This document shows, one piece after another, positions 1 through 64,000 of a DNA stretch of 64,000 nucleotides (position 1 is the first letter of the stretch; each line of letters opens with the position of its first letter). The DNA comes from Lepidodermella squamata (taxonomy: Eukaryota > Animalia > Gastrotricha), in the NCBI GenBank assembly GCA_047495785.1, contig JBLDXI010000025.1, forward strand, positions 1,736,001-1,800,000. Reading direction: 5' to 3'. The position numbers and the translations under genes were made by a program. The notes beneath the pieces were generated by a model. It saw only the letters and a program-made list of their open reading frames with translations. It was not told where the DNA came from and did no database searches.

Positions 1-58
1 TTTTAAATTTTTGGTAATAAATCAAAATCAGACAGGAAGTAGAGGTGATAGGGTTCAG

Positions 59-805
59 TTATAACTTCATGTCCAACTTTTTCGCTAGATCGGCTGCTGT
101 TTCGCCTTTCAAGTTGCGCATTCCTGCAAGTTCAGGCTTTTCCGTCAACAAATATTGGACGACATCTTTGTAGCCGCCCATCGCAGCATAGTGAATAGCC
201 ATATTTTCATTGTCATGCAAATTGCGAGTGTAAAAGTCAGCACCATTTTTCAACAACAGCTTGACCATTTCGATATTCCCACGTTTCGCTGCTAACATCA
301 AGTATGTGAAGCCTGTAGCGTTGTGCTTCTCCATTTCGAAGTACGTGTTTTCGAGCAGGAATTGGACCATTTCAAAGCGCCCGGTTAAAATAGCTCGCCC
401 AAGTAGCGTATCCAAGTTTTCATCGACTGATTCGAAAAGTTCAGATTCCGAGAATGTGAAGTACTTCACTATCTCGAGGTGCCCGTTATCCAATGCCAAT
501 TGAACGGCTAGAGAGCCTCGATTTGTGCTATCACGCTCATACAGCATATCACCCAGCTCGTCGATAAAGTATTTTACTGCGTCTAAGTTGCCATTGGCAG
601 AGGCTTGCATGAGAGGTGTACGAAAAAAATCTTCGCTGTCTTTGTGCTCGATCAGCATTTTTCTTTGTGATGAGGTAAGCACATTGGAAGACAGAATACC
701 TCGGAGAACCGGAACGTTCCCTGACTTCGCTGCTTCATGGATTCGCCGAGCTTGCATCTCCAAGTCCTCCCCTAATGAAAAAGAGGCTCTTCTGTGATCA
801 GTCAT
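59..805 (-). CDS. Ankyrin-repeat protein, single exon (ANK-only paralog 1)
   Basis: Intact 248-aa ORF with about six ankyrin repeats (TPLMQASANGNLDAVKY, TYLMLAAKRGNIEMVKLLL, AIHYAAMGG); paralogous to the next three genes. Confidence 0.9.
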   Translation of the reverse strand: MTDHRRASFSLGEDLEMQARRIHEAAKSGNVPVLRGILSSNVLTSSQRKMLIEHKDSEDFFRTPLMQASANGNLDAVKYFIDELGDMLYERDSTNRGSLAVQLALDNGHLEIVKYFTFSESELFESVDENLDTLLGRAILTGRFEMVQFLLENTYFEMEKHNATGFTYLMLAAKRGNIEMVKLLLKNGADFYTRNLHDNENMAIHYAAMGGYKDVVQYLLTEKPELAGMRNLKGETAADLAKKLDMKL

Positions 806-1249
806 GAAGTAGATTTGTTCAGTAAATGGAGTGGTTTCTCTTTACTGCGGAAATTATGTAGCGAGAAATCGAGCCGAAATGCTGTTTGCGCCCAAATGTT
901 AGCCCTGGCCTAATGAATAAATGATGATTCCCCAACTTGAACTAACATTTTCTGCACACACGCACTCAAGCAGCTCAAAATAATACTCACGTGCCGATCA
1001 TGTGCAATTTATTAATATTCTCGCAATTCCCGACGTAATCGATTGCAGCTAGCAATCCCACCTGATTGCATGCATAGTATGCAGTGATATTAGCCACTGG
1101 CATGGTCATTATTTATGACAAATAAGCAATGAAAATAAACGAGTCCACGCAAAATAATTGATTCGAGACTAAAAATTGACAGCAAATGAACGCCGACGTA
1201 TGACTATTGGCAGAAATTCTGAAGAAAAAGCACATTAGTTCTATACAAG

Positions 1250-1993
1250 TCACTGGTGCATCTGCATTCCTTTAGATTGAATCATTTCGAGGGCGCTCGG
1301 TCCATTCTTTGGCTTGAAATTCGCCAGGTCGGGATCCTTCTCCAACAAAAAACGCACAATATCAACATGGCCACCGCCTATTGCATAATGAATAGCTGCC
1401 ATCTCATTATCGACATGGTTTTGCGAGCGTAAATCAGCACTGTTAGTTCCAACCACCAATTTGACCATTTCAACATCGCCCCGTTTGGCAGCCATCATTA
1501 AATAAGTGTAGCCCTCTTTGTTGCGTTTATCCATGTCGTAGTATGTTATTGACAGCAAGAATCTAACCATCTGATTTTGACCGGCCTGAATTGCGCGGCC
1601 AAGGAGGGTGTCAAGATTCTCGTCCTCGGCTTCAAACAAATCCGGCTCGTGCGAGGTCAGGTATTTCACGACTTCCACCTGTCCATTATCGGTTGCTAAC
1701 TGAACAGCGAGGGAGCGGCGTGGCGTGGTATCTCGCGAAAACAATGAAGCACCGTAATCGCGAACCAGTGATTCGACGATTTCGAGCTTACCGAGCGCCG
1801 CTGCTTGCATAATCGGAGTCCTCGCGAAATCATTGGCATCTTTGTGATCAACCAGGAAACGAAGATACGGGGACTCAGGTCCTTCAGCGTCGAGTATTGC
1901 TCTAAAAGAAGCTAAATTTCCCGTCTTGGCAGCTTCATGAACTTTCACTGCCTTAGAGTACAACTCTGGATTATTGTCCAGGTTGCTTGACAT
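1250..1993 (-). CDS. Ankyrin-repeat protein, single exon (ANK-only paralog 2)
   Basis: Intact 247-aa ORF collinear with paralog 1 (SLAVQLA.DNG, DENLDTLLGRAI, TYLM.AAKRG). Confidence 0.9.
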   Translation of the reverse strand: MSSNLDNNPELYSKAVKVHEAAKTGNLASFRAILDAEGPESPYLRFLVDHKDANDFARTPIMQAAALGKLEIVESLVRDYGASLFSRDTTPRRSLAVQLATDNGQVEVVKYLTSHEPDLFEAEDENLDTLLGRAIQAGQNQMVRFLLSITYYDMDKRNKEGYTYLMMAAKRGDVEMVKLVVGTNSADLRSQNHVDNEMAAIHYAIGGGHVDIVRFLLEKDPDLANFKPKNGPSALEMIQSKGMQMHQ

Positions 1994-2269
1994 GTTCTTG
2001 AGGATTTTCTGACACAGAATACTTCTAAGCGCGAGTACCTTCTAATTTCTCATCGCATGATCCGTCATGATTAATTATTGAACAGTTTTCTTTGCACAAA
2101 CAACTTCGAATTATACGCCGAGTGGGCTTGCGAGACGATATACATGAATAACAAATGAGGCATGAGTTTGCAACAAAAATTTATTATTATTATCCATCGG
2201 GGCAGCTCTATAAGTAAAATTATGGATCGTCAAGCGATAATAATTGAATATCAAAGGTGCCAAGAGACC

Positions 2270-3139
2270 TTAAAGACTGGTTTCAGGAATCTCCATCGTC
2301 GCAGCTTCAGGTAGTTCAAGAGGCAATATCTCGTTCTTGTCAGGAATTCTAGTCAGCTGTTTGCATTCTTTCATGAAGTAGCCAACAATATCTGCATGGC
2401 CGTGAAGAACTGCGTAATGCATTGCCGTGCAGTTATTAAAATGGTGATTCTGTGCCAGAAAACTTGACCCGGCCTCCGCGAGTAGCTTGACTACACGAAG
2501 ATCGCCTTGTTTCGCCGCCATCATCAAATAGGTTTCTCCCTTCATATTTCTCTTCTCGAAATCGATGTAGCGATCTGTGACAAGAAAGCAAACCAAATCG
2601 TAATGGCCTGCTTGAATAGCTCGGCCGAGAAGAGTGTCCAAATTACTGTCCTCTGTACCAACTGGAAAATCAAAATAAACACAGAATTATGGCAGTCTAA
2701 AGTCCATACCTAAATCAGGCTCGAATGATGCAAAAAGTCGAACGATTTCAAGGTGCCCATTCGATGTCGCTACTTGGACTGCAAGAGAATGCTTATCGCT
2801 TTTGTCACGAACAAACAGTGTGACGCCCAGCTCGTGGACAAGGAATTTCACAATATCAAGATAGCCACCCGCTGCAGCTTGAATCAGAGGTGTCCGTCCC
2901 AAATCATTCGGATCTGGGTGTTCAGCTAAAACCTTTCGGTCGAAAGGCGATACATTGCCTGCAAAAAGGAGGCGTTTCAATAGTGCCAGATCGCCTGCGC
3001 GAGTTGCTGCGTGAATTCTTGGTGCGTACTCCTGGATATTTTCCCACTGAACGTCGTAGGAGTAAGTTCGGCCTAAAACCGAAGTAGTTGACGGACGACG
3101 GGCAAGATTCATAGGATGTATTATACTCGAACGAAACAT
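2270..3139 (-). CDS. Ankyrin-repeat protein, two exons (ANK-only paralog 3)
   Basis: ORFs 2687-3139 and 2270-2641 join in frame across a 48-nt GT-AG intron (2662-2709), giving EPDLVGTEDSNLDTLL, which aligns with EPDLFEAEDENLDTLL in paralog 2. Confidence 0.88.
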
Positions 3140-3498
3140 GAAATGCGACGAAGAACTGGTTCCTTTTTATTATTTATACACTGACGAGGCCCGCGCACTC
3201 AACATTACGTTAAGTAAACATAAGACCGCATTTCTTGCTGATAGCGCCGTTCTTGGCACCTTAACACGAGGTTCCATTCTTTCCGTTCAATATATCCTAA
3301 ATAATTGAAACAGCCGCAACTGCCCGCTTAATTGAATTTGTAATGCAAGTCCGCTTTCATTGCGCTATAAAAATTTAGTTGGTAAGAGATTCCGTTTGCT
3401 TTTTATTTGCTGAATATAGCACAACGTGATGAAATGAAGCGAGAGCCAAGCTAACTTGGGACATGTGCGAATTTAACAAGTGAACATAATAAACATGA

Positions 3499-4371
3499 TT
3501 AAATATTGCGAAGCAACTTCAATCCCAACTTTTGCGCCAATCCAGTCGGCGTTTCTCCAAGGTTATCTGCAGTGTCAGCGAGCTCGGGGCATAGATCCAG
3601 GAGGTATGCCGCAACCTTGCTGTGCCCACCCATCACGGCATAATGCGCCGCCGTGCAATCGTTATCGATGCTGTTCCTGGCCAACACATCTGCACGATTA
3701 GCAACTATCAGCTGAATCATTTCCAAATCGCCACGTTTTGCAGCCATCATTAGATAAGTATCGCCATCTATATTCCTTTTCTCCACGTCGTAGAACATGT
3801 TGTCAAGTAGATATCGGACAACATCTAGCTTTCCGGCTTTGATAGCTTTACTAAGCAGGGTCTCCAGATTGCCATCCTCTGCTTCGAAAAGGTCAGGTTC
3901 GTAGCTGGAGAAAAACTTGACAATATCCAGATGATTGTTCGTAACCGCGAGATGAACAGCTAAGGAATAGCCCTCGTCTTTCTCTCTTGCAAAAACACTA
4001 ACACCCAAATCTTGCACGAGAAATTTGACGATATCTAAATGGCCGTTCGCAGAAGCCTGAAGTAGAGCAGTTCGACCATTGTCTGACATATCTTTGTGGT
4101 CTAACAATGTCATTCGCTGTGAATGCGTGTATTTGCCAGACATAACTGCCTCCTTGAGAGCATCAAGGTTACCAGTTTTTGCGGCTTCGTGAATCTGAAC
4201 TAGGCTGAAATCAGATTCGTTGATTTCGACACTTCCTCTGGGACGGCCGTTGAATGGCCTTGGAGCCACGTTCAATGTGTTTTCGGTCATTTCCGACATA
4301 ATGGGAAGAATTTGGTTAAGATAAGAATCGAAAAGCGATGTCGGCCTCTTAGAATATTTCTCTCCTAGCAT
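3499..4371 (-). CDS. Ankyrin-repeat protein, single exon (ANK-only paralog 4)
   Basis: Intact 290-aa ORF of the same family; exact start codon uncertain. Confidence 0.88.
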   Translation of the reverse strand: MLGEKYSKRPTSLFDSYLNQILPIMSEMTENTLNVAPRPFNGRPRGSVEINESDFSLVQIHEAAKTGNLDALKEAVMSGKYTHSQRMTLLDHKDMSDNGRTALLQASANGHLDIVKFLVQDLGVSVFAREKDEGYSLAVHLAVTNNHLDIVKFFSSYEPDLFEAEDGNLETLLSKAIKAGKLDVVRYLLDNMFYDVEKRNIDGDTYLMMAAKRGDLEMIQLIVANRADVLARNSIDNDCTAAHYAVMGGHSKVAAYLLDLCPELADTADNLGETPTGLAQKLGLKLLRNI

Positions 4372-5247
4372 AATGCCATTACCTAGACTCTATATTAATT
4401 TTAAAATAGATGTAAGCTGATGAAGTCCCCAAGTTAGTAGCTCAGAATTAGCAGTCTTCCGACTATTTTCGTGACCTCTTAAGAGCATATGATGTAGAAG
4501 GAATAAACTTTTCGAACTAATTTTGGTTTGGGTGAAGCCTCCTCTCTTACCTTTCAGGATCACTGAGGTCTCTGCCTATTAACCTGCATTATTTATACGT
4601 TATCATGGAGGTGAAATTTAGCTATAAATTCGTCAATGAAAAACTGATTGATACCCAGTGGTGAAAAATCGGAAGTCGGGAAACTAGTATGCACATAGAT
4701 AATGAAATGGGATATTCGGTACGCAACGATATCCTATTTAAAATAGCTCGCCAGTTGTTAAAAAAAATACATGGAAGTCGACATCAGGCATTTTTAGTGC
4801 TTGATCCGCTTATCAAGCCGATAATCGAGAAGCCTGCTGGTGCACTGAAACCTATTTTACATTGCGCGCATCTCTCAACAGGTCAGTCAAGTACTAAGAC
4901 AGATCATTGCTATGATCAAAATAGCCACTTGATAGCTTGAAATCGTCTGAAACGATTGCGCTCACCCCGCATTTCGAGTCTCCTGCCTGAGAAATGGACT
5001 ATGTCTACATTCATGATCTCAACAGCGCATATCGATCAAATTCGAAATGCCGTGAGACATCACCATGATTATTCCCACACTGCCGACTCTCAATCTGTGT
5101 ATCAAAAACGCCAAGTGTAAACGACAAAACAATTTATTTCACAAAACAAAATTTCACAAGGTGTCATCTAGCCAAAAGGCCTTTCGAATCATAAAGCTGC
5201 GCAAATGAAAGAAGTTTGAAGAGAGAGAATTCGACTACAAGTTTGAG

Positions 5248-8200
5248 TCAGTTGTGAATATGCTGCAAAAAGATAGAAACAATTTCCAAGGCATTTTCAT
5301 CATCATCATCGTCATCAGCATCTGAAGGTGAAGGCGACGGGGGTTCGCTGGGTTCCGGCTCCGTAACACCTCGAGACCGCAAAAACGCAGCAACTTCGTC
5401 GTGTTTAGCGCGAATCGCCAAGGCAAGCGGCGTATCACCGAAAATCTGCGTTGCCTCCGCACACTCAGGTTTCAAATCAACAAGATAACGAACTACCTCA
5501 AGATGCCCGTTTTGAGTTGCCTCGTGAATGGGCATTTCCCTCACGAAATTTTTCGACCGCTGCAAAGGATCGACGCCTCTCTCGACCAGAAGTTTAACAG
5601 AATCGAGATTGCCGTCCAGACAAGCTGTAAAGATGGGGGTACCACCGAATTTATTCAACTGATTGACATCCGCTCCGAACTCGTCTATTAACAGTTTTAA
5701 TACTTCGGCAGATTGAGAAGCGGCCACGTGGATTAAAGGAAGTCCATTTTCAGCTTTTGCGACTTGTAGCAACTCGGGATCTTTTTTCATTAAACAACGC
5801 ACTAGATCGACCTGCCCACGCCTTACCGGCATCAAAATCGCCATTTCATTCTGAGGGTCAAGTTGTCTAAGATCGGCACCATTTTCTAAGAGAAATTCAA
5901 CGACATCCTTATTACTTCGATAAACCGCTGCATGAACCGGGGTAACTTCAGCGTCCAAATTCACGCAAGCCCCTTTTTCTGAAACCAAAAACTTAACAAC
6001 CTCTAAACGATCAGCAAAGGCAGCGCATAGCAGCGGAGTCATGGCTTTCTTGCAACGGTATTCAAGCATATCAGGTCGAAGTTCCAGCAAGTACCTGAGG
6101 ACTTCGAGATGCCCGCGGCCAGCTGCGATATGGAGAGGTGTGCCAACCTTACTTTCGCAGGTTAAATCAACATCGTGCTGCGTTACAAGGTACTTTAATA
6201 AGTCGAGATGGCCGTAAAAGCAAGCTACTAGTAACAAGTTCATTCCGTCAAGAATTGGGATTTCTACCAGGTATTTCTGGCAATAAGCCGGAGCTGTTTC
6301 TATCATCTCAAATAAAGCAGCGGAGCCTTCGACAGCAGCCAGCTGGAGTCGCTGGAAAGCATCGGCATTGTTATTAGCGTCCAGTTTTTTATAGAGCTAT
6401 GGCAAGAAATAAAAACAATGAAACGCTATTATCAGCATGCCAGACAAATTGGCAAACCTTGGCTTCGGCCTGTAATAAGATGGACCTGGTCGACACAATT
6501 TGGGGCAAATCGGTGAAGAGCAAGCATCCGTCGATGATGTCCAGAGCTCTTTTTTGACAGCGTTCATGTAGTTCAGATAGGTTCCTTGAAAATTCGTCAG
6601 AGAACGGGCATAAGCGCAGAGATTTCAAATGCTTTTCGATCTGAAACAAGTTAATGAAGAAGATAAATTTATAACTTCCACAATTTTTTGCGAATGCTAA
6701 CGGAAATGGCTTGATCTATGACTAAGGTATGGTATGTGAACTTGTACTTGTCATTTTCGAAAAGAGGCTCAATCACGCTCTCGAACGGACTGGCTTGACA
6801 TGTGGGCTGCTACAATATTTCCTGCCGCCCTGCCAAAGCGCTTATGTCAAACGCAGGGTTGGAAAAAAAAATTTCCCCAATCCCACTTTTTTGAAAGTCT
6901 CCATTTCCCCACGAAAAGTGCCTTTTCGCCAAAAAGCTGTTTTTACCAATTTTACAGATGGTATTGCGTAAATACGAGTCACCAGGTAGTTTCCAACACG
7001 TTTGCTCGTACGGCATATGTTACCTCTCATGGAGCTATTCCTAGTGCTAGCTCACGACTCGTACAGAATTTTGCTGCATTTTATTTAAATGATAACAGCT
7101 TTTGAAGTCCCAAATTATTGCAGTTATTCGGTTTCTAGACAGTTTCGATTGTTAACGACTAAAATAATTTATTCTACGATGACGAGGAATAAAGCAAGCG
7201 AGCCTCAAGCTCAAGCACCTCCTCCTTCTAAGGAGAAAGTTCCGTGCAACTTCTGTTCTCGTTCCATGTGGAAAGATCACCTTGAACGACATAAGCAATC
7301 CGTTCACGCAGCAGAGATGGCAGCAGCAAACTCATCAGTCACCACCCACTTCACGAAACTTTCTACGGCGTCTTCGGGCATGCTAAGCCCTCTTGTCGGC
7401 CATCGGCCACCCTGCCGGCCCAAGCACCGGTTCAAAGCTTTCGACATCCTCTATCAGTTCTTCGTTGCTCAGTCCGAGAAATCAACCAACTGCCTCTTCT
7501 CAGATTATTACGTCAAACGGTAGAATTTCTACGTCAAACGTACAGTTGCTTGCATCTCGCATCTACATCATTGCCCCCGAAGCTAGCGCTCCCTTTTCCT
7601 ACGAATGCGCCGGTGAAGGATACTGCGATTTACGAAACACCCAACAAACTGAGTTGAAGCAAGAGAAATCGTCTGTTCCAGTTCTTCAACGAGTATGTAT
7701 CTTAGCCATCCACAGAATGTCGTTTTCAATCGACCGAAACAGTCATTGCGCCCAGTCAAAACTTCTAGATGTCGCAATAGTTACTTCTGGCGAAATTGAA
7801 GACTATACTGTCTTGAAATGGTGAAATCATGCGGCTGCATGCGCTCAGCATCCAGCCAACCAGTACTCCCAGCGAGCGCGTTTCTAGTCTCGTTGGCCTG
7901 GCAATTTCAGGAGAACTTAGGAAATGTAGTTATTGGAAGATTTTGTGGACGACAAAACGTCGAACTGGCAACCACTTGTCAACTCGGAAATCGAACTATC
8001 AGTCAAAATGGCTCGTGAACGTGAGATGATAACTTTTACCGCCCTAGTCAGTGAATGGTGTCGACACAGACCGAACCTCAAACCACTGTACGAGGAGGCA
8101 TCGTTGAACGAACGCAGACAACTGGATGATACACTTTTAGCTACGTTTAAACAAGCGCAGTGTAGGATTGGTTAACGACCTCCAGCAGACGTGGGATAAC

Positions 8201-11200
8201 TGGCCTCTGGTCGCAATGGCCAGAAGCATCGGATGGAGCCTAGACAATGAGGGTGTTATCCGAGCGGCACAGATGATTCTGACGGACGACTGGTCAAAAG
8301 AGCAAGCCGAGAAAGATGACACGACGAGTATGCCTCATAATTCGTAATCGATTGCAACCCTCTAATTCATACCTTCAGCGCCGAGATGTGGGGGTTATTT
8401 GCTGGAGGCAAGGATGACCTTCAGGTTCATCAAGTTGCCCGTCTTCGATACTATTTTTGACTGAAAGACGCTGACCCCGACATTCTGTTTGGGAAAGCGT
8501 TCATAACGATGCAATGGATGGGTGACACAACGCGGAACCTCGTCTAGAACGCTGAGAAATTTCTATCGGACCTAGGCCTGGACATGGTAACCGAATTGCG
8601 TTGAATAACACATAACTTTTTATATATGGGTCTATTTCACCGCCATGGAAAATAAATGTTTTCCATTGTGATATTCCATTTTTAATTCATTTTTATTTAA
8701 TTTTCGAGCGTGTCGGACCCGAAAAAATGAAGCCAGGAGCGCCACTTGTGCCGGATGTCTGTTGTTTTCGGACACGGAGATTAGCATTTTCGGTCAAAAA
8801 ATATTTTTTCGGGCGTGTCGGACCGGACCCCCGACACAGTGGAAAAAAATAAAATAAAATGAAAATTGTGGACACAATGGTGAGAATTACGGACAAGTGA
8901 TGCATGCCACGTGGCGAAATGGACGTAAAAGGGACAGGAACGCAGACAAGAAAGTATAAATCCCCGGTTTTCGCCAAGAAAACTTTAGCTGGGAAAATTT
9001 CGTAATTGGCGTTTTGATGTCGCGGCTCAAGTTCAGCGTAAGGAGCTAATTGCTTGATTTATCAATTTTCTACTCATCGGCTACTTTATTATCAGATCGA
9101 CTCGATTATTGGGGGTGATGATTCGCCGAGCGCATCAGACCGTGTCCAGGGCGGCGTTGTGCAGCGGGGCGCAATCAATCGTGACGTGGAACTCGACAAC
9201 AATGACTATCTTCCTCCCCTTACTGATCCCGTACCTCCTTTCGCCAACCCGTTTCCTTCCATACCCGCCGCGGAAACAATGAAAAGGAAGCGTGGCCGTC
9301 CAAAAAAGGTGATGTTTAATTTGTCGCTTATATTTGTTAAATGAACTGTCTTTTTTTTTAAGGTAGTTGCTCCGCCATCAAGTGCTCCGTCATCAAAAGC
9401 TCCGCCATCTCGTGCAAATCCTCAGCCGGTTGCCGCGAAGAAAGCGAAACCGGCCAACGCACCGGCGCGAATTTATTCTAGCGACGCGAAACTGTTCATT
9501 CTACTGTTTTTCCGCGATAATCTAGATTTGTTCCAAGGTGGAACCACGCAAAAGAGCACGCTATGGACGCGCTGTGCGGTTCTGATTCGACCACTGTTTG
9601 AAACTTTGAAAAATGTTAAAGGTTCCGAAATTTGTCAACGGTTTCGCACTTGGCAAGGACGATTTCGGCTTGCGCACGACAACAATCTGAAATCTGGCAC
9701 GCAGCGGATGGAAGTTGAATTCATGGAGGTTTGGGAAGAAATCTTCGCAGATAAAAGGCTGCTGGACCCGGACTATGTGGAAAATGCGGGTACGTCTGAG
9801 CAGAAGGTCGACTACAGCATCCCTGATCCTGACGACCCTGTTGTTACATCGAAAAATTCGGAGGAAGTCCAAGAAGCGATTGCGCGTGTGTCGAAGTTGT
9901 TACCTGAGCGAAAACAGCCGGCGAAATCACAAGTCGATGCTCAAATCGAACGAAAAACCAACGGCAATGCGAAGAAGACCAAGGGCCAGGCCACCATCGC
10001 TGAATTGTCGCGTTTGACATCTACGATCGAGACCGTGGCAACGCAGCGAGAACGAGAACGTGAACGCCAACATCAAGAAAAAATGATGCTATTGAAAGAG
10101 TATCTTAAGAAGTAGTAGATTTCTCCAAATTAATTGTCTTTGAAAAGATGGTATAAACTAAACGGGCTATGGGCGTTTTCGAACTTGCGAAATTTGTGTA
10201 TTTTTAGATTATTCTTAAATTTGCATTTGTGGCGGAGAATTTCTTTCATGGCTAATGCTCCGGCTAACCTAATGGCTGTTCTCGAGCTGTTCGCGGAAGA
10301 TGATACGGATGAAGAGTTGGATGAGCTGATTGCTGCTGCCGGTGTTGCAGTTGGCAATTTCTTTCGGTTCCGTCTGAATGAGCAGGTGATTTACCGCGTT
10401 GACAATTTCTTTGAAGAAATAGTCCCCCAAATGTGGGAAGAACAGTACCGGCGCTATTTTCGATACGCTCCACAAACTGTTCGTCAATTGATCGAGCTAT
10501 TGCGAAGACGAGTCGAATATCAGTACGGTGATCTGGAGAAAATTGTTCATCTTTTCCTCAATTTTTCTGCAACAATCGACCCGATTCATCGGCTCGCAAA
10601 CCTTTACAACTACTCCGAAACAACTGCCTGGCGGCGAATCAATCTCGTTACCGATTGGCTTTGCGATCTATCTCCGGAGCTCATCACATGGCCTGACCCC
10701 GCTCAACGCGTCCAAATCGCCGCTGATTGGGAGGAAGAAACAGGTTTTGCAGCGATTGGAGCGTTAGACTGCAGTTTGATTCGAATTACACCGCCTTCCA
10801 CTCCAGGTCGAAACAAGTACTTTTCGCGAAAACACACAAGTGCCATCGTCTTACAAGCTGTCTGTTCCCGCCGCAAGGAGTTCACGGATATTTTCGTAGG
10901 CTTTATCGGTTCGGCCCATGATTCAAGAGTGCTCAGAAACTCCCAGCTATACCGGAACGCCACTCAAAATTACAATGTAAGTTCGATTTATACCCTTTCA
11001 CGTTTGAAGCAACGAAATTTTCATTACATTTGCGAAAAAATCACACAAAATTGCAATTTACGAATTTGTCAGGTGCACGGTGAAACTACTAATTTTTTGC
11101 TTTCATTAAGGAATTTTTTGGAGGTAATTCATTCTTACTGGGAGACTCTGGCTATCAGCCCCGACGCTGGTGTGTCACTCCATTCCGCCAAACCGATAAC

Positions 11201-12445
11201 ATCACCCCCGAAGAACGGAATTTCAATTATCGTCACTCCGTCGCGAGAGTGATAATTGAACAGGCATTCGGGCTTCTCAAGCAAAAATGGCGGCGGATCT
11301 ATCACCTACAATTTCGCCTCAATATTCGGCCCAGTGTTCGTTTCACGAAAGCGATGTGTGTACTACATAATTTCGGCATCCGAGTGGAGGGTGACGCTTA
11401 CAATAACTTGCCCGATGAAGACCCGTTGCCGGCTCAACTTCTCGAGGCAGATCTGCAACTACAAGATGATTTTCTCGCAAATCTCGCTAACCATGAAAAC
11501 GATGACGGGAATGCGGCGAACCAGGCGGAGGGCGAAGAAAGGCGACAGGAAATTATGGCTAATTTACCTTTAGAATGGCTTCTAGATGCTTGATTTATGC
11601 AAAAAACAAGACTTTGCTTAATTTTCGAAAATAAAATAATGTTTTTTTCTAATTTTACTCGCAAAATAATTTCGAACAGATGTCGCCTCTTTGGCACTAT
11701 TTTCGTGAATAAAAACAGCTTGGCAACATTTTTACAAGTGTGTCGGACGCATTTCATATTTTTTTGTTTTTTTTTATTATTTTTTTCATGGCGATGAAAT
11801 AGACCCCATGTACCACAAAGTTATGTAAAAATAGGGATTTGCACAAAAATCTGGTTCTACAAAATCAGACTTGTAGAATGTGTAAGGAAAAAGGAAAATT
11901 TGCCAACCAGTGAAAAAATCCAGCAAATTTCCAGGCGAAGCTTTTCTTTATGCCGGATAAGACAACCATCGCAGAATTCCGCTTCGCAGTGATCACATTC
12001 CTCGCGGTGTTTGATAAAAGCATGCGGACAGTCGTCATGAGGCAGTTTTCGAGCTCGTTTCTGTGACAGACCTTCAACGGCTATTCGCACCTGGATATTA
12101 GGTTTCAAACCTGAAAATAAGAACATTCCAAATTTAATGAAAATATGGAAAAAGTTTAACCTTTGATTCCGTTTTCGTCAAGCTTGCTGATTGTTCGGCA
12201 TTCCGGGCATCGAATAGATTTTTTCTTGTTTTTGTGCTCGAAAATAGCCACCAAGCAAGAATGGCAAAACGTATGTCCGCATTCTGGCAAAATCAGTGGT
12301 TTTTCGTAGGTTCCCAAGCAAATTGGACAAATCAGAAGCTGGGGCAAAATTGCCATAAAAAATTGAATTCAATTCGAATAAATATCCACAGATAATTTAC
12401 CTGTCCAATGAACTCGTCAGGTTCTTCCATTTCTGTGCTTTCCAT
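5248..12445 (-). CDS. TRIM-like RING-Bbox-coiled-coil-ankyrin protein, gene E
   Basis: Exons 12445-12401, 12338-12161 (C3HC4 RING: CPIC...CGHTFCHSC...CPEC), 12110-11908 (B-box-like), 6640-6458 (helical) and 6396-5248 (ankyrins, acidic tail). All junctions are GT-AG and phase-compatible. Intron 6641-11907 is 5.3 kb and filled with transposons. Confidence 0.78.
6856..8000 (+). mobile_element. Degenerate hAT-like DNA transposon
   Basis: CAGGGTTGG-type start; Cys2His2 finger CNFC...HKQSVH near 7245-7305; hAT dimerisation motif ALSIQPTSTPSERVSSLVG near 7841-7900; many frame breaks; ends uncertain. Confidence 0.55.
9017..10115 (+). CDS. Harbinger accessory Myb/SANT-like (trihelix) DNA-binding protein
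   Basis: Exons 9017-9037, 9096-9308 (AT-hook KRKRGRPKK) and 9363-10115 (LWTRCA...GSEICQRFRTWQGRFR; C-terminal coiled coil) splice in frame. Confidence 0.72.
10248..11593 (+). CDS. Harbinger DDE transposase (DDE_Tnp_4/HARBI1-like)
   Basis: Removing intron 10977-11110 gives one open frame with GALDCSLI, GSAHDSRVL, LLGDSGY and ARVIIEQAFGLLKQKWR. Confidence 0.92.
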
Positions 12446-12489
12446 TTTTTTACGAGAAAATCTAGTCCATAATACAACAACACCCACGT

Positions 12490-15400
12490 TTATTGGAGAT
12501 TCTGAGGAGAAGAATGCAAAAATTGAGCAATTTTTTCTTGTTTCAGTCGTTGAGCCAGGGTTAAAGCCGAGTCATTTTCCGCATTTTTCATGTTCAAAAA
12601 ATCCGGGTTTAAATTGAGCAAATACTCAACAAGTTGAAGATTTCCACTTCGCACAGCTAAATGAATCGCCGATTCTTGCTTCGAATTTTCGCCCGAGATC
12701 AACTTCCGAAAATCAGCTCCTTTTTCCACCAAAATTTTCGCAGTTTCAAGATTACCACAGTTGCAGGCGAGAAGAAAAGGGGTAATGCCAGATTTATTCG
12801 CATCTTCAAAATCGAGCTTCAGGTCATCCAGGAAATATTTCAAAATTTCAGGCGATTTCTTGGCGGCTAAATGAACTGGATTATCGCCATTTTCATCCTC
12901 AATTTTCACGATTTCTGGGTCAAAATTTTCCATCAATTTAACGAATTCCAGCCTGTTATCTTCAACAGCTAGTTGGAACGCGTTTTTATGAAACCCGCCA
13001 GTATTTTCACGCAAATCTGCCCCGTGCTCGAGTAAGAATTTGACCGCATCAATTTTTCCAGTTCTCGTAGCTGCTTGAAGTGGCGAACAGAAAGATTTCG
13101 GCAACTTTTGAACCGAAGCCTTCTTTTCTTTAACAAGGTATTCCAGGACTTCAACCGAACCTGAGAACGCGGCAAATGTCAATGGCGTAATGTTGAATCT
13201 TGAAGTTAGACTATCGATGCTAAGTTCAGATTGCAATTCAAGGAAATATTTAACAGTTTCTAAATGGCCAGACATCATAGCCGAATGGAAGGGCTTTATG
13301 CCAACTTCATCTGACCCTGAGTTCAAATCAGCGTTTTGTTCTTCTATCAAATATTTCACGACATCCAGCCGGCCGTCCATAATTGCTTTGTGGAGAATAT
13401 TCCGGCCAAGGTCGGATTTATCCGGCAGTTCGGTCATGTATTTCTTGCAAGCTTTCGGCAGGTTCTGGTTCGCGAAATCCGCAGCGATTTTTGGTAAATC
13501 GCCAAATTTGGCTTTAAAGTGAAATCGTTGCACCAGATTGAATTTCGTGTTTGGATTTTCGAGCAGAGAAGGATCGATAAAGGCGATATCCTCGTGTTTC
13601 TTGATTGCCTTTTTCATTAGAAAAACCTGGTTGTAGTAAAAAATGAAACATTAATAGTGTAATGAAGTAATAACGTAATTAGGCACTCGGTTCGCCGCCT
13701 ACGCAACCGTCGTCATGGTGAATTTCAGGAAAAATTATCCCCATTCCCTATTCTATTCAGCAGCTTGCCCCCTAAACCCCATACTGTCGCCGTTTGCTAC
13801 TCAATACTCGTTCGTCTGGCGAAAATGAGAGAAGCGGATGCTAACGAGCCAACTGAGATGCGGAAGCTTCGTCTAGAAGCAACGGCTGGTCGTCGATTAA
13901 ATGAACCGCCAGAGAACCGGAAGGTTCGTCTTCAAGCAATGGTTGTCCGTCGAGCGAAAGAAACACCTTAGCAACGGGAGATACGCCTGGTAGCAATAGC
14001 CGAGAGCCGAGCCAATGAATCATCGGAATGTCGAAAGTCACGAAAGTTCTAATTGAAAACGTTATTCCGTCGCCATTTGGGGGAAAGTCTGTCTCGCTTG
14101 ACAGCCGTTTCACAAAGATTCGCATATCTACGGAGAAAATGGCTGTGGTACGGATCTGGATCTGATCCGTCAATGATTATCTGAGAGACCTGTTCTAAAC
14201 ACTAGTAATATTAATGGAATAAAATAAAATAACAGTAATTTGTAACTTCTTCACCGGTTAAGCAACGTTTCTCTATATGGTATGGGATATGGGTTTCCCC
14301 CGGCGCTACTGCAGCAGCTCTGCTGTTGCCAATTGAGGCTCCAATCATTTTCCCCGCCTTTCATTGATTTTTTGCCTGTTTAAACATCAACTTTTTAACG
14401 CCCTAAAAATATATATATCCTATCGGCTTTGTGCCAACATCATCATGTCATTCGACAAAAATGATAATCAGTTCCTCAATGAGCTTTCCGACGAAAGTGA
14501 AGCCCGTATCATGGCAATATTTGATGAGCTTCAAGTACAGTTTGATAACCATAAAGCTACGGTCACGTCGCAGGCAAAGGAGCTTGCAATGCTTCACGCC
14601 CAAGGTGACAAGTTTGAGGAAGAACAGCTTCGAAACTATGTTATGGTCTTTGGAATCCCAGAAGCTGACGGCGAGGAAGTCACGACCACGATCAAGGAAA
14701 TGGTTCCTGAGCTAAGTTTCCGCACAGTGCACTGTTAGATCAACCGTCCGGAAATCACGGCACTGACTCTGACGCCGAGTGAATTTCGCAGACTGATGTG
14801 ACTAATAAATACTCATGATTTAACTTGAATGACGTTGTGAATGACTCGAATAATTTGAAAGAGAATGCCGGTTATTGTTTGGTTGATTTGGAAAAAATTT
14901 CAACAAATCGGTTGTCATCCAACACCGCCCCTGCAACGACAACTATATATGCGACGCCACTCCTTGGGGATTAGGGATGACCTTTATTAAATTTTTTGCT
15001 ACTACAATTTTTACTGCCTTGTTAATTATCACATAATATTTTATAGATTTTTAAATGAGTAGCAACCAAACAAAATCATAACCAAGTCTTGGTTATCCGG
15101 AATGCGTGTCCTAATTTGATCAGTGCTTTAAGTTCAGCAAGGATAGCTCAAGGAGCTAATGCACAGGCTATTCTCGCGTCTTATGGGCAACCTTCGGCCC
15201 ACCTCCAAGTGCAGTTTACTAACTTGCAGCAATTTGCAAATCAGACTGGCCGAGGTGGTATCATACCTGCATTTCAAAACAGCTTTTACTCTGAACAACC
15301 GCCCACAGCAACGTCCCAACAAACTCGCAAAAGCCGAGTGCGCCGAATCAGGGTAATGCATCGGGCTTCAACTAACAGTCAGGGTTAAAAATATACTTAG

Positions 15401-16530
15401 CCGACGAAAATACGCAGTATTTTGCTACAGCGTAGTGTATAAGCTTTCTGACAACAAGGACCGGGGAAAAGGCACTAACTCTTCATAGAAAATTGTATCT
15501 AATCACCGCGTTCAACGGAAAAAGCGGGGCACGGCGATCAAATCCTCAGACGAACAGGTTTAGGTGCCCGAATACTTGCGGTTTTCGCTACACGTGTTTT
15601 TCTCTCATAAATGGAGCTTATTATGAGTTCTACTTTTGTTGACATTCGGAATGAATGTACAAAGAGAAATGTTGCGGTTTTTCTTGCTGAAAATAAACGG
15701 CGAGTTGAATCTTTGACTAACCTTGCTTTCGGCATTCATAATTTTCATGTGGATATCAGCCAATTTCGCAAGATCGAAATATAAAAGAGACGTGTTCGTA
15801 ACTTCCTCCAGCAAATCACGAGCTTCGTCGAGAAGTTTTGTCGCCAATTCAACAATATTACTCGATTTCGACTGCGTCAATTTATCCTTTTCCATTTCTT
15901 CCGCATTTCTTTTCGAATTTTTCAGCCGCTCGTTTGCCAAAATGCCTTCCAGCGTATACTCAACGCTTGCATACGCCCATCTTATTTCAGTTTTCAGCGA
16001 TTCCATATGACGAAAAATGCAACCGTCGCAGTATTCATTGCTGCAATGTGGGCATTTGACCAGTTTTAGCAGGAATCGATGAGCGCATTCGTCCAAGTCA
16101 AGAAAATTTAGGCTAGTTTTCGCAACTTTCAACGCGTTAAAGCCGTCCAATGCCCGCTGAATCGCAATGTTAGTTTTCAAATCTAGAAAAATTAAACATA
16201 TCAGAACATTAAAAATCGCGTAAATTCCGTTTTACCAGTTTCGAAATTTCCGGTTTCTAGCACATTTTCAGCCTCGCATTCAATGCAGGTGATGACGTCA
16301 GCTAGCTCTTCCTTCCGCTCGATTGTGAGTTTGTGATACTCCTCGAGGCATCTCAAGCAAAACGTGTGGCCACAATTCGGCAATATTTTAGGCAAAATGA
16401 AAGGTTGTGAGCAAATGCCGCAAAGGAAAAGCTGCAAATAAAATTGCTAGATTTTCCCGATTGAATAAAAAAAGAATACCTGGTCGGCATTTTCTAACTT
16501 TTCAGTAACTGATTTAGCCAGCTGATCCAT
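12490..16530 (-). CDS. TRIM-like RING-Bbox-coiled-coil-ankyrin protein, gene D
   Basis: Exons 16530-16480, ~16432-16236 (RING), 16182-15722 (B-box-like and coiled coil) and 13626-12490 (ankyrins); phase-0 intron 13627-15721. Confidence 0.82.
13810..14010 (+). mobile_element. Helitron-type STPR-like repeat remnant
   Basis: Repeated motif NEPTEMRKLRL / NEPPENRKVRL / KETP*QREIRL resembles the ETxEQRxxRL repeats of Helitron Rep-helicase N-termini; contains a stop. Confidence 0.45.
14445..14738 (+). mobile_element. LINE ORF1-like fragment
   Basis: Coiled coil followed by EEEQLRNYVMVFGIPEADGE, like the EQxxRxxNxxIxGIPE motif of LINE ORF1. Confidence 0.5.
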
Positions 16531-16699
16531 GATAAAATCTGGATCTAAACCGAAAGCACAAAAAATTCAGGGGTGAGGGGAAAAAGTATATCTTGCCAAT
16601 ATTCAGAAAAACAGGAGTCCAATGTATTTCAAAAATAGCATAATACAATACTATTCATTCAATGAAAATTTAGTTCGTCGCTGGAAGTCTTTCATTTGT

Positions 16700-19600
16700 T
16701 TACTTGGTAGAGAGAGGAGCTAATTCCGCAAGTTTAGCCGTAATTCCTATCGGAATAGATTCAATTCCACGCACAAGGTCAACAGGCGTTTTCTTATTTT
16801 TGTCCTTCGTCGTCACCAAGAATCTCGCAGTAGGCAATCCCAGCAGGTAGGCAGCGATGCCGTATGACTTTTTGCTCAGCGCCAGGTGCAACACGTTGCG
16901 CTCGTCTTTATCTGTCGCCCAGAGATTAGCACCTTTATCCAGTAAAAACTTGAAAATTGTCAAGTTGTTGTTGAACGTAGCAATATGAAGCGGTGTTTCG
17001 CCGTCGCTCGTTCGCGATTCAATGGTTTGCCAGGCGAATTTCAGCAAATAATCGAGACAATCGGGGCCATTTAATCCATAGGCTGCATAATGAATCGGGA
17101 GCCAGTCGGACGCACCGACATTCAGCTCAGTACCAGAGAAGTGTTGCAGGGCCCATTTCAGAACATCCAAATTACCAGATTCCGCGCCCAGGTGGACGAT
17201 CGTGCTTTGATATTCAGCAATCGCACTAACATCAGCTCCTCGTTTTTCAAATAATTTAACAGCCTCAAAATGACCGAGCTTGGTTGCGATTAAGAGAGGG
17301 GTTGCGCCTTGATTATTTTCTGACTCCATGTCAACATTTGGGCAATCAAGAAGCCTATTAATCAAGCCAATATCACCCTTTCCAGCAGCAAGGGACAGCG
17401 CCGTATTGTCGAGGTTATCTGTGTCTTCAATCGAGTCAGGATTTTTCTCCAAGAGAAATTCCAAAACTTCTAGATGGCCTGAAGAGGTGGCGGCAAGCAA
17501 GGGAGTCAGCCCAGATTCAAAGCAACAGACGTCGAATATCGCTTCTAGATCACGAAGATATTTGACCACATCTAAATGGCCCCGGTAAGCAGCCAAAAAC
17601 GCTGCAGTAACTTTTTCAGGTTCATGGCTTGTCTGTTCAACGTCAATTTTCAGATTTTTCAGAATGAACTTGACAACGTTGAGACGCCCACCATCGGCGG
17701 CTTCATGCAGTACATTGTAGCCATTCAAATCTGATTTATCGCTCAGATCAGGTCTCCAGCCTAGAAATAGGGTCATCGCCTCTAAATGGCCCTCCCTAGC
17801 CGCGATGTGAGCAACAGTTTTGCCTTTGCTATCAACCGCAGTGATATCAGCTTTTTCTTGCGAAATCAAATAATGAATGGTGTCGATCGAACCGGCAGAT
17901 GCAGCTTGTAGTAGAATTGTCCTGCCAGAGTCGTTGCAGTCTTTGTGTTCAATGACAAGTTGCTTGCAATTGATTGGTACTTCGCTGAGAAGGCTTTTGA
18001 GCTGATCTAGGTTCCCAGCTGTCGCTGCCTGGTGGAAGTCTCGAAACTCGCCATCCTAAGAAATTTAAGATTGAGATGAGAAATTTATAACAAAAAATAA
18101 ACAAGGACATGGTGGTTCTATGGCAATATGAAAAAGGCAATCTGCAAGATTTCTTCGGTCTCTGGCGCCTATAAATCTATCCCAAGCTCTCGCATACGGA
18201 TACAAAAATATCCAAAATATTATTGACTTTGCTCGAATTCAGCAAAAATGTTTAGCTTTATTCTAATCTCATATTATACTATTTCGCTTCTCCTGCTTTG
18301 TTACGAAATCGGTATGCGGTTAGTCCAATATGATTTCGACGACATTTTCGAAACTAATCAACTCTGCATATTTGCTTCCATTCTTCTAGCCGCTTACCAA
18401 CCTACTTATCTACTGTGCCATGATTTCAGAAATTTGAAATTATTTCGAAGCACACTGTCAATGGAACGCTGGCGGAGGTGGACAACATTGGGACATTTGA
18501 TGACCCACCGGAAATCTCCGACGAAGATCTGGGTGCTTTGCAGTCACCCTCGGCACCCTCGTCTGGAGCTAATCTAAACCCAGCACCTGCACCTGCAAAT
18601 AATCTCAGTCTGGCACCTGAAGGCAAACCTAATTTGGCACCTGGAGGCAATCTTACTGGGCCGACTCTGATCTTGGCACCGGCATCTGTAGGCGAACAGA
18701 ACCCGGCACCTGAATCTGGAGGCAATCTCAATAAGGTACTGACTCCTAAAAGCGTACCCGTACATGTCCCGGAACCGGTACCAGCGCCTGACAGCGCCAC
18801 CTGTTAAATAACCTTTGTACATTATTTATAGGCGATTACGACTTCAATAGTCCGCCCGTTTTACTTCGCGTCCGCGCTCGCTAGTGGTCCTGCCCGTACT
18901 GTAAGGGACCGTTCAATTCATATGATCCCTTCATTTATATTCATTTGTGTATAGATCTGCCTCGTTGTATCATTTGTCGTTTGTATGTTTGTATCCACCT
19001 GTTTGCCTCGTCATCAAAGCAACCCTGCGTAGCGAGATATTTGGGAATTAAGCCAGATTTAATTGGGAATTAACAAGACAGCCTTTTGTAACCGTCACTC
19101 GTCACTGTCACAAAGCTTACGAGTGCATCAAGCACGATGGCCTGTGGTAGCAGCTAAGACGGAATTCCGGCACCTCTGGTAAAATGGATGTCCGCTTATT
19201 TACAGGCCCGGGTTGGAACGGCATTGAGCTGTAGTCATAATAGCTTCTACGGATGCCCAAGGACTTGCCCCTTGCCCCTTCATCAGATACTCGATATCAG
19301 CAAAGCCTAGTCTGGATGAGCTTCCAGCTATCCAGGCATCCTCAATCGAAATCTGGCGCATTAATTGGCAGCTGCATGTTATTTTTGTAATTTTCACATC
19401 AAATTTCGAATAAGCAATCAAACTAATACTGCAAACACCTTCATAAAACCCTACCTTTATAGCATCTTCCAGTTTTGTACGAGTACCTTCTTTTTCGAGA
19501 TTCACGTTTGCACCTTCAGCCAGAACAGCACTGATCTTTTCGATCATTGACGAATTTTCCCATTTGAGCGATATTTTAGATTGAGCGGCCTGGCAGTTAT

Positions 19601-20584
19601 CCACTCCCATCAACTCATCGATCTTTAAAAGTTAAACATGAGAATATTGCGATTTTTTCACGTCATACAAAATTTACCCTTGATCGTTTTTCTTTCGCCA
19701 TGTTGTAAAAATCAAAGAATTTCTCGCTCGAAGCGTCGAGTAGGGTACGTTGCTCAATTTCTGCAGACAAAGTTTCTAATTTTTCGAATCCGTCGAGCTG
19801 ATCGTGAGATACTAGATTGTTTAGGGATTCAAGCCGCTCTTTCTCGAGATCAGCGACCTTTCTTTTCAGGCTTTGCACCTGCTTCGCCACTACCTTCCGA
19901 AATTCCTTCACCAAAGCTTCACTGGATTGGTCGATTTCTTCAACGACAGCTCTCGCATTTTCGCTGATTTTCGAGCGGATTAAATCAGCTTTTCTATCGA
20001 TATCTACCAAGCTCGTTTCATAAATTCTTCGAAGCTGAAAATACCGGAAAAATATACAGATCCTTTTACACATCACACATCCAACGTTACATTGTTGCAT
20101 GAAAAAGTTGCCTCGAGTCTAATCCGTTCCAAGTGAAGAAAGAAGCAGGAAGGGCAGTATTCTTGCTCGCAATGTTGGCATATCTTCAAATCCGACTTGG
20201 CCAAAACATGCGAATGGCAGCAATTTTCGCCGGGTTTCCACTTTGGTTCGTCGCCATTTTGAGATTTCAGAACTTCAACCGCTCTTTTAACAGCGTAATT
20301 GATCTTCAACGAGTCAATACCGTCTTCCGGAATATCTGTCACTGCGCGGCATTCGGGGCAAGTAATTGTTTCTTCATCTTCCTTTGCTAAATTAGCGAGA
20401 CACGGTGTGCACAATGAATGGCCGCATTCAGTCAGCATTTTAGCTTCGGAGCACAAGTCAAGGCAAACCGAGCAGCTTAGAGCCTGAAAAATAAGCGGGC
20501 GATCGAAATTCCGACAAATTTTACTTCGGTTATACATAGACCAACCTCGAAAATTGCACTTCTCGGTGATACAGTGGAAGACAT
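16700..20584 (-). CDS. TRIM-like RING-Bbox-coiled-coil-ankyrin protein, gene A1
   Basis: Exon 1 MSSTVSPRSAIFE; RING+B-box exon ~20483-20091; coiled-coil exons ~20035-19678 and ~19623-19455; ankyrin exon 18055-16700; intron 18056-19454. Confidence 0.85.
18560..18800. repeat. Degenerate short tandem repeat, Pro/Ala/Gly-rich when translated, inside the A1 intron
   Basis: Recurring (t/g)ggcacc(t/g)g units encoding NLxLAP.G-like repeats. Confidence 0.4.
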
Positions 20585-20789
20585 TTTTACGTTTGATTAG
20601 TGCTAAAATTGAAAATAATTGAGATATCATAGTTTGTTAATTTCGCCTTCAAGTTTAAACGCATTAAAATTCATCCCCATCTTGCAAAAAATAAACCATG
20701 GGTGCACCAACAATTTTTGAATATATTTATATCGCACGTCAGAAAATTAATATCACATCTACATCTCATCTACAACCAACCCAGATGCA

Positions 20790-21242
20790 ATTTCCTTTTT
20801 TCTTTGGGAATCCACGAGGTGCAAGATCTTTTGGCGCCAAGACGTCCACCGGTGGGCCAAATTCCTTAATGAAAAAAGACAAAATCTCTCAGTTGCAGCA
20901 GTTGCGTCGGCATCGCCACTCGCCGCCTAATGCAAGCAATGCGCTCCAAGTGAGTCCAAAGCGTCATGATCATTTGGTATTTCCTTGATCAAGCACTGAA
21001 CAACAGTCAGACGACCATGTTGAGCCGTGGTGAAATACCGCTGAGCGGATCTGGATTCGCATCAATGATTCGATACATTTAGCACAGAAAAAATGACATA
21101 ACTGAGGTAGATTTTGCGGATCTTCCGCCAATTCAAGGCAAACTGAACAAAAGTAAAAGCCTGAAGAATAACGCGTCTTCTCGCGTAATAGATAAACTAA
21201 ATTGAAAATTACCGCTTCAACCGGACAGCTGATTCCTGACAT
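20790..21242 (-). pseudogene. Internally deleted B-type RING-ankyrin pseudogene (B-psi)
   Basis: MSGISCPVEA plus a decayed RING (CSVCLELAEDPQNLPQLCHFFCAKC), followed about 100 bp later by the late ankyrin segment DALDSLGAHCLH*AASGD, which matches DAIDNQGGHCLHWAASGE in B1. Confidence 0.75.
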
Positions 21243-21607
21243 TGAATTTAGCAAATTTACACATTTATCATTATAGCGAGAAGTCTACGACAATAAAATG
21301 AAAAAGAGTACGAATTGAAGTTGTTGAGGTGAACAAAGCGTGAACGAAATTCAACTTTTATTCCAATGAAATCGCATGCACCCATAAAAAATCCGCTGCA
21401 AATCGAATAGGCCATTTATTACGTCTAAACTGTGATAAAACGGCATTAAAATCCGAGGAGATCTCATCAAAGTGTCTGTGCAAGAAATCTAACGGCTAAG
21501 CAAAATTAAAACACATAAAAGCAAGTTGCATAGAAATTTCGAAAGAAAAATGAAACATAAAACTTAAAGATATAACGTTATTAGGGGAAGACATGCATTG
21601 CTGCAGT

Positions 21608-24600
21608 TTAACAGACTGAGAGAGTAGCTAATTTCTCAAGTTTAGCCGTGATTTCCTTTGGAATACCATCAATTTCACGCGCAAGATCAACCGGCGTTTC
21701 GCCTTTTTTGTCCTTCATACCCGCCAAGAATTTCGCAGTAGGCAATCCCAGTAGGTATGCAGCGATGCGAAAAGACTTACCAACAAGAGCTAAGTGCAAC
21801 ACGTTTTGCTCGTTTTTAATATCCGTAGCCCATAAACTCGCACCGCTCCCCAAAAGGAACTTGAAAATTGTCAAATTATCATTGTTAGTTGAAACATGAA
21901 GCGGCGTTTGACCTTCGCTCGTTCGCGATTCAATGGTTTGCCACGCGAATTTCAGCAAATAATCGAGGCAATCTGGCCCATTTAACCCATTAGCTGCATG
22001 ATGAATCGGCAACCAGTCGGACGCAGCGACCTTCAGCTCAGTCCCGGGAAAGTGCTGCAGGGCCCATTTGAAGAGATCTGAATTACCAGATTCCGCGCTA
22101 AGATGAACGACCGTATCGTGATCTTCAGTTGTCGCCTTAACGTCGGCTCCTCGGTTTTCAAACAGTTTAACAGCCTCAAAATGACCGTACTTGGTCGCGA
22201 TTAGGAGAGGCGTTAAGCAGCTCTTATTCTTCAACTCCAGATTCACATCTGGAGCATCAAGAAGCCTAGCGATAATATCAATGTTTCCTTTTTCAGCGGC
22301 TAGAGATAAAGCTGAATTGCCGTTTAAATCAACTTCATTGATGCAGCCAGGATGTTTTTCTAACAAGAAGTCCACGACTAATAGATGACCGGAATAAATG
22401 GCAAAGTGTAATGGAGTAACATCAGCTGCAAGGCATTTGACGTCGAAATTTGCCCCAATTTCGTGAAAATACGTGACCACATCTAAATGGCCCCGGTTAG
22501 CAGCCAAACATGCCGCCGTAGCCTTTTCAGGTTCATGGCTTGTCTGTTCAACGTCAATTTTCAGATTTTTCAGAATGAATTTGACAACGTTGAGACGTCC
22601 ACCATCGGCAGCTTCATGCAATACGTTATAGCCCTTAAAATCTGTTTTATCGCTCAGATCAGGTCTCCAGCCTAGAAGTAGGGTCATCGCCTCCAAATGG
22701 CCTTTTCTAGCCGCGATGTGAGCGACTGTTTTACCTGCGATATCAACAGCCATGATATCAGCCTTTTCTTGCGATATCAAATAGTGAATGATGTCGGTCG
22801 AACCGGCAGACGCAGCTTGTAGTAGGATTGTCCTGCCAGAGTCATTGCAGTCTTTGTGTTCAATGACAAGCTTCTTACAGTTAGCTGGAACTTCGCTGAG
22901 CAGATTTTTGAGCCGATCCAAATTTCCAATTTTTGCAGCCTCGTGAAAGTGTCGAAATTCAACATCCTAAGAAATTTAATATAGAATAAAGAATACATAA
23001 ACTAAGCGTAATTTGTTGCAATAAAGGAAGCATGTTTACAAAATATGTTCCCACTAATTTATGTAATTTTTTGTCTGAAATCGAAATCAGCCTCATGAGC
23101 GATGCGGTTTTCCGGAAATAATCGGCGACAACCGGCGCCGGGCCCCCGGCCGCTCACGGCCTGCTAACGGCCTGCCGTGCAACGCTAACCACTTAGCCCA
23201 CCTTAACCAGGCCTGCTGGTCTTCGATGATCCAGGGCATTTCCTAGATAATTGCCCTGAGCCTATTAGAGGCGCGCGGTTCTTACCGAGGCCGAAGAACG
23301 TCATCAATTTCGGCGCCACTTATGCAGTTCAGGCGTCGCTTTCTTGCCATTACCAACCTATCCCGTGACCTCATTCTAGGCCAGGACTTCATATACCCAT
23401 CAGAGGATTCCATCAGCTTCAGGCATCTGTGCATGTGTTGCATGTTACCAGGAAACCCTAGGTTGAAGTGCATTATCACTCGAACGTTCGGACGGACCGG
23501 CTTGGTCGGCTCCGCGCCAGATCAAGCATGGTGGCCGACCTGCGGTAGATCTTTGCTTTGTTGCGCACAGCTTGCCGCAGATAAAGCAATTGACTAGAAT
23601 CGCCCGAATAGTATTTGGGAACGACTTTGGCCGCTTTCTTATCCCTATTTACGGGAGGCGAGGTAACAATCGGCCGCCAGTTCCCAAGCGCCATCGGCTG
23701 TGGCAACGTTTTATTATTTCAAATTGCTGTATTGTTAAATCAAGAGGTATTCTTAATTGTCTTTCTGGGTTATTTTACATTGCCGTATAAAAAGGTTGAA
23801 CTTAGGTTTCTCCAGAACTGAACATTGAATGTGATGAATGTCTACACGAGCCAGGGTTTTAGTGCCATCTTTTCAAGCTATCTCGTCGGAATTTACAGTC
23901 TCGATGATATATTGACAAGCCGCGCTTTGTTGCGACAGCTCCGCCAAAGTTGTAAAAGTGACTTCGTGAGCTTGTTTTGCCAACCGATAGCACTTGTCAA
24001 AATTACGCCGGTTCACCATGAAGTCAACATCACTTCGCGTTTTTTGTGTGTAAAGATTAAAAGCTAGGAGAAGTTGCTGCTGATGTCGTAACATACCAGC
24101 ATGACTACGACTATCATCTGAAGATTAGCCAAAATATAAGCGAATAGGATGGGTGTAATCGCATACCGTTGAAAAGAAGAACACTCATAAGTAAAGCCGA
24201 CTCGACAAAGGTTGGATTCCAAGCATCTAATGCATATGCCAGCTCCATGCATAAAGCATAGCCCTCCTTATAAAATTCGAGATTGAAAAGGTATAGTTAA
24301 TAGGCAAATAGACCTTCAATTGAGGAAAGGCGCCCAGAACAAGAGGAGCCACATAGCAGTCATTCAACCCGAAAAATCCTGAATTTCAGTACTGAAATAA
24401 AATGAAGAATTGAATGCGTTCATACCCGCTCCTTGGTTGCCCTTGAGGTTGAAATAAACGGCAACAACAGCTGGATAACTCATTGTCATGATGTAATGCT
24501 TCTCCGCTACTGTTACTCTCGTGTCATTATCGCTGAAACGCTCTGCGTAATGGTGACCAATGCGGCCTGTTGATACAAGATGAGCGAACCCGGCTGTAAG

Positions 24601-27600
24601 GAGGCTATTGAAGTCATGGAAAAGCTGATTCTGCCGTTTCATGCTTTTCTACATGATCATTTTTGAACTTCTGCATATTAGTTGAATAAATAACTAAGAA
24701 CTAACAAATTCCAAGTCGTGGAGTGATGTGTAGGCCTGGACACATGTCCTCAGAATTTTTTCAACATTCTCGCCGTCAATTAGGGCCGGATCCATCAGTA
24801 TCAGTTCACGTGACGATGATTTAGTGCCTCTATATTCTGATTCATAAGGGCCTGTCAAGTATTTGCCTAAGAATAAGGTTAGAGTTAATAGTAAGTTTTT
24901 GGAGAGGCCGAGACTCACTCTGCATTCCGGCGGCTATACATTTCTCCAGCCGACATCTCGGGCAGTGCTTCCGGTTTGTCACATCGAACGGACAATTTAG
25001 TAGGCCATTAGTGCACATTATTTGAAATCGACTTCTTGCATTGCGACGAAAGAATTTACAGCAAGCCTCACATGCTGACGGTTGATAGTCTGGACGCCTT
25101 TTGACCCGACCATAGCAAACTTTGCAGCAAGTAATGGGTGTCATTTTAGAAAAGTCGAGATTAAACGCTGCAGAGCGGAAAATAAATGAAACTGAATTCG
25201 ACATTTTCCATCAAGGGTTCCGAAGGCAGTAATCAGTAATCATTTGGGACCAACCTGAGTGACCCGACATCGATAAAAACAGACAAAAATCCATCCTCAA
25301 GTGAATACGAATTTCATATTCATATTGTCTTTATACGAGTACTCAAACTAATTACGAGCTTGATCCGTTACAGTATTCCCCCGGTTCTCGAACGTAGCCC
25401 TGCCGGAACCTATCGACTCGCAACGCAACGCCGCAAAACCAGCCAACAACGGAAACAGTCGTAAAACAGCCGTAGACGATCAATTCGAGCGGTGTAGCGC
25501 GAGAGTCACCTCTACGCCCCCAACCACTTGATGAAGAAAGACCGCGAGTAGGTAGAGCATACATGGAGGTTCATGAGGTTCCAAGTGATGCAATCCCTCG
25601 ATCGACATGATTGAACCAAAATTCGTAAAGAGCAAAAAAAGAGTAATCTATCTATCACAGAAATCCCTCTCAAACAATAGCTGCTATGCACGTTATATTT
25701 AAAAAATCAGCAAATCCAAACTGGTCGCTAAGGCGTAAACAAAGCTAACTTGAACAAACAGAGCCTATTGAAAATCCTCACATCTTCATTTACGCCAACG
25801 AGAACAAATGATGAAACCCTGTCACAATGATTCTGTTATTAGGTTGTTCGGGCCAATTTAATATTGTGCCTGTTAAACATGCTGTCCATCTCCATGACTG
25901 AATTTTGGTGGCGTCTCGAACGCGGTTTGCTCAGTGTGGCTGTCGAGACTGCATTTGAAAGCCATGACTCCTCGTTAATATTGCACGACCACCTTCTCAG
26001 GCCGTTTATATTCGAGATTGCCAACAAAACTGCGGCGGTAAATTAATGAAGCGGCTTATTTTTTCGTTAATGTCTATTGCACGCCGAGTTGTATTAAACC
26101 GATTGCGGCTGGGACGGATCAACTCACAGAAGACATATCTGCCTTACATTTGCCGGAATCCTTGACGCGCTACTTAAAGTATAATGACTTTTGATTGCAA
26201 AAATATTGAAGAGAGAAGTGTTATAGGAGAATAAAATGACAAATAAGCCGTGATTTAAAACCCGTTGTACAGTTTTATAGCAAAATTAAGGCTGCTGCTA
26301 TCTGTGACTTGCTATAACTTGCTGCCACGGCCTACGCCGCCCACTAACGACTGTGACGTCCTGCCGCGGCCTGCTGTTGACTGCTTCACTACGTCATGGT
26401 CCATAACACTAAAACTTTTCTCCATGAACCCTTCCTTGAAACACTGCCTGGGTTGCCGAAATACAACGGTTTGGTCGCAGCTGTCCAGGATATACTATTA
26501 TGCTTCCGCGTATACCGGATTCGTCACGCGTTATAGATCTCTTTCTTCTATCCCTCCGGCGTTTTCATTCTCAAGTCGACGTGCTACTCAACTTGTTGCA
26601 CAACCGCAGGAAAGTGTCATCAATGAAAAATGGAGGATCAAGTCAAATCGAAAAGCAGCACAGCGTATGCAAAGAAAAAAATAACTCAGTGCTAACCTTG
26701 TCGAGTTTGTGGAGCGCTCAAGAAGCACATCGACCTCCCGCAAACCGCGACTGAAATCGCCTCAACATTACGCAACCGCTCGGTGGACAGTCACTTAAGG
26801 ACGGTTCAGTCGCGGCTCACACCTCACCGACGTGAAGAACGTGACACGTCATTAAATATATTGGCGATAAGCTGGAGGACTTGATGGATGAGAGGCTTAC
26901 TGAGCGATAAAAATTGTCTTCGAGTGCGTTAAACGAGCCGACCTCACACCGTGAATTTGAACATTTAAAAAACGCGGCAACATTTGAATTTGAATAATTT
27001 GTGAACATGTTAAACCATTTAAACTTTTAAACATTTAAAAACTTCCAAAAATCTGAATAAACGACAACCCTGTAATAACTTCACAAAGCATCACCTTTAA
27101 TCCGTCCTCCAGCTTAGTTCTCGCACCTTCTTCTTCCAGTTCAACGATCGCACCTTCGGCGAGAACTGAACTGAGCTTATCGATCATTTGTAAATTATCA
27201 CATTTGAATGATATCCTAGATCGAGCGACATTGCACATCTCCACTCCCAATAATTCATCGATCTTGATTATGAAAAGATAGAATGACATCATAGGAATTT
27301 ACCTAACAATTTACCTTCGCTCGTTTTACTTTCGCCATGTTGTAAAAATCGAAATATTTCTCACTCGAAGCGTCAAGTAAAGTACTTTGCTCAATTTCTG
27401 CGGACATATTTTCCAATTTTTCGAATCCGTCGAGCTGATCGTGAGATACTAGACTGTTCAGCGATTCGAGCCGCTCTTCCTCTAGTTCATCAACCTTTCT
27501 TTTCAGGGTTCGCGCTTGTTTCGCCACTACCTTCCGAAATTCCTTCACCAAAACTTCACTTGATTGGTCGATTTCTTCAACGATAGCTCTCGCATTTTCG

Positions 27601-28219
27601 CTGATTTTCGAGCGGATTAAATCAGCTTTTCTATCGATATCTTCCAAGTTAGTTTCGTAAATGTTTCGAAGCTGGAAACGAGAGCATAATAATGAGAAGT
27701 CATATTCTGATGAATTTCCTATTTTTTACCTTGTTACACGAAAAGGTACCCTCAAGTCTGATTCGTTCCAAGTGGAGAAAGAAGCAAGAAGAGCAGAAAT
27801 CTTGCTCGCAATGCTGACAAGTGTTGACATCCGACTTGGCCAAAACACGCAAATGGCAACAATTTTCGCCCGGTTTCCACTTCGGTTCGGAATCAATCTG
27901 TGTCTTCAAAATGTCGACAGCCCTTTTGACAGCGTAATTGATCTTCAACGAGTCGATGCCATCCACGGATATAGAAGTCTTCGAGCGGCATTCAGGGCAA
28001 ACAAGGCCGTCTTTGCTATTTCTTGCTACATTTTCGAGACAAGGAGCACAAAATGAATGGCCACAGTTAGGCAACATTTTAGCTTCTGAGCGTAAGTCTA
28101 GACATATCGAACAGCTCAAAGCCTGGGTGACAACATGACAAGAGCTCGATTAAAATCAATTATTAAAGATAAAAAACCTCGCAAATTGCACTTCGTGGAG
28201 TTGCTGCGCATGCTGACAT
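21608..28219 (-). CDS. TRIM-like RING-Bbox-coiled-coil-ankyrin protein, gene A2
   Basis: Same exon structure as A1: 28219-28178, RING/B-box ~28123-27730, coiled coil ~27672-27315 and ~27263-27095, ankyrin exon 22966-21608; intron 22967-27094 is 4.1 kb. Confidence 0.83.
23240..23450 (+). mobile_element. Retrotransposon aspartic-protease-like fragment
   Basis: RRFLAITNLSRDLILGQDF resembles the retropepsin C-terminal ILGxDFL motif. Confidence 0.4.
23873..25170 (-). CDS. Divergent nuclear hormone receptor (C4 zinc-finger DBD plus LBD) nested in the A2 intron
   Basis: DBD CKVC-x14-CEACCKFFRR...C-x6-C-x9-CPRCRLEKCIAAGM. Spliced downstream exons give LBD-like ELAYALDAWNPTFVESALLMSVLLFN, HQQQLLLAFNLY and RRNFDKCYRLAK. 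The 5' exons (up to ~25.6 kb) and one junction near 24.65 kb are unresolved. Confidence 0.82.
25842..26193 (+). pseudogene. Remnant of a gene with a C-terminal SOCS box
   Basis: FSLMSIARRVVLNRL, then a frameshift, then EDISALHLPESLTRYLKYNDF*, fitting the SOCS box pattern; AATAAA follows near 26230. Confidence 0.6.
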
Positions 28220-28546
28220 AATTTTGTTCACTAACCTCTAAAGTTCAACAACAAAACAATAGTAAGAATTCACTAGTATTCAGTGATTTAGCGGTAAAAC
28301 TTTTAGAAAACAAGAGGAGTCAACAAAAGCAGGAAGCAGACGTATAAATTGTCCAATTTTTAATCCCTGAATGATTGTAGAGCCAACAATCAACGCTTAG
28401 AGTAAAAAATAAATTCCTAAAGCCTCATTTCCACAGGATAAGGACTTCGAAGTTAACCCGTCAGTTACTTTACTTTGGCTCATAAGGACTTCGGTATTTA
28501 GACAATAAGTTGAGCGATTTATGATTAATCAACACGACTTGGAATA

Positions 28547-31500
28547 TCATAAGAAATCTCTTGACACGCGGGCCACGTCTGATCCCATATCTAAAAAGCG
28601 AAGAAGTTGTTTCGGGAACCCAGATGTCGCAACGTCGCGCGGCGTTTTCCCAGCATTATTCTTCTTGTATATATAACGACTCAGGCCGATCTGCTTCAAC
28701 AAAAACGCCACAACTTTCAAACTTCTGTTTTCGACAGCGATGTGCATAGCGTTGTTGCCATTGGAGTCAAGATTTTCTTGAAATTTAGCTCCCTTGCGAA
28801 GGAGATACTCAAAACTCAAAACATGGTCAAATCTCGCGCAAGTCAACAAGGGGGTCGGCGGTGAACGGCCATGTGCAACCAAGTCGATTGGTGAGTCAAA
28901 TTTTTCAATGAAAAATGAAAGAATGTCTCGAGCAGTTGCATCGTCTTCGCCACTCGCCGCCCAATGCAAACAATGACCACCCTGATTGTCAATAGCATCA
29001 TAGCCATGTGGATATTTCTCCAGCAAGTACTGAACCATAGGCAGCGGGCCGAAACGAGCAGCATAGTGAATCGGCGAGACACAAGAGAGCGTTTCTGGAT
29101 TCCATTGAAAACCATTTTCAAAGAGGAACTGCACGGCCTCCAAGCTACCACTGCAAGCGGCTAAATGAAGCGCAGTATCTCCGTTTGAATCATCGTTTCG
29201 ACAGTCTTCAAACAGCAGCTTCATAACTTTCAAACTGCCTTTACGGGCAGCCGACAAGAAAGGTGTGTAGCCCAATTTGTTAACTGCTAATAACATTTTG
29301 GGATCTTTAACTGGAAATTCAAGAAATTCATAGTTTGGTATAATTAAAATAAGAAAAATGTACCAGTAAGAATCTGGACGACTTCAGCATGATCTTTTTC
29401 TGCAGCTAGATGAATTGCTACGTTGCTTTCGTCATCCCGAATCGAAGCATCAGCCCCGTGATTCAGCAGAAATTTAACAACATTCCGGTGGCCTAGCGAA
29501 CAAGCTAACATAAGCGCAGTTGAGCCGTTGAAGGTAGCGTTCACAATTGGTTTAAAGGCTTCGACAACTCCGGGCGGAACCACGTCGCATTTAAGCGCCA
29601 TCAAATGCAATGCACTTCTGCCTTCAGTGTCAATCACTTGAGCTAAAGTGGGGTCGGCCTCGAGCAAATACTCAAAGACTTCAGGATGACCGGCAGCTAA
29701 ATGAAGGGCAGTCATTCCAACCCGATCTCTCACTGAAGTGTCCGATCTTAATTTCTCAGTGAGCAGTCTAACACATTCGATGGATCCAGACGCGGCGGCT
29801 TGAAGAAGAAGAGTTCGGCTATCGTCAGAATCATCTTGGTGTCGGATAATGAGATTCGAGCCGGGTTCTGTCAAAGTCGACAAAAATTCGAAATTTCCAG
29901 ATTTGGCTGCTGAGTGAAAATCGCCATAAAAGTGGTCCTAAAAAAGATCAACAACAAAATTACCTACGTGAATAGAAGCGTAATTGGAAGCATCCGACTG
30001 ATGTTCACGCTGGTATCTTTGTTTCTCTAATTTGTTCTCCAATTTTATTTTATTTTACTTTATTTTATTTTATTTTTCCTAATGTGTTGATACATAGCCA
30101 ATTGCATTTTTTGTCCAATGATAGCAAATTGCGATAGGGAACGAAGTTCCTCGAAGCTGGGTCGCATAAAAAGCATTTTCAGATGAACGATGACCCAAAG
30201 GCGATCAAACTGGTCAGCAATCATGCCGATGAAGGTTGACTTTCGCTATCGGACGATAAGCTCATGTTCAACTCGCCGGCGGCGAATGCCTGGTTCAAGA
30301 GTCTGACGGCTGACAGCAAAGGACGTGACATTTGAGTGGACCGCCGCTGCCGAAACATCCTTCTAAGCGCTGAAAGCGGCACTGTCATCGCCGTCAGTCC
30401 TGCAATTTCCGCAATGGGGAGCGCCTACCAAGGTGGTCTGCGGTCGCAGGTATGTGTGTCCAGACAGTCGATGACAAGGATCATCTTATTGCCGCGGAAA
30501 GCCGGTTACTCTCTCCGGCCGAAAGAAATCACCCGACCCATGAACGCGAGTTGCTTGCAGTGGTATTCGCCTTAGAGAGATTTCGTATGTCCTCGAACAA
30601 CAATTCACTGTGGGAACCGACAATAAGGCTTTACCCTGGTGGAAAGACAAGCGCCACCCCTCCCAGCGAATTTTGCGATAGGTTGAAGCGCTATCTGACT
30701 ACCACTTTGACATTGTTCACCGGCCCGGCTGGTTCAACTATGCCGATGGCCAGACGGCAACTGTTTGTTGATTTCCACACTTCCGAGCAGTGAAACCTTG
30801 AGTGAAATAGTATTTCACGATTTCCGAAATTCCAAACTCAATACCAAGTTACCAAGAAAAGGGATTTTTCGTTCTCGGCAGCAAATAAATTTCTAGCCAT
30901 TGTACTATTATTGTTTAGAATTTAAAAAATGTAGTCATTCATTGTCGCGTCGATGGCACCGCATCCTGTACCGGTCGGGCTTTCTCACGTCCTTCTACAT
31001 GAAGGTAAAGACCGGAAAAGTGTTGACAGGCAAATGTTCGGAATCTTAGTTGTGAGTTTTCTCGTAAATTCGAGTAATAATTCGCTTTCGACGCCTTTTC
31101 CACTTAGCATGGAAACGAAATCCCCAATGGAACAATCGTCTATCCCGATTTGACGTGAAAGGTTTCCAAAACTGATGGACAAAATAAGAAAGACTGTCAT
31201 TAGGGAAAAGTGCGGTGCCGAAAAAATTTCCACCACTTTAGCTATTAGGAAACAATTGAGATGGTACGGGCACGTAGAGAGAAAACCGACCACAAAATTA
31301 ACCAAACAAATTCGCTGTTGGAAACCTTTGGATGATTGGAAAAGACCCCAGGGTCGACCAAAATTACGATACATTGATTGCATAAAAAGGCACTTGAAAA
31401 AATTTAACATTGGAACTTAGGACGATGCCAACGCTATCTCTCAGGATAGAATTACATGGCGAACGACATTAAGGATGAGTAGCTTGATACCATCAAAACC

Positions 31501-34500
31501 GATATTTCGATTTAAATGATTTTTGAAAAATACTTATGTGTATATCAAATTGATTTTGATATTGGCCAACGACCAAGTTGAAGCTTGGAACAGCGCTTTC
31601 AATAAAATTGTTAATACAGTACACCCAAATTTCTGCAAATTTCTGTTACGATTAAAGGATTCGCACAACGACAACTTAGAAAACATCGGCGCCCGAGCTC
31701 GTGGTGATACGCCCTGTAACGCGCTACACGAGTGCTCGAAAAGTGTCGTACCCGGGGATCGAACCCGGGCTGCCTTTCTGAGAAGGCACGGCTCTAACCT
31801 TTGAGCCACCATGGCCGACACACACTCCGTGTTCGCTTACGCGGTTGTAAGGGGACCAGGAGGAGAGATGGGAGGTGGACTCGCTCCCTATACGCCCATG
31901 CCGACCAGGCGGTATCGCAATCTGGAGAAGACATCTTAGGCCGGATTTGCGGAGTCAAAGTCCACCTACGGGTTGCTCTGATGGTCGATATTATAGCATC
32001 AATGGCGCTTGGCAGCACGCGACTCTTTCAATTGATTATTATGGTATGAAAAAATCACACCCACCAACCCGGCCAGCCCCACTACCGCGACCGAGCCAGC
32101 AACAAGTAATTCGCTGAGCGACCCGTTCGACTGCGCCTGCGGCGTCCCCCATGGGTCACCATTGTCGCTCCTGCTGTTTGTGTTGTTCGCCGCTTCCTCA
32201 CTGCCTCCTGTAGTTCAGCCCGATGACGCTGCTCGCTCGTCGGCTGCCGCGGCCTACGCCGATGATCATGCCATCAGGGCCACCGGGAAACCCGCTGCCA
32301 ATGTTGCTGCTCGCGTGCAAATGGCTTCGCGGAATCACGAACGCTGGTGCTGGCGCTGACGTTTGTCAATCAACCCCAGCAAATGTGAGTATGTCGCCTT
32401 TGGTGCCGACTCAAATGTTCCCGCTGGTCGCCTCGTCATTGGCGGCGCCTCTATTCCGCGCTGTCAAGGCGTCAGGTACCTCGGGATCTGGCTCGCCAAG
32501 CACCTCAACTGGAAGTCCCCCGTCGACCACGTTCGCGCCAACGCCGGGCCGCGCATCGCGTCCCTCCCTGACTGCCCACCCCCGCCTCAGCCTGCTCTTC
32601 TACAAGGCTCTCATCCACCCCATACCGGAGTTCGGTTGCCCGGCCTTCATTCACCTACCCCCGCACCAACTGGATCAAACGCTCGCCGTCGAACGCAGGG
32701 CACTACGTACGATCCCTGGAGGCGCGCCTCGCCGACCTGGCCTTCCAATTCTTCAATCGCGCACTCGAAGCCGCTGCTCGTTCGTCGGCGGCCTGGTCCG
32801 CCTCGCGAGGACCCACCCGTCCCCGGACAGCAAGAGTCCCATACGATTCTTTCTCGACTCCCTGCTCGGCGCTGGTCCCCTCCCGGCTGTCCGACCCCCG
32901 GCGCCCTCGTATCCCGTCCTCCTGGCTGGTACTGGATAGTCACCTCCGTCTTCCCCCGCTCGGATGCGGCCTCGGGCTCCTCTCAGCTTATCACCAGGTA
33001 TCTGTACCCCATTTTACCCTGTACCCCGCTCTCTGTTGTGCTGTTCTTGCTCAGGTTGTTCCTGGCTCCCGTCATCCTGAGCTCCTGAAGTTCCCGCTGG
33101 GCCACGTTGGCGGCGCGTGCAAACGGCGGCCCGTGTGCAGCAGTCCTGTTCCTGGCATTTGACTCGACTTGTTTCTCGTAGTTTCCGGTGTTACACTGAC
33201 GCGGCCACAAGGGTAATGGACAATAAGGAAACGCGCGTTTAGGATGCGCCCGATTGTGCTATTGCATCCGTTTTTTCGCGGAACAGTTCCGACCCGACCC
33301 GGCCGAATCACGGCAGGCGCAACTCAATTACACTCCACATTGCTACACATCACATAATGGAGTGACATTCCCTGTCGGAATTCCTCAAATACCATGATAA
33401 AGGGTTGTTGGACCTAACAGGAAACCTCAACCCTACCCTGAGAGATCTCATTCTCAAAGGAAAGACATTGTCACCAGGAATCAATGCGAATCCTACTTCA
33501 GATCCTCCGTCAAATATCACACAAAAGGGTCAATATCTTGTTGAAAAAAACGCTAAAAAATCCTGTAAAGCTCACCTTAAGGACTTCAGGCTCCGCTGAT
33601 TTGATCGATAAATGGACTGAAAAGTTGTTCATCAATAAATCCTTGTGCAAGGATGCGAAGTTAGGGTTCAGAGATAGAACAATTTCAGCATTTGCCATCT
33701 CACACTCATCGATTCTCAGCATTTTAGCAACCTGTAAAATAACGAAGAGAGTAAAAAAGAAGGTGCTCGCGTTAGTTTTACAACCTTCTCACATCGCTTC
33801 GTAATTTGCTCGTGAATAACGACAAATTCATCGCCAGAATTGAAAAGAGAGGATGTTTGAACAATTTGTTTAACCATGCGATCGATTTCGATTTTTGAAT
33901 CGTTTTCCAATGCTGTCTGTTTCAGGCGTTCGAGCTGCTTTTCTTTCATCTCACGAACTTGAGCGATAAGTTGCTGACAATGCGAACTTATAGCATCTTG
34001 AAGAGACGAAGCTAGTCTTTCCCCTTTGGCCAAAATTTCTCTCTCCATATCCGAAGCGTGGCTCGTGATTTTTTCTGTTAACGCTTCAAGCCGAGATTTA
34101 TAGTGAATGACAGTGGAGTCATGACGGCAATCCAGCTATCAAAAATAAAACTATCACGGAGTGCAACAAATCTAATTTTTTCCTTACCCATGTTTTGGCA
34201 AGACTGATTTCAGCCCTCATGAATTCAAGGTGAACAACGAGACAATGCGGACAGAACATTTCATTGCAATGAGCACACAGTTTTGCATTTTTCTTTGACA
34301 AGCTATTGAGATGAACGCAAGATTCAGCAAATTTTGATCTATTCAAAGATTCGTTCTCCTGTTTCAAAACTTCAACAGCCCGCTTCACTAGAATATTGGC
34401 TGGAAAATAAAAAGCTTCGATGCCTATTTATACATTTTTCTTGTTAGACAATACGTTTGATCGCATGCACTGAAACGCTAGCCGAAGAGCGACATTCGGG

Positions 34501-34721
34501 ACATGCTAGTTGGCCGTCTTTTGTTGGTAGCTGATTCAACAAGGATTCGATGCATTTAGCACAAAAAGAATGCCCACACTGAGGCAAATTTTTCGGATCA
34601 TCTGCTAATTCAAGACACACTGAACAAGTAAGAGCCTGAAAATGACAAAATAATGCTACTTTTCTGAAGCGCTCAGGTATATTGAATTTACCGCTTCGAC
34701 AGGACAGCTCAGTCTAGACAT
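28547..34721 (-). CDS. TRIM-like RING-Bbox-coiled-coil-ankyrin protein, gene B1
   Basis: MSRLSCPVEA; RING exon ~34635-34456; B-box exon ~34399-34188; coiled-coil exons ~34135-33785 and 33732-33576; ankyrin exons 29937-29364 and ~29311-28547; TE-filled intron 29938-33575. Confidence 0.83.
30300..30760 (+). mobile_element. Gypsy-type RT/RNase H fragment
   Basis: SRLLSPAERNHPTHERELLAVVFALERFR and TDNKAL-like motifs; related to the copy at 56 kb. Confidence 0.75.
31090..31475 (+). mobile_element. LINE (RTE-like) RT C-terminal fragment
   Basis: IRKQLRWYGHVER...WKRPQGRPKLRYIDCIKRHLK. Confidence 0.78.
31560..31710 (+). mobile_element. MULE transposase C-terminal fragment
   Basis: NDQVEAWNSAFNKIVNTVHPNFCKFLLRLK matches the NNxxEGWHxxF...HPNxWKFIxxLK motif. 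Confidence 0.55.
31745..31819 (-). other. tRNA-derived sequence (pseudo-tRNA or SINE head)
   Basis: Minus strand has an A box TGGCTCAAAGG, a B box GGTTCGATCC and a TGCCT/AGGCA hairpin; the acceptor stem is imperfect. Confidence 0.6.
32135..33070 (+). mobile_element. 5'-truncated non-LTR retrotransposon (LINE) RT
   Basis: GVPHGSPLSLLLF, AYADD, INPSKCE and VRYLGIWL motifs across frameshifts; GC-rich. Confidence 0.85.
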
Positions 34722-35071
34722 TGAAAGCCTTGCTGCCTCTGAATTAATTCAGCATTTAAAATGTAAACGATACTATTGGAGTTTTACGTGGTGGCAAAAT
34801 TCAACAAATCAATTATACTAAAAAGATGAAGGCCAAGATCATTCTTCTTTGAAAGAAATTTGATTTAATTGCACTCTGCAATTTTGGATTTCCAATATCC
34901 AGAAACAGTGGGCAACAACAAGTAGCATACCAAAGTTACAATAAAATAACGAAATTATATCAAATGCAAAAATCACTAAGCCCTTACCAACCACTCGCAT
35001 TCAGAGAATAAAAGAATTAGAAATAAGATCGTTACACGCTTTTGGAACCATTCCTATTTGGAAGAGTGTTT

Positions 35072-37660
35072 TCATTTTGTTGACATCACGACTTGATGAG
35101 CGAGTTGTGCCATGGTCAAAGGCAAACAATGCAACAACAATTTATCAGGAAAATCGGCAGGTGCGAGATCCCGAGGCGTTTGCCCAGTTTTATTCACCGA
35201 ATAACCAAAACGCTTCAACGCCGTTTGTTCCCAACAGAATTTCACAACTTTCACACTGTTGTTCGCCACTGCCAAATGAAGAGCGCTATTGCCAACATCG
35301 TCTACATTTATTTCGAAGTTCGCGCCCTTGTTGAGGAGGTATTCGAAGCTCAAAACGTGATCCCTGACTGCGCACATTAGCAGAGGAGTGGGTTCTGAAC
35401 GTATCATAGATGCGATATTGATTGGCATTTTTAATTTTTCGATAAAAAATGCCAGAACATCCCTAGCCGTGGCATCTTCCGCGCAGCTTGCCGCCCAATG
35501 CAAGCAATTCCCGCCCTGAAAATCAACAGCTTCGTAGGCCTTAGGCGATTTTTCCAGCAAGCATCGAACGATAGGCAGAGAGCCGGATCTCGCAGCTAAA
35601 TGAATTGGCATAATACCGTATTTGTCTGGATACGCGTCGAATCCATGTCCCATGAGGAATTCCACTGCCTCAACGCTATTACTACAGGCCGCGAAATGAA
35701 GACCCGACTTTCCGTCAAAAATATCGTTTCGACAATCTTCTAACAGCAGCCTTGAAACTTTTATGCTGCCGTTAAGCGCTGCCACTAAAAACGGGGTATA
35801 GCCTGCCTTATTGACGGCAGTAATCATCTTCCGATCATGAACTGTAAATTCATGCAAACAATTGTTAGCGAAATTAAATCGCACATCGTACCTGTGAACA
35901 TTTCCACAATTTCATCGTAGTCGTCTTCAGCTGCGGTGTGAATAGCTGCGAAACCTCGAACATCTTGAATCGAAACATCAGCCCCGTGATTCAGTAAAAA
36001 TTTGACAACGTTTTTGTGGCCTTGCGAACTAGCTAAAACGAGTGCAGTTGAGCCATCATAGGTGGCGTTGACGATGGGTATCACAGCCTCGATAATTCCA
36101 AGAGGAGCAGAATCGCCTTTAAGCGCCATCAAATGTAATACAGTTCTGCCTCTATTGTCGACCACATGAGCTAAGGTGGGGTCGACTCTGAGTAGGAACT
36201 CGAGAACTTCAGGGTGACCAGCGGCTAAATGGAGGGCAGTCTTCCCAACATTATCTCTCATTGCGGTATCCGATCCGAATTTCGAGATGAGAAGCTGAAC
36301 GCATTGAAGAGACCCTGATGCAGCGGCTTGATGAAGCAAAGTTCGACCTTTGTCAGAATCATCGCGATGTCGAATGATGAGATTCAAGCCAGGCTCTGAC
36401 AAACTCGACAGCAAGTCAAAATTTCCGGACTTGGCCGCCGCGTGAAAATCATTGTAAAAATGATCCTGAAAAAATGGATATAGCATATAGCCAACCATTC
36501 CAAAAAAGAAATTCTTTCACACCTTTGCGATTTCAAGCTCAGAAGATTTATTGGATAGCTCTACTGAGAAACCTTGCTTGAGCAAATTTTCCTGGAGATC
36601 GGTTAGATTTGGTTCCACAACGATTGAGACCTCGGCAGTTGCCATTTCGCTGAATTCAATTTTGCGCATTCTAGCAACCTGCAAAACCAAGACGTTAGAG
36701 AAGAATCACGACAAGAAGCACTCTATATCACCTTCTGGCATTTCTCTATGACTTGCTTGTGTAGACCAATAAATTTATCGCCGGGATTGAAAAGACACGA
36801 TTTTTGCATAACATCTTTAAACATGCCATCTATTTCGGCTTTTGATTCTTTCTCCAACATGTTACGCTCAATATTCGCAATCTGCTTCCTTTTTATATCG
36901 TGGACCTGAGAGATCAAATCCTGGCAGTGAGACTTGATAGCTTCCTGAAGAGTCGCGCTCAATCTTTCTCCGTGTGATAAAATCTCCTTTTCCACATTCG
37001 AGGCGTGATTGGTTATTTTAGCAGTTATCGCATGAAGTTGAGTTTTGTAATGGGACATCGTGGGATCAAACTGCACATCCAGCTGAAACAAAAATGGCAA
37101 CATTGCGGTTTACGAAGATACAAAATCATTCATTACCCATCCTTTGGCGAGACCGATTTCCCCCCTCAAGAATTCAAGATGAACAACGAAGCAATACGCG
37201 CAGAAAGTTTCGCCGCAATGACCGCATAATCTGGCGTTATCTTTCGAGAGACTAGAGAGATGATTGCACGACTCCGCAAACTTTGCTTTCTTGAAAGACT
37301 CATTCTCTTGTTTCAGAACTTCTAAGGCTCGTTTTACAGGAAAATTAGCTGGAAAAATAAAAAATCCCAAATAGCTTTCATAAATTTCATTTTGAATTAC
37401 GTTTAATAGAATCCGCTGAAACACTCGCTGCGCTACGGCATTCAGGACAGACCAATTTTCCGCCTTTGGTTTGCAGATTGCTCAGCATGGATTCTACGCA
37501 GTTGGCGCAGAAAGTGTGCCCGCATTGCGGCAAGTTTTTCGGGTCCTCAGGTAGCTCAAGGCATATAGAACAGGTAAGAGCCTAGGAAAAACGCTGCTTT
37601 TCGAGAAATTCGAGCTATAACTGAAATTACCGCCTCGAAAGGACAGCTCAATCGGGACAT
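35072..37660 (-). CDS. TRIM-like RING-Bbox-coiled-coil-ankyrin protein, gene B2
   Basis: Seven-exon structure like B1 with only short introns; RING CSIC...CGHTFCANC...CPEC; ankyrin exons ~36466-35892 and ~35842-35072. Confidence 0.86.
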
Positions 37661-37897
37661 AAGATCCCAGGAAATATTGAAACCTCAGTAAGTAATGTGC
37701 ATGATTCGTAAAAAATCTAACAGAAATCAGAAATTCTTCGACTTTAAACGAGCATTAAAACCATGCTGCATCATTGAGAGATCTCATATAGGTATTAGAT
37801 CAAGAATTTCAGCTTCTAATGGCGTTGAAACGAAATTAATCGAATGGTAAGCATAGAATGCATAGAAATATTAAAACAAAACATGAAACCTAAAATG

Positions 37898-40800
37898 TTA
37901 ACGTTTAAAACTACAATTTATAGAAATAAATTGTTGCAGTTCAACGCATGCAGATAAAATAGCTAATTGCTGAAGTTTGGCCGTAATTTCTTTTGGAATG
38001 GCATCGATTCGACGCGCAAGATAGACTGGCGTTTTGCCTGTTTTGTCTTTCATATCCGCCAAGAATCTCGCATAAGGCAATCCCAGTATGTATGTTGCGA
38101 TATTATAAGACTTGTTAACCAGAGCTAAGTGCAGCACATTTTGCTGGTTGCTAATATCCGTGGCCCATAAACTGGCACCGCTTTTCAATAAGAACTTGAA
38201 AATCGTCAAATTATCATTTTTAGTTGCAACGTGAAGCGGTGTTTGACCTTCGTTCGTTCGCGATTCAATTGTTTGCCAGGAAAATTTCAGCAAATAATCA
38301 AGGCAATCGGGGCCATTTAATCCATTAGCTGCATGATGAATCGGTAACCATTCGGACGCAGCGACCTTCAGCTCAGTCCCGGGAAAGTGCTGCAGGGCCC
38401 ATTTGAAGAGATCTGAATTACCAGATTCCGCGCTCAGATGAACGACTGTATCGCGATCTTCAGATGTCGCTTTCACGTCGGCTCCTCTTTTTTCAAGCAG
38501 TTTAACGGCCTCAAAGTGACCGTACTTGGTTGCGATTAGGAGAGGCGTTAAGCCGCTTTTATTCTTCAACTCCAGATTCACATTTGGAGCATCGAGAAGC
38601 CTAGTGATCACGGCAATATGTCCTTTGCCAGCAGCTATGGATAAAGCTGAATACCCGTGTCTATGAACTTCATTGACACAGCCAGGATGCTTCTCCAACA
38701 AGAAGTCCACGACATCCAAATGACCGTAATAAGATGCGACATGTAATGGGGTAAGCTCATTCTCAAGGCATTTAACATTGAAATTCGTCACAGCTCCGTG
38801 AAGATGCATCACCACATCTAAAGGATAGCTCTTTTTTCTGCAGCAGATTTCTTTTTTCAGCAGCAGAATACTTTTTTCTGCAGCAGATACTTTTCCCAGC
38901 AGCAGATACTTTATTCAGCAGCAGATTATACTTTTTTCAGCAGCAAATTTTAAATTATCGATTTTCATTAAAAAAATGTACCCATTTTGATAGACACGCT
39001 TTCCTGAGTTCAAATATGTATACATATTTCGTTACATATTTCGTTATAAGCAGCAACCGCGCCTAAAATGATTTATTTCCATATACTCGTCATTACTCTT
39101 ATTAGATTTAACATCCGAGAATGGAAAGTCAGTTAATTCAGTCTGTTCTATCAAGAAAAATTCAGCGGCCTAGGGCCATGTAGTGTGCACCCGTGTAAAA
39201 CAAGGATATAGTCTTTTTACGGCCTTTACCGCTTTTCAAGGGCAAGATTTCAATCAAAGGGCATTCAACTAGCCGATGCCGTCGCCCAGTCGGGGAACCG
39301 GTTTCCTGAGTAGACATAGACTACCGCCTTTCCTCGCACCCGGGCCGAAGTCTCCACGTCGGATTGATCAGGGGAGCTTTTTATGGTAGAAGGCGATGAC
39401 AACAGTAGTTCTCTCATAATCAATTTGATTTAAACTTTGTGCTTGAATCACATAAATATTTCAAACGAACAGTTGTGAAAATAGCCGGTCGCGTGCGCTT
39501 ATTTTGTAAACAGCACGTGTTCATCTAATGCTGCCCATTTCATATGGGAACTTATGTATTATTGAACTCATGAAAACGTGTCTATCAAAATGGTTACATT
39601 TTTTTAATGAAAATCGATATTTTAAAATTTGCTGCTGAAAAAAGTATAATCTGCTGCTGAATAAAGTATCTGCTGCTGGGAAAAGTATCTGCTGCAGAAA
39701 AAAGTATTCTGCTGCTGAAAAAAGAAATCTGCTGCTGAAAAAAGGTTTCTTCCATCTAAAGAGCCGCTGGATGCACCCAAAAACGCAGCAGTAGCATTCT
39801 CAGGTTCATGGCTTCTCTGTTCAATGTCGATTTTTAGATTTTTCAGAATGAACTTGACGACATTGAGGCGCCGCTTCACAGCAGCTGCATGCAATAGGTT
39901 GTAGCCATTAAAATCAGTTTTATCGCTTAGTTCAGGTCTTCGGCTTAAAAGTAGGGTCATCGCCTCTAAATGGCCTTCTCTAGCTGCGATGTGAGCGACT
40001 GTTCTGCCCACGATATCAACAGCCATGATATCAGCCTTTTCTTGTGAAATCAAATAGTGAATTGTGTCGGTCGAACCGGCAGATGCAGCTTGTAGCAGGA
40101 TGGTCCTTTCGGAATCGTAGCAGTCTCTGTGTTCAATGACAAGCTTCTTGCAGTTGGTTGGAACTTCGCTGAGAAGGCTTTTGAGCCGATCAAGATCTCC
40201 AGCTTTTGCAGCCTCGTGAAAGGTTCGAAATTCGCCATCCTACGAAATGTAGGCATACAATCTATAAAGTATTCATTATGTTTACGCAAAAATAGAAAAA
40301 GGGTTCCATAATAACGAAGTCCTGGTAATTTGATCAACTTTCAGATTTTCCGAATCGCATAATTTTTTCACGTTCCACTGAACGTTCGATTCCCAATAAC
40401 AACATCTCGAATTACGTGATTTTGAATGAACGCCTAGAATGAGCATTTTTTCGAAAGCTATCAAAAAAAGCACACCTTGATGGCATCTTCCAGCTTTTGT
40501 TGAGCCTCTGCGAGATTTACGTTTGCATCTTCAGCCAGAACAACACTAATCTTTTCGATCATTGACGAATTTTCCCATTTGAGCGATATTTTCGATTGAG
40601 CAACCTGGCAGTTCTCCACTCCCATCAGCTCATCGATCTTAAAAATTTAAACATGAGATTATTGCGATTTTCGAAATCCAATTAAAAATGAACCTTTGCT
40701 CGTTTTTCTTTCGCCATGTTGTAAAAATCGAAGAATTTCTCGCTCGAAGCGTAAAGTAGGGTATCTTGCCCAATTTCTACAGACATATTTTCTAATTTTT

Positions 40801-41604
40801 CTAATCCGTCGAGCTGATCGTGAGATACTAGGCTGTTCAGCGATTCAAGCCGCTCTTTCTCGAGATCAGCCACCTTTCTTTTCAGGTTTTCCACCTGCTT
40901 CGCCATCAACTTCCGAAAATCCTCTATTAAAACTTCACTTGATTGTTCGATTTCTTCAACAACAGCTCTCGCATTTTCGCTGATTTTCGAGCGGATTATA
41001 TCAGCTTTTCTATCAATATCTTCCAAGTTAGTTTCGTAAATGTTTCGAAGCTGGAAACGAGAGCAAAATAATGAGAAGTTACGATATGATAATATTTTCT
41101 ATTTTTACTTTGTTACACGAAAAGGTAGCCTCGAGTCGAATTCGTTCCAGGTGAAGAAAGAAACAGGAAGGGCAGAATTCTTGCTCGCAATGTTCACAAA
41201 TTTGCAGGTCCGACCTGGCCAAAACACGCAAATGGCAGCAATTTTCGCCCGGTTGCCATTTTGGTTCAGAATCGAACTGTGTCTTCAATATCACAACTGC
41301 CCTTTTGACAGCGTAATTGATCTTCAATGACTCGATGCCATCTACGGTAATAGTAGTCTTGGAGCGGCATTCAGGGCAAACAAGACCATCGTTGCTATTT
41401 CTAGCCAAGTTTTCCAGACAAGGAGCGCAAAATGAATGTCCGCAGTTAGGCAACATTTTAGCTTCTGAGCGCAAGTCTAGACAGATCGAACAGCTTAATG
41501 CCTGCAGAACGGCATGACAAGCCTCAGTTAAAATCACTGACAACAGCTAGCAATAACCAAACCTCTGAAATGGCACTTCTTGGCGTTGCTGCGCATGCTG
41601 ACAT
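37898..41604 (-). pseudogene. TRIM-like RING-Bbox-coiled-coil-ankyrin gene A3, ankyrin exon interrupted by a MITE
   Basis: A-type exon structure; removing 38824-39752 and one TSD copy restores ...GASSGSLDVVMHL... in frame. Confidence 0.8.
38824..39752. mobile_element. Non-autonomous Mutator-like element (MITE)
   Basis: About 190-bp inverted termini built of TTTTCAGCAGCAGA subrepeats; 9-bp TSD CATCTAAAG at 38815-38823 and 39753-39761. Confidence 0.9.
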
Positions 41605-42034
41605 GCTGTTCTGCAGAGAATCAACCGATAACAAGATAAGTCTACAGCGAGGGAATACACATTTGAAAATATCCTGCCAACCAAAATACAGAGAAGTAAG
41701 ACAGAGATATGAGTACACTTTTTATTTCAATGGTATTGATAGGTAATAGCTAACAATTGAAATATGAAATTTGGAATTTTCGATTGGCCCAAGCGAGCTA
41801 TCAGACAACAACAACTATAAAAACCCTAACAATGCTCATCTATTTGGGTTGGGGAGAAAACATCAGAAATACTGGTGGTATTCGACAGACTTGGCGCAGT
41901 ACGACTATAGACGCGCCCTTCTCAACAGCGAAGTTTCCTGGTTAAAAATGAAAGAAGCAAACAATATTGTTGGACTTGATAAAATTTTACAAAAGGAATG
42001 AAGAAATAGTACAAATGAACCATCTTAGTCTCGC

Positions 42035-44677
42035 TTATTGCATCCTAGCCCGCTTCCGACTGCCATTGCTCTTCGGGAGAGAGTTGGCTGGGGATTTTTC
42101 GCTTGTAGCTGAGCTCAACACCACGCGATTTCCGGGTTGTATCGTGGCCAGAGGCAGTTGACACAGCAGCTTTAGATCAGGAAAATCGGCGGGTGCGAGT
42201 TCCCGTGGCGTTTTGCCAGCATTATTCTTCGCAGCATGAAAACGCGCCAACGTGTTTTGTTCGATACAGAATTTCACGATTTTCACGCTTTTGTACGCCA
42301 CTGCCAAATGTAGAGCATTATTGCCGTCATCATCAATATTGAACTCAAAATTTGCTCCATTGCTAAGAAGATACTCAAAACTCAAAACCTTGTCGGTTCT
42401 CGTGCTAATCAACAGAGGAGTAGGCTGTAGATGATGCCGCGCTATGAGGTTGACTGGCAAGTTATATTTCTCGACGAAAAACGCCAGAATGTCTCTAGCG
42501 ATTGCGTCGTCCTCGCCACTCGCCGCACAGTGCAAGCAGTTGCCGCCTCGACCGTCGATAGCTTTATAACTTTTCGGGGATTTTTCGAGCAAGTATTGAA
42601 CAATCGCCAGGGGGCCGAATCGAGCAGCGCCGTGGAGAGGGAGATTCGGGCACATCATGACTTGGTTAACATCGAAGCCATTGTCAACCAGGAGTTGAAC
42701 GGCCGCCAAGCTCTTACTGCAAGCAGCGAAGTGAAGCGCTGTCGCTCCGTTTACTTTGTCATTTCGACAATCTTCTAACAGCAGCTTCATAACTTGCAAA
42801 CTGCCCCTTCGGGCAGCGAACAAAAAAGGAGTGAAACGCAAATCGTTGCTAGCCAAAACTACAGTGGGATCGTAAACTAAAATTCCAACTCTTGTGACGA
42901 TCCATATAACACAAATAAGGAACAGTACCTCTGATCAAGTCAACGACTTCAGCATGATCCTTCTCCGCAGCTAGGTGGATAGCTGTGTTGCCATAGGCGT
43001 CGCGAATCGAGGCGTCAGCACAGTGATTCAGCAGAAATTGAACGTCATTTTTATAACCTTTCGAACTAGCTAACATGAGTGCCGTTGAGCCATTGAAGGT
43101 AGCGTTTACAACACGTCTCAGAGCTTCGAAAACTCTAGGCGGAGCGAAATCTCCTACAATTGCCATCATATGCAATGCAGTTCTGCCTTCATTGTCAATA
43201 GCTTCAGCTAGCGTCGGGTCGACTTCGAGTAGATTCTCGAAAACTTCAGGATGCGCGACGGCTAAATGGAGGGCTGTCATTCCAATGGTATCCCTCATTT
43301 TAGTTTCTGATCCAAATTTCTCCACGAGGAGCTTAACGCATTGAGTAGACCCTGATGCGGCGGCTTGATGAAGCAAAGTTCGGCCGTTATCCGAAGTATC
43401 CTGATGTCGAACGATGAGATTCAAGCCTGGCTCTGATAAAACCGACAGCATATCAAAATTTCCAGACTTGGCCGCTGCGTGAAAATCAGCATAAAAAAGA
43501 TCCTGAAAACAGCTCAACAAATTATTCAACTAAGATGATTGCTTCCTAACCTTCGCGATTTCGAGCTCTGAAGATTTCTTGGATAGTTCTACCGAAAACC
43601 TTCTATTGATCAAGTCTTTTTGGAAGGTGGCTATGATTGGATCCAGGGAAATCGAGATCTCGGCAGCGGCCATTTCGCATAATTCTATTTTGCGCATTTT
43701 AGCGACCTGTAAATTTCAAACAATGGACAAGAGTAAGAAAATAAGCTAATTGTCAACCTTCTCGCACCTCTCCGTGATGAGCTTGTGTAAACTAACAAGT
43801 TTATCACCTGGATTGAACAGAGAAGACGTTTTTATAACATCGTTGAACATGCCCTCGATTTCGGATTTGGAATCGTTTTCCATCGCGTACTTCATCAAGT
43901 TTTCTATCTGTTTTGTCTTCATTGCATGGACCTGAGAGATCAGTTGCTGACAGTGAGACTTGATAGCTTCCTGAAGGGTTGCACTCAATCTTTCTCCGTG
44001 TGCTAAAATCTCTTTTTCTGCATTCGAGGCGTTACAGGTAATTTTAGCAGTCATGACTTCGAGCTGAGATTTGTATTGAGACTTGGCAGGGTCGAACTGA
44101 ATATCCAACTGAAACAAAAACGAAATTGTTAAAATTGGGATATAACACGAATCTCTGTATTACCCATCCTTTGGCGAGACTGATTTCCCCTCTCAAGAAT
44201 TCAAGGTGAGCTATGAAGCAATATGCGCAGAAAGTTTCGCCACAATGACCGCAAAGCCTCGCATTATCTTTAGACAGACCAGCAAGATGAACGCATGACT
44301 CCGCAAACTTTGCTTTCTTGAAAGACTCATTCTCTTGTTTCAGGACTTCCAAGGCTCGTTTTACAGGAAAATTAGCTGGAAAAATAAAAAATCCTAAATC
44401 GCTTTCATAATTTTCATATTGAATTACGTTTAATGGAATCCGCTGAAACGCTCGCCGAGCTACGAAGACCAATTTTCCGCCTTTGGTTTGCAGATTGCTC
44501 AGCATGGATTCTACGCAGTTGGCGCAAAAAGTGTGCCCGCATTGCGGCAAATTTTTTGGGTCTTCAAGCAGCTCAAGGCATATAGAACAGGTAAGGGCCT
44601 AGGAAAAACGCTGCTTTTCGAAAAATTAGAGCTATAATTGAATTTACCGCCTCGAAAGGACAGCTCAATCTGGACAT
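42035..44677 (-). pseudogene. TRIM-like gene B3 with a frameshifting deletion in the RING
   Basis: Relative to B2, GTCCTGAATGC is replaced by T (net -10 nt), removing the final CPEC; downstream exons look intact. Confidence 0.72.
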
Positions 44678-44850
44678 AAGATCCCAGAATTAGAAATCGA
44701 AATTTCAATAATTAAAGATCCTTCAACGTGAAAAATCTAGGAAAAAAATCACAAATTCTTCGATTGTTAACAAGCTTTATTCCATTTATGCAATGTTAAA
44801 AGACGAAATGATACAAATGAGATTAAGTATAACTGGGAATACGGTTCGTA

Positions 44851-47800
44851 TCACATTTTCGCGCCTTTGGCTTTAAGCAATTCAACAAGTTCTTCATGTT
44901 CCTCTTGCAAGGCCAAAGAAAGCGGCGTATCACCATCGCCATCCTCGGCATTCAACAAATCCGGTTTCGCCCCAAGTAACACCCCAACAACCGCCGAGCA
45001 GCCATAGTAACAGGCTGAATGAATAGGCAACGAATCATCGTCAGCCAGCGCCATCAAATCAGCACCTTTTCCAATGAGGAATTTCACGGACTCTACATGG
45101 CCTTCAGTCGCCGCAGTGAACAGAGCTGTCCATTTCAGGCCATTCCGAACCTCTAAATCCATCTTAAAATCATCTATCAAGCATTTCAGTACTTCTATTT
45201 GATCATGTCCAGCAGCCTCGTGGATAACTTTATTCCTCGATTCGCCACATTCGATGTCTAATAACTCAGGTTTCGCCTGCAATAGGTATTTTACAACATC
45301 GACATGGCCAAATCTAGCCGCCCAATGTATGCAAGACATTTCATTCTGGCCGTAGCGATCTTTGACCAAATAATTAGCGCCCTTCTCGATCAAATATTTC
45401 ACAATCTCGAGGTGGCCGTCGAAACTTGCGTAAAGAAGCGGAGTAGTGTTGAAGAATGACCCTGCCTCAATATCAGCCGATTTTTCTTCAATTAAAAACT
45501 TTACAAGGTCAATGTGACCATTCTCAGCGGATATTGATAGGCAGGTATCTCCGCAAGCGTTTTCAGCCTCAATCATTTCGTCACCTCCTTTTTCGAGTAA
45601 AAACTCAACAATTTCTTTGAAGCCATAAGTAGCGGCTAAATGAATAGGTAAAGAGCCAGAAATCGAGTCTCGAGCCCATAAATCGGACCCTAGCTCATCC
45701 ACCAGGTACTTCACAACTTCTAAATGGCCATTTCCAGCCGATTGATGTAGCACTGTTCGACCGTGAAAATCTTTATCGCGATGTTCAACAATGTATCGGA
45801 TGCAGTTTTTTGGTACGCTGTCCACAGATGCGAAAATTTGCTTCAATTGATCGATATCTCCGACACGAGCTGCCATATGAACCCGCATTGTTAGAGGCAA
45901 AGCTGTTAGGAGGTGCCGCTTATCACTTTCTTTCACGTTATCGAGGTTAAAAGATGCGACTGAATTTAAATCGATAACGCCATCTTTAGCCAGACCTAGG
46001 CCCAAATATTCATTCAGCATTGACAGGAACATGAAGCCACACTAGAAAAGAAGGGCGAGAATGAAAAATTAAGGTGACTATTTCAGACAGTTACCTTCAG
46101 CTCTTTCGAAGTCAAGGTTTCGTGATAGTTAGCCAACTTATCAATCGGAACATACAGTAGTGAATTTTCGTTGATTTCAGCAATTTGCTCCACGATTTCG
46201 TCCAATTTCAGTAATTTCATCGCTTCTGATGCAGTTTCGCGGTCGATTGCATCCCTAACACATTCGGCTATCAAGTCAGAATATCGGCATTTCTTTGCTT
46301 CAACGTCATTTTCATCACTGTTTTCAGATTCGAGAGGGCGCTTGGCGACATTAGCTTCGGCAGCATTTTCCTTATTGCTTTCAGTTTGGTTTTTCTCCTC
46401 GCTTTGTGGGTTTCTCCTTGTCATTAAACCAAAAATAAGAGGCGCCGCTGAGTAGAATCGATGTTCAAGCTAAAATAAATAAAAATTGAACAATTCGTCA
46501 ACTCATTTTATAATATTTAGTCCGAAGAATTTTTCAAATTATACACTGATAGACCCCCGATAAAAGAATTCCCTCGTTTGAAGAGCCTGTTTGATTGATC
46601 CCTTTAATTTGATTTGTTTAAAAGCAATTCAAACTCGTGTAATCAAGAAAGGAGCCCCTGATATTAACCTAGCCGTGCGACCAATGAACCTGCTGTTCTT
46701 GCGAAGAAAAGGATGCGGGAATTCTCGGATATTCTTACGAACCGAGCAGTTTTTCAGCTGGTTGAAATTGCTCGTCAATAGTGCATCCATGTCAGCGATA
46801 GCTAGATGCTAATGATGGCCCTAAGGATACACCCCCGAATTCACCCGGGGATGACAGTGTTCAAGGCGTCCAACGGCTGGCTTGACAACCTGAAGAAAGG
46901 TTCTGGGCTGAGGTCGGTGAAAATTCACGGAGAAGTATGCCGATATCGCCGCGACCAATCAATTTTGGGCTGACCTAAGAAACCTGATAATCGAGAACGG
47001 CTTTCAACTGGACGAGTTGTATAATTTTGAATTATTAGAAAAAGCGAATGGAACTCCTGAAAAAACCATTCGCTTTTTCTAATAATTCAAAAATCATTAA
47101 ATAATTCACCGGAAACCTGAAACGGAACTGATACTATCATGGCACTCTGACTACTCTACTGCGGCTGCACTTTCTTTTTTCACCATCGAGCTTCCTTCCT
47201 GGATATCATGCTCATTAAATAAATAAATAATAAATAAATAAATGCTGATGTACTGGCACAATAAGTCCAATGAGTTCCGAAAAGACATAGTCCTGCCAGT
47301 TGGAGACGATGGGCATGGTAAGAAGATGTCTTGCACGATTGATTTTCGGATAGCAGAACCTAATGGAGAGTTGCGGCAATTACACCTGACGGAGCAACAA
47401 CTATCTCAACTAAGCACGACAGCGGGAGGCTTTGAGTTGGCATGCTATTCTACTCCCCATGTTTATGTTTTTATGCTGCCCAAGACTGCTTTTGAAATCG
47501 CGCCTTGCTCGCTTCATCTGGAAAACTGTGTCACTGGCTCTGCTTTGTAAGCGTTAAGAACTCACACAATTATAGAACAGTTGCGCTAGATTCATGCATG
47601 CTCGCCACAACATTGAAATTTAAATTTAAATTTAAATTCAAGATGCTCACAAAATTGAAAAGGAGAACTTGGCTAGTGCAGTCAAGAACATAACGGAAGT
47701 TCTTGAGCGAAGCTCGAAAAACCTTACTGTGCAGATATCAACACCAAATCCGCAAAAAGTCAGCATTAGAAGAGCTAATCACTACGCGACCACAATTTTA

Positions 47801-50800
47801 GTTTTAAAACTATATGCACAAACTGATCTCATTATTAAAATGAAGTCGTTAAAGTGGCTTGCAATGACTGGTTCGATTTTCCATGACTCGGGCCCAAACT
47901 GGCACTTTGAGATTGTACAAGGTGCTTGTATGGCCGCTATGTGAACTTCTACAAACGTTGGCTACTTGATAATCATCAAAGGGCAAGAAACAACTGGACT
48001 CTCAAGGAAATGCAAATTAATGCGATTGAGAAAGGCTCAATGAGAGAAGTGTGTCTCAAGATTCAAAATTCTTGTGCAAGCTGCCAATGCTAATATTAGC
48101 AGCCGATCACGTTCGGCAAGCAGCGCACATCGACCTCGGCTTCGAGGGCACAAACCTCCTCAACTAAAGATCAACCGAAAAAACGCGTTCGTGGTTCGGC
48201 AAAACATTCCAAAATTCCCGACGAAAGTTTTATCATTAAGAAATGAGCTTGAACTTCCCAAGTACTCTAAGTACTCAAAACAAACACGAGAAGGATTTAC
48301 ACCCAACGCCTGAAGAGCTCGAAAGCAAAGCGAAAAGAGTACGCTTGACGGAATTCTTGGATCCACCTCAAGATGAGAATTTCGAGGCAACCAATCAGCA
48401 TCAGGCCGAAGAGCAATCAAACCATATTTCCAATTTTTTCAGCTTTTGAAATCCTGATTAAAACGCTGAGCGAATTCATCGTGAGACTGAATGAAAAACC
48501 CCCAAGTTAATTACAATTCCAGCGTTTCCTGGTACCGTCCACATACTTCCCATTGGAAATACGGCTGATGGACAGGCGGTTCATGAAATCGGAGAATTGA
48601 TTTGGCTTCGATCTCATCGAAACCTGAACTTCGAACATCACATTCGTGCGAAGACAGCATAAACTACATTAATGCAGCAAAAATATTGCACTCAACGGTG
48701 GTAAAAATTACTCTGTTTTGATTATCGGAAATTTCGAAAATTTCGAACTTCAATTTTCAAATTCCCAGTTTGGCTATCAAAAGTTGATAAGAGTGGTAAA
48801 AACAAGGCGCAGACGACTACCAGATTCGTGGTACGAAAGTACGCCCTCTGAAGAAAGGCCTCGACTGTGGCCACTACAGCTTCGATGGCACTCGAGTGGT
48901 ACCCGATTTCGCGACAAATTTCAATGAAGGATTTCCTCGACTGGCTCCACAGGAGCCGGCCAGAGGATATATAGGGACGCCTCTGCGAGCCCATGATGGA
49001 TCCCTACTACACGCAAAATACCTCAATCACAGAGGGTTCCTAAATCTACTCGATGATGGGCGACGGTGCAGCCAGTCGCTAAAACAGGCGGCGCGTGGAT
49101 GCGACATCTTCGTTGGCGTCGAGACACATGGACCAGCGGCTCACCTGGAACTAGTCGAAAATTCATCGAAGATCATCGAAAGTTTGGGAAATTTCCCAGT
49201 TCGGCTATCAAAAGTTGATAAAATAATAAAAATTGAGAAACGCTAATCCTTCTGGAAATACTCCAAATCGTCTAGGGACTTTCACTTCCTGATTTTAATA
49301 CGCATATCAAGAACTTTCGTTGGGATCGGCTCGCCAAGTACGAAGGAAGCCTCTTGGCAATTTCAAAATTGATGCGAAGACCAAGAAAATATCTGACAAT
49401 CTCAGCAGCGCACATTTGCGACACCGTTCTACAGACTAACATTCCTGTTGAGCAAATTTGTTTCGAAACGCAGAAAATTTGTACAAATCGAAGCATTGAC
49501 TAGTGTTACAGTCCGGCCTCAGATTGGGCGGCTATTCGCCGCTGTTTTATCCGAATGATTTGCGCGAATTGGCGAGTCTATCAGGGTTCCAGTGGCTGAG
49601 ATGGACTGGCAATCAATCCATGTCAAGAATAAGCGACTTCCTTCTAACTTTCAAATTCAGGCTCCTCGAAAAGCACAAACCGGCAAGAATGCCTAGGGCC
49701 TTCACTATCGACTGCTGCTATGCAGAAATGAATGCCATCTTGATGTCTTTCTGCAAAGCAGATGTAGCAAAATATCTCGCTGAGAGCTTTTCTTGGTTCC
49801 AGGCCACGACCAACGATGAGTTGATTAGAGTGCCGCAAGAAGCCATATTACTCTTCTTATGTTTTAACCATCTGATCAATGACCTCTCCCGAAGGTAATA
49901 ATTGTCATGAAACAGGGTTAATGCTTAATGCAGACATGTGCCTTTAGATTACCGCCTTCAATGGACAAGCAAAACAAGCGTTGGGCGCTCAAATGTTTTG
50001 GCATGATCCACAGGTATATTTCATTACCAGGATTCGGGGCAATTATTGTTAAATTCTTCGTAGATTCGAGCTGCCATATTTAGTTATCTGACGCACCGCA
50101 GCTAGGGAGCTATTCACTGGGTGCCTTGACTTGAAATTTAAATCGACGGGCAGCTTTCTCAATTCTCACCGCCCAGGTCGACTGGGAAAGTTCACAGATG
50201 GACCTGAGTCACACGCCGACACACGCTGCTGATCAACGACGATGCTATAAAAAAAAATTAGCTCTGAACACGTTGTCTAAATTCGAGTGCTATCTACATG
50301 ACATGAATCGCCAAGTCTGATTTCAACATTTGTTAACAATAAAATTTTACTCGGTTAAGTTGTATTTTGTCAATGTAAACAAGTTGGTAATGAGAGGATT
50401 AACCGCGCAGAGATCATTACTTATTGCACGGTGTGGTCCACACTGGTAAACTTGCATTGGGAAACTTGCAAGGGGAAAGTTGAATGAATGAAATAATTGT
50501 GAATATCGGTCGAAGAAATTTCATTTTTTCCCCAGGTCATTTCACGAAAACTTGAAAAAAAATTCAAATAAATATAGGAAACTAATCATTAATCGACAGT
50601 AATTTTTAATTTTTCTACTCAAAATAGTCTAAACAGTTTCGAGGAGTCGGATTTCGACATTTTTTCAACTTATCGACTACTTCTGAAAAATTCTAGTGTA
50701 ACCAAAAATTGTCCCACTTGGTTACATAAGTACCTGAAAATCCCTGAAAATTCAAGTGTCAAAATAAAAAATTCAACATTTCAAAATTAATTCAATTTAA

Positions 50801-51365
50801 AATTTAATTTAAAAACCCGCCTTTTCAAAAAAAATTAGACTAGAAAATGAAGAACAAACCTCCTTTTGCAGCCAATTGATTTCTATTCTGAGCATTTCTT
50901 TGTGACGAAGAATGCATCCCTCGCAGAAAGAAACGTCGCAATGAGGACATTTCACCTTCTTAGAAACAAAGGAATGAGGGCACACCTCGAACGGCTGCTT
51001 TTCTCTAGGTATTGTCTGGTTATATTGATCGATCGCTTTCTGAAGTGAAACATCGTCCATGAGAGCTGAAAAAATTGGTTCGAAAATTGTGAATAAAATT
51101 TATTTAGTTATCTACCCCGAACGCCATCTGTCGGATCCAACGGGCTGAGAGTACGGCATTCTGGACATGCTATACCCGACCAATCCCGCGTATTTTCAGC
51201 GACGGAAATCAAGCATCTCTGGCAGAATGTATGGCCGCAATTCGGCAGGATTTTTGGCAACAAATATTGCTCATAACAAATGGAACAGTTGAACGGGTTA
51301 TCAGGACTACTGTGACCTGTTGCCGACTTCATTTCACGCATGAACTGCGTGCGATTTTCGGCCAT
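44851..51365 (-). CDS. TRIM-like RING-Bbox-coiled-coil-ankyrin protein, gene C
   Basis: RING exon 51365-~51116, B-box exon ~51065-50860, helical exon 46469-46095, ankyrin exon ~46041-44851; phase-0 intron 46470-50859. Confidence 0.8.
46840..47030 (+). mobile_element. pogo/Tigger (CENP-B-like) transposase fragment
   Basis: FKASNGWLDNLKK...IHGE...LIIENGFQLDELYNF. Confidence 0.75.
47025..47092. repeat. Perfect 27-bp inverted repeat with a 14-nt spacer
   Basis: TTTTGAATTATTAGAAAAAGCGAATGG ... CCATTCGCTTTTTCTAATAATTCAAAA. Confidence 0.85.
49400..50250 (+). mobile_element. Possible NOF-FB/MULE-like transposase remnant
   Basis: PRAFTIDCCYAEMNAILMSF...KYL...LFLCFNHLI resembles the D...CxxH signature of MULE-family transposases. 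Confidence 0.4.
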
Positions 51366-51458
51366 TTTTCATCAGATTATAAACGATTTTCTAAAATGCA
51401 AACAAATTAGATAACAAAATAATTCATAAATTGCTATAAATTGCTAAACATAAAGCCT

Positions 51459-53717
51459 CTATAATGTTGGGATCGCGGAATTCGAATTAAGAATTTCTCG
51501 AAAATTCGTCAATCCTTCTTGGAAGAATTTGCGGTTACGCAAGCAGACCTTGGCAAAACGATAATCCATCATAACGAATCGACCCAGAAGAATTCCAGCG
51601 GACAATAATTTTTCGGGACTACTCCCGTAAGGTTTAGAAAATAGGTAATCGGCGAGATGCCTCATCGCTTTTACATACAAATCCATCATCGTTTTCTCCC
51701 TGGCAACCAGCCGAGCTCTTGCTTTCGTTAAAAACGGTTTTTGATCGGAAATAATAGCGGCAAGAATGAAGACAGGATGAATATCAACGGAATATTCGAT
51801 AGGCCTATCCGCTAATTCAGATAAGGAATCGCGATACAAACTCACGATAAAGTTTGAATCGAGCAGATTCAATCTGAGATGGTCCTTTGAAGCAACCGAT
51901 CTTAAAAATATGCTGATGAAATTATTCATCATTTTGGTACTAATACCCTGCACCATTATCAAATAGAACATTGTCAACGGATCGTCGAACCGATTGACAA
52001 ATTTCGATACCAACAATGTCGAATCTCGACGAGCAAGGCGAGTTAAAGTTTGCAGGGAAAACGTAATCGCATCTCGATGTGCCTGCTTGATCTTGATGAG
52101 ATAAATCAGGGATTTGATGAAATCATCGACAAATTCTTTACAAGGACAAAGAATTTGATCGAACTCGCGGTCGCCAATAGCCATAATTAAGTCGTCAATT
52201 ACTTCGATTAAACAGTTCCCATTCAAAACTTCGTGGCGATGAGGACAGATGGCCATTCCGAGGACAAATGAGGCTATCCAAGTGAACAAAATAATAATGG
52301 AAACAGTAATATTAGGACATCTTCGAACAAAATCGTCTCGGCATAGAAGGTCGTAAAGCTTTCGAAACAGGAAGACATAGTGTTCAATTAGGCTCTGTGA
52401 AAACAGCGGGAGCAACGGCTTCTTTAGGCACACACTTTTCCAGCCGTTGAAGTCAGCGGCGAAAATTGCTAGAAATTCGCTCAGCATTTGGGATTTTACG
52501 GGGTCTGGTAGTTCGAAAAATGAGGCAAAGAACTGCTTATTCTCACTCGCATTCGCCATGCTGCGAACTAGAAAATGATTCGGCTGATTATCGGCATCAA
52601 AATAAGTCTCCGCGGGGTCAAGCTCGCAATCCAGTTTCGATACATTAAGGAGCGTTCGCAGATGAGTAACAAAGTCAGCTTCCGGCCAGCTGTCTGAGTA
52701 CCTGGTAAATAAAAAAACGTCTTTGGCGACATTTTTATGGAATTTTGATTTTCCCAGTCAAAAAATGATAAATTTGAAGCTTCACATCAAAACCTACCAG
52801 AAAAGCTGGGCAAAATTATTGGAGGGCTAAAGGATCCATTTCATTCAAATATTCAAGCCCTGATTTTACTCGTTAGTGGTAAAATAAACATACGAAATAG
52901 CTTCAGATTCCGATGGCGAATTCAATTCTATAGCCAGGCACCAATTTTCCCATAGGCTTCTGATCGAATTTTTTTGAAGCCTCGCAAGTTTCGCCGGCTG
53001 ATGTAGAAGAAAATCACCGAAAGATTTAACAAAATTGGGAAATAATTCCAAGCTTTCGGTCTCTCTCAGCATATCGGTGAACGCCTGAAGGATCAGCAAC
53101 TCCAAAACAGTCAAATTCTCGCCTTTACTCATGAGGCTAGAGATAAAGGGCGAATTAACCATGGGTATCTCACTGACGAGAAAGTCAAAAGAAGACACGT
53201 CAACATCATACTCAGCATCAGTCGTCAATAAGTGGGATATGAAGCAGATTTGAAATATCAATTCACGAGGCTCCTCCGATGGGAAACTCTTCACGAATTT
53301 TATCATATCCGAATCGCTGCACCATTCCTGGGTCTCAAGGTTTAGCAAATGAGAAACCTGAAATTCCTCTGATTTCGAACTTGGTTTATTCTGCATGAAA
53401 AACAGGAATAAGAATTTGTTCATGCGGCGATGCTTTTCACTATCCAGCCATTTTTCGGCGATTACAGGCACGCCTATTGCATCGAAATCGCCTCGAATAT
53501 CGGCAGCCTCGAAGAAAAGGTCAAACGCCTTGGATGAGTCCGACTGCTGCAGGGCTTCAGCTTGAAGAAGATCAGCCTTTTCATTTCGTTCCCGCATTGA
53601 CATTGAACTGTCGCATTCCATCGCTAAACGGCGCAAAGTCGCGTAGAACTGAGTAGATCGCTCAACACCTGGATTCGAACGGAACCATAATATGCGTTTT
53701 GCCTCAGGCACAACCAT
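51459..53717 (-). CDS. Unknown ~690-aa predominantly helical protein, X1
   Basis: Exons 53717-52894 and 52702-51459 splice in frame (ISYSDSWPEADFVTHL); conserved with X2-X4; no domain recognised. Confidence 0.8.
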
Positions 53718-54279
53718 AATTTCAATAGAATATCTGCAACTTCTAAATCTTAAGAATACAATTTTTTATTCAATGACCGGAAACAGAACATTATAATCAT
53801 AACGGTAATCCTAAAATAAGTTTCTTCAACAAAAGGCAATGTGCCTGAATTTCAGTAGAATTTCCATAGCAAGCGTAGAAGATTCAAATCGTGATGACAA
53901 TGACAGCCCCTTTGACAAGTTGCCGCTTCGAGATGCTCCGGGGATCTAAAGAAAGTATACATAATCATATAATTCTGAACATAAATCAATGACTAAGATT
54001 TAGTAGTTACTATTTCTCTTTCAGATTAAACGAAAATAAATAGGCAAGTCCTAACGTCCTTTGACACGGCAATATCCGATGTCGATGACTTTTTTTTATC
54101 ACGGATAAAACCCGCGTGGAACGGATAAAACACTTTTGTAAATTCAAATACATACTTTATACGACGTAATTCTCAGCGAAATCTTGATACTGGCGAAATT
54201 TAGAGAACTCGGTAAATTTAAGCCCACAAGGGCTACGAGAATATATCGCCTATATTTCAAGGGTCTTCTTAACCTTTTC

Positions 54280-54926
54280 CAAGGTGGAAAGCGATACAAA
54301 TGGCAGCCAAAAATGAAAGTAAGTACCCAGTTGGCTAAAAAAACCCGCTCAGGGGCAGCGATGTTGTTGTCGAGCTACACTACGCTCAAGCAGGCTGGGA
54401 ACTACGAATATTGGGACACCTGCTTTCATTCCACAAAAATTCTCGAGCGTGTTAAGCGGCCCAAGAAATCGAAAAAAAACCAAAAAGATAAGCCGGAATT
54501 GGTTCAGCGCCGAATGAAATATTCACGCTTGAAGGTGCATCGTCAACTGGCTAGTTGCGAATTAGCACATACCAGAAGATTCGAAGCTAACCAGTCTGTT
54601 GAAAGAAGTGACAACAGACGTCTTTATCGAAACGAAACTCGAAGCCGAGCAGGGTGGCCGATCGACACAATCGAAAGGGCCGTGATATCGACGGCGACAT
54701 GCTAAATGCAGAGGTATTTCTTCACTGGAACGGCCCGAATCCAGTCGGCAGGAGTGCTGATATTCTGATACGGAAGGCCTTGGATCGCCATTTTGCCAAT
54801 CAACCTGGCTGGCATTTTGTGCGAAAGTCGAACGGCGATCGCCTAAAGACCCGCACGTTCAGCGAGGTGGTTGACCGAATTTTAAAAGAAGAGGGACATA
54901 TCGAATTCCCTATCCCAGAGAACTAA
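54280..54926 (+). mobile_element. Possible hAT-like transposase C-terminal remnant
   Basis: Broken frames ending in R.IDGDMLNAEVFLHWNGP...LIRKALDRHF. Confidence 0.4.
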
Positions 54927-54956
54927 ACATTCTTCTGCACAGAGAAAGTGATTGGC

Positions 54957-55480
54957 AAAGTGGTCGAATTTCCAAAAAATTGGGAAGCTGACAGCGCTTG
55001 GGGGGGATTAGCGGAAGATCGGAATCGCAGAACTGACCTCGGATTCGGAATCAGCGCGAAATTTTGACCAATAACATGTGTTGCACGAACAATTTCCGGC
55101 ATTTTTTCAGGGTGCAATAAATTTTATTACCACAGGTAATTACCGGTAATTAGTATGGCTCCTGATGACTGTCGAATTTCCGGAAAATAATGATGCCATC
55201 GTGATCAGCGACCTTCCTTCCCCTTGGAACCCTCAAAGACACCGTTAATTGCTGATAGGAAATCAGCGTAATTTCTCAAGAAACTTGTCCAGATTGCGGC
55301 AGGGATGAAAATAAGTAGAAATCCAGCTCATTTGAGGAAAACTGGGAACCGCGGGTTAGGGAACAGGAATATTGGGAAATTAGACCGATTTCTTATCAGC
55401 AATTACCGGTGTCCTTGAGGGCTAATCCCCCCAAGCGCTGTCAGCTTCCCAATTTTTTGGAAATTCGAGCACTTTGAGGG
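54957..55480. repeat. Nested inverted repeats (foldback/MITE-like)
   Basis: Outer arms ~54957-55010 and ~55420-55476; inner arms ~55230-55280 and ~55370-55420 (CCCTCAA...TTGAGGG). Confidence 0.75.
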
Positions 55481-55999
55481 AAAAGTTAATTTTCGGAATT
55501 TTGATGATGCGAGATGAAAGAACTAATAAATAACCCATTATTACTCAGTTGTCACATTTCTCAACGTAATTTTGACAATGATTAAGTGAAAATCATGATT
55601 TGAAAAATTTGAAAAATTTCCCAAATCTTCCGCTACCGCTGATACCGTGATAGGACAATATTTGCCGGGCTGAAGAAAACCGCTCGAGCCAAATTTGCTC
55701 ATGATATGGAATTGCCTATGAAATACTATCGCCACCTCGATGAACTAGCCCCAAAGAGCCGAACATTTACGGGCTGAAAGTGTCGCTACAACTTTATCTT
55801 CGTCTGAGATTGACGGCCAAGCACATAAAAGCCCAGACTAAGCAACCTCAAAAGTTCAACATAGCAAAACATGTATCGTAGTATGTGATCTCCGGCCATG
55901 GCCAGGTCTACAATCGCCACCATGTAGGTAAACCCCTGCTGGTTGGCTATACACTGAAGCTGAAAAGAGCGATGGCCCCGCTACACTAGTGGTTACGTC

Positions 56000-57262
56000 T
56001 TCCTTTACAACACGTCGCCGATCAGTTACTGGCCACTGTCGGCATCGTGTACCAGTCTACGCCGACAGTGTACCGGAGTTGCTACGCCGCTTGCGCCTCG
56101 TCTTCGAGCGTTTCCGCGATTTTCGAGTCAGCGTGTCCACAGCCAAGTGCGAACTCGCCCGTCCGGAGATCAAATTTCTGGGCCGCCGCCTCCAGTCCGC
56201 CTCCAGTGTCTCGCCTGGCCCCAGCGGCGTTGAGGATATCGCGAATTTCCCTCGTCCGAACTGCCGCCGCGACGTGCGTTCCTTTCTGGGGGTTGTGCAA
56301 CTTCCTGCGCGCCCTTTGGCCGGACTTCACCACGATCGCCGCCCCGCTGTCCGCTCTTACCTCGACTGCCGTGGCTTTCACCTGGTCTGCTGAGTGTGAA
56401 TGCTCGTTCTTAGCCTTATAGGCCGCGTTCCAGCAGCCGGGTGTTCTCGTCTACCCGGACTTCGATCGGCCGTTCAAGGTCATGTGCGATGCCTCCGACA
56501 TTGGCCTCGGCTGCCTGCTGATGCAGACTGGTGATGACGGTCTCGACCGGCTGGCGCACAGTCGCCTGCTTTCGCCCGCCGGGCGGAAGTACCCAGCTCT
56601 CAATAAAGAGTGTCTTGCGATCGTGTTTTCGTGTGAACGTTTCCGCGAATACCTGCTTGGCACCAGATTTGTCCTCGAAACCGATCACAAGGCGCTCCAG
56701 ACCCTCTGCGATCCCAACAAGCGTGTCTGGCGTTGGCTGGAAATGCTCGGCGACTACCAGTTCTGGTCCACCGTCCCGGTCGCCTCAACCTCGCCGACGG
56801 CCTCTCGCGGCCCTCCGTTGAGCTACACCTCCGACGACAGCACTTCAGCCGACGTGGCCTACGCCGCCTCGCTGTTGGCGGCCGACTCGTTCCGTCTCGA
56901 CCCCGCTGCCCTTCACGGCGCCCAGTTAGCCGACCCCGATCTCGGCCCCGTGCTACGACACTTGGACCTCGGCGAACCTCTGATTCAACCGCTCTCGGCC
57001 GGTTCAGCACGTCTCCCACAGCTGCGGGACACGATCTCGAAGGACGAAGCGGGCGTGTTCTACATGTCCGTGTCGGACCGCTTGTTCCCTCGGTTGTGCC
57101 TCATCTTACCCGCCGTCTACGTGCCGGAGGTCATCAGTGCTGCCCACGACGCGCCCGCCGCGGGTCACCTCGGCCGGGTCAAGACGCTCGAGCGCGTGAG
57201 AGACCACGTCTGGTTCCCCGGCTGCTTCAGCGATGTTCTACGATACTACCGCGAATGTCACA
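56000..57262 (+). mobile_element. Ty3/Gypsy pol fragment (RT, RNase H, integrase zinc finger)
   Basis: AKCELARPEIKFLG, DVRSFLG, CDASDIGLG, ECLAIVF, TDHKAL, AHD...GHLGRVKT...RECHT; stop and frameshifts; GC-rich. Confidence 0.92.
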
Positions 57263-57618
57263 CCTCTTCATCTCGTTCTTTACCGTTTTCAATGCAAAGG
57301 ACTGTTACTTATTCACGAGAATTCTGTCCTTCATTCCCCGTCATCAATATTAACCTGACTTGAAAGTATCAAATATTTACTTACCCGACTTTACGAGGCC
57401 AGTGCGATCTATTGATGTGTGATTCATCGTCAAGGCTGAATAATCGCCCATTTTTTAACGGTAGGCAAGCAGCAGGCAGGTAAGCTTTCCGACCACAGGC
57501 GTCAGAGAGTCATATCCATTTTCGGCTATTTTTCATTGAATTTATTAATTTTCTACAAAATGAATAAAGGGAACTCTGAAAATTAATTAATTGTAAAATC
57601 AGATAAAAAATACAGGCT

Positions 57619-60310
57619 CTATGACTCTGCGATGGCACAAGTCGAATTGAGAATTTCTCGAAAAACTGCAGTTGCCTCGCGAAAGATTTTGCGGTTACGC
57701 AGGCATACCTTTGCAAAACGCGAATCTAACATAACAAATCGACCCAGAAGGGTTCCAACGGCCAACAAGCTCCCAGAATTGCCCCCATGCGGTTTTGACA
57801 ACAAATAGTCCGCAAAATGAGACATAATTTTTTCATAATAGTCAATCATAGTTTTTTCACCAGCCAACAAACGAGCTCGTGCTCTTGTTAAGAACGGTTT
57901 TTTATCAGAAATAATCGCGTCAAGGATGAAGACAGGGTAAAAGGAGTCTCCGATGGGCTTGTCTGCTAATTCAATCAGTATATCTCGATATAAACTCGCG
58001 ATGAAGTTGGAATCAAGCAAATCTCGTTGGTATCGCGAGTAAAGGTGCCAAGTGCATTTTTCATAATTTTCCAGGAGACGAAAAAAACGTGTTTATTCCA
58101 AATTGATCCGGTATTTTTTCTCATGGCTTGGAACCCGGCGGTATTATGGGGCGAGAAATGCGATGGCATGGTTCGTTTCACGTGAAAATTGCTTCCGCGT
58201 GAGATCAGGTGTACTTGGCACCTTTAACCAAAATACGCATGCAAAAAACGATGACGCAACAATGCATCACACACTAAAAAATAATTTTAAACCCGAATGC
58301 AATAAATTTGCTCATTTTTAGTTAGTTTCCAGCATGAATTCGACCATTATTTTATGATTTCGCGATGAATTTTTTTACATAGTTCGATTCAGAAGGCTAA
58401 TGCGATCATTTTGGTGTAAATTTTTTGTAATTCGGATGAAATTTGCACTTGGCACCTTTGACTTCCGAAGGGTATTTTGAGAAACGGAGGTCACCATTCG
58501 ATCGGCCGTATCAACTTAAGTAAGAATCCATCATAAAAACGTTTTCCGAAAAAATGTCACTTGGCACCTTTACTCGCGATACCGACGATCTAATCGATGC
58601 CGTTCAACCGACGCGATTGACCTCAAAAAAATGGCGATGAAACGTTGAATCAAATTAGTGTTCAATCCTTGCGCCATTAACATTTTGAACATGATCGACG
58701 GACTTTCAAATCGATCTGCAAATCTTGATACCAGCAATGTAGAATCTTGACGCGCCAGACATGTAAAAAATTCCAGGGAAAACACAGTCACTTCTCGATG
58801 GACTTGGGATGGTTTCATGTTTACGAGAGCAACCAATGATTCAATGAAATCCTCCACGAATTCTTTGCAGAGAAGTAGAATACCTGTCAAATCATGAGTT
58901 GCAATGGCCCCAATCAAGTTCTTGGCCAAACCGATCAACATGTTTGCGTTCAGAACGCTATGAAGCAGTGGTTTGATAACCCACTTCAGTACGAACGAAG
59001 CTATCCACGTAAACAGAATTATGATGGCCACTGAAACATTTGGGCACCTTCGAGAAAATCCGTCTTTACACATGGGCTCGCAAATCTGCAAGAACACCTT
59101 CACATAGCATTCAATCAAGTCCTGCGAAAAAGAAGTATGCAGCTTTTGCTCGTAGGTACTTTTCCAGCCGTTAAAATCTGCAGCGAAAAATGCGAGAAAT
59201 TCGGTCATCATTTGAGATTTGGTGGCGTCTGGAAGTTCGAAAAATGAGGCAAAGAACTGGCTTTTTTCAGAAGCCATTGCCATGCTATGCAGCAGGAAAT
59301 TATTTCTCCCATATTCGCAACAAGGAGCATCTGCTTCGTAGTCAATCTTAGAAGCGTTGAACAAAGTTCTCAGATGAGTAACAAAATCAGCTCGAGGCCA
59401 ATGATCAGTATACCTGAATTTCAAATTTTAATGAAAATGTTTTAATAATTCAAATAACTCACGATTCAGATGCAGAGTCTGCTTCTGCAGTCGAGGCACA
59501 GTCAAAGCATGCCGAACACCAATTTTCCCACAAGCCCCTTATAGAATTTGTATTGAACCAAGCAAGCTTCCCCGGCTGTTTGAGAAGATACTCACCGAAA
59601 GATCTGGCAAACTCTGGGTGGAATGTGAACATTCCTACAGAGGCTAGCATTCTCATTAGTGCCTGAAGAGTGAACAATTCCAGAGTATTCAGAGCCTCGC
59701 CCTTTGACAAAAGGTTTTGAAGAAAAGGCGAAGCCATGATTGCTTTCTCGCTGGCAAGATTGAAAAATGCATCATCGTAATATTTTGAATCTGCGTCATT
59801 CAATATCTGGGAAAGGGTGCAAGTTTCGAAAATCACAGTACGAGCCACATCAGATGACGGGAAACTTTGAGCAAATTGTTTCATATCGACATACTCGAAT
59901 AATTGTAATTTCACCTCTTCATACAAATCAGAGGTTTTCGAGGAATATTCAACTCCGAATTCGCCATTTGAAATAAACTTTTGGTCCGTAAAGGCGAGAA
60001 GTATAGCTGATTCTATATCCCCGGTGTCTGCGGTGAATATGAATTTCGAGACGAGATGTGCCGCAACATTAGCATCGAAGTCCCCACGAATATCCGCAGC
60101 CTCGAAGAACATATCGAATGCCTTCGAGGGGTCTGGCTCCTCAAATGCTTTGGCTTGAAGGATGTCTGCTTTCTGTATTCGTTCACTCATCGGCATGGAC
60201 TTGTCGCATTCAATTGCTAGACGGCGCAAGGTGGCATAAAACTGAACAGATCGGTCAACGGTTTGATTCGAACGAAACCACAATACACGCTTCGCTTCAG
60301 GGACAACCAT
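57619..60310 (-). pseudogene. X2, paralog of X1, interrupted by a MITE
   Basis: Exons 60310-59463 and 59412-57619; removing the insertion restores RHRLDLLDSNF. Confidence 0.8.
58025..58587. mobile_element. 563-bp MITE with a 4-bp TSD
   Basis: TIR CGT(T/C)GGTATCGCGAGTAAAGGTGCCAAGTG; TSD ATCT at 58021-58024 and 58588-58591; internal copies of ACTTGGCACCTTT. Confidence 0.88.
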
Positions 60311-60662
60311 ACTGATAATACAATTCTAATTCGATGAAAATATGAAAATTGAGCAAAATATATTTTTCCGGAAATTTATTCCAGAAATTGGCACAAAATT
60401 GAACACTGCACGAAAGTAACTCCAATAATTCGGGTGTAAAGTCATGATTTTCTGGAAGCAGTGACTGAGCATTTACAGAGTTTGAGAATATTTTCCTCGA
60501 TAATTCTAACCTGCTCATTTCAAAATAATGAGTAATCAGAAGTTGAACTTTGTCTCGCTTTGACTTGTGAAAAGATTGGACAATGCTTATAAAGCGAATA
60601 GAAAGCTGTAAGATCAAGCGGGAATTGAGCCGGTGTAGAGGACGAATTCACGAAAAGCTAGC

Positions 60663-61205
60663 TCATAGCACTGCTTCCCGAAATGTACTGCGGTGTTGCA
60701 AGCAAATTTTCGCGAAACGAGGATCCATAATTACTAGTCGACCCAGAAGAGTTCCAGCAATCAATAATTTTTCAAAATCGCGTCCATCCGAATTCGACAC
60801 CAGGTAGCTAGACATTTTTTCTAGTATTTTTCCGTAATTATCAATCATCATTTTCTCTCCAGCCGCTAAGCGAGCTTTTGCTCGAGTTAAAAAAGGTTTT
60901 CGATCAGAAATGATTGCTTCGAGAATAGCAACGGAGTAAAAAGACTATTCAACAGGCATCTGTGTCAATTCAATCAACGAATCGCGATAGAATTTTGCGA
61001 TGTAAGTGGAATCAAGAAGGCTCAATCGGAGTTGTTCTTTTAAAGCAATCGACCTCAAAAATATGTTGATAAAGCCTTTCATTGAACCACAATTCAATCC
61101 CTTGGCACTTATCATTTTGAACATGACCAAAGGGCTGTCGAATCGACAAAGAAATTTTGAGACCAATAGTGTTGAGTCTTGTCGGGCGAGACGTGCCAAA
61201 ATCAC
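60663..61205 (-). pseudogene. X3, 5'-truncated paralog with an in-frame stop
   Basis: LARQDSTLLVSKF...MPVE*SFYSV...GTLLGRLVIMDPRFAK aligns to the X1/X2 C-terminus. Confidence 0.8.
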
Positions 61206-61436
61206 GTCGGGCGAGAAGTGCACCACAAGATGGCACCATAAGATCTCTTGCACATAAAACCAAGTCGAATTCGAAGGGGTTATTACGAGTTACATAGCAA
61301 ATGTAAATTGAACGGGAAATTGTTTGGAAATTTGGCTATCAATCATTCTAAACAAGTTCTCGGTAACAATTGATGAGTGAGAATAGAAGTGGAAAGTAAA
61401 GCTGCAATCAGGTTTGCATTGAGCTGGCGGAGTTTA

Positions 61437-61627
61437 TCAATTTTCGAAAACCAGCATTGCTTCTCGGAAGATGATGCGATTGCACAAACAAACGTTTGCG
61501 AAGCGAGAATCCATGTGAACGAATCGACCAAGAAAAGTTCTAGTAAACAATAATTTTTCCAAATTCCTTCCGCGCGGTTTTGACACCAGGTAATCCTCAA
61601 CATTTTCAAGTATTTCTCCGAAATTAT
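61437..61627 (-). pseudogene. X4 C-terminal fragment cut by the copia LTR
   Basis: NFGEILENVEDYLVSKPRG...FLGRFVHMDSRFANVCL; homology ends at the LTR's TGTTG. Confidence 0.75.
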
Positions 61628-64000
61628 TGTTGGATATTACTATCATTCATTATTATTATTATTATTATTATTTCCGCCAGGCCTTTTGCACGTTATTATT
61701 ATTATATTATTTAAGTGCAAGGCCGATCGCGTGTCGTTCGTGTAGTGCTAAGGTCGCACGCTTCGTAGTTGCTGCGCCTTGCCTCCTAATAGTGACTGCG
61801 CCTAGAGCGCCAATTGATAACTGTTGTTAGCAGCGCCTAGAGCGCCAAAACCTTATTATTTAATCTCTTGACTGGCAAAGGAGAAGTAGCTAATTCGTCT
61901 CCTTTGCCAGGTTAGTTGTTTATTGCTTTTATAATAAAATGAGCTAATTCGTCTCCTTTGCCAGGTCTTGTGTCTCATCACCGAACTTAGGTCGCTTCTC
62001 TTTGGGCGTTTTCCACTCACACCATACCGTACTCTTCCACAGGTTATGGGCCCAGCGCGCTTCCACTGCGCCTAGAGCGCCAATTGATAACTGTTGTTAG
62101 CAGCGCCTAGAGCGCCAAAACCTTATTATTTAATCTCTTGACTGGCAAAGGAGAAGTAGCTAATTCGTCTCCTTTGCCAGGTTAGTTGTTTATTGCTTTT
62201 ATAATAAAATGAGCTAATTCGTCTCCTTTGCCAGGTCTTGTGTCTCATCACCGAACTTAGGTCGCTTCTCTTTGGGCGTTTTCCACTCACACCATACCGT
62301 ACTCTTCCACAGGTAGCAGAGCGTAGTTTGGCTCCGATGCAGTCTGCGACAATTGCGACAATCGTGGTCACTTGGCTCCTGCCTGCCGTCAACCGCGAAA
62401 GCCGAAATCGGAGCGAAACCGCCGTCGACCTGAACATTTCGCTGGTATGACCGAAGGCGCCGCTTTCGTCGCCGGCGAATCTTTCGACTACGTCTGCGAT
62501 AACTTGGCTCTCGTTGCTGGCTCGCCCACGAAGAACGACGTCTGGATTGCCGACTCGGGATGCAGTGACATGATGTCCCCCGACCTTGGTTCAATGCGCA
62601 ACGTTGTTCTGCTCAGCCGTCCTTTCCGCATCAAGCTTGCTGACGGCAAAATCGTGTTGGCAAAGCAAAAGGGCGACGTCGATGTCCTGTTCAAATTCCA
62701 AGATCGCTCCGAAAAAGCAACAATCTACGATGTTTTACACGTACCCGACCTCGTTGCTAATTTGTTTAGTATTCGCAGGATGACAGCACTCGGTCTCGGG
62801 GCAATCTACCTTGGTGACGATGTCGAGTTCTTCGACCCAAGCACTAAGTCGACAGTCGCTACTGGCAAGTCGCACGGCTCGATGTACCTGATGAACATGG
62901 CCACGGTGCCTCAAGGTTCGGCCTTCGTCGCCGCACCCGCCGAGCTGTGGCATCTCCGCGCTGCACATGTCAACTACGACGCTGTCTCGAAGTTGCCCAA
63001 GATCACCCAAGGATGCACCGTCACTGGTTCTGCACGCCCTTTTTGCGAGCCTTGTGCGCTCGGCAAGGGTCACCGTCTGCCTCACCCTGAAGTGAAACAC
63101 GAACGTGCCGACAAGCCGCTCGACCTCGTTCACTCCGATTTGGCCGGCCCAATCGAGGTGCCAACCATCAATGGTGCCAGATACGCCATGACTTTCGTCG
63201 ATGACAGCACTCGCATGACGCATGTTTACTTTTTGAAAACCAAAGATGAGGCTTTTAACGCTTTGAAAAGCTATGTCGAATTGGTAGAAAATCAGCACCG
63301 TCGAAGACTGGCTACGCTGAGAACGGATGGCGGTGGCGAGTACATTTCGGACGAGATGGCAAACTGGTTACGCGAACGTGGCATTCTCCATGAAATGACG
63401 GCCGCCTACAGTCCCCAGCAAAATGGTGTGGCCGAACGCATGTTCCGTACGCTTTTCGAAGGTTGCCGTACGATTCTGATCCATGCTGATGCTCCCGGCT
63501 GGCTTTGGGGCGAAGCACTCGCTTACGTCTGTTACTGTCGAAATCGTATGCCTAGTCGCTCTATTCGCCCTGGCAAAACTCCATTCGAATTGTGGTTTGG
63601 TCGTCGACCGGACATCTCGATGCTACGTGTTTTCGGCTGTCGCGCTTTCGGTCTCATTCCCGAGAAGGATCGTCACAAGCTCGACCCGAAGTCGAAACTC
63701 TACCGCTTCGTCGGCATCTCCGACTGTCGAAAGGCCTACAAACTTCTCGACCCGTCGTCCAACAGGATCTTCTACCGGTACGACGTCACTTTCAACGAAG
63801 CTTCGTGCAGCTTTCCGCCCGAGCCTCGCCCTGCCGGTGTCAATGGTGATGTGCCGATTCCCGCCGCACCCGCCCCGGCCATTCTTCAACGACCTGTTCG
63901 AACCGTGAAAGTCCCCGAACACCTCAAGGACTACGTCTGCGAAACGCTGCTGGACAAAGTGGGTAAACCCCCGCTTGTCCCCGTTCCTACCGTCGTTCCT
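61628..64000 (+). mobile_element. Ty1/copia LTR retrotransposon (5' part, runs off the window)
   Basis: LTR TGTTGGA...CCACA (61628-62041); copia-type PBS GGTTATGGGCCCAG; then CDNCDNRGHLAPAC knuckle, protease WIADSGCS, LWHLRAAH...CEPC and integrase HSDLAGP/LRTDGGGEY/PQQNGVAER. Confidence 0.95.
61795..62314 (+). repeat. Tandem duplication of the LTR's 3' ~250 bp
   Basis: 61795-62044 is repeated at 62065-62314 (period 270), with no differences seen by eye. Confidence 0.92.

Follow-up and report, generated by a model that had tools for sequence, protein, structure and literature searches.

The question raised by this locus is whether a TRIM-like scaffold may end in an array of ankyrin repeats and, if so, whether proteins of this design form a system of immune sensors or a set of ordinary ubiquitin ligases. 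TRIM ligases are sorted into classes according to the recognition domain at their C-terminus. The locus lies in a 64,000-nucleotide stretch of the Lepidodermella squamata genome, hereafter the window, to which all positions refer.

A motif scan of the window identified nine RING/B-box-like pairs on the minus strand between 11860 and 51368. The array itself occupies 5248-51365 of this strand and contains nine gene starts, each with a RING and a B-box-like finger, besides a RING relic. Its outer limits are exact, 5248 being the end of the stop codon of g1 and 51365 the start of the ATG of g9. Six genes (g2, g3, g4, g5, g6 and g9) have complete ATG-to-stop models of 614-772 amino acids. Introns are of the GT-AG type, mostly 48-58 nt long, with positions and phases kept within each subfamily across the spliced ORFs, and ATG mini-exons, conserved among the models, encode a short leader. 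The joined models were used for reading-frame checks and for dN/dS. The genes fall into three old subfamilies, namely alpha (g3, g4 and g7), beta (g5, g6 and g8) and gamma (g1, g2 and g9). Ankyrin-only genes with their own ATG adjoin the array (59-4371).

In the alpha subfamily, g3 (16700-20584, 770 amino acids) is assembled from E0 (20584-20546), a RING and B-box exon (20483-20091), two helical exons (20034-19678 and 19622-19455) and an ankyrin exon (18055-16703). The same order is found in g4 (21608-28219, 772 amino acids), with E0 at 28219-28178, RING and B-box at 28122-27730, helical exons at 27671-27315 and 27262-27095 and ankyrin at 22966-21611 (Pfam ANK E 1.4e-73). Its third intron, 4.1 kb between the helical and ankyrin exons, contains a nuclear-receptor ORF on the same strand (zf-C4 E 1.4e-11). 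The third member, g7 (37898-41604, 785 amino acids without its insert), comprises E0 (41604-41563), RING and B-box (41501-41109), helical exons (41050-40694 and 40637-40476) and an ankyrin exon divided by the insert (40239-39753 and 38814-37901). The insert (38815-39752, no strand assigned) consists of a 929-bp non-autonomous DNA transposon, accompanied by a single copy of the 9-bp target duplication CATCTAAAG; the element has terminal inverted repeats of 192 nt (95%) made of subrepeats of about 20 nt. The empty site is present in a contig of DNA run X2, which joins 38814 to 39753 with a 9-letter overlap. The insertion is hence polymorphic, and g7 is otherwise intact.

Beta genes are built from seven exons. 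In g5 (28547-34721, 755 amino acids) these are 34721-34692, 34635-34455, 34399-34188, 34135-33785, 33731-33576, 29937-29364 and 29310-28550, with debris of GC-rich repeat elements in the 3.6-kb fourth intron; in g6 (35072-37660, 757 amino acids) they are 37660-37631, 37581-37401, 37348-37137, 37082-36732, 36678-36523, 36465-35892 and 35841-35075. Aligned as DNA with g6 and g5, g8 (42035-44677) has 781 codons and is intact but for one 10-bp deletion after 44466. Because this deletion removes the last RING cysteine pair (the CPEC ligand pair) and shifts the frame, g8 represents a recent pseudogene or a null allele. The relic (20973-21284, minus strand, from the ORF listing) is an isolated RING fragment of beta type in which the CGH motif is spoiled, and it lacks downstream exons.

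Within the gamma subfamily, g2 (12490-16530, 614 amino acids) has an uninterrupted coding sequence formed by E0 (16530-16480), RING (16431-16236), B-box and helical (16182-15722) and ankyrin (13626-12493) exons. A gamma product of 673 amino acids is encoded by g9 (44851-51365) through RING (51365-51116), B-box (51065-50860), helical (46469-46095) and ankyrin (46041-44854; Pfam ANK E 3.9e-76) exons, intron 2 measuring 4.4 kb. The motif scan and splice candidates place in g1 (5248-12356) a RING exon (12356-12161), a B-box-like exon (12110 to about 11908) and an ankyrin exon (6396-5251 plus the stop; Pfam ANK E 4.9e-64). A helical exon of g1 may lie within 6715-6458. The intron of about 5 kb holds a Harbinger transposon on the plus strand (10134-11252, DDE_Tnp_4), and a tblastn search of it found no exon matching the helical regions of g2 or g9. 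Nine genes and one relic sharing a RING, B-box-like, helical and ankyrin order, as first proposed from the letters of the window, are thus borne out, the middle of g1 excepted, with complete in-frame models for six genes and, once freed of its insert, for g7.

A design assembled from neighbouring ORFs could be an artefact, in which genes for RING and coiled coil merely lie beside separate ankyrin genes. The ankyrin-only genes next door, which start at an ATG of their own, would fit such an arrangement, as would the nuclear-receptor ORF between the helical and ankyrin exons of g4. Among the contigs of cDNA run X1, furthermore, none runs from RING to ankyrin on a single molecule. Against this, X1 contigs confirm three predicted splices, one in g7 from the RING/B-box to the helical exon (41109|41050) and two in g6, from the coiled-coil tail to ankyrin (36523|36465) and between the two ankyrin exons (35892|35841), all three resting on short contigs from two different paralogs, one with only 11 letters past the joint. 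The join 36523|36465 coincides exactly with the splice predicted between coiled-coil tail and ankyrin. X1 read depth also tracks the exons of g7. Start codons are absent near the 5' ends of the ankyrin exons, and in g6, g8 and g9 these exons carry on the upstream frame through GT-AG introns of 48-57 nt. The X1-supported joins are those of g6 and g7, the long splices (2-5 kb) of g4, g5, g9, g2 and g1 being predicted ones. Relatives from other samples provide additional evidence. On metagenome contigs L001, L005, L006 and L007, which derive from three other samples, a RING/B-box ORF is followed by a gap of 80-240 nt and then by an ORF of about 450 amino acids, which holds the helical region and the ankyrin repeats together; in L005, L006 and L007 such two-exon units stand in tandem. 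Separate neighbouring genes are therefore very improbable, and the view of the sequence-only reading that RING and ankyrin exons share one transcript unit is supported by the three cDNA junctions and by these single-ORF relatives. The genes of this tandem array are real and transcribed, and each has several exons.

The N-terminal C3HC4 RINGs match Pfam zf-C3HC4 and zf-RING_UBOX above the cut-offs (E 2.5e-9 to 6e-8, the latter for g3). A family profile retrieves the RING-B-box sequence of TRIM2 (8ams_C) with an E of 2e-30 over positions 3-121 and also matches TRIM3, TRIM56, TRIM21, TRIM25 and TRIM28, and a single sequence searched against the PDB finds the TRIM2 RING and helix at E 2e-9. In an AlphaFold model (pLDDT 89), 72 residues superpose on the TRIM2 RING with an rmsd of 1.7 A. 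TRIM2, TRIM3, TRIM56 and TRIM32 are the nearest solved relatives of the module, and the ESM Atlas returned generic TRIM2/3-like RING clusters only. The TRIM-like motif reported after the RING is indeed present as an L-x-x-N helix motif that aligns with TRIM2 residues 60-87; N63 is almost invariant in an alignment of 51 sequences, and the model places a helix at residues 64-79. In TRIMs this flanking helix (L-x-x-N...L motif) serves RING dimerisation. As judged from sequence and predicted structure, the RING module is of TRIM type.

The second finger contains eight invariant Cys/His residues in a B-box-like spacing, C-x-H-x8-11-C-x-H-C-x4-C-x2-C-x3-H, and the family profile places it opposite TRIM2 B-box2. 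Aligned with hhalign, the window-type finger and its relatives give 98% probability and an E of 3e-13 over the second half of the finger only, and of these relatives 20/35 match the Pfam model ANCHR-like_BBOX and 11/35 match zf-B_box. On the other hand, neither zf-B_box nor the other Pfam B-box models match the finger of the window itself at a threshold as loose as E 10, and searches by fold with this finger in isolation gave weak, non-significant zinc-finger matches (Foldseek E of at least 1.5; VIA Z of at most 3.8). The term B-box consequently applies in a qualified sense only: spacing and profile alignments speak for the assignment originally made, the Pfam models and the lone-finger searches do not, and the finger is a candidate divergent B-box.

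The helical region that follows is 169-173 residues long; prolines number 0-3 and charged residues make up 28-38% of it, and its heptad score is about 1.3 SD above shuffles. From this composition only, the roughly 170 proline-poor residues are presumed to form a coiled coil. The C-terminus consists of tandem 33-residue ankyrin repeats only, with Pfam Ank_2 at E 1e-27 to 4e-76 across the ankyrin exons and Ank, Ank_2, Ank_3, Ank_4 and Ank_5 all far over their cut-offs. Repeats were parsed by hand-set anchors because a home-made HMM found too few, and this gave twelve repeats each in g4 and g6.

The novelty of this architecture was approached through databases and literature. When the ankyrin exons of g9 and of g4 were compared with a protein collection, only generic ankyrin proteins came up, with identities of at most 43% and in no case a TRIM-type RING, a blank that constitutes weak evidence because ankyrin words saturate the candidate list and the genome's own proteome lies outside the collection. 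A motif scan of the best 150 matches to the RING/B-box exon, beyond which 2,300 more matches follow, contained no ankyrin array, and the best full-length relatives among the matches listed are RING-(B-box)-NHL proteins. A full-text literature search did not find RING-B-box-ankyrin proteins described, nor any paper that mentions the sample accessions from which the relatives come. The C-terminal domain matches none of classes C-I to C-XI (COS-FN3, PRY-SPRY, PHD-bromo, filamin-NHL, MATH, ARF, TM and others), and the word "ankyrin" is absent from the TRIM family surveys compared, in agreement with the initial proposal that ankyrin falls outside the described C-terminal classes. The RBCC-ankyrin design is real and apparently undescribed. 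Whether it is also lineage-specific, as the sequence-only reading held, receives a divided answer: no complete RBCC-ANK protein occurs among the database matches inspected, but g9 resembles a protein from another sample (50%) more than it does its array neighbours, and other organisms have tandem arrays of a similar kind.

Selection bears first on the condition of the array. Ordinary birth-and-death traffic is evident in the relic, the frameshift of g8 and the polymorphic transposon of g7. Together with the middle of g1, for which a model is lacking, these lesions could be taken to mean that the array is decaying and most copies are functionless pseudogenes. This is extremely improbable given six complete ORFs of 614-772 amino acids, spliced transcripts of g6 and g7, an allele of g7 with an empty site, a single lesion in g8 and dN/dS values of 0.06-0.38. 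By domain, dN/dS is 0.06-0.14 in the RING/B-box, 0.17-0.38 in the helical region and 0.21-0.28 in the ankyrin array, and every domain is under purifying selection. The paralogs are old, with dS from 0.25 to above 1, and a dS that varies as a mosaic along each gene is suggestive of exchange between copies. Among windows of 30 codons, only the C-terminal tail of g6/g8 rises above neutrality, and in the ankyrin array dN/dS is well below 1 in each such window. The description of the family as fast-evolving finds no support in these values.

Divergence is nevertheless unevenly distributed within the ankyrin repeat. The canonical contact positions 2, 3, 5, 13, 14 and 33 have pN/pS of 0.45-0.69 vs 0.24-0.37 at framework and outer-face positions, in a register set by hand, by which loop positions may be misassigned. 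The excess holds in both subfamilies (p from about 1e-5 to 0.08 per pair), all six contact positions are among the eight fastest of 28, and at position 3 pN about equals pS. Amino-acid differences between paralogs thus concentrate on the canonical ankyrin binding groove, a pattern compatible with diversified specificity, whatever the targets. This focus on target-binding positions speaks in favour of the variable ankyrin arrays of the earlier interpretation.

The locus probably encodes a family of dimeric TRIM-like RING E3 ligases with ankyrin arrays as substrate receptors, with ligase activity, dimerisation and binding all predicted by analogy. Each protein would run from the mini-exon leader through a TRIM2/3-type C3HC4 RING with its helix, a divergent finger of B-box type and a helical part of about 170 residues to an ankyrin solenoid of about twelve repeats. 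The helical region would dimerise the protein, as in TRIMs, the RING would recruit a charged E2 and the concave groove of the ankyrin array would hold the substrate, so that each paralog would ubiquitinate its own target set.

An alternative assigns the array to an intracellular immune receptor or restriction-factor system, in which ankyrin arrays recognise viral or parasite proteins for ubiquitination in the manner of TRIM5 and finTRIMs. Tandem expansion in the window, the birth-and-death signs (relic, frameshifted copy and transposon), the focus of divergence on the groove with position 3 near parity and the suggested exchange between copies would all suit it. The dN/dS values well below 1 per domain and per 30-codon ankyrin window do not, nor does the age of the paralogs (dS 0.25 to above 1), and the closer relative of g9 in another organism is a sign of conserved orthology, not of fast turnover. 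Families of E3 receptors that bind housekeeping targets through ankyrin repeats, such as ASB, FEM1 and MIB, are moreover common. An immune system of this kind is accordingly unlikely, and an immune role for the array genes is speculation. Its widest form, a large set of cytosolic sensors that diversifies genome-wide, with each groove tuned to a different foreign protein that the RING marks for destruction or signalling, is likewise unlikely; if true, it would be an invertebrate counterpart of TRIM5/finTRIMs on a different recognition fold. Diversification of ordinary substrate receptors accounts for the evidence better than an arms race does. A large family, conserved and expressed, in which the TRIM scaffold ends in an ankyrin solenoid would extend the TRIM classification by one class. 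It would also provide a model for diversification of a recognition module and, ready-made in nature, a set of "designed-ankyrin-like" binders coupled to a ligase, which could help to find invertebrate ubiquitin substrates.

Among known systems, ASB (ANK plus SOCS box), FEM1, MIB1/2, plant XB3/XBAT and BARD1 use an ankyrin array to bind the ligase target, the role proposed here by analogy. The array RING is N-terminal and of TRIM type, whereas that of MIB and XBAT is C-terminal. The RING_XB3-XBAT31 and BARD1-type Pfam models remain below cut-offs on the array exons, and, unlike in ASB, MIB and BARD1, Pfam detected no SOCS box, MIB/HERC2 or BRCT match in the exons scanned. The clustered PRY-SPRY genes of vertebrates, TRIM5 and finTRIM, are likewise tandem, multi-copy RBCC genes that vary in their C-terminal recognition module. 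Their recognition fold is a B30.2 beta-sandwich and not an ankyrin solenoid; in contrast to them, the array genes yielded no signature of positive selection, and their RING has its closest kin outside this group. In RING sequence and fold, with the L-x-x-N helix included, the array proteins come nearest to the TRIM-NHL proteins (TRIM2, TRIM3, TRIM32, TRIM56, TRIM71 and NHLRC1; Marin's subfamily C, classes VII and X), which share with them the order of RING, zinc finger and long helical region. The first ligand pair of the array's B-box-like finger is C-x-H, whereas TRIM-NHL proteins have C-x2-H or C-x2-C. TRIM-NHL proteins end in filamin/NHL and are encoded by single conserved orthologues, while the array proteins end in about twelve ankyrin repeats and are encoded in large tandem arrays.

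The window has a G+C content of about 43% and is eukaryotic DNA, and every relevant gene is encoded by its minus strand. Six-frame motif scanning recovered nine pairs of a RING ORF and a second Cys/His finger, all on the minus strand (12368-11860, 16446-15608, 20636-20076, 28149-27703, 34713-34122, 37581-37113, 41546-41082, 44598-44047 and 51368-50812), together with one degenerate RING fragment on that strand (21284-20973) and no RING ORF on the plus strand. Helical ORFs and long ankyrin ORFs sit downstream of every RING, with Pfam confirming both domains, RINGs at E 2.5e-9 to 6e-8 and ankyrin repeats at E as low as 4e-76. Gene models were built by enumerating frame-keeping GT-AG introns and aligning the upstream regions of paralogs. 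The sequence-only reading had counted nine genes and one relic, a count upheld by motif scan and models alike, and the models also bear out the array ends that it proposed, 5248-51365.

Introns are mostly 48-58 nt long in these models, with positions and phases identical inside each of three subfamilies. Alpha genes (g3, g4, g7) consist of an ATG mini-exon of 13-14 codons, one exon for RING and B-box together, two for the helical region and one for ankyrin. Beta genes (g5, g6, g8) have an ATG mini-exon of 10 codons, separate RING and B-box exons, two helical and two ankyrin exons, while gamma genes (g1, g2, g9) comprise a RING exon, a B-box exon that may or may not include the helical region, and ankyrin. 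Joined models are stop-free from ATG to terminal stop in g3 (770 aa), g4 (772), g5 (755), g6 (757), g9 (673) and g2 (614), and g7 becomes an open frame of 785 aa after removal of a 938-bp insert from its ankyrin exon. The sole difference between g8 and an intact gene is a 10-bp deletion after 44466, by which the last RING Cys pair is lost and the frame shifted. The middle of g1, which takes in a 5-kb intron with a Harbinger element, is without a gene model.

The RING/B-box exon of g7 gave 2,452 matches at E <=1e-3 in a phmmer search of 1.84 billion cluster representatives, none of them below E 1e-30. The best were short metagenome ORF fragments, the best full-length matches among those scanned were RING-(B-box)-NHL proteins, and a motif scan found no ankyrin array in the best 150 of the 2,452. 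A 51-sequence profile matched the RING-B-box sequence of TRIM2 (PDB 8ams_C; E 2e-30, positions 3-121) and also TRIM3, TRIM56, TRIM21, TRIM25, TRIM28 and PML; the lone window sequence matched TRIM2 only over the RING and following helix (E 2e-9). An AlphaFold model (pLDDT 89) superposes with the TRIM2 RING at 1.7 Å. The second finger carries eight invariant ligand-type residues, C-x-H-x8-11-C-x-H-C-x4-C-x2-C-x3-H. It had no B-box match in Pfam, and fold searches with the finger alone gave no decisive match. Profile-profile comparison with aligned relatives, of which 20 of 35 matched ANCHR-like_BBOX and 11 of 35 matched zf-B_box, reached 98% probability and E 3e-13 over its second half only, and we class it as a divergent B-box. 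The helical stretch of ~170 residues contains 0-3 prolines and gives a weak heptad signal, so it is treated here as a presumed coiled coil.

Run X1, whose label gave RNA only as a guess, contains spliced transcripts, as its depth profile and intron-skipping contigs demonstrate. Depth over 35600-41599 tracks exons and falls close to zero across introns and the transposon. X1 contigs omit 35891-35842, a 50-nt GT..AG intron between g6 ankyrin exons 1 and 2, and 41108-41051, the 58-nt intron that separates the g7 RING/B-box exon from the helical exon downstream; both splices are in frame. Another contig stops at 36467 and is followed by nine loose letters, TTGCGATTT; these letters resume at 36525, so 36465 and 36523 are joined in this contig, precisely where the g6 splice from coiled-coil tail to ankyrin domain was predicted. 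One loose end in X1 resembles the reverse complement of the SMART cDNA primer. Whole genes are not covered by any single molecule, and RNA support is absent for the long introns of g2, g4, g5 and g9. Relatives in metagenome contigs from other samples have the same order. L001 has a RING/B-box ORF, 80 nt, and then a single ORF with the helical region and ankyrin repeats; in L005, L006 and L007, which come from two more assemblies, tandem units consist of a RING ORF (102-196 aa), a gap of 80-240 nt and a helical-plus-ankyrin ORF of ~450 aa. The relatives' donor site matches the position of the alpha genes' donor. Such arrangements independently support a shared transcript for RING and ankyrin.

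Within the alpha and beta trios, Nei-Gojobori dN/dS is 0.06-0.14 in the RING/B-box, 0.17-0.38 in the helical region and 0.21-0.28 in the ankyrin domain, at dS from 0.25 to >1, and pN is below pS in all sliding windows except the g6/g8 C-terminal tail. The ankyrin register was set by hand, giving twelve repeats each in g4 and g6. At the six canonical target-contact positions (2, 3, 5, 13, 14, 33) pN/pS is 0.45-0.69, against 0.24-0.34 at framework and 0.24-0.37 at outer-face positions. The higher contact values occur in both trios (contact versus outer, Fisher p 1e-5 to 0.08), the eight fastest of the 28 positions include all six contact positions, and pN approximates pS at position 3. By this pattern, therefore, paralogs appear to differ most where ankyrin proteins canonically bind partners, none of these positions exceeding neutrality. 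The variation of dS along the genes suggests that gene conversion has occurred. The helical exons of g3, g4 and g7 (for example 19678-20034, 27315-27671 and 40694-41050) show dS of 0.06-0.25, while for these gene pairs the RING exon lies far above, at 0.6-1.4, a mosaic suggestive of conversion between tandem copies. The N-terminal part of g9 is 50% identical to P0127, a protein from another sample, 44% to g1 and 38% to g2; the g9 lineage, at least, seems to predate the split from P0127's organism.

Mobile elements and other ORFs are interspersed. The g7 insert (38815-39752) is a 929-bp non-autonomous, MITE-like DNA transposon with 192-nt terminal inverted repeats of ~20-nt subrepeats, flanked by a perfect 9-bp target duplication. 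The insertion is polymorphic, because X2, a DNA run from another sample, contains the empty site (38814 joined to 39753), and the element is multi-copy, with a depth three to seven times that of its flanks in X2. The long intron of g1 holds a Harbinger/PIF-type transposase (9528-11593, plus strand; DDE_Tnp_4 E 1e-12) with a second ORF upstream, that of g5 holds GC-rich retroelement debris (31500-33300), and a Ty3/gypsy-type RNase H-integrase fragment lies at 56000-57400 (plus strand; Pfam RT_RNaseH E 2e-23). In the 4.1-kb intron 3 of g4, on the same strand, is a nuclear-receptor gene fragment (23876-25210, minus strand; zf-C4 Pfam E 1.4e-11) with further ORFs downstream; either it is a nested gene or the long g4 splice is unused. 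Four single-exon ankyrin-only ORFs stand in tandem at 59-4371 (minus strand; 248, 247, 150 and 290 aa); each starts from an ATG of its own, and they are 45-50% identical to one another and nearest to the g9 ankyrin domain (31-39%). They share with the ligase ankyrin domains the opening 'HEAAK.GN...HKD..D..RT.L.QA', and the array thus runs on as RING-less ankyrin proteins. An orphan two-gene unit occurs twice on the minus strand (51459-53717 and 58570-60310), pairing a 283-aa ORF, which begins 'MVVPEAKR.LWFRSN' in both copies, with one of 366 or 284 aa; neither copy matched a Pfam family.

Among known ligases, the TRIM-NHL group is nearest to the TRIM-like scaffold of the array. The TRIM classes include none with a C-terminal ankyrin array. 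Ankyrin is unmentioned in two TRIM family surveys, and full-text literature searches returned no description of RING-B-box-ankyrin proteins. In the ASB, FEM1, MIB and XBAT ligases, ankyrin repeats serve as substrate receptors. The extra domains that define these ligases did not turn up in the array exons scanned with Pfam, and by general knowledge these four are the closest functional analogues of the array's putative ligases.
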